Part shown: positions 1 through 64,000 of the stretch, piece after piece
How positions within the stretch are numbered: position 1 is the first letter of the stretch
Layout of the letters: the number at the start of each line of letters is the position of its first letter
NCBI GenBank assembly: GCA_030390025.1
Contig: CM059443.1
Span: 63,798,001 to 63,862,000 of the forward strand
Length of the DNA: 64,000 nt
Direction: 5' to 3'
From: Squalus acanthias
Lineage: Eukaryota
Position numbers and translations under genes: made by a program
Notes under the pieces: generated by a model
Seen by the model: only the letters and a program-made list of their open reading frames with translations
The model's database searches: none
Told to the model about the DNA's origin: nothing

Positions 1-380
1 ATACTAGAGATTAGAAGGTTTAGACATAATTAAACTGAAGAAACTTTACTCGAACTGAGAGGTTAAGGTGATCTAAAAGAGGTGCACAAAATATAAGGAG
101 TAAGACGTAAATAGGGAAAAACTATTTCCACTGGTTGGTGAGTCAATAATCAGAGGGTATAAATTTAAAGTCATCACAGAAGGCGTGGTTAGGAGAAACT
201 TTTATTACACAGATGGCTATTAGGATACCATAATCCTACAATGCTAGAAGCAGAATCTATAATAGCTTTTAAAAGTGAAGTGGATAAATATTTTAAACTT
301 ATAAAAGTTTAGAAAAAGTATCTCTTTTAGAGCAGTAGGTTGAATGGCCCCCTTATGCTGTAAAATTCTATACTTTATGA
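1..380 (+). mobile_element. Degraded CR1-type LINE 3' fragment
   Basis: Resembles the RT C-terminus/3' UTR of other CR1 copies here and ends CTGTAAAATTCTAT. Confidence 0.6.
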
Positions 381-574
381 CTACCTCTGGTTCATGTCGT
401 CAGCAGGTACAAAGCATCAACACATTTAACATAAGCTAATAGACTGGAATACTTTCCAGTAATGTATATGTTCAGTTTAGGTTTTTCTTAAATATGTAGT
501 AAAACCTCAAAGGACTCAGTCCTAAGGGGCTGCATCATCAATTTGGATGTATCATGGTTGGCAGTCCTTTACTT

Positions 575-656
575 TCATAGAAACATAGAAAAATAGGAGC
601 AGGAGTAGGCCATTCGGCCCTTCGAGCCTGCTCCGCCATTCAATATGATCATGGCT
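575..656 (-). mobile_element. CR1 3' tail fragment
   Basis: CATAGAAACATAGAA..GGAGCAGGAGTAGGCCATTCGGCCCTTCGAGCCTGCTCCGCCATTCAAT, shared with 8268, 14176 and 20686. Confidence 0.75.
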
Positions 657-966
657 TTCCTGTCTAATTTTCTCCCCTTCCTCTGTGAACCTGGACAGCA
701 CGTGTTGCCAGGCTCTTTAATTGTGAGATGCATCACATCAGGGCCCAATTTTCCTCCCCTTGGATGTCCAAATAGACACGTTCAACAATGGTCAGTGGTA
801 CCCTGACTGATTTTCTTTTCCCCCCACTTTCCCTTCCCATCCTAGGATTATTGACCCTGGATTGTGGCACCGCTACTGTTACCCAGAATGAGAACAGCTA
901 ACTCAGCATAGACTGGGTAATGGACCAATGACATTCTGGTCAGGATAGCCCCAGCAGCGTGTTCAT

Positions 967-1248
967 GAGAATCATAGAAATTTACAGCACAGAAGGAGGG
1001 CATTCTGCCTGTCGTGTCTATGCCGGCCAAAAAAGAGCTATCCAGCCTAATCCCACTTTACAGCTCTTGGTCCGCAGCCCTGTAGGTTACAGCACTTCAA
1101 GTGCATATCCAAGTACTTTTTAAATGTGATGAGGGTTTCTGCCTCTCCCACCCTTTTAGGCAGAGAGTTCCAGACCCCCACCACCCTCTGGGTGAAAAAA
1201 GTTCTCCTCAACTCCCCTCTAATCCTTCTACCAATTACTTTAAATCTA
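967..1248 (-). mobile_element. CR1 3' fragment
   Basis: GAATCATAGAAATTTACAGCACAGAAGGAGG tail followed by the typical CCACCACCCTCTGGGTGAAAAA segment. Confidence 0.7.
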
Positions 1249-2129
1249 GTGTTGCTTTTACCAACTGAGCATTCGGGCAGCTGTGTGTAACAGTCCTAAT
1301 GTGTTACCCACACGAAAATAATGCGGTGAAATGTTAGGTGAATGGAAATAAAACTCAGGTTTGATTTTGGAAGGAAGAGTTAAAATTGAAGCTGAAAAGC
1401 TTGAATTGTGTCTATAGAATTTTTTTAAACTTTCCTTTATGCTGCTGTGCAGAAACATTTATGGGGAAGCATATTTGATATGGTTGTTTACAAACGTAGA
1501 TTAACTTCTGTAACACTAGACTTTGTTTTTCTTTACTTTAGTGGCAGAAATCAGATGTCATAGGACGCAAAAGTACAACAGATAGAAAAGCTGAAAAAAA
1601 ATGGACCTAACAGTGGGGCTGATTAGAAAACATTGTCCTGTTGACCATGGAAGTAGGTTTGATTTTAGCCTGGACAAATTTAAATTTGTCTCTTCACCGC
1701 TGGTGATTAAAGTACCAAATGAAATTAGTTTAGTGAGTGTTAAATGAGCCCCTGTCTGGTACATCTCCAGGTACAAAACAGTTTTCTTGTATTTGACATA
1801 AGCAGATCAATTTAGAAACCTAGGAGGCCATTAGGCTCGACGTAAAGGTGGGAAAACACAGTGATTGTGCAGTTAAGCACCAAAACCATCCGCAGTCAGA
1901 TTTGTTGAGGGAGCTCTCAATTGTATATGCTGACTGTTACTTTGTGCTTTAATCATCACAAAGCTTTCCCATTCAAAACAAGAATGTTTTTGCGTTTTCG
2001 CCGCTAATAGACAGTTTGGCATGTGGTACTGATTTTTGAAGTTTAAACAATTTTTTTTGGAATCAGGACTGAATACTTCTGAAGGTTTAGTTGAGTAAAT
2101 GCATCCTGTGATGTGACAGTAAGTCATAC

Positions 2130-2365
2130 AGACCAGAAGGTGCCTGGTTTGATTTGCACTGTGTGATGAGTTAGCTGATCTTAATTTGGAGCAACAGGTG
2201 GGCCTCAGTGTTCCAACTTTAGGGAGTGAAAAAAATCAGCCGGGGTTCCTGCTTCCACTTGCTATCGAGTGACTAGTGACCCCTGCTGGAAATTGCACGT
2301 GAGTATCGGGAGAGAACAAGATCAGACTTGTCTGTGATGGCCTCCTTGGTCAAAACAGCTGACTC
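2130..2365 (+). repeat. Unclassified SINE-like interspersed repeat (related pieces at ~690-960 minus, ~52960-53080 minus, ~60170-60330 minus, and flanking the 61.1-62.6 kb satellite)
   Basis: Shared blocks GAGTTAGCTGATCT, TCAGCCGGGGTTCCTGCT, GACCCCTGCTGGAAA and GCTTGGCTGTGATG. Confidence 0.5.
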
Positions 2366-3656
2366 TGTAAGCTCACATATGAATGTTCCTTGGGCAAGAA
2401 ACCATGGAGCTGTACCCCAGGTATTTCCAGCGCTTTCAAGAGGTGAGAAAATTGGGGCGGGGCAAGGAGAGATGGAAGAGATAGTGTAATGGATTCGCGT
2501 TGACTGTCCAGTAACCCACAGGAATGTATAAACACTTGGGTCTGTAAAGTTAATGGCTGAACTTGCATTAAAGCAACCAGCTGCGATTGGTTACGATTGG
2601 CAACCTCATCATAGTCATGAGACTGGTCTGTACTGTAAGATCGCATGTGTAATGGGATGGGTAGATTTTTCTTTTGCACCAGTTAAACCACATGTAAGGA
2701 AGTGTTGAAGAACTGTGTCATTGCTGTCTGAAATTGGCTATGAAAATGGCAGGTAACAGCTGGCCAGTGGCTGAAGTGATTTACAGCTGAAAAGATATGC
2801 CTTTAAGCTTTTGCTTGTGGTTGCTTTAGTCTCTGGCATATGATCCTAATATTTTAGTTGTGTTGCTATGGCATCAATTGTAGGCTACAGCAAGAGTCTT
2901 TTTACAGTACATTTTTTCCATATGACTGCTCTGTTTATCCCAGACCCACGTATTCATTCAATCCAAAAACTATGCAATTTCCTTGCAAACAATATAGTAG
3001 CCAAGCACATTGAAAACTGTAATAAATTATATGAAAATGTCAAATTTAAGTTGAGTTCCATAATATTACTACATGTAGAAGTATAAGCTCACGAAGAATG
3101 GACACAAATAAGTTGTGGTCTGCGGCAAGACTAGAAATCAGGATAACATCAGAAAATTAACTTGAAAACCTTTCCACGAAAGCATTCCAGATTTCACTTG
3201 TTAGTTTTGAAGTCACAAAATGGCAAACTCAGAACTTAAATGGTTAACAGGTTTTAATTGTTCAGCCAGATGTCTGACACAGAAACCCATCCACACGGGC
3301 GGTTTCTGTTTGCCTGATATGGAGTGCACACTTCTCCCCCTGTAGGAACTCTACTTATCGAAGTCCAGAGTGCTTTGGCACAGGTTGGCAACAGCTCCAA
3401 GTGTGCACAGGCATATGTTGAAGTTTAGTGAGCTAAACCTGCACAGCTTGCCAGCGGAGAGAATTTAAGCTTCCAGCTGCTTGTTTGGCTAGGACAGCCC
3501 TACTCATTGAGGCACTGACTTGCAGGTTTATCTGGAGCTTCAGTGAGAAGAATCCCAGTCCTCAGTGACGGCTCTACCCCTACAGGTGCCATTAATGAGC
3601 TTGGCTGGCTGGTCATTCAGCGGTGCCCAAGCCAACTTGACCCTTTTCTCCCTGCG

Positions 3657-3681
3657 CCCCCCCCCCCCCCCCCCCCCCCCC
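3657..3681. repeat. Poly-C tract
   Basis: About 25 consecutive C. Confidence 0.9.
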
Positions 3682-4484
3682 AAAAGAGGGTATTAACTTG
3701 ATGGTCGGATAGGTGCTTGACAGGCAACCATTTTGCTAAGGAGGTTTATATGTAGATTAATACTTCTATAGACCTTTTTTTAATGGGCCAAAGATGAAAA
3801 CCATGCTTTGCAACAGCTCCGTCCAAGTGAAATTCCAAATCAGCAGCATGCTGTTGTTTTCAGTTCTATTTGATAAATTAAACCGTCAAATGAAATGATC
3901 AGATTTTCAAAGATGTCTGGGCAGTTTAAGTAATTTCATGGTACAGTATAATTTATATAATACTTGTACCTCCATCCACTGAATCACTTACACTGCAGGT
4001 AAATCTGGATCAAAATGTTATTACTATTTGTTTTCTCCAAATAAGTCTGTGTGCTAATGGACTGAAGATTGTTCACCGCGATGAGTGATGAAAATGTACT
4101 TCTAGAATGGTGGTATCGGTATTGTACATTTTATTGTTGGGCTTGGGTCACATGTTTTTATATTGAAGAACGTGTGGGAAGTTGGAATTTCTTGTTTGGA
4201 TCAGGTACTGTATGTGTTTACCGTAGCAGTGTTACATGTCTGCAGTGTTGAACCTGGCTTAATATCGGACCATCCTATGGGGAGCTTAGATTCTAATTGG
4301 TCTCGACAGCGAGAACTGAACCGTTGCAAGTTGGACAGCTTGTCAATATATTAAAACTGAAGATTGGTGAGGTACTGATACTTTTCCCATTGATGCCATA
4401 ACAGATTTACAAAGGTTGCATCTAGGGCACATAAGATCATTACTGCACCAAACTTAGATTCTTTAAAGAGATGAAAAGTAAAAA

Positions 4485-4578
4485 CATGAAACCTGAAATA
4501 AAAACAGAAATCTTCTGCTGAAGGGTCTCCACCAAATGAATGTTGTGTATTTTGAGCACTTTCTGTATTTATTTTAGA
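4485..4578. mobile_element. Degenerate PLE family A-like mini palindrome
   Basis: CTGAAATAAAAACAGAAA ... TTTCTGTATTTATTTTAG inverted ends surround a decayed CTGCTGAAGGGTC core. Confidence 0.4.
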
Positions 4579-6109
4579 CTCTTGGAATACAATAATTGGA
4601 TGCCTGAAAATGAGACTGGCGATTTAAGAATCCTGGATCTGACTTTGATATCCTGTATGTAGGTTAAAAGGTTTTCTCACCTGCGGCGTATCAGAATAGT
4701 TTCATAACCCAATTTTGTGCACAGAAATATTGCAGATGAGCATTCTGAATCATACTGCAATTCCTCCCACAATTCAGTCATCATCCCCTAGATACTCTGT
4801 TGTGGAAATAAATTGTGAATTGCTGACTGCACTGCCACAGCTTTAGATCATTCAGTTAATTGTTGAGAGGTGGCAGTGCAAGTGTTTCAGGTAGCACTCC
4901 ACATTCCAATTTGTGCATAATCTATCCAAGTACCACGGACTCTACTGCTATCTGTTTGAACACAGAAATCATTCTGGAAACACTGCAACTGGTGGATCTG
5001 GTGAGAGTTCAATTTTTTTTAAATGGTTAGGGAAGGACCTTTGTTCCAGCTTCAGTAACAGTTCTAGCAACAAAGCTGCTTTCAGTCAATCCATTGACAA
5101 ATAATTGGTTTTCCACTCCTGAGTTGAAGTCTTGATACTTATAGCATAAATGTGCTGCAGACTTTGGTTAACAAGTCCATTAACTTTGTTTTTGTGACTT
5201 CATTTAGCGAAAAGGTCCCCTTTTTGTGCTACTTTAATCAATAGAGAATACAAATGTTTCTCAAGTCTTATTGTTTGAAGAAAATGTACATGCTCACCTG
5301 AGCGGCAATTAGAAAAGGAAGGTGACTGGCATGCAACTAAAGGTTGCGGGTGACTTGTTTCTAAACCTCAACCACAAGCCAAATTATCTGATTTTCCTGT
5401 ACTGTAACATTGGCACTAATGGCGGTGTGCTATTCTGCCAGTCTTACAGCAAAACTGTATTGTGGCTCCAAAGTTACCGTATTGGCAGCAACTGCATCTG
5501 CTTGGCTTATTGAGGCACTCACCAGAAAATGGCGTGGATATCACTCAGTTTGAGGTATGTTTCTTGCCAGCTGATCCTTTGAACATCATTGGCACTTAAA
5601 ACCATGATGGATGCTGTAAACTGCACACCTGCTGCTGTTCTGGCTAGAAGATCAAAGCATAAATTAACATTTACAAATAAGATGAGTTTGACTATTTTTG
5701 GGAAATGTTCCGTGATGCCAATTGGATTAATTAATCAACCTTTAAAAGCTTTATCTTCAGTAAAATCTGCTAGAAATTCCATGAAGATTTCAAATTTGAA
5801 TCATTAGTTTTCCACAAAACCAGCTGCTTTGCAATCGAGAGAAATGAAGGGTTAAACCAGGCTTATGAGTGCTTTAGAGTTTGTTGCTTTCCCTAATGAT
5901 ATTTCTGCCTTTCTTTGATCTCAAACTAACCAATTCCCCAATACACTTGATGTGGCTTTGACTTGCCCTCTTTAATGTTAAGCCAATTTTCTTTTTATTA
6001 AATAGGATTTTAATTAAAAAGGATATTTTGTTTTCATCCAATTTTATCTTTTTATCAATCTAAGTTTTTCCCACAATTGATTTTAGTTGTAGAATGGCTG
6101 CTGAAGACT

Positions 6110-6565
6110 CGAATGAGTGTGCTAGGGATGAGGGATAACAGTTACGAAGTTAGGGCTTATTTCACTGCAGCTGGGAAGGTTAATAGTTGACCTGATAGAG
6201 GTCTTCAAAATTACGAAGGATTATGATTAGGTAAATAGTGATCAATGGTTTCCACTCGTTGTCATGAGGGTAATAAAAGGGCACAGATTTAAGATAAGAG
6301 TTAAAGCGGATGTTACAAAATACTCACTTACACAAAAGGTGGGTTGTATGTGGAATTCGCTGCCACAGATCATTGTTGGGCCAGAGCTCATAAGTTTTAT
6401 TAAAAGAGAGTTAGACAGCTACTTGAGAAAGAAGAATATTAATAGATATGGGGAGCAAGCAGAAGAGTGAGATTAGACTCGACAAGGTGGCTAATGTGGA
6501 GAGAAACACTGACAGAGGCTCGATGGGCTCAATAACCTGTTCCTGTGCTGTAGCATTCTATAAAT
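6110..6565 (+). mobile_element. CR1 3' fragment
   Basis: ORF 6264-6470 (GHRFKIR..MWNSLP..KRELDSYL) is the CR1 ORF2 C-terminus; the fragment ends CTGTGCTGTAGCATTCTAT. Confidence 0.75.
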
Positions 6566-7185
6566 TTGTGTTTTAAGTTATTTTTTTTTTTAAGGGAAAT
6601 TTAATGCCATGGGTAAATCTGTGAAATCTAAAAATAAAATTTTGCTGCTTGATTATAATATTTTTATTTTCACATGGAAGAGTAATCACTAGAACTTGAA
6701 TTCTAATTTTTTAATTTGCATGTCTTCCCAATTTCACACACCATTCTACAGTGAAGAAGGTGCACAGGCAGCATACCACTGAGATTTTAGATCTTTATAA
6801 CAAGCCACAAACCACAACAAACTCTCTTATGAATGATTATTTTCTAAGGTAGAACTTGAAAGAATAGGTAAGCACCTGTTATAACGATTAGGGGTATCAA
6901 TATATGTGTGATAGAAGCAGAGTTCCAACCTGCTTCAAACTGCACACTATTTGTATTCTGTTTTTTTGAATATGGAATTTTAGATTGACCAATATATTGT
7001 GAATCTGAAATGGATCTTGCTCAGCAGTATCTCTAGGGGCAAGCTTATTGTGACGACCAGAACTAGGTTACCTGGCCAAAGCCCAAGTAACCTTTGAACT
7101 CGAGCTAATAAAGTTAATGGTTTCTAGGAAGATAATGGGCATTTAATCTGTAAACTCCAATGACAGTCCAACAGACATTAAGAGT

Positions 7186-7379
7186 ACAAAAGCAAAATAC
7201 TGCGGATGCTGGAACTCTGAAATAAAAACAGAAAATGCTGGAAATACTCAGCAGGTCAGGCAGCATCTGTGTAGAGAGAAACAGAGTTAACGTTTCAGGT
7301 TGATGACGAAGGGTCATCGACCTGAAACGTTGACTCTGTTTCTCTCTCTACAACTGCTGCCTGATCTGCTGAGTATTTC
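7186..7379. mobile_element. Mini palindromic PLE insertion (family A)
   Basis: Starts with the GCAAAATACTGCGGATGCTGG tail seen at 54589. Inverted arms meet at TGATGACGAAGGGTCATCGACCTGAAACG. TSD CAGACATTA(A/G)GAGT at 7172-7185 and 7380-7393. Confidence 0.85.
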
Positions 7380-8267
7380 CAGACATTAGGAGTGGTTTAG
7401 CTTTGAGACACATGTTAATGTGTGCATGTTTTCAGAGTGAAGAAGTAGACAGCCATTATCCATAATGGCTGATTCAAAAGGATATCTTGAAAGTAAGGAA
7501 GTTGTGAACAATCGCACCGATGGCATGAAATGCTTCTTTTATGATAAAGGCGCGGCCATAGCTGCTCCTCTTTAGTTTTCTCTCAGTACTACACTGAAGT
7601 GTCAGCCTGTGGATCGTGTATAAATATTGTATTAGGAAGTCTGTATGCCCTAGAAATCTTGCAGATCATCAGACTATAAGAAATACACTTTGAAAAGAAT
7701 ATTTGATGTCCTGTGGACTGATTCAGTCGTTTTACAGTATTCATACTATCAGTATCTTTCTGTATTCTGTACAATTACACATCTTGCAAGTCATTTGATT
7801 AATAGTTTTTAACCTGAACAGTGTGTTGTTCTCTGCTTTTTGGAGAAGAAAAGCAGAAGGAGTTCATGGCGGGCCTCCAGTACAAAGTATCTCGGTGAAA
7901 GGATCATTGTTAATTCTGTAGCATGCCATTCCCTTTCACGGCACACATAAATGTGATATTGATCATAGAGGACATGGCCTGCTTATAGAAATGGCATCTT
8001 GCTGTGTAGTCAAAAAAAAGAAAGTTTGAAAAAAAGCCTGAATCATAACAGTATGGTCCTGGAGATGGAAGAAAGACACACCTGTTGAAACACTGTGGTG
8101 AGAAAAAACCCACTTGTATTTGCCTGGTAATTTTAAACCGATGAGGTATGTACTCCAACAGTAGTTTGAGTAACATCCAAACTTGAATTTGGGAGTTTTC
8201 CTGCAGAATGAAGTAATTCCCATCAGGCTGATTTTAATACCTGTTATGAATTTCTTACGTCAATGAT

Positions 8268-9120
8268 AACATAACATAAGAAATAGGAGCAGGAATAGGC
8301 CACTTGGCCCCTCGAGCCTGCTCCGCCATTCAATAAGATCACGGCTGATCTTGGGCTCAAAGCCACTTCCCAGCCCACTCCCCATAACCCTTCACTCCCT
8401 TATCTTGCAAAAATCTGTCTATCTCCACTTTAAATTTATTTAATGACCCGGCCTCCACAGCTCTCTGGGGCAGAGAATTCCACAAATGTACGACCCTCAG
8501 AGTAGAAGTTCCTCCTCATCTCAGTTCTAAAAGGGCAACCCTTTATTCTGAGACTGTGCCCCCGAGTTCTAGATTTCCCCATGAGGGGAAACATCCTCTC
8601 TGCATCTACCCTGTTGAGCCCCCTCAGTATCTTATATGTTTCGATAAGATCACCTCTCATTCTTCTAAATTCCAATGAGTACAGGCCCAGCCTGCTCAAC
8701 CTTTCCTCATAAATCAAACCCCTCATCTCTGGAATTAACCTAGTGAATCGTCTCTGAACTGCCTCCAATGCAAGTATATCCTTCCTTAAATAAGGAGACC
8801 AAAACTGTACGCAGTACTCAAGGTGTGGTCTCACCAATACCTTGTACAGTTGTAGCAGGGCTTCCCTGCTTTTATACTCCAACCCCCTTGAAATAAAGGC
8901 CCAACATTCCATTTGCCTTTTTGATTACTTGCTGTACCTGCATGCTAACTTTTTGTGTTTCATGCACAAGGACCCCCAGGTCCCTCTGAACTGTAGCATT
9001 TTATAATCTCTCCATTTAAATAATAGTTTGCTTTTTTATTTTTCCTGCCAAAGTGGATGACCTCACACTTTCCCACATTATACTCCATCTGCCAAATGTT
9101 TGCCCACTCACCTAGCCTAG
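8268..9120 (-). mobile_element. CR1 LINE 3' fragment
   Basis: ORF 8436-8912 LYKVLVRPHLEYCVQFWSPY..LEAVQRRFTRLIP..RRMRGDLIETYKI; AACAT repeat tail. Confidence 0.92.
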
Positions 9121-9989
9121 CCTCTCAGTCATTGTGTTAGGCTGGTCATTCAGTACTAGCTGATGCATGAGCTGAATTAGGTAATGCAAGCTCTGATGCT
9201 GTACTCCTAGAAACGCCTGTAAGGAAGGAATAGTAACCGCAAATAAACTATGCAGTAAAGCAGTTAAGAGAATTTACAAATATGAGTTTTTTCATTGTTA
9301 TTGCAGACAATTAACTTTTTTCCCAAGTAAAGACAACATTAAATCAATCTGGATAGCTAATAAGTCTGAACAAAACTTGGAAAACTGTTTTCTGTTCAAA
9401 CAGATTATATTTAATCCTGATCACTAGATTTTAATTATGAACTCTTGTTGACGTGTCATTTTTGTCCACATTACAAGCAGCTTACCATTTTTATAGCCCA
9501 CAAAACTGGACATATAATTATGGCCTGCCTACATCATGGCTTGCTTGGCTTCTCCACTGGTTAGTGGTGTCTCACAGTAACCAGGCCAAAAATACTCCAG
9601 TCAAACCACTAAAAAAAAGTATAAAATGTCAGACAAGGATCCAGAGATTTTATTTTAAATTTACATATTTTCTCAGTTTAGTTTTAAATTCAGAGCAAAA
9701 GTCCTGTTTTAACGTCCTGCAAGATACCTATAATATCACCTCTTTTAATATTTTAAGCAAAGTTTGCAACTATGAAAACACGGGTCTTGTTACTGCAGTA
9801 GAGTCTCTATGTTTATTTTCTCTGTCAATTCCCCACCCCTCCCCACTATCCCCTAAAGGTATTGAGTCCTTGCAGTGGTACAGTTCCATGGGTTCTGAGC
9901 ATTATCTGGGATATCACTGTCCAGCCCAATCTTGCCCTAATTGGACATCCACACCCTGGAAGTCATTAGGGGCAAGGACCTTGATTGTC

Positions 9990-10472
9990 TTTTATCAAAC
10001 AAGATTTGACACCGAGCCACATAAGGAGATTTAGGCCAGGTGACCAAAAGCTTGGCCAAAGAGGTAGGTTTTAAGGAGCATCTTGAAGGAAGAGGGAGAA
10101 GTGGAGCAGTTTAGGGAGGGAATTCCAGAGCTTAGGGCCTAGGCAGCTGAAGGCTTGGCCACCAATGGTGGAGCAATTAAAATCGTGAATGAGCACGAGG
10201 CCAGAATTAGAGGAGCGCAGAGATTTTGAAGGATTGTGGGGCTGGAGGAAGTTACAGAGTTATGGAGGGATTTGAAAACAAGGATGAGAATTTTAAAATT
10301 GAGGCGTTGCCGGACTGGAAGCCAGTGTAAGTCAGCGAGCACAGGGGTGATGAGTGAACGGGATTTGGTGTGAGTTAGGATAAGGGCAGCACAGTTTTGG
10401 ATGAGCTCAAGTTTATGGAGGGTGGAAGATGGAAGGCCTGCCAGGAGAGCATTGGAATAGTCAAGTCTAGAG
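9990..10472 (-). mobile_element. L2-type LINE 3' fragment
   Basis: ORF 10139-10342 LADLHWLPVRQRLNFKIL is the L2 ORF2 C-terminal motif. Confidence 0.85.
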
Positions 10473-13400
10473 GTAGTTGTGAAGGGGTTAAGTGGCTAAA
10501 GTATTTTTACATTACTACTGCACTGGAGTGGGTGATGCTCATCTCAATTTCACAACAGGTGTTCCTTCATGCTTTTTAAAAAAAAAAGTTGTCAGGGTGA
10601 GAGGCGCCAACATGGATCTAACTGCCAATGACAGGTCGATCTGTTTCACATGTGCTGTGCGATGCATATCTTTCAGTGCCAGCATGTTGCTGTGACCGGA
10701 AAACTTCTTGTTAAATGATACCGTAGGATTTAGATTCTATAAGTCCAATGTAAAATGTGCTTTTGTACAATCTGTTTTTCCTTTTCAAAATGTTTTAATG
10801 CTTGCATTTCTTTGATCTGTCACATAACTATTGTGTTACTATATGCATAAACCATGTTAATGATGCAAGCCTAAGTATATAAGTTTCCCATGTGACAGTA
10901 ATTGCACTCCAAAGGTAATTCATTGTTTGTGAAGCACTTTTGGATGTTTGAGAGACTGGATAAGGCGCTATATAAATGCATGTTTTGCTCATTTGCTCGC
11001 TTTGTTTCTCAATACTGCTATCCTCAAGACACTTAGTTCAAACCATTGAAGGGATTCTGATGGTGAAAAGATTATGCAGAAATTGAAAACCCTACTGAAG
11101 TGCATTCTGGAGACATTCGAGCACAGGCATTAACAACTCTAGTAGGGAATATCATGCAAATACCAGTTTGGGTCATGTAAATAGTTGATTCTCATTGCAG
11201 CAATAACTTTAAGGTTTCCTGACAACAAAAGTATCTAGATCCAGCAAGTATCACTTACAAAGAGTGACAGCCGCTCTATTCGTTGGCTGTTTTTAAAAAT
11301 GCCGCTATGTTTAAATGAATATTCCAAACGTGTTGTACTTGCTGCTGATAAATTTTACTCCGAACATTTGCCTGGCGTTAACAGCTCTGTCGGTAATGTC
11401 CTGTAATGAGTGAGTGCGTGTCTACATAGCACTCCGGATGCACAGCATCCATATAAAATGAGCACTTCATTCTTCAAGTTAGAACTTTGTTATTAAAGGT
11501 GTTTTGCTATTTTGCTGATTTCTGTGTAGCTGTTTGTAACAAGCTATTTTGCTGTCGTGGGAGAAAGTTAATGAAACAAATAGGAGTCTTGCTGAGAGTT
11601 TTCAAAGCTTCGCTGCATCTGTTCTCTGTACATGTTTCCTCCTGAGAACAGTCATTGTGTGCTGCTTTTAGAAGAACTATGGGTAGTCCCTTTTGGCAGA
11701 ACGAGGATCACAGGGAGTATGCCAGGCGGGTGCTACAGGTTAATCAGTACCTGTTTTTATGCTGGCAGCCATGTTTACAGGTTCAGACATTTGTACCTGG
11801 ATATGTTGGGTGAAATCTGTTTGCGGAGACTATGATCCCCCAAGGAGGTCATTACTGAACTTTGTACACTCTTGCAGCCACACCTGAAAATCATGTCAGC
11901 AACAGGACAGCTTAAGTGGTCACAATCAAGGTGACTGCAGAGCTGAATTTTTATGCCATGGGATTGATCCAAACAACTGCAGGAGATATCTGCCAAATCT
12001 CTGAAGCTGCAGTCTAAAGTTGCAAAATGCAGGTGACAAAAGCCTTGTTTTCCTGGGTGTCTCAGTTCAACAGTTCCCCTATGAAAAACAGGTAGTAGCA
12101 GCTCTGCACTTTTATTGCCTGTCTGGATTACCCAGGATGTCAACGGTACAAATTTAAGGTCTGCTGTAGCTATGTCAGTGACACAGGGTACTCCCATAAG
12201 CAGACCGTGCACTTCTTGCATTCCAGAGTTAACTCACCTTGCACAATATCTACCTACACAATAGTGTAACCTAGAGCCGTGACAATAGTCAATAGTATCC
12301 TCCTTGAGATTGGAACTTGGATATTCATGTTTTTTAAATGTTTGCTTCTTCAATCTCTTCTGAAAGGCAGTTCCAACAAACACTGGGTAAAACAAAGTCA
12401 GAAATCAATTCTTGGCTGCTTTATTTCACAGTAGATTGATGTGCAGTGCAACAGTTATGATTGGATTCAGTTATTTCAATCCGTACAACTTGACTTCACT
12501 TAATAATGCAAAATAATGAACATGCTACGCTGCCACACCAGTGGGTTATCTTGCTTGACGTAAACAGAATAATTCCTGACTACACACTCCTGCATTTTAA
12601 CCTCCTTGCAGCCTTTGCTGGATCTGACTGCCTTACAGCTTTCTCTTTCAAAATCCTGATGGACTATTTGTGTCCCTGTCTCTTGCGTTTTATCTGCCTC
12701 CGTTCACAGCCAGGATACGATCAGAGATTATCTAACACAGTGGTTGAGGTATTTTTCGATTGCCAGCACAGGCTAATAAATTAGTTATTATTTACAGTCT
12801 GTGGGGAAACATCAAAGCTAGCTCATTAGCATCTCAACTGCCTATTGTTGCAGAGCTTTATTTAACATGTCAATAAATTGTGCTTTAAAACCAACATTTA
12901 AAGCTTTAAAAAAAAATGTGACTTTTTCTACTGGGAGAAATGGTCAAGTGTTGCCGAAACATGCCATTAAGGCATTATTGATGGCAAGAGGTGGTTCCGT
13001 CATTATTTGAAGGGCCACCAAGACAGGATGGATGGGTGGAGGAGCAAGGCAATCCACCTCTGGCATGACTGATTACCCAATTAGTAAGCCAAGAGGAAGA
13101 GGGAAATTAAGTGCTGTTACCCATATCCGGGTTGAGAAATTATTAACATTTTAAAGCAAATAACCACATGTCTGAACTGACCAAAGGGAATGTTATAGTA
13201 CAGCCATGTAAAGGTGTCCAAAATGATTGTACCTGCTGCCTTTTACACAACTTTGCCCTGAAAATGGGCCTTACCATGAAGCAGGCTCCAGAAGACACCT
13301 GCCATCACCAGTTGCAGAAGATGACTCCCGACTAGAAAACGCATCTGGCTAAACAATTGGCCAGTCAGTCACAGTGATTGGACAGCCTGTAATAGAACTG

Positions 13401-13994
13401 TATGACTCAACCTCAACAGTCTTATCCACATGTGGCGCAATACCCTATCCTAGCCAACTATAAAGCATCATTCCCCATTCCCCTCAGCCTTACATCAGGA
13501 TATCTAAGTACAGCACCATTTCTCACCAATTACTTTAATCTGCCTCATAGCTAAAGAACTGTTAGTATACAATACATGATCATCAGAGATCCCACCTTTT
13601 ATGAACTTGAATGTTGTGTGGTACAGGTGTGTTCAGAATTGTACTTCCTTTTGCCACACTGTATGGGAGGGCGTTTTTTCCCCCCATCGTTATTGTAGGA
13701 CAGCTAGTGCTCTTGAAATGTCAACCCTTCTGTGACTACATGTTCTGTGCACTGTGTTAAAATGTTAACAAGCTGACCTGACATTTTGGTGCAAAGCCAG
13801 CTCATTTCACTGCCGGCGCACACAGCACTCGAGAAGCAGTGGCCTCGCTGCCAGTGCGCTCGGAGTGCATTATCATCAGCCCCGTTGTTCAATTAAATAA
13901 AACAAAAATAATTTACCTTTGGAATTGCAAAACAAAAACTTGAAGGAAAATAACTCTGTTGATAGACAACATGGATATTTCAGTGGCAGTGTGC

Positions 13995-15165
13995 AGCGAA
14001 GGGAGAAAACGTGGTGGATGCAATTTAATGCGGATAAGTGTGAAGTGATGTACTTTGGGTAGAACAACATGGAGAGGCCGTATAATCGAAGTAGTTCTAT
14101 TTTGAGGGGGGTGCAAAAGCAGAGCTACCTGGAGGGGGTGAATATTCACAAATCTATGAAGGTAGCAGGGTAGTTAACATAAGCAATAGGAGCAGGAATA
14201 GGCCACTTGGCCCCTCGAGCCTGCTCCGCCATTCAATAAGATCATGGCTGATCTTGGGCTCAAAGCCACTTCCCTGCCCGCTCCCCATAACCCTTCACTC
14301 CCTTATCTTGCAAAAATCTGTCTATCTCCACCTTAAATGTATTTAAATGAGCCAGCCTCCACGGCTCTCGGGCAGAGAATTCCACAGATTTACAACCCTC
14401 GGAGAAGAAATTCCTCCTCATCTCAATTCTAAAAGGGCGACCCTTTATTCTGAAACTATGCCCCCGAGTTCTAGATTTCCCCACGAGGGGAAACATCCTC
14501 TCTGCATCTACCTTGTCGAGCCCCCTTGTTGATAAAGGTTGGTTGATAAAGCAGTTAAGAAAGCGTATGGGATACTTGGCTTTGTAAATAGGGGCATTGA
14601 ATACAAAAGCAAGGAAGTCATGCTAAACCGTTACAAATCACTGGCTGGTATACAATTCTGGGCACCACCGTTTAGAAAGGATATCAAGGCCTTGGAGGAG
14701 GCTTACCAGGATGTTACCAGGGACGAGGGACTTGATAGATTGGAGAAGCTGGGATTGTTCTCCTTAGAGCAGAGAAGGTTAAGGGGAGACCTAATAGAGG
14801 TATTCAAAATAATGAGTGATTTTGATCGAGCAAATAGGGAGAAAGCGTTTCCTCTGGCAAGTGGGTTGGTTATCAGAGATTGTAGATTTAAAATAATTGG
14901 CAAAAGAACTAGAGGGGAAATGAGGAGAATTTCTTTCACACACAGGGTTGTTAAGATCTGGAACGTACTACCTGAAGGGGTGGTGGAAGCAGATTCCATA
15001 AGAACTTTCAAAAGGCAAATGAACATGTACTTGAAGAGGACTAATTTGCAGAGTAATGGGGAAAAGCGCTGGAGTGTGGGATTAAATTGACAGCTCCATC
15101 AAAGAGACGGTGGGCTGAATGTCCTCCTTATGTGCTGTAAGATTCTATGATTCTGCAATTCTATG
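13995..15165 (+). mobile_element. CR1 3' fragment interrupted by a younger antisense CR1 fragment at ~14176-14526
   Basis: ORF 14539-15090 (KKAYGILGFVNRGIEYKSKE..RLRGDLIEVFKIM) with ATTCTATG tail. The nested piece closely resembles 8268-8625. Confidence 0.88.
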
Positions 15166-17461
15166 ACGAGAAGTCTGCTGAGAATATGGAGCTTTTCCAC
15201 AAAATGTAGCACTTGAGAGGAATGGGAACTGGCTTCAGAGCAATCGAGGCCTAATAGCAGGTTGCCCAGGAGCCTTTAGCTATGTGGCTAGACATAAGTA
15301 TTTCTCTGCTCACGATTACTACTGCTACTACTACTGAAAAAGTTGGTGCAAGCATGAACAGGCTTCCTTCCCTGTTTTTTATACTGGCACTAACTTTTCA
15401 CTAACATTAGTGACAGGTCGAAAATACAACGAGTAGGGGTTAATTATCTTGGGCTCAATTTCAAAAAAATGTTATTATGCATCGGGATTTGATACTGTTA
15501 ATCAATACTGATCAAAATATTGCCCCTCAAAGTGCAGCAAGCTCACAAACACCTATATGCTCATTGTTATATATATACCCCATGGGCAAATATTTTTATT
15601 TTTAAAAAAAAACAATGTTTCTATTCGTTGTACAGAATGTTCTCGTAGCTTAACCTCTCAACTCATTGGCGTATTACTGCATTGTAACACACTGTAGATG
15701 TTGTGTTGAAGAAAAATTGCTGAGTTGCAATCTAATGTATGAACTTGGGCATGGTTCTAAACCACTTGAGCTTTGTTCTTGCAGTTACAAGTCTTCTGAA
15801 CTCCCTGCTTAGATTATAGTATTGAACGTGTACCCAAGTATCCATTAATCTCTGTTGTTCAGCTCATGGCCTCTTTCTCCTGACTACTATTTTCTACTCA
15901 TTCAGAGAGAAGAACATTACTGCACTTTGCATTTGCTGACAGATGGAAGAAACGGATATAATGCCATGCAGACATCACTATCTAATTTGAAAGTCTTATG
16001 CAATGTGACATTCATAGTCATTTGAAATTTGCTGCATGTGTAATAAGTGCACCGAGATTGTAATGTATTTGATTATCTCAGCCCTGTAACGTTTTCCATT
16101 TAATTGAAAGACTGGTTTGAAAAAAATCATTGCGCTGGTGACTGGATTACTGCCGCAGTTGTCACTACTTCAGCCAATTTTGGTTCGGATCGGTGAAAAG
16201 CAGATTTTGTACAGTGGGTCAAATGTGGAAAATGCTGTACAAAATATAGTCTCTGGCTCTTTAAACGATTCTAAAATGCCTTGGGTCACTTCTCATTATA
16301 ATGTGCATCAATCCAGTTGACCAGAAGACATTTCAGGTAGCTCACCTGGCCATTTGGTAACTTCATATTCTATAGAGCTGTACCTTGAGAAGTGTCTTTG
16401 ATTCCTACAAATCTCACTACCTCGAAAGTTTTCATTTTTGATTAGCTACGTGAATGCATTGTCCTGAAGACAAAAATAACTGCTTTCAAATTTTTCTTCT
16501 AATGCAGGAGATGATGTAAGGGGACCATAGCTTGTGTGGGATTTTAAAAAAATAATCCCAAAATGCCATCATCCCAATTTCTTAAAAACTGAAGTAAGCT
16601 ATTTGTAGTTAATGGCGGCAGCAGCAGCTATGCTGACTGAGCACAAATATAAATTACTCCAAGTGATGCTTACTGACCTTTCAACGTAGCCAGAGTTGTG
16701 GTTGCATGGAAATCATGCCCTAATGGAAAAGATGCAGGCAGGAAATACACCTGCATGCTCGTGATGCCCTTAATCTCTATTCCGTGTGAGCACTGAGTTA
16801 CACAACCCCTGTAAATTTGAATAAAAAACAGTAGTATCCAGTACGCTGCTTATTCTGTGCACCCAATCGCTCATTGCTCCTTTCACACAAGGGACAAGAA
16901 GAGTATGATCATTTATATTTGAGTTTACAGTGGGACACGCTTCACAAATGTGGGGAGGGCCATTGATTGATTGCAGATGTTCCATCATGATGTATTTGCA
17001 TAAAACAATTCTAAACTTCCATTGCTCCAACAGAGAAACATAATTTAAAAACAATTTTGATTAGGAAAAATGTTCATTTTCGTCATACAGCACAATGATT
17101 AGATATACAAACTGAATGTGCCTGAATTTACATAATTGCCCTGCATCCCAAATCTATCCAATTTTGGCCCTCTTCAGTCCGACTCCAATAGAATATACTC
17201 TAAGCATGCACTTGAACTTTGAAGTGCATGTAGCTATGGAGTATTCGGCATAGTGGTGATGAGAGTACTGACAGTTTAACAGTATGTTCCATAAAGGGGG
17301 TTTTGCAGGATGGGATGTCTGCAATTAAATGCAGAGTTGTGTTTACTGGCAGAATGTCATTACCATAGTGATTTCATTTATTACAATCTGCAACCACTCT
17401 GCATATCTGCAATGAATTACATAGAATTTACAGCACAGAAACAGGCCAACTGGTCTATGTC

Positions 17462-17659
17462 AATAGCAAAATACTGCGGATGCTGGAAAATTGAAACAAC
17501 AGAAAACGCTGGAAAAACTCAGCAGGCCAGGCAACATCCGTGGAGAGAGAAACCGAGTTAACGTTTCAGGTCGAAACCCTTCGACCTGAAACGTTAACTC
17601 TGTTTCTCTCTCCACGGATGTTGCCTGGCCTGCTGAGTTTTTCCAGCGTTTTCTGTTGT
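17462..17659. mobile_element. Mini palindromic PLE insertion (family A) nested in a CR1 3' end
   Basis: Near-perfect inverted arms meet at CAGGTCGAAACCCTTCGACCTG. TSD TGGTCTATGTC at 17451-17461 and 17660-17670. Host CR1 tail ~17418-17795 (minus) continues on both sides. Confidence 0.87.
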
Positions 17660-20600
17660 TGGTCTATGTCGATGTTTATGCTGCACACAAGCTTCTTCCC
17701 ACCCTACTTCTAATCCTGTCAGCATATCCTTCTCCCTCATGGACTTATCTAGCTTGCCCTTAAAGGCATCTATGTTGTTCGCCTCAATTACTCCATATTC
17801 TGAGAACAAATGAGAAATATAGCCCATATGAGAATTTGAATCTGCTTTTTACAGGAATTTTCTTTTTCTTTCGCCATTGCTTGAGCATAGTACTGCAAGC
17901 AAAACACCGTGAAACTGTGGTTTCAGTATTAAGCAACTGCACAAGCACCACGCTGTGTTCAGGCAGCAAAACAGCAATAAAACGGTCTGTTCTGAATACA
18001 GCAGTCACAATCCAGAACAGTCACATTTTTAAAAAGATGTGCAATGATAAATTAAGAGTGTTACATCCACTATGACAAAAATACATTGCTGTAAACCTCT
18101 CTCCAAGCTTCAAACTCTCCTCACTACTGGTAAGTCTTCACCTTTTGAAATTTATGAACAGAAAACATGTTTGGGATCTAATGGGACCTGAGAATAATTA
18201 TTCAGCAATATTGTTACTTGTGTACTGTTTGGTCAGGTCAGCTCAATTGATTTTTATATCTGCCAGGCCCCCAGCATTTATCCTCTGTTTTCTGTAGTCT
18301 ATGATTTTGAACCAATTTCTGGCAGTCAGCCTTGTGGTTGCTAAAAGTGAATGTACTCTTGACCTCTGGGTCAAGGAACATGCTTATGAGGAACAGTAAA
18401 GGCTGGTATAATTATCATTTCTGCTTCGAAATCAGAACTCCAGAAACTGGTACCAGATGCCTAGTGAATGTTTTTGCTTATGGAGGCACTGGGAAATGGA
18501 ATGCTTTCCCATTCTAAGCACAGTGTGTTGGAATTAAGCACGCAGCATGGATTAGATGTCAACTAAAATTCCTTGAACTCTGTTGCACCAATGTGCCTTC
18601 ACCCCAGCCACTACGGCATCAGACAATTTCCATTTCATACCCAACCACCCTTATGACCTATCTGAGTGGCACTACCAATTTATTGCCAAATTAAGAGCAG
18701 CTTTATGGTATCTGGCTATGCTTACTGAGAACTGGGTTGAAACAGTCATTTATTTCGCATAGAATTGTTACAGACAGAGGAGACTTTTTCATCCCATTAC
18801 TTCGAGCTAGATTTGAACATAATTTCATCCTTCCCCATGCCTGGAATGAGATACAAATGAACACTAGATTGTAAACCGTTTTATGAGAAGAAGCAATGGT
18901 TTCTGACTTCATCACTCATGTTTTATGCAGACCATCTCACTTGTGGACAGGAAAAACCATATCGAATACTGCAGTATTTAAATTTGTTTCAACAAGTTTA
19001 CAAGTTTCAGAATATAGTGATAAAACTGAGCACTTATAAAAATTAATTTTGACAGTTCCTTTACTATATCTTAAATTAGGAACTAGTATAAGTAGATTTG
19101 TGTTTTTATAGAATCATCAAAATTTACTGCACAGAAGGAGGCCATTCGGCCCATCATGTCTGTGCCGGCCGAATGTATCTGGGCCAAATGTGTACTATTG
19201 AGACCCAAATAACGAAAAAGGTTGTTTAAATAGGAAAATCTTGATTTTTTTTTTCTGTACATTAATTGCTTGCTTGCTTGAAGCAGAGATTAATGGCTAT
19301 TTCACAACAATTGCATATTATACGAAGAATTGGTTTACAGTGGTGTCTGCTTGAATGCACTAGTTCACTACCTTATTCTACCAATACTAGTAGTTCATAT
19401 TTACCAAAACTACAGGTCAATTATATTGTTCAAAAGCAGCAATTGCACAATTGTATTCTATCGAGTAAAGTAACTAATAGTAAGGGAGCTTATGCCTGTG
19501 AATTTCCTCAATTGCTCCCACACCACCACCGTAACTTTACCGGAAATCTAGTAGAAACCATGTTCCACCGCACTGCATACAAAGTTACAGTGGCGGAGCG
19601 GGAGCAGCACCGAGGAAATTCACAGCCTATGTGTTCAAAATATTTTCAGTTCCATTGTACAATAGTGAACTTGTGATCTACTCTTGGTTTCATGTTGTGG
19701 TAATGAGTCATGTTGATAAATACCCATGTAATATTTTTTACAGACTGGAAGCATTTTGGGATGTTTTTACTTTGTTAGTCATGTTTAACTGCAATCTACA
19801 AAACCGACCTGAATGCAATGTTTGCTGAACTGCATCTTCCTATATTGAGGTGTGTACTACTCTCCTAATTGTGTAGGGGAAGAGGTGAACATAGGAACAG
19901 TAGTCTGCCATTTGGGTTATCGTGCACACTCTATTATTTTGTTAGCCATGTTAGTGAAATTTTTATTCCAATTCCTTGCCTTTTCTCCATCTTACTTGTC
20001 AATTAAGTATTTAAAATGTCTCAATTGACTTTGCATCCGTGGCTTTCGGGGCAATGTGTTCCACAGTCTTGCAGCCCTTTGTGTGAAGAAGTTTTTCTTG
20101 GATTTGTTTTTAACTGTCTTAGTTTGGATTCTAAGACCATGCCACTTTGTTCTGAATTTCCCTACGAGAGAGATGATTCTTTCTCCATCTACCCTTTTGT
20201 TCTTGAATGGATCATATCTTAATCGTCATATCTCCAGGTAACATTGGGCCAAAATTGTGAAGTTCCACTTTTGCCATGGAGTCTTGCTGGACAACTGCAA
20301 ATATATATAAATATATCCTGGTATATTTAGCTCCCAATCTTGCCCAGGCTGCAGAAAAGTCCCTGCAATTACTACTGCATCAAACCTCTCTGTCTGGATT
20401 TCTGCTTATTTGTAACACCCCTAGTAATGGTATAAAGACAATTTTTTTGGTTGACTGCTTTCCTACTTATTGGTCCCATTGCTCCTGTTAACTTGCCATC
20501 TTTCTGTAAAACTTTCCACTTCCACTACCCCAACTTTATCCCTCTGCCCCCTCCCTCCTCATGCTATCAAGTTAAAATTTTTGATTTGCTCTTCTCCCTC

Positions 20601-20685
20601 TTCCCCACCTCCTACCTTGTTCGTTTAAATCATCCACCATTGTTCTTTTTACTCTCTGCTCAGAAATCGATGCTGGTTCAATTTA

Positions 20686-21018
20686 CATAAGAACATAAGA
20701 AATAAGAGCAGGAGTAGGCCATTTGGCCCTTCGAGCCTGCTCCTCCATTCAATAAGATCATGACTGATCTTCTACCTCATCTCCACTTTCCCGCACTATC
20801 CCCATATCCCTTGATTCCCTTAATATTCAAAAATCTATCGATCTCTGTCTTGAATATACTCAACGACTGAGCCTCCACAGCCCTCTGGGGTAGAGAATTC
20901 CAAAGATTCACCACCCTCTGAGTGAAGAAATTTCTCCACATCTCAGTCCTAAATGGCCGACCCCTTATTCTGAGACTGTGACCCCCCTGGTTCTAGACTT
21001 CCCAGTCAGGGGAACCAG
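20686..21018 (-). mobile_element. CR1 3' fragment
   Basis: ACATAAGAACATAAGAA tail and GKSRTRG-coding end. Confidence 0.85.
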
Positions 21019-21615
21019 GGGAAAACCTGTACCATCTTTACAGCTTCTCCCTATTCCAGAACCGACACAAATTCTCCACAAATCTGGAACCCTTCCTTCT
21101 ACACCATCTCTAAAGTGACTCCAACATGATTTCATCAGGCAACCTTCTGAAGTTGGGTAGTATTCTAATTGAGAACTTTGTGAATTCATGTGAATACATG
21201 TAGTGTCTCAGGAATGTGATGTGACTTCATGCCCTCTGTTGATGAGACTGTATTATTACAAAGTAACGTTGCTGTTTGCTGTCGCAGTTGTAAATTATCA
21301 GTTAGAAGAATGCATTCTATTACAGTGTGCCTGTCAGTTGCACAGCTGGGTTGAGTTGAATTCCTTAAAATGTGATCTAATTCACTTGAGAAATTAACAT
21401 TCTTTTGTTAGCAATAGGGGCATTGTCTTCATGATTGAAGATTAAAAGGATGAGTTACAGATATGATCAAAACCTCCAAGGAACTCATGGTGCTGGAACA
21501 ATGAAAATGATATTTGGAAAGCAACCAGCCAAGGTTGTGGGGATGGATTGATACTTTGGAGTTTCACTTGATTACCTTTACAGTCAGGGAGAAATAATTC
21601 AGAATTTGTCCTTTA

Positions 21616-21992
21616 GAAAGAAAGGCTTACATTTATATAGCGCCTTTCACGACCACTGGACGTCCCAAAGCGCTTTACAACCAATGAAGTACTTTTTGAG
21701 GTGTAGCCACTTGAAATGTAGGAAACACTGCAGCCAATTTGCGCACAGCAAGCTCCCACAAACAGCAATGTGATAATGACCAGATCATCTGTTTTTTAGT
21801 GATAAATATTGGCCAGGACTTCTCTGCTCCTCTTCGAAATAGTGCCATGGGATTTTTTACGTCCACCTGAGAGAGCAGATGGGGCCTCAGTTTAACGTCT
21901 CATCCAAAAGACGGCACCTCCAACAGTGCAGCACTCCCTCAGTACTTCACTGGAGTGTCACTGAGTGTGCTACCAACTGAGCCACAGCTGAC
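21616..21992 (-). mobile_element. Deu-domain SINE (SacSINE1/AmnSINE-like), internally deleted
   Basis: Reverse complement of the 37426-37865 element, with head GCTGTGGCTCAGTTGGTAGC, Deu-like core and L2-like tail. Confidence 0.8.
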
Positions 21993-22459
21993 ACTGTAAG
22001 GGAGATTAAATGAGTAGGGTAAAATCCTTAATGGTGTAAATTGTATGTTTTGGGGTTCATAGGTTGAATGATCCTTTATTATTTCATGCCTTCTAATGCT
22101 CTCAGTAAGAATTTGGCAAACATTATTTTCTTTGAGAGAAAGGATCTGTATGTCACCTTTGTCACACTGATGCAGCATGCAATTGACTCATTGATGCAGT
22201 TTGACTCAATTTACATCAGTATATGTACTTTTGTAAACAAATGTTTAAAGATTTACAAAATGTTTTTTCATGAAAACAGTGTCATTTTTCTTTACCACTT
22301 AGATACAGAGAACGATGGTAACACTGACAGTAACCCATTAAAATGAATGGATTTCCATCGACCACCAGAAAGCTAGGATACCATGTCCAGAAAAATGTGC
22401 AATCATATGTTTTTTTATTTAAAAAATTAATCTACTCATTGGGTTCTGTTTATGTGAAA

Positions 22460-22662
22460 GTGCTTCCACATGGCGTGGTTGAGGCAAATAGTATGGATGC
22501 ATTTAAGGGGAGGCTAGACGAGCATACGAGGGAAAAGGGAATAGAGGGTTATGCTGAGAGTTAGATGAGGAAGGATGGGAGGAGGCTTGAGTGGAGAATA
22601 ACTGCCGGCATGGACTGGTTGGGCCAAATGGCCTGTTTCTGTGCTGTACATCCTATGTAATA
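22460..22662 (+). mobile_element. CR1 3' end
   Basis: LPHGVVEANSMDAFKGRLD coding end plus 3' UTR; same subfamily as 49990 and 62630. Confidence 0.8.
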
Positions 22663-22869
22663 TATGTACAGGACACTTTATATAGTTACTAACAACAGTT
22701 GACTTTGATAACTGGAAGGGGAGGAGTGGTGGTGGGGGAGGTGGAGAGTACATGGTGGTGCATTGATTTAGATACTGCCTTCCATCTCTAGGACCTGAGA
22801 TGAAAGTCTTCCCTCTGCCAGATGTAAGAGTCCTACATGAAATGCATTTGGCCAGTATCAATCCAGCAT

Positions 22870-23012
22870 GACCCCGTGGCACTAAACTGGCTATCCCACT
22901 TGGACCAGAGGATGGCTAGTGTGAGGAAGTGGAAATATGTCACATTGGTTCATGGGGGTTGATCTTTTGAGGTTGAGGCACATCGTTGGCGCAGAGTAGA
23001 GGGAGCTGTTCT
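22870..23012 (+). mobile_element. Old SINE remnant resembling the LF-SINE 3' part (related antisense copy at ~18575-18690)
   Basis: TGGCACTAAACTGGC ... GGTTGAGGCACATCGTTGGCGCAGAGTAGAGGGAGC; identification from memory only. Confidence 0.35.
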
Positions 23013-23909
23013 TGATAAGCACAAACATTTACGCAATAATTTTTTTAATGAAAGGTCGGGACAACAAACAGCAATACCAAACTTATTTATGCATAAATGA
23101 AAACTGGATGTACTTACAAATGAAACATTCTTAATTCAACATTTTCAGACATGATTTGACTGGGCTACAGTTTATATAGATTGAGATCATTGCACATAAT
23201 AACTAAAAAAAACTTTTAGGTTCCGCATATCTTTCCTATGATACTTGCAGTAAATCTAAGAATATCTGGCCTGACAGCTAATGAGGCCCTTGTTGAAATT
23301 CAGTTTTTAAAAGTTTAGAAACTTTATTTGCTTCCTTTTAAGCGTTGCTAAATTAAGTTATTTTCAAGTTAACTGTTTGGTGTCCTATGCCATAGCTGGA
23401 ACAAATAATGAAAACAGGATAGCTGAGATTCACGTCACAACAGGATTTGGTTAAATAGGAGGAGCACTAATATAATTGGGAAAAAATATATTCTGGATTT
23501 TAAACAAATTTTATTTGATTTAGTTAATTGCAAACATGCTTTTCTAAAGATGTGAGGCAATAGATTATTTTGTTCAGTCTTGCTTCTCTCCATATCATAC
23601 ACAGCAATGAGAATTGTGTGAAACTGCTAATGGGGCAGGGTTTGTAGTCACCGTGTACTGAGCCATCCCAACTGCAGTGATCTATGAGTTGCTGTCCTTT
23701 CGATTTTAAAAACATGCATTGTACATTTTTGCAGCCAAATGAAAGCATTCAGACTATTCAGTGTTTGAGTGTTAGGGACCTGGTAATTGTTGCACTTAGC
23801 AAGTTTGCTGTTAGTAAGTTATGATGTGGAGATGCCGGTGTTGGACTGGGGTGGACAAATGTGAGAAGTCGCACAACGCCAGGTTATAGTCCAACAGTTT
23901 TATTTGAAA

Positions 23910-23947
23910 TCACAAGCTTTCGGAGCGGCTGCTCCTTCGTCAGGTGA
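23910..23947 (-). ncRNA. Minimal type I hammerhead ribozyme motif, antisense copy (family B)
   Basis: Reverse strand reads TCAC-CTGACGA-A-GGAGC(AGCC)GCTCC-GAAA-GCTT-GTGA. Confidence 0.85.
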
Positions 23948-23954
23948 ATGTCCT

Positions 23955-23991
23955 TCACCTGACGAAGGAGCAGCGCTCCGAAAGCTTGTGA
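23955..23991 (+). ncRNA. Minimal type I hammerhead ribozyme motif (family B)
   Basis: TCAC-CTGACGA-A-GGAGC(AGC)GCTCC-GAAA-GCTT-GTGA: intact core, stem I TCAC/GTGA, palindromic AAGCTT. Confidence 0.85.
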
Positions 23992-24965
23992 TTTCAAATA
24001 AAACTGTTGGACTATAACCTGGTGTTGCGCGACTTCTCACATTAGTAAGTTAGATTGAGGATTTATGGTGTGATAGTCAAAAGTTAGAAATGTTCAGAAT
24101 GAATTTTAAAGCAGTCTTGTATCTTTGAGTTGAAAACCGCTTTCAATAAAATGAAACACTTCCATCACTTTATACACATGTTCAATTTAAGCAACTATTG
24201 TTACTAGTAATGTATATTTAGCAGTCTTGGAACTGATTCCACATATGTCTTTGCTAGTAAAAGTTTGTTTAACGCAGAGAAAATGACTTGTTTTTCTGTA
24301 CTCTAGACAATAGTCTATTGCATACTTAAATGTGGTTTTCTTGAATAGGGATGTATCTGAGATGGGGAAAGTAGGTTGCATTAGAAAGTGTGCTGGTGAC
24401 AGCAGTGCATTAAACTGGCCAGATAGGCAATGGCTCAGGTGAACATGGGTTTGAAACTGAGGGCTGTGTGTATCTGTCTAATCTGCCTACTAGGTGAGTT
24501 ATCTTCGCATAGTGCTTGGTCAAGCTATCGATAGAATACCTTGTAATACTGGAGCATTCCACTTCTATAAGAATGAAAATGCTACCCTTGACTCCCGGTT
24601 TACGGAACCTCTAAGGAGATGATGGTCACTCTGAATTATCTCACATTCTCAGCCTGAAGGATTTTAGATGGAGAGAAAAAAAGATTAAAAAAGGTTGCTT
24701 TCTCTACTCATAGGCAGATTTACACTTGAAGGGGGGGAATGGAGTGAAATCAGACTGATAAATTTTAGTACCCATCTATATAGGTCAAAATCTGAGCTTT
24801 CTTTCAATGCACCCTTGCTTAATGAATATTTTGTTTCCATTTCCAGGTATGAGTTGACACAGAGCACTGATCAAAGAACTTGGTGATGAATAAAAAATGA
24901 GACTTATCAATGAATGTATTACAATGCAGTAAGCAAGGGGCATCTCATGAGCAGCTCTATGAAAA

Positions 24966-27900
24966 ATGTCCGCCTGCAACGCCTTCACTGAACACGTCTG
25001 GAAGCCTGGTGAATGCAAGAACTGTTTTAAGCCCAAAAGTTTGCATTGTTTGACTACTGCCTCTGAAACCCCCCCTCTTTCATGTAACAATTTAAAAACT
25101 AATGCTAACCATAGCAACAACCACCGGGGTAGGTCAGGCACTGGTAACTTTCGACCTCCTGTTGCTAAGAAGCCAACAATTGCTGTGAAGCCCACCATGA
25201 TGGTCATGGATGGACAAACTGTGAGTGCAGAAATGGAGGTATTGGAAAGCTGTGAAAATAAGCATGTGTTTGTAGGATGGAATAGGAATGGTGTTCTAAT
25301 CAACAGGAAACCGGTGAACAACAACAACAATGAAGAGAACAACAGCAATTCTCAGAGGGCTAGTGGCCCAGACAGAATTGTTAATAATAGGATACCCAAC
25401 AACAATAATAATGGATTAACTGACGTATTGAAGGAAATTGTTGGATTTGAGCCTGAGCGCCACTTGCAAGGCAAAGAATGTGACAGAGAGTCCTTTCTTG
25501 GAAGGATCAACAAATGTTATCAGCGTTCACTGGAAAGGAAGCTTCCTCCGAGCTGCATTGTGGCAGGTATGAAAGAGAATATGGGTAAGCATGTTATGCT
25601 CAGCAGCAGCTTAGACGTCATCAGCAATGAGGGAGGACTCTTCTGCTACCCAGACTGCTCCTTCAGCGGCGATCGAAGAGTGGATAATGAGTCAAGTGAG
25701 AACGTGACAGAAGAACGAGAAAGTTGGGATGAAAGTGATGAAGAGCTGTTGGCAATGGAAATACGGATGCGTGGTCAGCCACGTTTTGCTAACTTTAGGG
25801 CCAACACACTGTCTCCTGTCAGGTTCTGCAGTGACAAAAAGTGGAACACAGTGCCATTACGAAAGCAGTCCCTGCAGAGAATTTGTGCTGTGGACTACGA
25901 TGATAGTTATGATGAAATTCTAAATGGATATGGTGATGAAGCCTTGATTCCATATGGCCAGGACAGTATGCCAAGCATATTATCTTCTGAATCTACATCT
26001 CCTGATTCCTCAATGACAGAGGGATCTCAAACTGGGACGACAAAAACTACACACCACCAACAACTTTGCAATGGTGACCTTACTCCAAATGACTGCAAAA
26101 GCACCAAGTTTATTGAACCCGATTACGAAAGCATAAATGAAAATGAACAGGTTCCCCAAGTAAAGCAGGCTCCATTTAAGCCAGCAAGAGGCACAGCGGT
26201 AAAATCTCTAGAAACTCATAAAGCTGTTCTTGCATTGAGGTTGGAAGAGAAGGATGGAAAGATAGCCCTACAAAGTGAGAAGCAGGAATTCACCATAAAT
26301 TCCGCAGACAGTCCTGGGCAAACTGTGACAATTAACATTATTCCAAAGGAAGAACAAGCAAAACCATATAGAGTTGTGGATTTAGAACCGCCAGGTATGT
26401 GCAAACCATACACTGTAGTCGATGTATCCGCAGCAATGACCAATAAAAAGTCTGACAGTCCACCCGAATCTCTTCAAGGCACAAAGACTTCACCAGTGAG
26501 TACAAACCCACCCACACCACTCTCGAGCCAGATAAACAACCAGAAAAAGTTAAGTATCACCAGATATCAAGAGGTGTGGACTTCCAGCACTAGCCCTCGA
26601 CAAAAAATGCCCAGAGTGGCTTTAATGTCAAGTAGTTCTGGCCCTACACCTCCCCCAAGACAGATTAGTCATAAATCTGCTCCTACTTCACCTACTACTA
26701 CAAATATTATTTCAAAAACTATTCCTGTGAAGTCTCCAAATCTGTCTGAGATAAAGTTCAATAGTTACAACAATGCTGGGATGCCTCCTTTCCCTATCAT
26801 CATACATGATGAACCAACATATGCGCAGAGTTCAAAGCACAAGGCTATAAAAGTACCAATAGTAATTAATCCAAACGCTTATGATAACTTGGCCATTTAT
26901 AAAAGCTTCTTGGGTCCTAGTGGATCACATTTGAAAAAGGAAACTTCAGAAAATGTAATGAGCCATACATATGAGGAAATTGGATCATCAGAAAGGAAAT
27001 CTGTAGATTTGCCCCAAGCAAAAGGAGTGAGTACCAGCACAGAACGAAAGCTGCTTGGTTCTGTTGCACAGAAAGTGCAGGAATTCAACAACGCACAAAA
27101 CAAAGCACAAATCATGTCACAGTCCTCACCCCACAAAAGCTTTGGATCCAATCAAAGCTCTCCTTCCAGAATTCAGAGATCTATTCAAGACTCACCAGCC
27201 AGAAAAGAAGAAACACCAGAAAGGCAGATATCGTCAGGAGGTAGGGAAAATGCCAGCACTGTGCTTTCCCAAATTGTTGCATCTATTCAGCCTCCACAGC
27301 TGCCGCCCGAAAATCCCCAGGCACAATCAAAAGCCAGCAGTGCAGAAGAGCTTTACTCTCAGCCACCTGCCATCTCAGAAGGCAACAGAGACATTCACAC
27401 GCGCCCAAAGTCATTATTCTCCCCACAGGCAAATGGTGGAACAGAAGTGTCCAAAGTGATGGACAGCACTCTCGCAAAAGGACAGAAAGAAAGCATTCTA
27501 ACAAAGCAGGTCACTGTCCCCACATCTAAACCAGGTACAGTACAATCTCCCGGTGCAACTAGCCTGAGTCCTAAGAGTGAACAACTGCCTCCATTTCCAC
27601 CCCCACGTTCTACATCTTCCCCATACCATGCCAGCAACCTTCTGCACAAGCATTTCAGTAACTGGGGCAAGCCAACAAGCCCTGTACGAACACCCGAGAC
27701 CGAATCTCCACTGCTAAACCCAGAGGGTCGCCAACGGCCACAAGAGGCTAAACCAAAACGATGGATCTCCTTCAAAAGCTTCTTTCGTCGCCGTAAGACT
27801 GAGGAAGAGGAGGAGAAAGAAAAAGACAAAGACAAGTTAATTGGACTGAATGGACGAGTGATACACATGCTGCCGCCGCCACCCATACAAAGACACCACC

Positions 27901-28181
27901 TGTGCAGTGATCAGAAGATATTAGAACCATCTGAGAAGCTGACCGCCATACTGAGTTACAAACAAGAGCTTGGACTGGATGATGTAAAGCCCGAGACTGG
28001 CAAACTGGATGCTGCTACAATAGACACTGAAATCCATTCTACCCCCAACGAAACGCAGGTCATGGTATCTGGATTGAAAGACGATGGAAAGCCTGCAGTG
28101 GGTGTGCCTGAAAGTGAAAAAGAAATCTGCTGTCCAGACAGTCATAATTCTCCCCACCTCCCCACCAAAGAAATGTAACAA
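24966..28181 (+). CDS. PEAK1: PEAK1/SgK269 first coding exon (large disordered N-terminal region); exon probably starts at 24847; apparent +1 frameshift near its 3' end
   Basis: 1070-aa ORF starts MSACNAFTEHVWKPGECKNCFKPKSLH and has the PEAK1 blocks RPPVAKKPTIAVKPTM, SWDESDEELLAMEIRMRGQPRFANFRA, NPNAYDNLAIYKSFLG, HTYEEI and KPKRWISFKSFFRRRK. Acceptor tttccAG at 24845-24846; donor GTAAGT at 28182. Confidence 0.96.
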
Positions 28182-29794
28182 GTAAGTGATGCCTTTATTT
28201 AGTTTATTTTTTTTCATTTGTCAAATGTTGGAGCGAGTACTTTTTCCTATCTTCGTCCACCAGGCATGTGAATGTGTTTAAACCTGTTTTTCAACTGTGC
28301 ATTTATTTTTATATTTATTCCAGTGTATTGCTGCTAGATAAATATTTTTTACAAGGACTTCCCTGCGCCTCCACCTCCTCCTCCTAGGCATGCTACTTGG
28401 TCAGTCTTCTGCAGTATGTAGAGGATTCTGAAAATGAAAACTAGGTCACTCATCTTTTATAAGATGGCCTTCATTGAATTGAGCTGTTCTCTATACACTG
28501 AGTTCACAACCAACCATCTCTTAGGTCTTTGCTTTGCAGCGCTTATGCTTTTTGTGAAACCCCTACATTCCCAGGGCAAAACAAGTGACGGCTCCAGCCT
28601 TGTATTCCATTTACACTGTGCGGGAAGGTGAAAAGTCACCAGGCTGATGTGCCGAAGTTCTGAACATCGGTTTCTTAAAGACATTGCCCTTCCTGTTGTT
28701 TCCCCTCCATTGTCAACTTCCAGAGGGATTGAATCTACTGCTACACTGTGCAGGGATGCTTCAACTGAAAAGATGAGGACATCTCGGTGCAAGGTTGGCA
28801 ACTTATCTTTTCAAACCAAGTAACAACATACATTTGGAACACATTTTAATTTGATATTATTCACTAACCTTTTGTCAAGAGCCACGATCCCAAGTAGTGT
28901 TCTTGAGGCCCATTCCCAGGAATGTTGTAACGCACTGCGTCATTGAGCGATGGACCGGTCCTGCAGTTCTACTCAGCTGCACTCCTATTTCAAATGTGCC
29001 ACTCTACACACTTGCTGAGTGGAGGGGTAGGCACTTTCCCCACAGGAAGAGGGGGCGGGGGGGGGATATCACAGGACTGATGGTCCAGTTATAGCTCTGG
29101 GTTTTAATAGAGACTTATCATTTGCTCTCTCCGTGCTGAAATACCCCGTATTTAATAACATTCCTCTGCTTTCTTTCCTTGGACAGCAAGAGAGAAAGAA
29201 AGACGGCACTGAATTCCATTCTGAGAATTTTGAGATTGATTTGCAATCTTTAACTTGCTTCCCAGTATCATCAGGTTTATATGATATGTTCTCTGACAGT
29301 TTAAAAAAAAGTAGTAATCATTGCACTACTGAACTCATCTGTTATTTACTCACACTTATCCCAATTGACAACATCAGAAGGATGTAATCACTTGTAATGT
29401 GCAAAAGGAAAAAAATATATGATTCATGGCAGGGTATGATTGCAGTTCAGTTATTGCAAGTAAATGTGCTGTGATTTTTTAAATTATATTGTGCTTATTT
29501 TGTGTACAATATATTTTATACATATGGTATTGAAATTACAGATTTTTCACTGGACCATATCAAAACATTGTTGTGTTTCATTGTGCAGCTATTGAATTTT
29601 GCAGGTTTAGGACTGTATTAGGCATGCCTGTATTTGCTGCTTAAAAAAAACCAAAAGTTTTCTGCACAGACTATTTTGTAATGAATGATATTCTGCAGGA
29701 ATGGATGGAATTTTCAATGCCCAGACACGTTAGAACTTACAGTATTCATATGAAAAATAAAAGCAGAAGTGGTAGCCATGAATATCATTCCAGA

Positions 29795-30369
29795 AGCTGA
29801 AACCCTCATCCATGCCGTTGTTACCTCCAGACTCTCCTATTCCAACGTTCTCCTGGCCGGCCTCCCATTTTCCACCCTCCATAAACTTGAGCTCATTCAA
29901 ATCTCTGCTGCCCGTACCTAACTCGCACCAAGTCCCATTCACCCATCACCCCTGTGCTTGCTGATTTACGAGCTCCCGGTCCAGCAACGCCTCGATTTTA
30001 AAATTCACATCCTCGGGTTCAAATCCCTTCGTGGCCTCGCCCCTCCCTATCTCTGTAACCTCCTCCAGCCCTGCAACCCTCAGAGACCTCTGCGTTCCTC
30101 CAATTCTGGCCGCTGGTGCAACCCCAACTTCCTTTACCCCACCATTGGCGGCTGTGCCATCAACCTGTCTAGGCACTAAGCTCTGGAATTCCCTCCTAAA
30201 ACTCTTTGCCTCGCTAGCTCTCTCCTTTAAGACACCCAAGCTTATGGTCACCTGTCCTAATATCTCCTTCTTTGGCTCGGTGTCAATTTTTTTTGTTTGG
30301 TTACGCTCCTGTGAAGAACCTTGGGATGTTTTACTACATTAAAGGCGCTATATAAATGCAAGTTGTTGT
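29795..30369 (+). mobile_element. L2 3' fragment
   Basis: GCTGAAACCCTCATCCATGCC..LPVQQRLDFKI; tail AAAGGCGCTATATAAATGCAAGTTGTTG. Confidence 0.88.
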
Positions 30370-30809
30370 AGAATTAATTTACTCTGTTAAGATTTCATGT
30401 TCCCGTGACTGTAGAATAAACATAGCCTGTGAGCAGTGACAGCTCATGGCTAAAGCTTTTCTCACTCGGTTACTGTCTGTATAACTGTTGCACAGTTGTA
30501 ACTCAAGTTAATTCTTCAGTGTGATTTAAAAATGTTATCGAATTAATTGAATTGGTTTATCTTTTAGAAACCTATTGAACTGCATATTTCTCATGTTTAG
30601 TTCATTCCTAAAAAGCTGTGCAGATTCTTTTTTTAATTGCGTGAGAAAACGTGATGGAAGAAACATAGAATAAATCTGGGTTTTAAAGGCTATTTGTGTA
30701 TCGTCTGTCATAGGAAAATATTGGACACCAAAGCTTTCATTTTGACACCAGAAAGTTTGTCCTGTTCTGACCCTGGGTTATTCTTCAGCCATATCTCTCA
30801 TCAAGATAT

Positions 30810-31385
30810 TTCCACCTTTTCAGCAATGCCTGCCTTAACTCCTACCTCCCCCTCCATGCCTTTGTGAACTCCATGCTCGATTTCTCAAATACTCATCGGT
30901 ATTCTGCGCTCCGTCCTACACAAACTTCAACTCATTCAAAACTTTGGCCGCCCTCCTCTTACCCTGCTACCCCAACAGTTCTGTCCTTGCCAATCTCCAT
31001 TAGTTTCAGTTCCTCCCAGTTTATTAAAATCCTCATCCTCATTTACAATACTTCCACAGCCTCACCCCACCCTACCCTACCTCTGCAACATCCTTCAGCC
31101 CTCTGTGTTAGTACGTGACTCCTTTGTATTTCCCTACCTCCCTCCGTTCCATTAATGGTTGCAGAGCCTTCAGCCATCTTGGCCCTCCAGTCTGGAGCTC
31201 TCTCCATATACCCAATGCCTTGCTACTTCTATCCTCACTTTCAAAAGTCTCCTAAATCTGACCTCTTTGACTATGCCTTTGGCTTTTGGCCTTCTCCCCT
31301 AAATCTTCTCTTATTACTGCTTGGACTCTGTTTCTGCTTCTGTTAAGTGCTTTGGGATATAATAGGTGCTATGTAATGTTGTTTG
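30810..31385 (+). mobile_element. Degraded L2 3' fragment
   Basis: Diverged similarity to the neighbouring L2 copies. Confidence 0.55.
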
Positions 31386-31579
31386 ATGTGTTTATACAGA
31401 TATTTAGGTTATAAGGATAGCCTTGGTGGTGGTACAGTAAACTTATATAGTATGCTGTATACTATGGAGTGGCTCACTGCATTTGTGTTTCCCATTCTCC
31501 CCTAACATAATGAGTTTTTCATTTTAGCCAGGGACAAATCAGATGACAGTCTGACATACAGTTCTGGATGAGCAAAAAT

Positions 31580-32451
31580 TTTCTCTAATTAAATAATAGG
31601 AAGACCGAAGCCATTGTTTTCGGTCCCTGCCACAAACTCCGTTCCCTAGCCACTGACTCCATCCCTCTCCCTAACATCTGTCTGAGGCTGAACCACACTG
31701 TTTGCAACCTTGGTGTCATATTTGACCCTGAAATGAGCTTCCAACCACACATCCGCAGCATAACAAAGACCACCTACTTCCACTTCCATAACATCGCCCA
31801 TCTCCGCCCTTGCCTCAGCTCATCCGCTGCTGAAACCCTCATCCATGCCTTTGTTACCTCTAGACTTGACTATTCCAATGTACTCCTGGCTGGCCTCCCA
31901 CATTCTACCCTACGTAAACTTGAGATTATCCAAAACTCGGCTGCCCGTGTCCTAACTCGCACCAAGTCCCGTTCGCCCATCGCCCCCTGTGCTCGCTGAC
32001 CTACATTGGCTCCCGGTTAAGCAGCGCCTCGGTTTTAAAATTCTCATCCTTGTTTTCAAATCTCTCCATGGCCTCGCCCCTCCCTATCTCTGTAATCTCC
32101 TTCAGCCCCCCCCCCCCCCCCCCCCCCCCCCCGAGATATCTGCGCTCCTCTAATTCTGCCCTCTTGAGCATCCCTGATTATAATCGCTCAACCTTTGGTG
32201 GCCGTGCCTTCTGTTGCCTAGGCCCTAAGCTCTGGAATTCCCTGCCTAAAACTGTCCGCCTCGCTACCTCTCTCTCCTCCTTTAAGACGCTCCTTAAAAC
32301 CTACCTCTTTGACCGAGCTTTTTGTCACCTGCCCTAATTTCTTCATATCTGGCTCGGTGTCAAATTTTTTGTCTTAAAATACTCCTGTGCAGCGTCTTGG
32401 GACGTTTTACTATGTTAAAGGCGCAATATAAATACAAGTTGTTGTTGTTGT
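31580..32451 (+). mobile_element. L2 3' fragment (young) with an internal poly-C tract
   Basis: ORF 31733-31999 AETLIHAFVTSRLDYSN..IQNSAARVLT; ORF 32050-32337 RAFCCLGPKLWNSLP; (GTT)n tail. Confidence 0.92.
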
Positions 32452-33474
32452 CATTTTCCTGTTGGGAGGAAGAAAGAAATTAGCGATGAGTTCCAGGACT
32501 ACTGTTATGTGCCTTATATTGCCTGGTTAGATTGTAGTATTGTCAAAATTCATGTTGTCTGCCAGTATTCTTGGTTGAGGCAAGGTTCAGGGAGATCTTT
32601 ATGGAGAAACATTTTTTTTAAAGATAAAAATGTACTAATAGTAAATAGAATAAACCATTTTTCTCAGTGATAACTAGCTACTACCATTTCACTTGCATGG
32701 TCTATAGCATGCAGTTATGGAACTTTCACACACAAAATACCGCTATACATATTACATCGTATCCCCAAAGGAAAAAAGGTTTGGTTGGTGCCGATCATGG
32801 GGTTTAATGATTTGTTAACCTCTGACTTGCAGGCAATGGCACTTTGATCAAAATAGAAGTTTATTCTCAATTGGTGTTAATCTATGTTAATCCTAAATTG
32901 TATATAGCGAGACATCTTTATGCTTATCGGCATGTCTCATCAACTGTTATTTCCGTAACATTCTTTAAAACTGTTGGTTAGAGGCAGTCTGCAAGCAGAT
33001 GTTTTATGTGTAGCTCCCCTCCCTGCGACATTGTGCAACTCTTCTCCAGTGACACCCTGAATGAGGATGGGTTGACCGCAGTTTCCATTCGTGATGTTGC
33101 AAGACCTGAACTTGCCGGTATTTACTGCCCATTCACTCAGGGCCTCCAAAATCTTGACTAATCTGATTATAGTTTCACTGAGAAACTGGTTGTGAACATA
33201 TATCACATGAACCACTATGGTTCTGTGCCGATTATGAATTTAGCAACATCATCTGCATGATACAGCATTCAGGATTAAGTAATGTTAAATTGATATCCTA
33301 GGGTATTGTGCTCAGTTATCTTCAGGGTCAAGAAGGAATTTCATAGATGCTCTCAGAAGTTTTACCTATTTTTTGCCTCATTTAGGAAATCAGGGTAAGT
33401 TTAAGATACAAATTGTATATGATCTGTTAGAGGCAGTAAGCTTGATGGACTGAATGGTCTTTTGTCCTTGGAAA

Positions 33475-35035
33475 ATATTTATAGCACAGAACCAGGCTGT
33501 TTGACTCAAAAGATTCATGCCGGTGTTAATGCTCCACATGAACCTCCTCCCACCCTTTTTCATCTAACCCCGTCAATATATCCTGCTATTCTTTTCTTCC
33601 TCGTGTGCTTATCTAGCTTCCCCTTAAATCCATCTATGCTATTCGCCTCAACTACTCCTTGTGGTAGCAAGTTTCACATGCCCATTCTCTGGCTAAAGAA
33701 CTTTCTCCTGAATTCCCTATTGGATTTATTAGTGACTATTTTATATGTTGGCCCCTAGTTCTGATATCGCCCGCAAGTGGAAACACCTTCTCTACGTCTA
33801 CCCTATCAAACCCTTTCATAATCTTGATGACCTCTATCAGGTCACCCCTCAGTCTTCTCATTTTTGGAGAAAAAAAGCCCCAGACTGTTCAATCTTTCCT
33901 GATGGTTATAACCTGATGGTTCTGGTATCATTCTAGTAAATCTTTTTTGCACCTTCTCAATTGCCTCTGTATCTTTTTTTTTCATGGAGACCAGAACTGT
34001 TCACAGTACTTCGTGGTCTAACAAGTTCCATACAAGTTTAACATAACTTCTCTGCTTTTCAATTCTATCCCTCTAGAAATGAACCCCAGTGCTTTGTTTG
34101 CTTTTTTTTATGGCCTTATTAACCTGCGTTGCTACTTTTAGTGATTTGTTTATCTGTGCCCCCAGATCCCTCTGCTCCTCGACCCCATTTAGACACTTGT
34201 TTTCCAAGGAGCATGTGGCCTCCTTATTTTTCTATCAAAATTTACCACCTCACACTTACCTATATTGAAGTTCATTTGCCAATTACACGCCGATTTTGCA
34301 AGTTTATTAATGTCTTCCTGTATTTTGTCGCAGTCCTCCTCTGTATTAACTACAACCCCCAATTTGGTGTCATCTGCAAATTTCGAAATTGGACTTCTGA
34401 TTCCCGAGTCCAAATCGTTTATGTAAATGGTAGACAACAATGTTCCCAGCACCGATCCTTGTGGAACACCACTTCCCACCTTTTGCTAATCTGAGTAACT
34501 ACCTTTAACCCCTACTCTCTGTTTTCTGTTTTGTAGCCAGCTTGCTATCCATTCCACTACTTGTCCCCTGACTCCACATGTTCTGACCTTAGTCATGAGT
34601 CTACTATGCGGTACCTTGTCGAGGGCTTTTTGGAAATCCAAATATATTACGTCTACTGCATTGCCCTCATCTACCCTTTCTGTCACTTCAGAGAATTCAG
34701 TAAGGTTGGTCAAGCATGTCCTTCCCTTTTGGAACCTGTGCTGACTAATCTTTACTATATTTTCAATTTCTAGATGTTTTTCTATTACATGTTTGAGTAA
34801 GAACTCCATTATCTTTTCCTACCACCGATGTTAAGCTAATTGGTCTATAATTCCCTGGACTACTTCTAACTTCCGTTTTATATATAGTAATCACATTAGC
34901 TGTCCGCCGGGCCTCTGGCACGATTCCCTTTTCTAATGAATTTTTATATATATATGTAATAGTGCCTCTGCTACCTCTTCCTTGACTACTTTTAATACGC
35001 GTCGACGCAATCCATCCAGGCCAGGGGTTCTGTCC
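33475..35035 (-). mobile_element. CR1 LINE fragment including the RT core (frameshifted)
   Basis: ORFs 34486-34809 (VDVIYLDFQKALDKVPH) and 34189-34479 (SGVPQGSVLG..KFADDTKL). Confidence 0.92.
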
Positions 35036-35857
35036 TCCTTCTGTAACTTATATTCTTAATCAGGAGTATATTTGGCAGAAGCGGACAGTCCCAAGCTGTT
35101 GAATTTTTTAAACTTGCACTACCAATACTAGGAGTGCTGTATGAAAGGGCTACCACAGGCCTGTGTAAACTTGGATACAGTATACACTCTGTAATCTTGA
35201 ACAAATTTGAGTCTGAGGTATTTTGGGGTGGGACTCGGCAAGCTGGGAGGCATTCTTAACAACCTGCAAATGTTTTAGAAATTATTTAGTATTTTTCAGC
35301 AGCACTGAGAAGAATGGTCAAAAATTTTCCTGTGACCTTTTCATGCTCCATTTGAAATGTTTAGTTGAAAATTTGAAATTCTTTTATGCATGAAGCAGTG
35401 TTGCGCCTGCAAGAAACAATGCCTTTCTAAACTTAGCTCAAATTTCCCCTTGGCTGGCACATGCCCAAATCTATTGAATCATCAAAAACTGATTCTGCAA
35501 GCTGGCGCTCAAGTGTTCCTAGACTGCCAAGGAATGAGTGGAAAATGCATTGGGGGTCGGATATGATCACTGCCCCAGTATTCCCCCCATCGACCTGAAC
35601 TGCACAGGTTGCCAGGAGTTTGGACAATTGCCACTAATGTAGCAGGGAATTGTATTGCTGGTAAATGTGGAGGAAACGATTCAAAAGCAAAGAATATTTA
35701 TAGCAAGTAGAGCTTCCTGTCTGATGTTTATTGTATAAATGTCTTATTGGTTGCACAATGCAACCATAAATATACACTAATGGGAATGGCAGAATCCATA
35801 TCCTTTTATGCTCCATTGAATTGAAAATCTGTTCATTCCTTTTTCTTTTGCCCCTCA

Positions 35858-36249
35858 CTTCGATTTTAAAATTCTCATCCTCGTTTTCAAATCCCTCCAT
35901 GGCCTCGCCCCTCCCAATCTCTAACCTCCTCCAGCCCTACAACCCACCGAGATCGCTGCGCTCCTCCAATTCTGGCTATTTGCACATCCCTGATTTCCAT
36001 CGCACCACCGTTGACGGCCGTACCTTCAGCTGTATAGCTCTGGAATTCCCTCCCTAAACCTCACCACCCTCTCTACCTCTCTCTCCTCCTTTAAGACACT
36101 CCTTAAAACCAACCACTTTGACCAAACTTTTGATCACCTGCCCTAATATTTCTTTGTGGCTCGGTGTCAAATTTTTTTATTCTGTGAAGCGCATTGGGAC
36201 ATTTTACAATGTTAAAAGGACTACTGTATATAAATGCAAGTTCTTGTTG
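35858..36249 (+). mobile_element. L2 3' fragment
   Basis: TTTAAAATTCTCATCCTCGTTTTCAAATCCCTCCATGGCC.. through the TATAAATGCAAG tail. Confidence 0.85.
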
Positions 36250-37425
36250 ATCAAGAGTGTTCCCAGAAATAATCTGGTCCACTGCCCCCCCGAGTTACTC
36301 CTGGTAATAGCAAAGCTTATTCCCAGGACTAACCTTGCTGTGGGCCACCCAATATTGCACCAACCTGACTGCGGCAAGCCGCATCAGGACACCTGTTTGG
36401 GGTGGGTGGCTCGCCGGTTCTGTTTAAATGAGGCCCAGGCCTCGAAATAGATCCGACCTCTTCGCTCCTGTCACGGCCGGACAACCGGTGCGTTCGGCCC
36501 CCGAGAGTTACAATCTACCCCATTGTGTTTTATCTGCATGTCTTGTTGCGTTTGATATCAGGTGATACAGAAAATCTACATTGTGTAACTGTTTATGTCG
36601 CTAGGATACCATGAATGAATCAGTATTAAGTACACATTACTGGAGGCATGATGTGGACGGTTTCAGCTGCAGGTGTGGGAAAATAAAAAATTGTAGAACG
36701 GGGATAAACTAAGGATGTGGCAGTTCAGTTTTTCATATGTTTTAGCAGCTTAACCTGAGAGTAAGTGTATGAGTACCTGCTCATTTAATGTATCCAATTG
36801 AATGGAACAAACATCTGTTGTCAGGTTGCATATTATAACTCCAAACTTATCACCTTTAATTCCTCTAAAATAAAAAAAAAACCTCCACATACATTCAAGC
36901 ACATACTGCTTATTTTCTGTCTGTGTGACTTCCTATTGCTGATGTATGACCAATGTCAATATGAACCTATTCTATATGTTGTGAAATAGTTGAGAGAAGA
37001 GGAGCACAATTTGCATTTGAATGAAGAGGTGACTAATATGTTAATCATCAGCTGTAAACACATTCATCATGACTCATTAGCCTTCAAGAGGCTGCAAAAT
37101 TAAACTAATTCTCATAATGGATGCTTCACGTCAATTTTGTTGATGGATAATGGCAAACAACTATTAGTTCAAATTCTTTGTTACCCAATATATGCCCTAC
37201 TTCTCAACTTCCCTGCTTTAGTTGGGACGACCTGACTGCTGAGAAAAGTAGCAGCAAAATGGAAGATGCAAAAATCAGGTGATCTGCCAGGTTAAGAGTT
37301 AATCACCCTGCACCTAGCACTGACCTAAGTTACACCTATTCAACATAGGTTGAGAAGTTACAGGTTAATAAGTGTAGCATATCTAATGCTGATTCCTATA
37401 TTCATAAAACACACTGTATAGTTGT

Positions 37426-37865
37426 CAGCTGTGGCTCAGTGGTAGCACTCTCGCCTTTGAGTCAGTAGGTTGTGGTTTCAAGCCCCACTCCAAAGATCAG
37501 CGCACAATCCAGGCTGACACTCCCAGTGCAGTACTGAGGGAGTGCTGCACTGTCGGAGGTGCCGTTTTTCGGATGAGACGTTAAACCGAGGCCCCGTCTG
37601 CCCCCTCAGTTGGACGTAAAAGATCCCACGGAACTATTAAAAGAAGAGCTTGGGGGGTTATTCCTGGTGTCCTGGCCAATATTTATCCTTCAGCCAACAT
37701 CGTTAAAACAAATTATCTGGTCATTTATCTCATTGTTGTTTGTGGGACCTTGCTTTGTGCAAATTAGCTGCCGCATTTCCTAAAACAGTGGCTACAAAAG
37801 TACTTCACTGGCTGTGAAGCACTTTGGGATGACCTGAGGTTGTGAAAGGCTGTATAAATGCAAAT
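37426..37865 (+). mobile_element. Near full-length tRNA-derived Deu-domain SINE (SacSINE1-like)
   Basis: A box TGGCTCAGTGG, B box-like GGTTTCAAGCCC, Deu core GTACTGAGGGAGTGCTGCACTGTCGGAGGTGCCG..GGATGAGACGTTAAACCGAGG, and L2-like tail GTGAAGCACTTTGGGATG..TATAAATGCA. Confidence 0.85.
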
Positions 37866-38540
37866 TCATTTGTTCTATCTTTTGTAGCTTTCCAACACTG
37901 CAGGTTCTTTATTTCTGCTACAACAACATTGTTGGGCAGTCTCTGTTGCTTTGGCTATTTTGTCCTAATTATGCACTCAGGCTAATGTATGCTGTGAACT
38001 TTTGAACTGTAGAGCACAAGGAACTCTTCAGAACAAATATTACAGCAATACTTGGGCCTTTTTAGGGGTAATCAGTGTATCGGGAAGGTGAAGGTTTGCT
38101 TTTTGTTAGATTTGTGATACTGCATGGTAAGGTTATTTTGTCTCTTGCTTCCAAATTATTTTGCCACACAAATGTTTCCCTTCCCCTCCTAAAGGTGCTG
38201 CCTCTTCTTGGGATATCTTCTTGTGAGTTACGGCCCTGTCAGGTACGTGGCCAAAATGGCCATTCTTCATATACGAGTTTAGATAGTGACTATTGGCAAG
38301 CTATTTGACCGTGGGGATGTCACGTGTACTTTCCGAGAGAGACCACTGGATAACAATCAGGAGTTGTGAATCTGACAGACTGGCCCCGTCCTATCCTCTG
38401 CTGAGATATCTGGAAAGGCACAAAGCAGAGGTGAAGTGCTTGACTTACCCTTCCCACCTCTGCCCAAAAGGAACAAAATGTGAAATCTCTATCACCCCAT
38501 GTGTTTAACAACTGGTTCTAGTCCATTGAACAAGTACCTG

Positions 38541-38541
<1 letters not shown>

Positions 38542-38592
<51 letters not shown>
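38542..38592. repeat. (CT)n microsatellite
   Basis: About 25 perfect CT units. Confidence 0.95.
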
Positions 38593-38596
<4 letters not shown>

Positions 38597-39980
38597 ACCC
38601 CAGCCTACAACTGGGGAAGATTGTAGTGGGGGGAGGGAGAAAAGGACGAGAGTGACGTGAGTAGGTAAGAAAACAGTTTACAAAATAGGGAGGGAGTAGA
38701 AGAAAATTTACATTTTTTGTAGACGTTCTTTAATATTTGCTTATTGGGAAAATTGAAAAGGACATTCGATACTCTGATACAATTTATTTTATACTAATGG
38801 CACATTTGTTTTTTTGCACATGCTGGACGTTAGCAAGGAACTACTACTGTAGTTGGAAAAATATTTCCATAACATGCATTCAAATTTAAAAATATTAGTT
38901 GAGTTTCCTCGTGAGGCACGAACTCTTGCCTTTATTTTATTCTCCAACTGTACTGAATGAGAGTCGCTGAAATTAAGTTGAGTGCCGCAGCTCTGTAAGT
39001 GTTAATAAATCTGACTCAGTTAGTGACCGTAAAATACTATAGGTAGATAATGCTGGCACATTGTCAAGACTAAGCCCCAGGTAGGAAGGTCTGGCTGATG
39101 ATATCACTGTGTGTAGAGCTTTAGAGCTCTGCAAGTTAATCAGAAGCTTTCAAAACATGTTTATGAAGTTGAGAAGCAAATTCAAAACACTTGTTTCAAT
39201 GGGGAGTTGTGTGAGTGACTTGAGTAGGTAAGTTAACAGTTGAAACTTCTGCCTATCTGTTTTAAGGCAGTGAGACGCATAGTACAGTAACAGACTTATG
39301 CGGTAGTAATGCTGACTTGGAAGTTGTAATTCAATTTGCACTAAACAATTTCGAATAGATTCCTAAATGAGTAGCTGGAAAAAAAAGGGGGATAAACTGC
39401 CTCAGGAATGAGCTTTAAAAAGTGTTTTTCAGCGCTTAAGAGTACATTGAGAATTTTAATTTAAAATGTTGTAGATTTCACTTGGCACTTTGACCAGACG
39501 CAGTGTAAACACCAAAGGTTTTTCATGGTTATCAATTGGGACACACCTTAGTTAAGCATAAATCTTTGTTGCGGTATGGCGCCCTGTAGAAATTGCAATG
39601 AATTATGGATTTCAAATTCGGACTTACTCTCTCTCCGGCTATATAAGGGTAAACACACAAGAATTAAAGAAACCTGGTTTACCAGATCTTGCCTCGGAAC
39701 AAGATTAATTGAAGACACTGTAAAATGAAGCTAAAATCGCCCAGGGATCCTTGAACTGACAAGTTCTTGCAAGTCTTTACTTAATAAGTTTCAACATATA
39801 CTCTACATAACTGTTCCCGAGTTGTGCATTTTTTTTTTTGTTTTTTCACGCATTCTTGAGTTAGATTAAGGAATATTTTTGGAGTGCAGCGTTAAGTATA
39901 AATGCCCCAGTTTTATTAGGCCAAGAATTATATGTGAATGTTTAATGCAACCCTGAAGGAAAAACCTTTTTTCATTCAAG

Positions 39981-40174
39981 CAACCTTCCGGGTGAGATGA
40001 CCGTTGAAGACATGCCGCCACAAGTATCAGAAGTTCAAAGGTCATCCTCAGCGAGCCAAGAGACACCTGGCGCGATGACTTTGATACTGGCCACCACAGG
40101 ATCTCAGGACGAAAGAGACACAGGCAGCGAGTCTGCTGACGAAAGTATCAGCAGCGCGACTTACAGTAATTTGG
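39981..40174 (+). CDS. PEAK1: PEAK1 second coding exon (194 nt, phase 2 to phase 1)
   Basis: Acceptor ttttttcattcaAG (39979-39980) and donor GTAAGA at 40175. Translation ends SSATYSNL-G, matching PEAK1 SATYSNLGQSR across the junction. Confidence 0.9.
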
Positions 40175-41374
40175 GTAAGAGACTACAGCAGTTGGGGGGA
40201 GCAAGGTCTGGCGGGGGCGGGGGGGGGGGGAGAAGAGGACTTGGTTTCTCCTTTCTCTCGGTTTATTGTAACTTCAAAACCTTTTAAATTTTAAGAGTCG
40301 AGCCTCAGACTGTTAGCTACGTACGTGTAAGGAAAATGTTTAATTGATGCGAGTGTCCCTGCTGGCTGCCAGTAAGTATTGTAGGTTACAGAGTGAGGAA
40401 TGCAGCTGTAATGTGGGCAATCCTGTTTAGGTAGAGCGAGCAGGAAGAGATTAGATTAAAGCTTAAACGCCCTATCAAATGCTATACTGTGTAAAAAGGG
40501 CCAGCATGACGGCAGCTCTCTCAATCCCCTTGCTCGACGACTTCTGTGTTTAATTAAAGGTAGGATCGTAACATTTTAACTTTGTGAATATACTACTTCA
40601 GAAAATGTTGTTGAACAAAGTAGAGAGACTGGGTGAGGAAAGAAAGGCTATGGGTGATATGGCAGGAATGTGCACTTTTTAACACGTTAACTGCTACAGT
40701 AGGAACACCTTCATTGTTTCAGATTCGGTGTTCATTCATCGTGTTCCAGTTTTTAGAACGGTGCTAAATAATCAGTATCTGACTTGCAGGCTATAGAGGC
40801 TGTCTTTTGTTTAAGAATTATGCGTTTAAACAAAATTTGATTCTTAACCAAAAACGCGAACGAGTACAGACACAGCACATGCTTACAAATTCTTTCTTCT
40901 CTCTCTTCCTGTGTATTGTGAAATGCTAACTTTTACAAAATCATTCAAAATGTGCCTTTCAAGCAACTGACTTTCCGAGATTAAAAGATGATTTTTTTTT
41001 TCTTCAAGCGACACAAACTTATGTAAATAACATAGAAACACTTCAGATCTTTACCAAATTTAGTAATTATCCTACAGTGAGGACTGTAGAAATCTGCAAG
41101 CATGGGTCCCCCGTGACCAATGTTCCCTCTAATTTTCTTTTGGGCAGCGCGGCCCATTCAAATTTCCACGCATGCGCGGCTTTTCCATTTAAAAGCCGGT
41201 GAGCCGGCTGCGCGGGACCTCCAGAGCACTGCGCAGCTTAAAGGGAACATTGCCTGTGACTACTGCATATTTCAACGTGATTTCTCTGATCAGATGGGTA
41301 TCTGATATCCACTGAAATCTATAACCGTGCTCAAAATTCTCCAAAACCCAGCTATTGAGAAAGCCACACAGGTA

Positions 41375-41660
41375 GAGTTTCTGTTCATCTGATGGAGCGC
41401 ACACTCTTGCCCCATAGGGGGACTCCCTACTTATCTAAGTCCAGAGAGTTTAGGCGTAAATTGGCATGAGCCGAGACTTAAGGACCCCGAGTTTACTGGA
41501 GTTCATCAAGTTTAAAACTGCACGGAACACAGGTAAGTGTCCTGCTGCTTTGCCAACCAGGACAATCCTACCTGTTGGAACATTTAGGGTTATCTGCAGC
41601 CAAGTGAGAAACATATCCGCCCTCAGTGACAGGTTTAGCCCTCCTGGTCTCTATTAATGC
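41375..41660 (+). repeat. Unclassified interspersed repeat (related copies at ~3300-3600 and ~47080-47200)
   Basis: TTTCTGTT..GATGGAGCGCACACTC..CTACTTATCTAAGTCCAGAG matches 3302-3375. Confidence 0.5.
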
Positions 41661-43974
41661 GCCATGCTGACTGGTCAATCATCAACAGTTCCCTGTGGAC
41701 CTGCCTGGCTCAGGTATCCGATTATTGTGCCTACCATATTGACTCAGTTCCAACCTTCCATTGTCAGGCATGTCATTTTGGAGCTGACTTGATACCACAG
41801 AAATCCCATTTGTCACTTCCTTCTTCCTTCCCAAAGAGGGTAATTACTAGTTGAAATCAACAAGTCTTAAGCTTTCGAATAAGATCACACTTACTGTTTT
41901 GGAATTGTTTGACTACATCTTAATTTCTTTTCCTACTAACCCACCAAACTCAAAATGACCACTACCACATTGAGATGTTGATATTTGGACTTACTGATGG
42001 CTGTTTCTGTTACATAGTCATTCAGACAAAATGGTCACTGTTTTGACAGTATCTGTGCACTAAGATTGCCAGTGAAAAATGGCAGTAAAATGCATAGAGA
42101 CCCTTATGACATCAAAGCTGTGTTACAGATGTGTGTGTGATAGATTGAATAAAAGACCCATTTTAATCCAGTTGCTATCTTGAATGAATGTGTAATCATG
42201 ATGGTTTGTGAAATTATGTTTAATTTCACCCTGGTCCTCGCTGACCTACATGGGCTCCCTGTCACCCAACACGTTGAATTTAAAATCTTCATTCTTGTCT
42301 TCAAACCCCTCTACAGCCTAATCCTGCCTATCTCCACAATTACAAATATTTACAAATTGTTGCTGTTCACTGATTTTTCTTATCAATTGTGGGAAATAGA
42401 TTTTCTATCACAAAATGTTACTGTTCTTCACAAAACATACCAAATTTCTTTGTTGATTTCTACTGACCCTGTTCATTTTCAAAATGGGCACACTCATAAT
42501 TGTCTATATATCTCATTCAGGCCTGTAACAGGCAATATCACCTTCTTTAAATTGCTAAACTGAGTTGAAAAAACTTTAAGAATACTTTTCTCATAAGCAC
42601 TGGGTTCTTTCTGCAAGTGGCAAGCATATTTGAAACCACCTTGATAGCTCAGTGGGTGAATGTACTATTTAGCGTGGACTGAGCCAAAAAGGCAAGAAAG
42701 AATCCAACTAGATTCTGTTGCCACTTGGACTGCCCGCTCATCGATCGCCACACATTACCACGCACGTGATTGATGATGTAGCGCCTCATTCCCGCTCAAA
42801 CTGCTCCTGTGATGCACATCCCTGGCCAATGAGATGTTGGTAATATGTCCATCATAGAACAGCTTGAATGGAGATGGTGGATTTACGCAATGAATCACAT
42901 GCTAGGCGGTGCCCAGAATGCAGTGACCTCTGCAGACATACCAGGCAGAAGCTAGCATTTTCACTGACTCTTTCAGAAACATCGCACTAAATGATGCAAA
43001 TGCTGAGTCACTGCGGGGACATTCCAGAAGGTAAGTCACACCAAGGGTCCATCAGGAGTTGGTCTGCATACATATAAATTAATTCCAGAATAAAAGCTAG
43101 TTACACTCATTCCTGGTGCGAGCTTCTCAGTTTGTCCTGCAACAACCCTGAGATTTTTGGCATTTTTTCACGGTGACAAATGAAATTTTCCCTGCTTTTT
43201 GAATGATTCCTACAGTCAGCTATCAAATATTTTTTACTCTTTTTTTGTCAAAAATTCACTTTTAGTAATACACTGTTTGACCAAATACTGATGCACCATG
43301 ACTTGCACCAATGCCGTAGCCCCATCACAAAGCGCTTCTCTCAAATGAACAGCATTCAAACTATTGCGTCATTCTATGGTTATTGCTCGGGTCAGGATTT
43401 AAAAATAAAAATGTTTCTTGTGATGCACTGGTGCAGAAAGCGGCAGTGCTGAGTGGTAAGATGTGACTGTGCAGTAATTTGTACATCAGAGTTACTAACT
43501 TTTTGTTAAGGGTCACAATCCCAATCTTGCTCTCTCTCTTTTCTCTCTCCTCTATTTTTCTCTCTTTTTATATGTATGTAATCCTGGCTCCAGCAAAATC
43601 CCAGAGCTGGCGGGCTGTGGATGGAGGCTCAGAGACAGACGGAGCAACGCCTCTGCTGAGGGCCACAGGTGAGGAGGAGGAGGTGGGCTGTAAGTGGCCC
43701 CGGGCTTCATTCTGAGAACCCTTGCTCTGCATAGTGAGTTTCTATTCTGTCGAGGGAGGGAGGGAACCTCTAAAGCATGGTGCATGCATGTCTTCGGTTA
43801 CAGAGTATAATTGGTAGAATCTGGAAACATGGATGCTGTATCAATCATGAAATAGCACATGCGTGGAGAGAAGAATTGGAAATCAGTTTTTTGTAATACA
43901 GATAATTCACTATTGTAGTTTTTTTCTCACTAAAATGAGCCATCATATCCAGAAGAGCGGAACAGCAAACTGAC

Positions 43975-46760
43975 CATAGAATAAACATAGGAAGGTGCAA
44001 GACCAGAAAAGACGCTATTGTATTTGGCCAGTTCCAAAAGCCTAATACCTATCAGTTGACCATCTCTCAAATATCTATCCAATCCTCTCTTAAATGGGTC
44101 CACCCTATCTGTCTCCACCTCTTCCTTGAGTGGTCCTGTCCAAAAGTACCCTATCCTCTACATATAGTAACCTAAACTGCCTGTGCACCTTCTCTTTCCT
44201 AAGCATGAGCCTGTGTCCCTGGTTCTCGAATCTGTGGCAATCTCAAACAGATTCTTGGGTTTCATTTATCAATTCCCTTAAGAATCGTAAATACTTGGAA
44301 GATCTCCCGCAAGTCATCTTTTCTCCAGAGTAAGTGATCCCAGGCTCTTCAACCTTTCCTCTTGGCTCAGATGCCTTAAACTAAGTATAGCTGCCACACA
44401 CTGCGCTGTCGGGTTAAATCGATTATCTACCTGTACCCCCAGATCCCTCGCCTGTATTATGTCCTGTGTCCTCAGGCCTTTATTTTCTAATTCTACTGTT
44501 TATTTGCCCTCCCTTGTCTCATTCCCATGCATTTGTCCACATTAAATGCCATTTGCCACTCATCTTCCTAACGTAGCCAGATCGCTTTGTATTTGGCTTA
44601 TCTGTTGCATATTGTTGGAACCCTCCACCAATTCCCCTTCACAATTTGGTGTCACCTGTTAACTTAGCTTGTTTTCTGTCCTTAGCTCCAAATCATTTTA
44701 TGTACACTGTAAACACTAGTGGCCCTAACACTGATCCTGTGGCACCCCACTGCTGACCCCTTGTCATGTTGATGCAGCTTCATTCATCACCATGCTTTGC
44801 TTTCTCCAGTTTGGCCAATTTCCAATCCTGCTGTCTCGTGCTTTCCTACCATGTGGACTAAAGGAAATAAAGGACTGTGGTAGATTAAATTGTTGGGTTG
44901 TTAACCAGAAATGCCCATACAAGTGATGTAGACTAGTTGTCCTTTCGGATCTTTGTCAAGAAATGTAATTTAAAACATAGTAATATATTTGGGCAGGAAA
45001 AGGACCATCTGTTTCCTTACTGTGATTCTGGAACTAGTAGCCCTGTATCTCCTTTCCAGTCCCTTTTTAAAACCGGCTGTAGCTTTCTAACCCACCACTC
45101 TCAATGGTTGTTTCACAATTCTATCTCAGTTGCCCAGTTGAGGTGAGGGTTTGAGGTCTGAAATTTAAGAGTTCATTCCTGCCTCTCTGTCAAACAAGGG
45201 AATCATATTTGCTACTTTCCAAACCTTTGGGATTTTACTGAACTTTGAAAGATATCAGGGGAATTTCAATTTCTTCATCCAGATCCACACGCATCCTTGG
45301 ATGGAAATTGAGAGAGCTCAGAGCCTTGTCTACTTCCAACGTTCCTTTCTAAACTATGCCTTCCTTTTCAACCAGCTCTCCCCCTTGTACTCCCCTCATT
45401 TTCTTCTCTTCCCCCCACTGCCCCTGTTTAAAAAAAAAAGTCACCAAAATAATCTAGGAATTCGTCACATCCATGTTTTCAAACACCACCTTCACAATGC
45501 TGCTGGTAAATGGACCAACTTCTCTCTACCATTCTCTTGCTCCTGATGTATTTTTGCTATTACCTTTCATATTTTCTGCTATGTTCTTCTCTTGTTCACT
45601 TTTTCCATCTCATCAGTTTCTTGGCCTGCCTCTGCTTGATTTTTCTCACTATCATATTCCTTTTCTGTGCATTTCAGAGTTTTATATGCCCTTTCTTTAT
45701 CCTGCATACACTCCATGACTTCTCTTTTCATCGCTGTCCGCTTTACTATCAAATTCTCAACTTATTTCTGGGATAAACTGCTCCTGCAATGTAAATAATA
45801 TTGTCTTAAAACACCATAATTTTCCCTCCACTTCATTCTGTTTAAAAAATGTTATTCCTTTCATACAGCATTTCATTCCTTCAAAGTCTGATATCCTGAA
45901 ATCCAATTTCTTAAGTTTCTTAAATCAAATTTAAAAAACTTTATGATCACTGGACCCCAAATGTTCTCTTACTTCAGCTTGCTTATCACTCCCTCCTCGT
46001 TAGTAAGGACCAAATCCAATATTACCTTCCCCCTTTTTGGGTTCCCTCATGAGCTGTTTATTAGCCCTGGTTTATATCAGGAAAATCAAAATCTTTCGAG
46101 TACAAATAAGCTCTCAGCACTAATATTTCTTATGACTTGCCACAACCGTACATCCACCCCCATAATTTTATTTTGTGGTGGCGTGCAACATATTCCTACT
46201 GCTAACTTTTTCCCTTTACTGTCTTCTAAATCCACCCAAAGAGACTGTGCCAATTCCCAGTTCCTTCCTCTCAGCAACATATACATTTTCCCTGATTGAA
46301 CAGTGCCACTCCACCCATTTCTTTTCTTCCCTATCTTTCCTGAAGCACACACAAGTCCTGCAGGTTTGTTCACCACTCATTCTCATTAGTAATGTCGACG
46401 ATATCCATTACCATCACTTCCAACTCACCCATTTTATTTCTTCTGCTCCAGACATTCATGTAAGTACATCTCCGTTCATTCATTGCTCTCCATGCTGTAT
46501 TCACATGACTCATTTCTAAAAATTGCCTCACACTGTTACCCTTTCCCCTGCTTTCCTAGTTTAAATCCTTCCTAATTGAATCAGTAAAGGTGAATATGCC
46601 TTCTCATTTAGGTGGTGCCATCCCAATGGTAAAGCCTATCCTTCCACAGAAGTTGTCCCAGTGGGCTAAGAATTTGAAACCTGCCCTTCTGCAGAATGTG
46701 TTGAGCTGCTCATTGGGCTTCCTAATCTGTAGCTGTCTAATAGGCCCAGCATTTGGAGTA
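43975..46760 (-). mobile_element. Old, heavily degraded CR1-like LINE remnants
   Basis: Decayed 3' end at ~43975-44400 and RT-like ACAATTTGGTGTCACCTG / GATCCTGTGGCACCCCACT. ORF 46086-46376 (SLWVDLED..LAVGICCTPP) resembles the APE endonuclease GVCYRPP region. Confidence 0.5.
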
Positions 46761-49093
46761 ATCCTGAAGTTTGGGCAGAAATTATTTGGTTGAGCTAAAT
46801 CTGCAGGTTTTTTTGATGTATCTCAACTGTGGGAATGATTCCAGTGGGTGCGGTTTGGAAATGGCTTTGGCATCTTGATGACTGTTCACTACATGGAATT
46901 ATTGACTCAAGTGCCAATTAAATGTTTTGAGGTTTTTGAAATGAGCTGTTGGATTGGTAATCAAGCACAGTAATAACACTGATTGGTTTGTTTTAAACCC
47001 GCCATTGAAAGTTTGTTTTGGATCATTCGGTGTTGTTTGAATATCCAAACCGAGAGAAAGCCACATGCGTAGAATTTCTGTTTTGTCCATTACGGAGAAC
47101 ACCTGTCTCCCAGAGGAGCACACCCCACTTACCCAATGCCAGAGAGCTTATTGTTGGCAGGGCCAAGGTTTAGAGAACCCCTGAATTTGCGCAGGGGTAC
47201 TGATGGAGTTTAACCAGGTAAAACTGGATCTTGCCTGTATAGAGCACTGTAAGCGTCTCACTGCTTGTCCAGCTGGGACCACACTGCTTGCTAGAAGGAC
47301 TGTCTGGAACTGAATGGGAAGAATCTGAGTTCTCAGTGACAGTGTACATCTCCAGGTTCCATTAAGAGACAGACTAGTTGATTATCAACCATACCCTGTA
47401 GTTCTGAAGACCTGCCTGGTTCAGGATCAGATTACCAAGTCTGCCACAGAAGGGTTCCGAACTTTGTAGGGTTGAGGTGGCTGTTGATGAGAGACCCCTT
47501 TTAAAGTCTATTCAATTTTCGTCATTATCAGTGACTGTTATATTTTGTAAAGATCATCCAGCTTATTTAGATAGATACTTTTTCCTGGTAAGTTACGTCC
47601 TCTGAGTTCAGATTTTATCAAAGTTTTAATTGTTAAAAATACAAATTGCAGGTGTCGCTGAAATTGTTCTATGGATGGGATTGCTGGACCATAGTTTGTC
47701 TCGGGGCCCTGCGATGTGATGGCGATCGTGGCGTTGTATCACGGTCACATCTTGGTTTTTGCAGTGTAGAAAATGCGTGTTGCATCTATGTGCTGGCCAT
47801 GTATAATTGTCTAATTGGGAATGCCTGTGAGAACAATGTTTGTGTTAATGCAGACTGGCACCAGGTAAGACCTTTTTATTGTCTGTGGCAATGTTGAATT
47901 TGAGGAGAATGCCAATCTTCACTAAAAACTGGTTACTGGAGTAGAGGTATGTTGGGTTACTCATATTCTACAGGAGGATGAAACATGACTTCAAAACTGC
48001 ATTCTATGCAGTGAAAAACGCTTGGCAATTAAATGCAATCACATTAAAGCATCTATGCAGATGGCTATTTCTTAAATGTAGCTTTTCAGAATGATTTTCA
48101 TGAAAATCATTTGAGTTAGTGGTTTTCTTGAAGCACTTTCAGTTTTTCTTTGTAAAGCTTCTGTCTTCTTTTGAAGTTTGCCCAGAGCTTCAGTGTTTCT
48201 GAGTACATATATTATTCTCGTTGCTTTCAACAACTCTTTAATCCCTCAGCCCTCCCTGGCTCTTCATCCCCCGATCCACTGCTACTCTCAGCATTCTTTA
48301 AAATCTCTTTATGGCCATGCCTGCTTCATACCTGATACCATGATTAAAATCAACATAACCCACTCTTTAACTGGCTCCGTGACTAACCATTTCCATTCCA
48401 CAGCCAGGTATGTAATCAAATAATCTTGAACTCCGTGATCACAACAGAAACCAAAACTGGTTCTCCCTGTCTAAAACCAATTGAACTGCCTTCTTGATAC
48501 CTGCATGCATTGATTTCATTTTGTTAAAAAAAAATCTACCCTCTGCACTGCATAGAGGATCGCTGCTGCTTGCGGAACTACCTACAGAGAGAAGGTGGAA
48601 AAAAATTCAAATAAGCCCCACTGAAATTGAAGTGTCAGTTGACTGTAGTTGCTGTGTTTAACAGCAGTATACAGCTGCTAGTATAAAGTTCTTCACTGTA
48701 AGTGGTGCCACTCACCTTGTTGCTAATTTATGGATCAGTAAGACTATAAATCTGAAATGTTAAGGATTTCATACACTCATAGCAGGGTAATGAACTGTGA
48801 CTGCACTATGGCTCCAGTGCACTGCAATTATGTTCATCGTGCTTTGCTGATCAGAACTGTTGGTTCGCAATCCTCTTATGGCCTGAAAGCTAAACACTTA
48901 AATTGATCTATGAAATTCAAAAATTTATATTGAACACTGAGAAATACATTTTCACCGGTATCGGAAGTTAGCGTTCAGAAGCCATGTTCAATCCAAAGTG
49001 TGTTTTTATTAAAAACTGCGCAGTTGTTCAGTAAAGTGCATATGTTGTCTAACAGTACTATGGTTCTAAAGCTTTTTTTATGTGATTGTATAG

Positions 49094-49874
49094 GGCAATC
49101 GCGGGCCAACATGATACCCCTGAAGCAGCCAAGACAAGTGAAAGGAGCTTCAGATGATGCCATTGCATTTACGGGATCCACAGAACAGGAAACCATGTCC
49201 GAGAGTCAGCCAACACCACCCCCTCTTCCAAAAAAGACCATAATCCGAGCAAACACTGATCCAGCATCAAAGGACTATGTCCACAAAATGATAGAAGTGA
49301 AAAATTCTGGGCACAATGTAAACTTGGCAAACCCACTGTATGATGTAGAGTATCCTGGGGACGCAAACTGGGATGCATCAAGTGCTTGTTCCTCACTTAG
49401 TTCAGATGCCAGAATATGTGACAATGAGTCGGAGATTCGCTGGACAGAGCAGTGGGCAAGTCAGTGACAAAGGCCAGCATATCATCAACGGCCAACAGTA
49501 CTTGCAGCCTCGCCATGAGCAGCAGTAAGGAAAGGTGCTCAAATAGCTTGGATTCACTATCCGAGAAGAATCGTTTTCCTCAGAGACCTGGTAAAAGCAT
49601 ACAAAAGCCACAAAGGCATGCACTGTACAAAGGGATTGAGAACAAAGAGGAGGTGGTGATAAAGATTCGAAATCTCCATACAGACTCGCTGCGGAAACTG
49701 GCAGCTAAATGTGAGGACAAGTTCATGGAGGGCCAAAAGAACCAACTTCGCTTTGGATTGGACAACTGGTCAGACTTCAGACTGACGAGCGATAAACCTT
49801 GCTGTGAGGCAGGTGATGCAGTTTACTACACAGCATCCTATGCTAAGGACCTCTATAACCAATATGCAATCAAG
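49094..49874 (+). CDS. PEAK1: PEAK1 third coding exon (Crk/14-3-3/PTB docking motifs, SHED helix, start of pseudokinase N-lobe); apparent -1 frameshift at ~49431
   Basis: Acceptor gtatAG (49092-49093) and donor AAG|GTAAGC at 49875. Encodes GQSRANMIPLKQPRQ, PTPPPLPKK, RANT and NPLY in one frame, then LHTDSLRKLAAKCED, WSDFRLTSDKPCCEAGDAVYYTASYAKD and YAIK in another. Length is 781 nt where phases require 782. Confidence 0.95.
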
Positions 49875-49989
49875 GTAAGCGCTCAGAATGATTCTCACCA
49901 TTTTTTAATGTACCAAAATTAGGTCATCAAAAAAACCATAGCCAAGGCAGTTTTCGTGGAAAACTGGACAGAATCACAGAATCCTGGAG

Positions 49990-50175
49990 TAATTGAGGCG
50001 CATAACATAGATGCATTGAGGGGAAGCTAGATAAACACATGAGGAAGAAAGGAATAGAAGGATATGCTGATAGGGTGAGATGAAGAGGGGTGGGAGGAGG
50101 CTCGTGTGGAGCATAAACACCGTCACGGACCAGTTGGGCCGAATGGCCTGTTTCTGTGCTGTGAATTCTATGTAC
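49990..50175 (+). mobile_element. CR1 3' end
   Basis: GGGAAGCTAGATAAACAC..GGCCGAATGGCCTGTTTCTGTGCTGTGAATTCTATG. Confidence 0.8.
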
Positions 50176-50687
50176 TAACAGCCAAGTGCTGTCGAGACTC
50201 TCACACAAATAATCACCATTTGGACGGTGTCCAAAGAAACAGTTTGCACTCTTTTCTGGTGGTGAGACGTTATTCATAGCTACTCCATTTTTTCTGCTCC
50301 TCCCAAGAGTGCAGGATAACGTTGTGCTTCTGTTCAAAGTCGACGGTTATTGGATGGACTCGAACAAAGGGATATCAATCCAGGTTCAAAATTTCAACGG
50401 TGTTTGTAGCCACCAGACTATCAACTTGTTTAACCTGGCAGAAGTATTTATAACCAGTTATATGATGTGTGAGTCCATTCAATCTTTCTCCTCGCACTTA
50501 TATTTTGCAAGTAAAGCCAGTAATCTAAATGTGATAGGAAGTCAATATTTCACCACTCTTGGAGATCAAAGTATGGCCACTGTGTCAACTAAAATTCATA
50601 CCGATTTCCTTATGAGGAGACTGTGGACAATGTTGGTGCAGATGGGGGTTTAGGTACTGCTGCAGCAAGTATGGCTTGGAATTTCCT

Positions 50688-50846
50688 GATGCGGAGATGC
50701 CGGTGTTGGACTGGGGTGGACAAAATTGAGAGGTCGCACAACACCAGGTTATAGTCCAACAGTTTTATTTGAAATCACAATCCGAAAGCTTGTGATTTCA
50801 AATAAAACTGTTGGACTATAACCTGGTGTTGTGCGACCTCTCAATT
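50688..50846. mobile_element. Mini palindromic PLE insertion (family B), hammerhead truncated
   Basis: Same sequence family as 23822-24041, with perfect inverted arms around TCCGAAAGC. TSD TTGGAATTTCCT at 50676-50687 and 50847-50858. Confidence 0.85.
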
Positions 50847-52094
50847 TTGGAATTTCCTACCAGCTACCTGTATTTATGTGATTAGTGATATTTGAGACTC
50901 ACTGCTCAACAGACAAACTCTAGGAATAAGAAAAAAAGCCATGGGTTTCATGTGTTCCTCTGGGAATGTAGCCACTTGAGCTTCAAACTTGTACATTTTA
51001 AAGAGAGTTTTTCTTTTTCCTGTCTCATAAAATATTGAGAGAATTCACATGCTTTTTGAATTACTTGAAATAAGCAGTGCAGTGTCAAATTCTTTCAAGT
51101 TTAGGTATAATTAATAACACATGTCGTTGGATAAGTGCCTTTGAATAAAGGCGCAAAAATGCAACTTTATTTAAAAATTTAGTCTCATTAACTGTGACTG
51201 TTGGTTACAGGATTTGGCAGCTTATATTAGGATTTCTGTCTTGGGTGGTCTTAAGTACTTGTCTGTAGTTTCCACTTCCTTGGATGCTTGGCAACAGCTT
51301 ATTCTTGCAAGATTTTGCTTAGACAGTCTTTATTCTGTGCTCTCGCTCAGCCCTTCACTCCAAAAGTGCTTTAAATCGAAGCATACAAACCTAAACTTCT
51401 TGAAAATTATATTTTTCTGACTTTTACAACACTTTAGCTGTCGATGCCTCAGGTGATACCTCAGCTCATCCTGCCGTACCCAACTTGCACTGCATCCATT
51501 TCTGTTTTCTGCTGTATTTGTGACTTTAAGGATAGTTGCTGTTGATAATTTTTATTTCCATGCCACTTTTATTCTTCATAACACAGCTTTACAGTCTCGT
51601 GAATAATCTTTATACATTTAAGTACAATTATTTTAACACATTCAAATTAACAAAAATATTCTCCAACAAAATTAACCCTTTGCCTTCTCGGTAGAAGTGC
51701 CACAACTTTACCCTGCCTCATTCCAGTTCCCCCACCTCCCCCTTCCCACACAATCATTGGTGTCTTCGTGGTACACTGTTAGTTCGAGGCCGGTGGTCGT
51801 TTGCAAACTCCAATTTGCAATACTCTTAATCTGCCCATCAGGAGGAGAACGAGTGGTCCACAATAGCTTTCCCTCCAATTCTCCTTTCTTTCTCACTGGA
51901 GAAAGACCATGCATTGATGGACCAGAGATTTGTTAGGGTTCAAATTCTAAAAGACTTCACGTTTTTGGGGGGGGTTTCTTAGCTTGGCAAGTATTATAGC
52001 AACTTTTAAAATCTAGTTACTGCTTTAACAGTGTATGTTGGAATACATGATCACCTGGCTTATAGTTTCTTTCTTAACCCTTTGTAACTTTGCT

Positions 52095-52365
52095 CAACCC
52101 TATCTCGAACCTCCTCCAGCCCTACAATCCCCATCGCCCCCCCCCCCCCCCCAGAGCTCTCCATCCCTCCGACTTTGGTGTCTTTTGCCCCGCCATTGGC
52201 GACCTGCCTTCAGATTCTCCAGCTCTTTGACCAAGCTTTTGGTGAGCTCTCCTACCATCTCCTTCTGTGGCTCGACGTCCATTTTAGTCTCACTAGACCT
52301 CTATGAAGCACCTTGAGCAGTGTTTCTATGTTAAAGGTGATATATTAATGCAAATTGTTGTTGTA
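52095..52365 (+). mobile_element. Degraded L2 3' fragment
   Basis: CCTCCTCCAGCCCTACAA.. with tail TATTAATGCAAATTGTTGTTG. Confidence 0.6.
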
Positions 52366-54681
52366 ATGCAGCAGTAATCCGACAAATACACAAATCTGAT
52401 TATGGACGGGTAGAAGTCTGATGAACTCAGGAACCCCTCTAGTGTATGTGGGCTCCAGTTTTAAAACCTTTGCTGTACAAAATGGCAATATGATTCCTCC
52501 CATACTCTCCATATGTTAATTCTTAGGAAGTCTCGGGAGTCATTTTTATGCAGTCTAGCATCTGCTGTTGTAATCGTGCGCTACATGTCCCCTAACCTCG
52601 TCAAGAAACACCCTTGGATAATCTTAAATTAGTTTGCACTTAGCTTCAAACTATCGGGTTGCAACGAGGAACCCACAATTTCCTGACTCTTAAAGTTGAC
52701 AAAGTCAAACAGCAGTGACATTATTCAGACAGACCTACCCCACTCCAAAGTGACAGATTGGCCGAATGAACCTGACTCCAGCTAATGAAATAATCAGTGA
52801 CTTGACGTTTTCTGTGATCCATTTTTTGCCGTCCTTGTTGGGGGGAAAGAAATGTACAAAAGTTTATCATTTATAAATGACAATGTAAAATAACATACTG
52901 ACTAGTGTTTATACCATATTGTTTCTGATAAATGACCAGACACTGAGGCCAATTATAATCTGCCTACCACTGCCCCAGCTAGAATCAACAAATACAACAC
53001 TGTGCAATGATCAAACCTGGCACCTTCCTGGACTTTATGGCTTTGTACCACACTGGATGCTGATGCACTTAACTCAGCAAGCCAGCAGTGATCTTTAGGA
53101 CTATAATCTTCATTGCAGTTGATTGCCTCCTCCTTGTTGAAATTATTCATGCTGAGTTCTAATTTTAGAAGAGCTCGAGAACGAAAGAATGTGGGAACAC
53201 AAGTCTGTTCACTCCAACCGCGAGGTCCAGTTAACCATTTGTTTTGTTATTTTTCCACCCTAAATCCATATGCCACAAATCCCTGCTGTATCTGGAATCA
53301 ATCCAATTCCCTCAGCGTTAGCTAAGCCACATTTATTGTGATTTTCCATAAATCAATGACTCTGAAGTGTTAAATTATTCCTTTAATTTGTTATTTTCTA
53401 CATAATCTCGTTCTTTTATCTTTTTGTACAGAATCCCTCTCTCGAGTCACCTTTTATTAATTGTCTTCATTATATGAAACAAATGAGTTTAATTCCCCTT
53501 ATTTTTCTCTAATGAGAATAGATTTATCTTCTGTAGCCTCCCTTCGAAGTTCAATCATTTAAAACTTGGGACCATCCTTGTTCCCTTTCTCTGCCTCCAT
53601 GGCCTGAAAATTATTGTGAGCAATTTTATCACATGATTTCTTAATGTGTTCATATCCAAGACCTCACTCCCCTGTTTTAACACAAGCATTAACGCATTCA
53701 TGTTAAACCAGTTAACGGCTCCATTAAAAACAATTTGACATGTGTTTAGCAATTGTATATTAATGTCGCCGACAGTAAGTTCTACCCTTGAGCACATGTG
53801 TAATACTCGGTGAGGTTTAACTGATGCTTCATTGAACCTGTTGGTGTGGAAATGGAACTTCAGTTTGAGTCGAACACGATGGTTGGCTGATTCGGTGTCT
53901 TTGTTTCACTCGATCGCAATTCAAATTTATTAGATTGTAGTCTGATGACAATGAAATTGCAGCGATGGCCTTTATTTTAGCAAAAGAAGATTCTCTGGTG
54001 GAGGTGTGTATCTGAAGGCCACCAGCCAGCATAATTTGTTTATTTAATGAATCAGTAATTTTATGGTGTTGCTTCAGCACTGAAGAGTTTACAGAAAGCA
54101 AGATTGTGGATGTTTTGTTCTAACAGACGATCTCTTCTGAAATGTAAATGTTACACAGTCATAACAGTTGGAATACAGAAACAGTCTCCTATACAAGTGT
54201 ACTTACCACCTGTGTTTACTCGAGTATTTTACCATTTTATCTCTTTTCTTCCCCCACCCTACACAAAGGTGCCGACTTATGCTAGGCTGGGATAGGGTTT
54301 CACGCAGGCACCACCAGACCTCTCCAACCTCACCCGAATGACTAATCATTATGTGAGTCTAGCCAGTGAATGTTGATAGGCTATCTGACAGTGGCTAGCA
54401 TCGTGGATAGCCAAGGTGTCCGCACGTGCCCACTTTCCAGCTGGGATTGATGGATCAGCAAGCAACAGTGGGAACCTCTGAAGGAATAGAAAGGGAAGAA
54501 AATCAGTCCAGTCGTCACACAGTATTTGCACTAATTGCGTCTCTAACAGGAAGGTGAAGGTGCCAGACTAATATATAGTCGTACGATAGCAAAATACTGC
54601 GGATGCTGGAAATCCGAAATAACAACAGAAAACGCTGGAAAAACTCAGCAGGCCAGGCAGCATCCGTGGAGAGAGAAAGAG

Positions 54682-54718
54682 AGTTAACGTTTCAGGTCGA
54701 TGACCTTTCATCAGAACT
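54682..54718 (-). ncRNA. Minimal hammerhead ribozyme motif, inverted copy (family A)
   Basis: Exact reverse complement of 57759-57795. Confidence 0.85.
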
Positions 54719-54978
54719 GGGAAGAGCCGGAAATCAAATAGATTTAAGGCCAGGGTAAAGCTGGGAAAAGGGGGAGGGGATAAAGGAACAAAGGGGGAGA
54801 TAAAGAGACATTAAGAGATATGCAAGGCTAGAGGTGGTGTTAATGTGACAGATTAAGGCTGAATGAAGTGTGAAATCCACTGGCAGAATGAAGGACAGCT
54901 GCCAGCTTCTAGGAGGAAAAAAAAAAGGTGGGGGGGCGGACAAATAAAAATAAAATATAAATGTGATTGGAGCTGAGG

Positions 54979-55957
54979 TTATGATCTAAAATTGTTGAAC
55001 TCGATATTGAGTCCAGAGGGCTGTAGCGTGCCTAAACGAAAGATGAGGTGCTGTTCCTCGAGCTTACGCTGCGCTTCCGTGGAACAGTGTAATAGGCCGA
55101 GGACGGTGAGGTCAGAGTGGGAGTGAAGCGGTGAATTAAAGTGACAGGCCACCGGGAGCTCGGGGTCCCCCTTACGGACTGAACGGAGGTGTTCCGCAAA
55201 GCGGTCACCCAATCTGCGTTTGGTCTCCCCAATGTAGAGGAGTCCACATCGTGAGCAGCGAATACAGTATACTAAATTGCAGGAAGTACAAGTAAATCGC
55301 TGTTTCACCTGGAAGGGGTGTTTGGGGCCCTGGACAGTGGGAAGAGGGGAGGTATAAGGGCATGTGTTGCATCTCCTGCGCGTGCACGGGAAGGTGCCGG
55401 GCGAAGGGGAAGGGGTGCTGGGGGTGGTAGAGGAGTAGACTAGGGTGTCGCGGAGGGAGCGGTCCCTACGGAATGCTGAAAGGGGAGGTGAGGGGAAGAT
55501 GTGTTTGGTGGTGGGATCACGCTGGAGGTGGCGGAAATGGCGGAGGACGATCCGTTGAATGTGGAGGCTGGTGGGGTGAAAGGTGAGGACAAGGGGAACC
55601 CTATCGTGGTTCCGGGAGGGAGGTGCAGGGGTGAGGGCAGAAGTGCGGGAGATAGAACGGACACGGTCGAGGGCCGTGTCGACCACGGTAGAGGGGAATC
55701 CTCGGTTGAGGAAAAAGGAAGACATGTCAGAAGCACTGGTATGGAAGGTGGCATCATCAGAGCAGATGCGGCGGAGACGGAGAAACTGGGAGAATGGAAT
55801 AGAGTCCTTACAGGAGGCGGGGTGGGAGGAAGTGTAGTCCAGGTAGCTGTGGGAGTCAGTGGGCTTGTAGAGAATGTTAGTCAATAACCTATCCCCAGAG
55901 ATGGAGATGGAGAAGTCGAGGAAGGGAAGGGAAGAGTCGGAGATGGACCATGTGAAG
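54979..55957 (-). pseudogene. Inverted, more deeply truncated duplicate of the PLE ORF C-terminus (thumb + GIY-YIG)
   Basis: ORF 54979-55884 is nearly identical to the C-terminal ~300 aa of the plus arm (IHYK/ILYK and EHLHS/EHLRS differences). Confidence 0.9.
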
Positions 55958-55961
55958 AAGC

Positions 55962-57500
55962 GGTAGACCCATCGTTTCAGCCTGTTCTTGCCCCACGGAA
56001 CTTATCTCTTCCTATCTCGACTCTATTTTTTCTCCCCTTGTCCAGTCTCTTCCCACCTACATCCGCGACTCTTCCGATGCCCTCCGCCATTTTAACAGTT
56101 TCCAGTTTCCCGGCCCCAACCGTCTCCTCTTCACTATGGACGTACAATCCCTCTACACCTCCATTCCCCACCAGGATGGCCTGAGGGCGCTCCGCTTCTT
56201 CCTTGAACAGAGGCCCAACCAGTCCCCATCCACCACCACCCTCCTCCGCCTGGCTGAACTTGTTCTCACATTGAACAACTTTTCCTTTGACTCTACCCAT
56301 TTCCTCCAAATTAAAGGTGTTGCTATGGGTACCCGCATGGGTCCTAGCTATGCCTGCCTTTTCGTGGGATATGTGGAACACTCTTTGTTCCAGTCCTACT
56401 CGGGTCCCCTCCCTCACCTCTTTTTCCGGTACATTGATGACTGTATCGGTGCCGTCTCCTGCTCTCGCCCTGAACTAGAACATTTCATTCACTATGCTTC
56501 CAATTTCCACCCTTCCCTCACCTTCACATGGTCCATCTCCGACTCTTCCCTTCCCTTCCTCGACTTCTCCATCTCCATCTCTGGGGATAGGTTATTGACT
56601 AACATTCACTACAAGCCCACTGACTCCCACAGCTACCTGGACTACACTTCCTCCCACCCCGCCTCCTGTAAGGACTCTATTCCATTCTCCCAGTTTCTCC
56701 GTCTCCGCCGCATCTGCTCTGATGATGCCACCTTCCATACCAGTGCTTCTGACATGTCTTCCTTTTTCCTCAACCGAGGATTCCCCTCTACCGTGGTCGA
56801 CACGGCCCTCGACCGTGTCCGTTCTATCTCCCGCACTTCTGCCCTCACCCCTGCCCCTCCCTCCCGGAACCACGATAGGGTTCCCCTTGTCCTCACCTTT
56901 CACCCCACCAGCCTCCACATTCAACGGATCGTCCTCCGCCATTTCCGCCACCTCCAGCGTGATCCCACCACCAAACACATCTTCCCCTCACCTCCCCTTT
57001 CAGCATTCCGTAGGGACCGCTCCCTCCGCGACACCCTAGTCTACTCCTCTACCACCCCCAGCACCCCTTCCCCTTCGCCCGGCACCTTCCCGTGCACGCG
57101 CAGGAGATGCAACACATGCCCTTATACCTCCCCTCTTCCCACTGTCCAGGGCCCGAAACACCCCTTCCAGGTGAAACAGCGATTTACTTGTACTTCCTGC
57201 AATTTAGTATACTGTATTCGCTGCTCACGATGTGGACTCCTCTACATTGGGGAGACCAAACGCAGATTGGGTGACCGCTTTGCGGAACACCTCCATTCAG
57301 TCCGTAAGGGGGACCCCGAGCTCCCGGTGGCCTGTCACTTTAATTCACCGCTTCACTCCCACTCTGACCTCACCGTCCTCGGCCTATTACACTGTTCCAC
57401 GGAAGCGCAGCGTAAGCTCGAGGAACAGCACCTCATCTTTCGTTTAGGCACGCTACAGCCCTCTGGACTCAATATCGAGTTCAACAATTTTAGATCATAA
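55962..57500 (+). CDS. 5'-truncated PLE ORF: reverse transcriptase + Cys-rich linker + GIY-YIG endonuclease
   Basis: Open frame from GRPIVS (55962) through MDVQSLYTSIP, QIKGVAMGTRMGP, RYIDD, LPFLD, CTRRRCNTC and LVYCIRCSRCGLLYIGET to EQHLIFRLGTLQPSGLN, with no internal stops. Confidence 0.93.
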   Translation, partial: GRPIVSACSCPTELISSYLDSIFSPLVQSLPTYIRDSSDALRHFNSFQFPGPNRLLFTMDVQSLYTSIPHQDGLRALRFFLEQRPNQSPSTTTLLRLAELVLTLNNFSFDSTHFLQIKGVAMGTRMGPSYACLFVGYVEHSLFQSYSGPLPHLFFRYIDDCIGAVSCSRPELEHFIHYASNFHPSLTFTWSISDSSLPFLDFSISISGDRLLTNIHYKPTDSHSYLDYTSSHPASCKDSIPFSQFLRLRRICSDDATFHTSASDMSSFFLNRGFPSTVVDTALDRVRSISRTSALTPAPPSRNHDRVPLVLTFHPTSLHIQRIVLRHFRHLQRDPTTKHIFPSPPLSAFRRDRSLRDTLVYSSTTPSTPSPSPGTFPCTRRRCNTCPYTSPLPTVQGPKHPFQVKQRFTCTSCNLVYCIRCSRCGLLYIGETKRRLGDRFAEHLHSVRKGDPELPVACHFNSPLHSHSDLTVLGLLHCSTEAQRKLEEQHLIFRLGTLQPSGLNIEFNNFRS

Positions 57501-57758
57501 CCTCAGCTCCAATCACATTTATATTTTATTTTTATTTGTCCCCCCCCCCACCTTTTTTTTCCTCCTAGAAGCTGGCAGCTGTCCTTCATTCTGCCAGTGG
57601 ATTTCACACTTCATTCAGCCTTAATCTGTCACATTAACACCACCTCTAGCCTTGCATATCTCTTAATGTCTCTTCATCTCCCCCTTTGTTCCTTTATCCC
57701 CTCCCCCTTTTCCCAGCTTTACCCTGGCCTTAAATCTATTTGATTTCCGGCTCTTCCC

Positions 57759-57795
57759 AGTTCTGATGAAAGGTCATCGACCTGAAACGTTAACT
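57759..57795 (+). ncRNA. Minimal type I hammerhead ribozyme motif in the PLE 3' region (family A)
   Basis: AGTT-CTGATGA-A-AGGTC(ATC)GACCT-GAAAC-GTT-AACT: conserved CUGANGA/GAAA core, 5-bp stem II, palindromic ACGT in place of stem III, stem I AGTT/AACT. Confidence 0.85.
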
Positions 57796-60509
57796 CTCTT
57801 TCTCTCTCCACGGATGCTGCCTGGCCTGCTGAGTTTTTCCAGCGTTTTCTGTTGTTATTTTTAATATATAGTCGTGTCATTTTAATGAGTCTTCGATGCC
57901 TGACAACTTCCTCTACACTTAGTTTTTGCACAATTGCATGGAGTCTCGCTTACATATAATTGTTAACTCTTTGCTTTTAGTAAGGTTTTCATTCTTCCTT
58001 CCAATTTTTTTATTATTTCATGTTGTGAAATTAACCAGATTGAAAAAATTACTGGGATTTAAAATTCTCCATTTAGATACAGTTTTGATTTTGCCCTGAT
58101 TAGTAGCCAAATGAAAATGTGTTTCTCCTCACAAAAGCAGATAATGCCAGCTGGAGAATGTCTGGCCTCTGCCTTGTCACTGCGCCTGCGAATACTCTAG
58201 GAGGGTAATGTGAGACGTGAGACAAGCCTAGGATATACTAGTAAAATACTTTCAACAGGGAAGGTCGTGCTAAAGGGGGCAGGGAATAATTGCCGGCAAT
58301 TGTATTAAGTGTTGTGTTAATTAAAGTTTGTTAGTTCAGTCAAGAGATTTTAAATGTGGGATTTCCTCAATGGCTTCAAGTAATTAATGCATTGCTGGTG
58401 AGGTTCTGAGCTCGGAATGTTCTCGGTTCAATCTCTGCTCTGAGCCGAGTCACCATCTTTTTAAAACATATTTCTTATCAAATATAGAACTGATGTTAGA
58501 AAGTTCTTCAAAGAGTGCGCAACCCTTGCAGCTAGATCTGTGAAGGCAAAAGTCTCGGAGTCAGTTAAGATAAAAGGACTTCAAACTGCAGCCTGTGGGC
58601 AACATGTGACCTTAAAGTCATGGCAATTCAGCTTACAAAGCCCAGGCAACTTGGCTCTGTTTGCATTTGTGCTGCTTACTGGCTGGCCTGCCCCTGTTTT
58701 GAATGTTGTGGGCCTGGAGAGTTGGCAAGGGCTGTTCTTAGTGCTGTTGTTCCCTCATTGGTGAATGGATTCTAAATCAGAACTCTAAGATCTGTTAGTA
58801 TCAGCAATTTGAGTTCTATAAAAAAAAATAAGAATAAATATCTGTGTGTCCCTGAGGTTTAATGGTGCACAGACCATGGAAACAAAAGCTTTGGACGTTC
58901 CTGATTTAAAAGGCAGTTGGATGAGCTAGGAAGTGGCATGCATGGCCTTTTTCCACCTGTCTCTCTTCTGGTCAAGCTCTCAACTAAAAATGGTACCTCT
59001 TCCTTTCCCCAGGATCTGAGTGGTGTGTACTGTAACACACCGAATTGGCTACACTGATAAAATTGATCAAATATCTAATTTCCTGTTAATTTTTTGTAAT
59101 TTTTACCAAGTTAGTTAGTATAGCTCATAACTGTGAACAAAAGCATTTCTTGGGAAGCTGCAAAGGGGATTCAGCATTCGAAGATTAACTGAAACTTCTA
59201 CCTTAATGAACTGAGAGTCTTTTGGGGGGTTATTGCTTCCAGCATTGGTGTTCTAGTTAAGTTACCCGGTAATTCATTCCACTACCTTTTGGATAAAAGG
59301 AACTTATCGACCTCCGAGCTGGCAGATCTTTCATTTCTGTCATTTTCTTTTTGTGTTGTTTTCCCCCTGCGTGACTTTGATGGATCACAAGCACCGTCGT
59401 ACGAGGTTTCCATTAGGGTTTCAGCTGGACTGGCTGAACTTTGAGACTCCAGAGGTTGTTTACAGTGAATTATAAAGCACTTTACTCCTTCGAGACCAGC
59501 TCAAACCGTTCCTCACTGACAATTCAGTCAGTTGAAATACAAGTTTATTGCCTTGTTAACAACTTTTTGTGACCAAGGGTGGATTCGAGATCCTTGTTGA
59601 CCCATTCTTTGGATAATAAAGTCGTTTTTTTAGTTCCTAGTGTGATGTAGAACTTTACTACAGCGCATTTGTTAAGCAGATAGCCTAGTCTTAATGCAAA
59701 GATGCTTAATTCAAAACATTCAATAATTCAATTTTTAGGACTAACATCCCACTTTGCTGTGTTATTTTACTAAACTCACATGATTGGATAAATTTACATC
59801 TTTTTAGTGCACTACACAACTTAGAATTATCAGGAGTGGACTGTGTGGTTGTTTGTGATGCGTCTTCCCAAGAAAAAGACAGACTGGATGACTGAGGGAT
59901 GAGACGCACAGTCAAGTCTGTCAGTCTGACCTATCTTCAGTTTGAGAAAGTGGTTCCCATGTACAGCAGTTCTTGTTATCAATCATGCCCCTTCCCCCCC
60001 CTGCCCCACAACCAACTCCAATTTTCTCCCCTCTTCTGAAAACAGTCGCTCGTGCAGGGTTATATTTCCATGGGCATCGCCCATCATTCAGTACCTTACC
60101 AATGTAACCCTCCTGCATGTTACAGCCTGGACAGTGAATACTGGCAAGCTATTTGGTGCTGGAGGCATCATATAGTCAAGCCTGGTTGTGCCCTCACTCA
60201 TATGTTCATGCTACCGACAGATACCATTCAATCGCAATCAAGGGCTCTTACTGCCATCACAGCCGAGATCAGCTCATACAGCACAGACTGCAGATCAAAC
60301 CTGGGATCTTCCGAATCCCTCTGGTTCAGCTTCACAGTTGGGAATGTATTTTCTAACTGGAAGTGTCTGGATGTTTCTCCCCTCCTCCCACGATCCTTGC
60401 CAAGGAAGATTGGTCATTTGTTGTGTCTGCTGCTGCTTTGGCTGAATAAATACTGCTGCTAAATTTGCATTTTTATAATTTTGTCTGTCACATTTTATTT
60501 TCCAGTATT

Positions 60510-61020
60510 ACCTAGTGGATTGTTAACTATTCCAATTTGGCATCCCATCCTCCGTAAACTTCAGCTCGTCCAAAACTGCTCCCATATCCTACCCCACACC
60601 AAGTCCCGCACACCCATCGGCCCTGTCCACACTGACCGATGTTGGCTCCTGGCCCACCGTGCATCAGATTTAAAATTCTAATCTTCATGTCCTCGTCCCT
60701 CCCTATCTCTAACTTCCATCCTGCCCTACAGCCACCTTCCCCCGAATTCCCTGTTCCTCTCACTCTGGCCTCTTGTGTATCCCCCTCTCCCCTTGCTCCA
60801 CCATTGGCGGCCTTGCCTTCAGCCACTAATGCCCCATGGTCTGGAATTCCCTCCCTAAACCCCCTTCATCTCTCTCTCTCCCTCCTTTAAGATTCTCCTC
60901 ATAACCCACCTCTGACCATACTTTTGGTTACAACTCCTAATATTGTCTTTGGTTCACCGCCCATTTTTTAAAAAGATTATACCTCTGTGAAGCGCCTTGG
61001 GACTTTTCCTATGTTAAAGC
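60510..61020 (+). mobile_element. L2 3' fragment
   Basis: LRKLQLVQN..TKSRTPI coding remnant with GTGAAGCGCCTTGGGAC tail. Confidence 0.8.
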
Positions 61021-61096
61021 CACTAAGAATGTTAGGGAGGGTAAATCAACCAGGGATCCTGCTCCTGATTGGTACCCACTGACCCTTGCTGGAAGA

Positions 61097-62572
61097 GTGG
61101 GAGTGTGGGTGTGTGTGTGTGTGTGTGTGGGGTGGGAGTGGAGTGTGTGTATGTGGGGGGTGAGTGGAGTGTGTGTGTGTGGGGGGTGAGTGGAGTGTGT
61201 GTGTGTGTGGGGGGTGAGTGGAGTGTGTGTGTGTGTGGGGGGGGTTGTGTGTGTGTGGGGGTGGAGTGTGTGTGTGTGGGGGTGGAGTGTGTGTGTGTGG
61301 GGGTGGAGTGTGTGTGTGTGGGGGGTGGAGTGTGTGTGTGGGGGGTGAGTGGAGTGTGTGTGTGTGTGGGGGGTGAGTGGAGTGTGTGTGTGTGTGTGGG
61401 GGGTGAGTGGAGTGTGTGTGTGTGTGGGGGTGGAGTGTGTGTTTGTGTGGGGGGTGAGTGGAGTGTGTGTGTGTGTGTGTGGGGGTGAGTGGAGTGTGTG
61501 TGTGTGTGTGGGGGTGAGTGGAATGTGTGTGTGTGTGGGGGTGAGTGGAGTGTGTGTGTGTGGGGGTGAGTGGAATGTGTGTGTGTGTGTGGGGGTGGAG
61601 TGTGTGTGTGTGGGGGTGGAGTGTGTGTGTGTGTGTGGGGGTGGAGTGTGTGTGTGTGGGGGTGGAGTGTGTGTGTGTGGGGGTGGAGTGTGTGGTGTGG
61701 GGGGTGGAGTGTGTGTGTGTGTGTGTGTGTGGGGGTGGAGTGTGTGTGGGGGTGGAGTGTGTGTGGGGGTGGAGTGTGTGTGTGTGTGGGGGTGGAGTGT
61801 GTGTGTGGGGGTGAGTGTGTGTGTGTGGGGTGGGAGTGGAGTGTGTGTGTGTGGGGTGGGAGTGGAGTGTGTGTGTGTGGGGTGGGAGTGGAGTGTGTGT
61901 GTGGGGGTGGAGTGTGTGTGTTGTGTGTGTGGGGTGGGAGTGGAGTGTGTGTGTGTGGGGTGGGTGTGGAGTGTGTGTGTGTGGGGTGGGAGTGGAGTGT
62001 GTGTGTGTGGGGTGGGAGTGAGTGTGTGTGTGGGGTGGGAGTGGAGTGTGTGTGGTGGGGTGGGAGTGGAGTGTGTGTGTGTGGGGGTGGGAGTGGAGTG
62101 TGTGGTGTGTGGGGTGGGAGTGGAGTGTGTGTGTGTGGGGTGGGAGTGGAGTGTGTGTGTGTGGGGGGTGGGAGTGGAGTGTGTGTGTGTGGGGGGTGGG
62201 AGTGGAGTGTGTGTGTGTGTGGGGGTGGAGTGTGTGTGTGTGTGGGGGTGGAGTGTGTGTGTGTGTGTGTGTGTGGGGTGGGAGTGGAGTGTGTGTGTGT
62301 GGGGTGGGAGTGGAGTGTGTGTGTGTGGGGTGGGAGTGGAGTGTGTGTGTGTGGGGTGGGAGTGGAGTGTGTGTGTGTGGGGTGGGAGTGGAGTGTGTGT
62401 GTGTGGGGTGGGAGTGGAGTGTGTGTGTGTGGGGTGGGAGTGGAGTGTGTGTGTGTGGGGTGGGAGTGGAGTGTGTGTGTGGGGGGTGGGAGTGGAGTGT
62501 GTGTGTGTGGGGGGTGGGAGTGGAGTGTGTGTGTGTGTGGGGGGTGAGTGGAGTGTGTGTGTGTGTGTGTGT
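61097..62572. repeat. Compound GT/G-run minisatellite, ~1.5 kb
   Basis: Tandem units GGGGTGGGAGTGGA(GT)n, GGGGGTGAGTGGA(GT)n and GGGGGTGGA(GT)n; essentially no C on the + strand. Confidence 0.97.
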
Positions 62573-62629
62573 CTGAGAGACAATCAGGTGACCACAGGAT
62601 TGGGCTTGGCTGTAATGCTCCTCACAGTT

Positions 62630-63000
62630 GAAAAGCCTGATAGAGGTCTTTAAAAGTATGAAGGGGTTCGATAAGGTAGATGTAGAGACCATGTTTCTGC
62701 CTGTGGGGGAACTAGGGGCCATAAATATATGATAGTCACTAATAAATCCAATAGGGAATTCGGGAGAAACTTCTTTCCCCAGAGAGTGGTGAGAATGTGG
62801 AACTCGCTACCACAGGGAGTGGTTGAGGCAAATAGCATAGATGCATTTAAGCGGAAGCTAGATAAACACACGAGGGAGAAAGGAATAGAAGGATATGTTG
62901 ATGGGGTGAGATGAAGTAGGGTGGGAGGAGGCTCGTGTGGAGCATAAACACCGGCACGGACCAGTTGTGTCTATTTCTGTGCTGTAAATTCTATGTAAAT
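62630..63000 (+). mobile_element. CR1 3' fragment
   Basis: ORF 62729-62914 RNFFPQRVVRMWNSLPQGVVEANSIDAFKRKLDKH. Confidence 0.85.
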
Positions 63001-63051
63001 ACTGTAAATGCAAGTTATTGTCGTACAGCCCTGGGAATCTGCAGTTTATGT

Positions 63052-63080
63052 CGCTCCATCTAGTGGTGGAAATGTGCAGC
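63052..63080 (-). promoter_or_regulatory. Candidate CTCF site
   Basis: Minus strand GCTGCACATTTCCACCACTAGATGGAGCG. The core CCACTAGATGGAGC is close to the consensus CCACYAGRKGGCRS and has an upstream TGCA module. Confidence 0.5.
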
Positions 63081-63189
63081 CACAGGAGTGACTGTCACAG
63101 AACGTTGTCAGTTTTTTGTGCTCACTAGGAAAGGTGCCCTCTTCTCTGCTCTAGATTTTAACTTTTAGCTTCCACCTTTTCTTTTCCAG

Positions 63190-64000
63190 ATTTGTAAAAG
63201 TCAAGCAAAAGCATCCCAGCAGCTGTATTACCACAGTCTGGCTGTAAGACAAAGCCTAGCCGTGCACTTCAACATCCAACAGGACTGCGGGCACTTCCTA
63301 GCCGAGGTCCCAGTCCGCATGCTTCCCTGGGAGGATCCCAACGCCCCAGTATTAGAAGAGGAGGAAGAGGAAGAGAGCTCAGATGTTCCTAATGCCATAA
63401 AAAAGAACAACTCCAATACCAAGGGAACTTCCAGCAAACACCGAAGTCGTGTGGTGGTCATCACTCGAGAGGTTCCGTACCAGACCGTTGCCGACTTCGT
63501 GCGTGAATCGGCACCTCGGCACACGAAAAACCCAGATATCTACGAGCGGCAGGTGTGCTTACTGCTGCTCCAACTCTGCGCCGGTCTCAATCACTTAAAG
63601 CCACACCACGTTACACACTGCGACTTGAGGTTGGAGAATCTGCTCTTGGTGCGATGTCGGCACGGAACCCCCGGAGACTGTGAATTGGAAAACACGAACC
63701 CAGCCACGCAGCTGGCACGACTGATCGTCAGTAACTTCTCCCAGGCTAAGCAGAAAAGTCAGGTGGTCGATCTAGAGGTCCTGAGGGATCAGTCCAGACT
63801 GGCACCTGAGATCATCACCATTACCCAGTACAAAAAGTGCGATGAGTTTCAAACGGGAATACTCATTTACGAGATGTTGCACCTACCCAATCCATTTGAA
63901 GAAAACCCAGAACTGAAAGAGAAGGAGTACACCCGAATCGACCTTCCAGCCATCCCTAAGCGCTCCGTCTACTCCCAGGGGCTTCAGCAGCTGGCGGGTC
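63190..64000 (+). CDS. PEAK1: PEAK1 last coding exon (pseudokinase domain), running off the window end
   Basis: Acceptor cttttccAG at 63188-63189. Manual translation from 63190 gives ICKSQAK..YYHSLAVRQSLAVHFNIQQDCGHFLAEVP..VVVITREVP..HCDLRLENLLLV..LIVSNFSQAKQK..RLAPEIIT..KKCDEFQTGILIYEMLHLPNPF. NFS replaces DFG. Absent from the ORF track because there is no stop in the window. Confidence 0.96.
   Translation, partial: MCKSQAKASQQLYYHSLAVRQSLAVHFNIQQDCGHFLAEVPVRMLPWEDPNAPVLEEEEEEESSDVPNAIKKNNSNTKGTSSKHRSRVVVITREVPYQTVADFVRESAPRHTKNPDIYERQVCLLLLQLCAGLNHLKPHHVTHCDLRLENLLLVRCRHGTPGDCELENTNPATQLARLIVSNFSQAKQKSQVVDLEVLRDQSRLAPEIITITQYKKCDEFQTGILIYEMLHLPNPFEENPELKEKEYTRIDLPAIPKRSVYSQGLQQLAG

Follow-up and report, generated by a model that had tools for sequence, protein, structure and literature searches.

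Five inverted insertions of Penelope-like retrotransposons lie within a 64,000 nt stretch of the Squalus acanthias genome (contig CM059443.1, 63,798,001-63,862,000; the window, from whose first letter element coordinates are counted), and they raise the question of what fixes the point at which their two arms meet. All five, with their target site duplications (TSDs) and junctions, were found where the original prediction had placed them, and all have the same layout: a TSD, an antisense arm carrying a tail, a sense arm lacking it, and the second TSD (Table 1). The prediction held that the four short copies fold back at the hammerhead ribozyme. Their junctions do all lie in or beside the motif, but the genome-wide peak of arm ends is just 5' of stem I and not in the core. 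All five are inverted insertions with the tail facing outward, and we consider it likely that each short one consists of two run-off cDNAs of a capped 5' leader joined end to end.

Table 1. Inverted Penelope-like insertions and associated features in the window. Junctions are given for the antisense/sense arm, counted from the C of the hammerhead CUGA core (0; minus, 5' side).
Feature	Position	Strand	TSD	Junction	Sense-arm end, nt absent	Details
Family A short palindrome	7186..7379 (194 bp)		14 bp, 1 mismatch, 7172-7185 / 7380-7393	+10/+1, 4-nt overlap	55	antisense arm 7186-7307, sense arm 7304-7379
Family A short palindrome	17462..17659 (198 bp)		11 bp, 17451-17461 / 17660-17670	+4/+12, 5-nt overlap (17579-17583)	34	core end against loop II
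Family B short palindrome	23822..24041 (220 bp)		11 bp, 23811-23821 / 24042-24052	-5/-6, 4 extra nt (23949-23952)	38	antisense arm to 23948, sense arm from 23953
Family B short palindrome	50688..50846 (159 bp)		12 bp, 50676-50687 / 50847-50858	blunt, 50780/50781	36	antisense arm ends 2 nt 5' of predicted cleavage site; sense arm starts in stem II 3' strand
Family A long inverted insertion	54583..57861 (3279 bp)		14 bp, 54569-54582 / 57862-57875	inside ORF (~55957)	34	antisense arm ~1375 nt, sense arm ~1905 nt; arms 99.4% identical
Family A 5'-truncated open frame	55956..57500	+				reverse transcriptase, CX4CxxC linker, GIY-YIG endonuclease
Predicted core promoter, family A	57730..57759	+				TTAAA box 57730-57734, initiator-like A 57759; mirror copy 54747-54718, minus strand
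Predicted minimal hammerhead motif, family A	57759..57795	+				core begins at 57763; 57759-57762 pair with 57792-57795 as stem I; stem III palindromic; cleavage predicted at 57791/57792; mirror core 54714, minus strand
Predicted minimal hammerhead motif, family B	23955..23992	+				core from 23959; mirror core 23943, minus strand

The elements belong to two Penelope-like families, A and B, whose ORFs are ~32% identical. The family A ORF matches the Pfam models RVT_1 (E=1.3e-5) and GIY-YIG (E=7e-4), both below curated cut-offs, and a PDB sequence search with it gave no match at E<=1; the family B ORF matches RVT_1 (E=3.3e-5) and is 32% identical to A over residues 71-506, endonuclease included. 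A single ORF with a reverse transcriptase (RT) followed by a C-terminal GIY-YIG domain, a pLTR with a hammerhead, a tandem or inverted partial arrangement, a one-sided tail and variable TSDs identify both as EN+ Penelope-like elements. The CX4CxxC between RT and endonuclease in both families conforms to the CX2-5CxxC linker that joins these domains in clades Neptune and Nematis, according to passages of PMC8557442. In family B the tail ends at the ATG opening 498 codons (copy L075), so the short arm of this family is the stretch from initiator to ATG; the pLTR-to-ORF junction was seen for family B only and was not found for family A among 380 loci. The element type and its ribozyme have already been described.

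By the definition in passages of PMC4209133, the motif resembles a minimal type I hammerhead, with a CUGANGA/GAAA core, stems I and II and a palindromic stem III, and it shares the short stem I, the extra base before stem II and the palindromic stem III of the metazoan examples described there. Complete cores occur in the window only on the four arms whose cores are listed in Table 1. An Rfam scan of the window gave no hammerhead at E<=1, only sub-threshold hairpin families, and minimum-energy folding recovered the stem I/II fold in 2/2 family B copies and 0/2 family A copies tried. The TATA-like box of the predicted promoter sits -29 to -33 from the initiator in 18/19 long copies, and in family A stem I opens with the initiator-like A itself. 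For a rotifer pLTR, passages of PMC3846280 likewise describe a putative TATA box together with an initiator-like TCACT sequence. Among the RNA runs, the single raw-read one (X24) had 0 reads on families A and B, and X22 had 0 on family B. Contig runs X1 and X5 contain family A inversion joints at -2..-5, which may be DNA, are blind to the start and are not counted as support.

Genome-wide copies were gathered by sequence-pattern search, with 29,120 and 34,667 exact tail matches for the two families. Arm-end rates come from 229 tail-anchored copies (168 family A and 204 family B arms). Most of these lie in the first 15 Mb of a single contig, and selecting them on an exact or near-exact match to the tail biases the set towards young copies. 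Plotted against the hammerhead, as the original prediction had suggested, the breakpoints cluster far above chance: at 0..-9 there are 37 arm ends in family A, where 2.8 would be expected, and 58 in family B, where 6.0 would be. The rate there is 3.7% per nt in A and 4.1% in B, compared with 1.1% and 0.9% in the hammerhead interior, 0.56% and 0.53% in the cleavage zone and 0.22% and 0.13% in the 3' flank of the hammerhead. Upstream it falls steeply, to 0.35% (A) and 0.8% (B) at -10..-40 and 0.27% and 0.33% at -41..-149. The peak coincides with the initiator-like A ~30 nt behind the TATA-like box. Family A ends are scattered over -2..-6. In family B, 2,025 genome-wide matches depart from the template directly before the initiator A and 13,240 continue; at most 2 of the 95 continuing matches listed end at -9..-14.

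A further mark of this site is an extra G. The base before the initiator A is G77/A14/T9 in family B (hand count, first 100 matches listed) and G51/A22/T11 in family A (first 100 listed minus 16 mutated long templates; p=3e-9), while the control one base inward in family A, with 16 dropped likewise, shows a slight G excess (G34/T37/C13; p=0.048). A machine check of the first 30 matches listed per search, leaving out bases explained by the other arm or by a long template, found G at 7/10 positions in B and 12/16 in A, the respective controls giving 4/15 and 4/18; 12/19 family B Gs in this check are also explained by the other arm. A first tally in unselected copies gave G at 2/13 free positions in A and 6/14 in B, from a sample too small and with a crude template filter. 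Several copies carry the extra G on both arms. RTs can add untemplated bases at any end. The untemplated 5' G at full-length LINE-1/SVA insertions has been ascribed to cap copying (PMC3287187).

The two arms are also coupled in length. Short arms mate with short and long with long in 116/126 palindromes with a TSD of at least 9 nt (31 short-short, 11 long-long and 1 mixed in family A, n=43; 51, 23 and 9 in family B, n=83). Overlaps of at least 3 nt occur at 11/20 family A and 14/29 family B insertion-free junctions, against 9% expected, and other short junctions carry insertions rather than overlaps (A 15/35, B 25/54). Junctions with ends inside the ribozyme are rich in microhomology.

These features suggest the following pathway. 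Pol II would start at the initiator-like A ~30 nt behind the TATA-like box, which would put the hammerhead right at the beginning of an RNA that is capped and uncleaved. A dimeric RT-endonuclease may then nick both target strands 12-15 nt apart, one cDNA beginning at each end of the tail, by analogy with the anole Poseidon element in vitro. cDNAs that begin on the 5' pLTR would both run off after ~100-135 nt, perhaps with an extra C copied from the cap; those that begin on the downstream pLTR would traverse the hammerhead and become long. Since the two cDNA 3' ends would be identical in sequence, they could anneal only through inverted repeats, which the hammerhead helices may provide, and trimming back to these helices would put many junctions inside the ribozyme. 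In the 23822 element both arm ends fall inside the start-site zone, and the loop II variant differs between its arms.

More tentatively, a dimer may integrate Penelope-like elements by synthesising two cDNAs whose templates are, in some cases at least, two separate RNA molecules paired via the stem III palindrome. The ribozyme might then serve as an RNA-pairing module and a translation/packaging switch, only uncut capped RNA being integrated, because cutting at the capped 5' end would remove the cap. Were the two-RNA reading true, tens of thousands of short palindromes would form a fossil 5'-end map. Random template pairing across all subfamilies is rejected, with discordant counts of 54 against 245 expected in A and 82 against 613 in B. 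Nor do the arm-end data support one loop II variant being confined to arms that end at the start site.

The prediction had attributed the cDNA stop to the folded ribozyme. If the RT were stalled, or a template switch triggered, by the folded hammerhead or by some protein that binds it, the fold-back point would be fixed there, and the placement of all four short window junctions fits this. So does the interior end rate of ~1% per nt against 0.1-0.3% in the 3' flank (ends inside are ~4-7x commoner than in the stretch 3' of the motif), as does the coincidence of the family A initiator with the first stem I base. An RT would nevertheless meet the 3' edge first, at the 3' strand of stem I and the cleavage site, and few ends lie there. 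The family B peak (-6/-7) is beyond stem I (-4), and it shifts with the initiator: subfamilies whose initiator lies at -13 have 8/75 arms ending within -12..-16 (p=0.023 relative to the subfamily without the shift, a test based on 8 ends). Stalling does not predict the extra G, and independent stalls would not couple short arms with short and long with long. Among family A solos with a TSD, 12/17 end at 0..-9 and none inside the motif; ends inside the hammerhead in this family are mostly from palindromes, not solos (38 vs 5; p=0.002), a contrast absent in family B (3 vs 3 solos). A folded-ribozyme block is thus unlikely to be the main cause of arm ends.

Still less probable is a single cDNA, or an antisense template, that folds back and self-primes at a palindrome, the second arm being copied from the first, as proposed for Penelope-like inversions in passages of PMC3846280. 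Microhomology and short palindromes at junctions agree with self-priming, and the arms usually share subfamily variants (in family B, 356 concordant and 82 discordant site-by-element counts, with 613 discordant expected at random). The tail-less arm, however, extends past the 5' limit of the tail-bearing one by more than 5 nt in 20/43 family A and 31/83 family B palindromes, which is impossible for a copy of the first arm. The extra G can occur on both arms, and the arms of 15/58 family B palindromes carry different loop II variants, each recurring elsewhere (hand count, sample partly selected). Self-priming is already contradicted for most copies.

It is highly improbable that the short palindromes make up a non-autonomous family that propagates itself, or that they are DNA-transposon MITEs, despite their fairly uniform size (mostly 150-260 bp) and one junction repeated in ~35 of 100 matches listed (1,722 in total). 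The comparison of recurrent with unique junctions that the prediction proposed gave 89/93 distinct short junctions (A 37/39, B 52/54), and the recurrent ones cross subfamilies. Four copies with the recurrent family B junction, which falls on a 4-nt microhomology, carry different subfamily SNPs, 3' ends and flanking sequence, and the family A one is present in two subfamilies (3 copies compared), instead of being inherited with shared private variants. As the prediction had also held, the copies are Penelope-like insertions, and their variable TSDs show that they are not DNA transposons: the TSDs span 8-17 bp rather than a fixed length and are nearly all distinct (A 51/51, B 119/122), and the ends are asymmetric, one arm lacking 34-55 terminal nt, in place of symmetric terminal inverted repeats.

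It is barely credible that arm ends reflect hammerhead self-cleavage, which the prediction had likewise discounted, or, for family A, a 5' end created by splicing at the pyrimidine-rich CAG that precedes the core: the cleavage-zone rate slightly exceeds that of the 3' flank (4/144 and 5/187 ends), but only ~0.5% of family B arms end at the cut (5 true ends among 100 listed of 3,361 matches, with 42,575 copies spanning the site), and although the family A upstream resembles a 3' splice acceptor and the D. virilis Penelope intron ends at helix I (passages of PMC4209133), no common exon-1 sequence precedes family A ends among 200 listed matches, many keep the AG, and family B has no acceptor at its peak.

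The inverted pLTR insertions of EN+ elements in passages of PMC8557442 and PMC3846280 share the inverted 5'-truncated copy, the one-sided tail (30-40 bp) and the variable TSD. Those passages derive the tail from endonuclease resolution and the inversion from self-priming, whereas the shark data point to two cDNAs that were primed separately, and they locate the likely start site via the cap-like G. For Poseidon of Anolis carolinensis, both strands are nicked and extended in vitro, two internal RT start sites bound the tail, the template RNA is uncleaved with ribozyme cleavage unnecessary, and a dimer is predicted; later integration steps were left unvalidated (PMC11167929). Poseidon belongs to another clade, without the linker Zn finger, and its ORF starts inside the hammerhead, unlike that of shark family B, which starts at the tail end. 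The main text of PMC11167929 contains no 'inversion', 'palindrom' or 'transcription start'; its Fig. S2 may bear on run-off at a capped start. Opposite-strand hammerhead pairs 100-700 bp apart are already known in Penelope-like elements from passages of PMC4209133, which do not mention a motif located within 4-13 nt of the RNA's likely 5' end, as in the shark families. Passages of PMC8557442 call the function of the hammerhead unclear. The literature covered, which excluded subscription journals, Repbase/Dfam entries and supplements, yielded no description of Penelope-like cDNAs running off a capped RNA start.

Run-off at the start site would explain the inverted ends of Penelope-like elements, and the shark copies provide evidence, from within a genome, that supports twin priming and counts against self-priming and cleavage-defined ends, with the predicted start site resolved to a single base. 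LINE-1 twin priming and retroviral strong-stop DNA offer comparators. With these, and with LINE-1/SVA insertions (PMC3287187), the shark copies would on this reading share a cap-derived G, microhomology at the 5' junction, two primers per target and a short run-off cDNA. They would differ in that the two cDNAs each begin close to one internal site, which yields a tail-out palindrome, and in that it is the run-off product that becomes integrated, in very large numbers. Being short, non-coding, high-copy and hairpin-shaped, the stubs resemble DNA-transposon MITEs, and they resemble non-LTR retrozymes (10.64898/2026.07.22.740005) in their length, copy number, non-coding nature and pLTR-derived hammerhead. 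Unlike either, they have no fixed TSD, symmetric terminal repeats or tandem arrays and acquire a new junction per insertion. Very abundant hairpin repeats of this kind belong under retrotransposon stubs, not MITEs or miRNA precursors. The window and the parsed copies comprise inverted pairs, solos and long copies, rather than the head-to-tail hammerhead units of non-LTR retrozymes.

The five inverted insertions of the two Penelope-like families, A and B, exist in the window as the original prediction described them, with boundaries, lengths, target-site duplications (TSDs) and missing sense-arm nucleotides all verified (table); the window contains no further copy of either family. The exons flanking them resemble PEAK1, and two of the insertions, at 50.7 and 54.6 kb, are 3' of the second exon and likely intronic.

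Elements and other features of the window
Feature	Position	Strand	Length (bp)	TSD (bp)	Sense-arm terminal loss (nt)	Remarks
Short insertion	junction 7.3 kb		194	14 (one mismatch)	55	
Short insertion	junction 17.58 kb		198	11	34	
Short insertion	junction 23.95 kb		220	11	38	
Short insertion	junction 50.78 kb		159	12	36	
Long insertion	54.6 kb		3279	14	34	
Large exon, PEAK1-like pseudokinase gene	24963-28178	+				
Large exon, PEAK1-like pseudokinase gene	49428-49922	+				matches PDB 6bhc, E=1.6e-44
Open frame	8436-8924	-				presumably like LINE reverse transcriptases of CR1/L2 type, C-terminal part; no match in Pfam search
Open frame	14536-15090	+				presumably as preceding frame
Degenerate (CA)n/(TG)n-rich tandem tract	about 61350-62620					long; gives spurious His/Thr-rich frames

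The long copy carries a 5'-truncated open frame with reverse transcriptase and GIY-YIG domains, both Pfam matches under curated cut-offs. The family B frame is about 32% identical to that of family A, and both share a CX4CxxC linker, of a type given for the Neptune and Nematis clades in PMC8557442. Exact tail-anchor matches number 29,120 (family A) and 34,667 (family B) in the 3.7-Gb host genome. At one locus (L075) the family B tail stops at an ATG from which 498 codons stay open up to the locus end, so the pseudo-LTR (pLTR) doubles as a 5' leader. Loop II of the family B hammerhead is highly variable in length and sequence, with stem II pairing maintained.

Arm ends were mapped in 229 tail-anchored elements (114 family A, 115 family B). 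Their sources were the window, 60 loci found by pattern, 20 arbitrary 10-kb regions and 120 regions surrounding listed matches within the first 15 Mb of one contig. Arms were placed on natural long copies as references, with the C of the CUGA core as position 0. Family A comprised 54 palindromes and 20 long elements without a second arm within the locus, and family B 89 and 13; short solos, which have a single arm, were frequent in family A (40/114) and scarce in family B (13/115). A further 180 loci, picked by junction or motif sequence, entered only the checks on TSDs, on extra bases and on how the arms compare.

Per base, the end rate in families A and B respectively was 0.22% and 0.13% at +95..+31, 0.56% and 0.53% at +30..+26, 1.1% and 0.9% at +25..+1, 3.7% and 4.1% at 0..-9, 0.35% and 0.8% at -10..-40, and 0.27% and 0.33% at -41..-149. 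Since the rates peak at 0..-9, the ends do not follow a smooth decay, and the expected breakpoint peak is present. It lies 5' of the ribozyme, and the mechanism proposed below differs from the original prediction that the folded ribozyme itself halts cDNA synthesis.

Genome-wide pattern counts each cover one subfamily motif, and their first-base filter loses about a quarter of true ends. With 42,575 family B copies spanning the cleavage site, ends at the predicted cut are rare: among 100 listed matches (of 3,361), 5 are true ends, 3 are mutated and 92 belong to a subfamily in which CUC replaces CUU at the predicted cleavage triplet. At the A of -7, 2,025 family B matches depart from the template and 13,240 read on, at most 2 of 95 listed among the latter ending at -9..-14. 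In family A, 546 matches break at -4 and 589 at -3 (84 of 100 listed being true ends at each); 6,497 continue past the break, and among 100 of these listed, 13 end by -6 and 87 extend through -12.

An initiator-like A is preceded at 25-33 nt by a TTAAA-type box in 18/19 long references of family A and by a TATAT box in 15/16 of family B. Where the base before this A is off-template, hand counts of listed matches gave G77/A14/T9 (family B) and G51/A22/T11 (family A); one base inward the G excess is weak or absent. A machine check of 30 loci per search, which set aside any base that the other arm or a mutated long template could explain, found G in 7/10 (family B) and 12/16 (family A), against 4/15 and 4/18 one base inward. 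For L1 and SVA, PMC3287187 ascribes untemplated 5' G to cap copying. In subfamilies with the initiator at -13, 8/75 arms stop at -12..-16 (p=0.023). The 23.95-kb junction is one T apart from another whose antisense arm stops at the initiator followed by the extra base.

Short arms pair with short and long with long in 42/43 family A and 74/83 family B palindromes, indicating that the stop is a property of the template and not of each reverse transcriptase pass. Subfamily variants are mostly common to both arms. By hand count, however, 15/58 family B palindromes bear two different recurring loop II variants, as does the 23.9-kb window element; at least some insertions therefore draw on two templates. 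Such differing arms may instead reflect slippage, or two unlike pLTRs on one RNA. Simple fold-back copying is excluded because the tail-less arm often extends further 5' than the arm with the tail, in 20/43 family A and 31/83 family B palindromes.

Insertion-free junctions overlap by a mean of 2.6 (family A) and 3.8 nt (family B), against 0.7 expected; 15/35 and 25/54 short junctions carry insertions rather than overlaps. The recurrence check raised with the original prediction found nearly all short junctions unique (37/39 and 52/54); recurrent ones sit on microhomologies and span more than one subfamily. Family A palindromes have 38 ends inside the ribozyme and 21 at 0..-9, and solos 5 and 16, so that interior ends are typical of palindromes and rare in solos; family B solos are too few to compare.

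PMC11167929 reports in vitro that both strands are nicked and extended, that two internal start sites delimit the tail and that ribozyme cleavage is dispensable. Combining these facts with the arm-end counts, we propose a run-off model with two cDNAs, which as a whole we consider probable. One cDNA would begin at each tail limit. If begun on the 5' pLTR of capped, uncut RNA, each of the two would run off the template at about 100-135 nt; if begun on the downstream pLTR, they would become long. Their 3' ends would be joined via short inverted repeats, which the hammerhead would provide. The start site, cap, dimer and joining route are elements that we infer.

Earlier work (PMC8557442, PMC4209133, PMC3846280, PMC2377424 and a retrozyme preprint) already describes pLTRs in inverted arrangement, the tail and the minimal hammerhead. 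Of these, PMC3846280 proposes a TATA/initiator and self-priming, and PMC2377424 describes an internal promoter without TATA in D. virilis. Searches of the open-access literature found no description of cDNA running off at a capped start, nor of coupled arm lengths. The element type is thus known; the mechanism is sharper, testable and unlike that first predicted.

TSD length has its mode at 14-15 bp in family A and 12 bp in family B. Three sets of family B loci (L053, L054, L067; L018, L151, L201, L046, L060; L141, L171, L070) have near-identical flanks and different junctions, a pattern suggesting that independent insertions hit the same sites within other repeats more than once. Among 55 12-bp TSDs, with homologous targets left in, C precedes in 73% and G follows in 56%; these flanks look symmetric, as two similar nicks would give.
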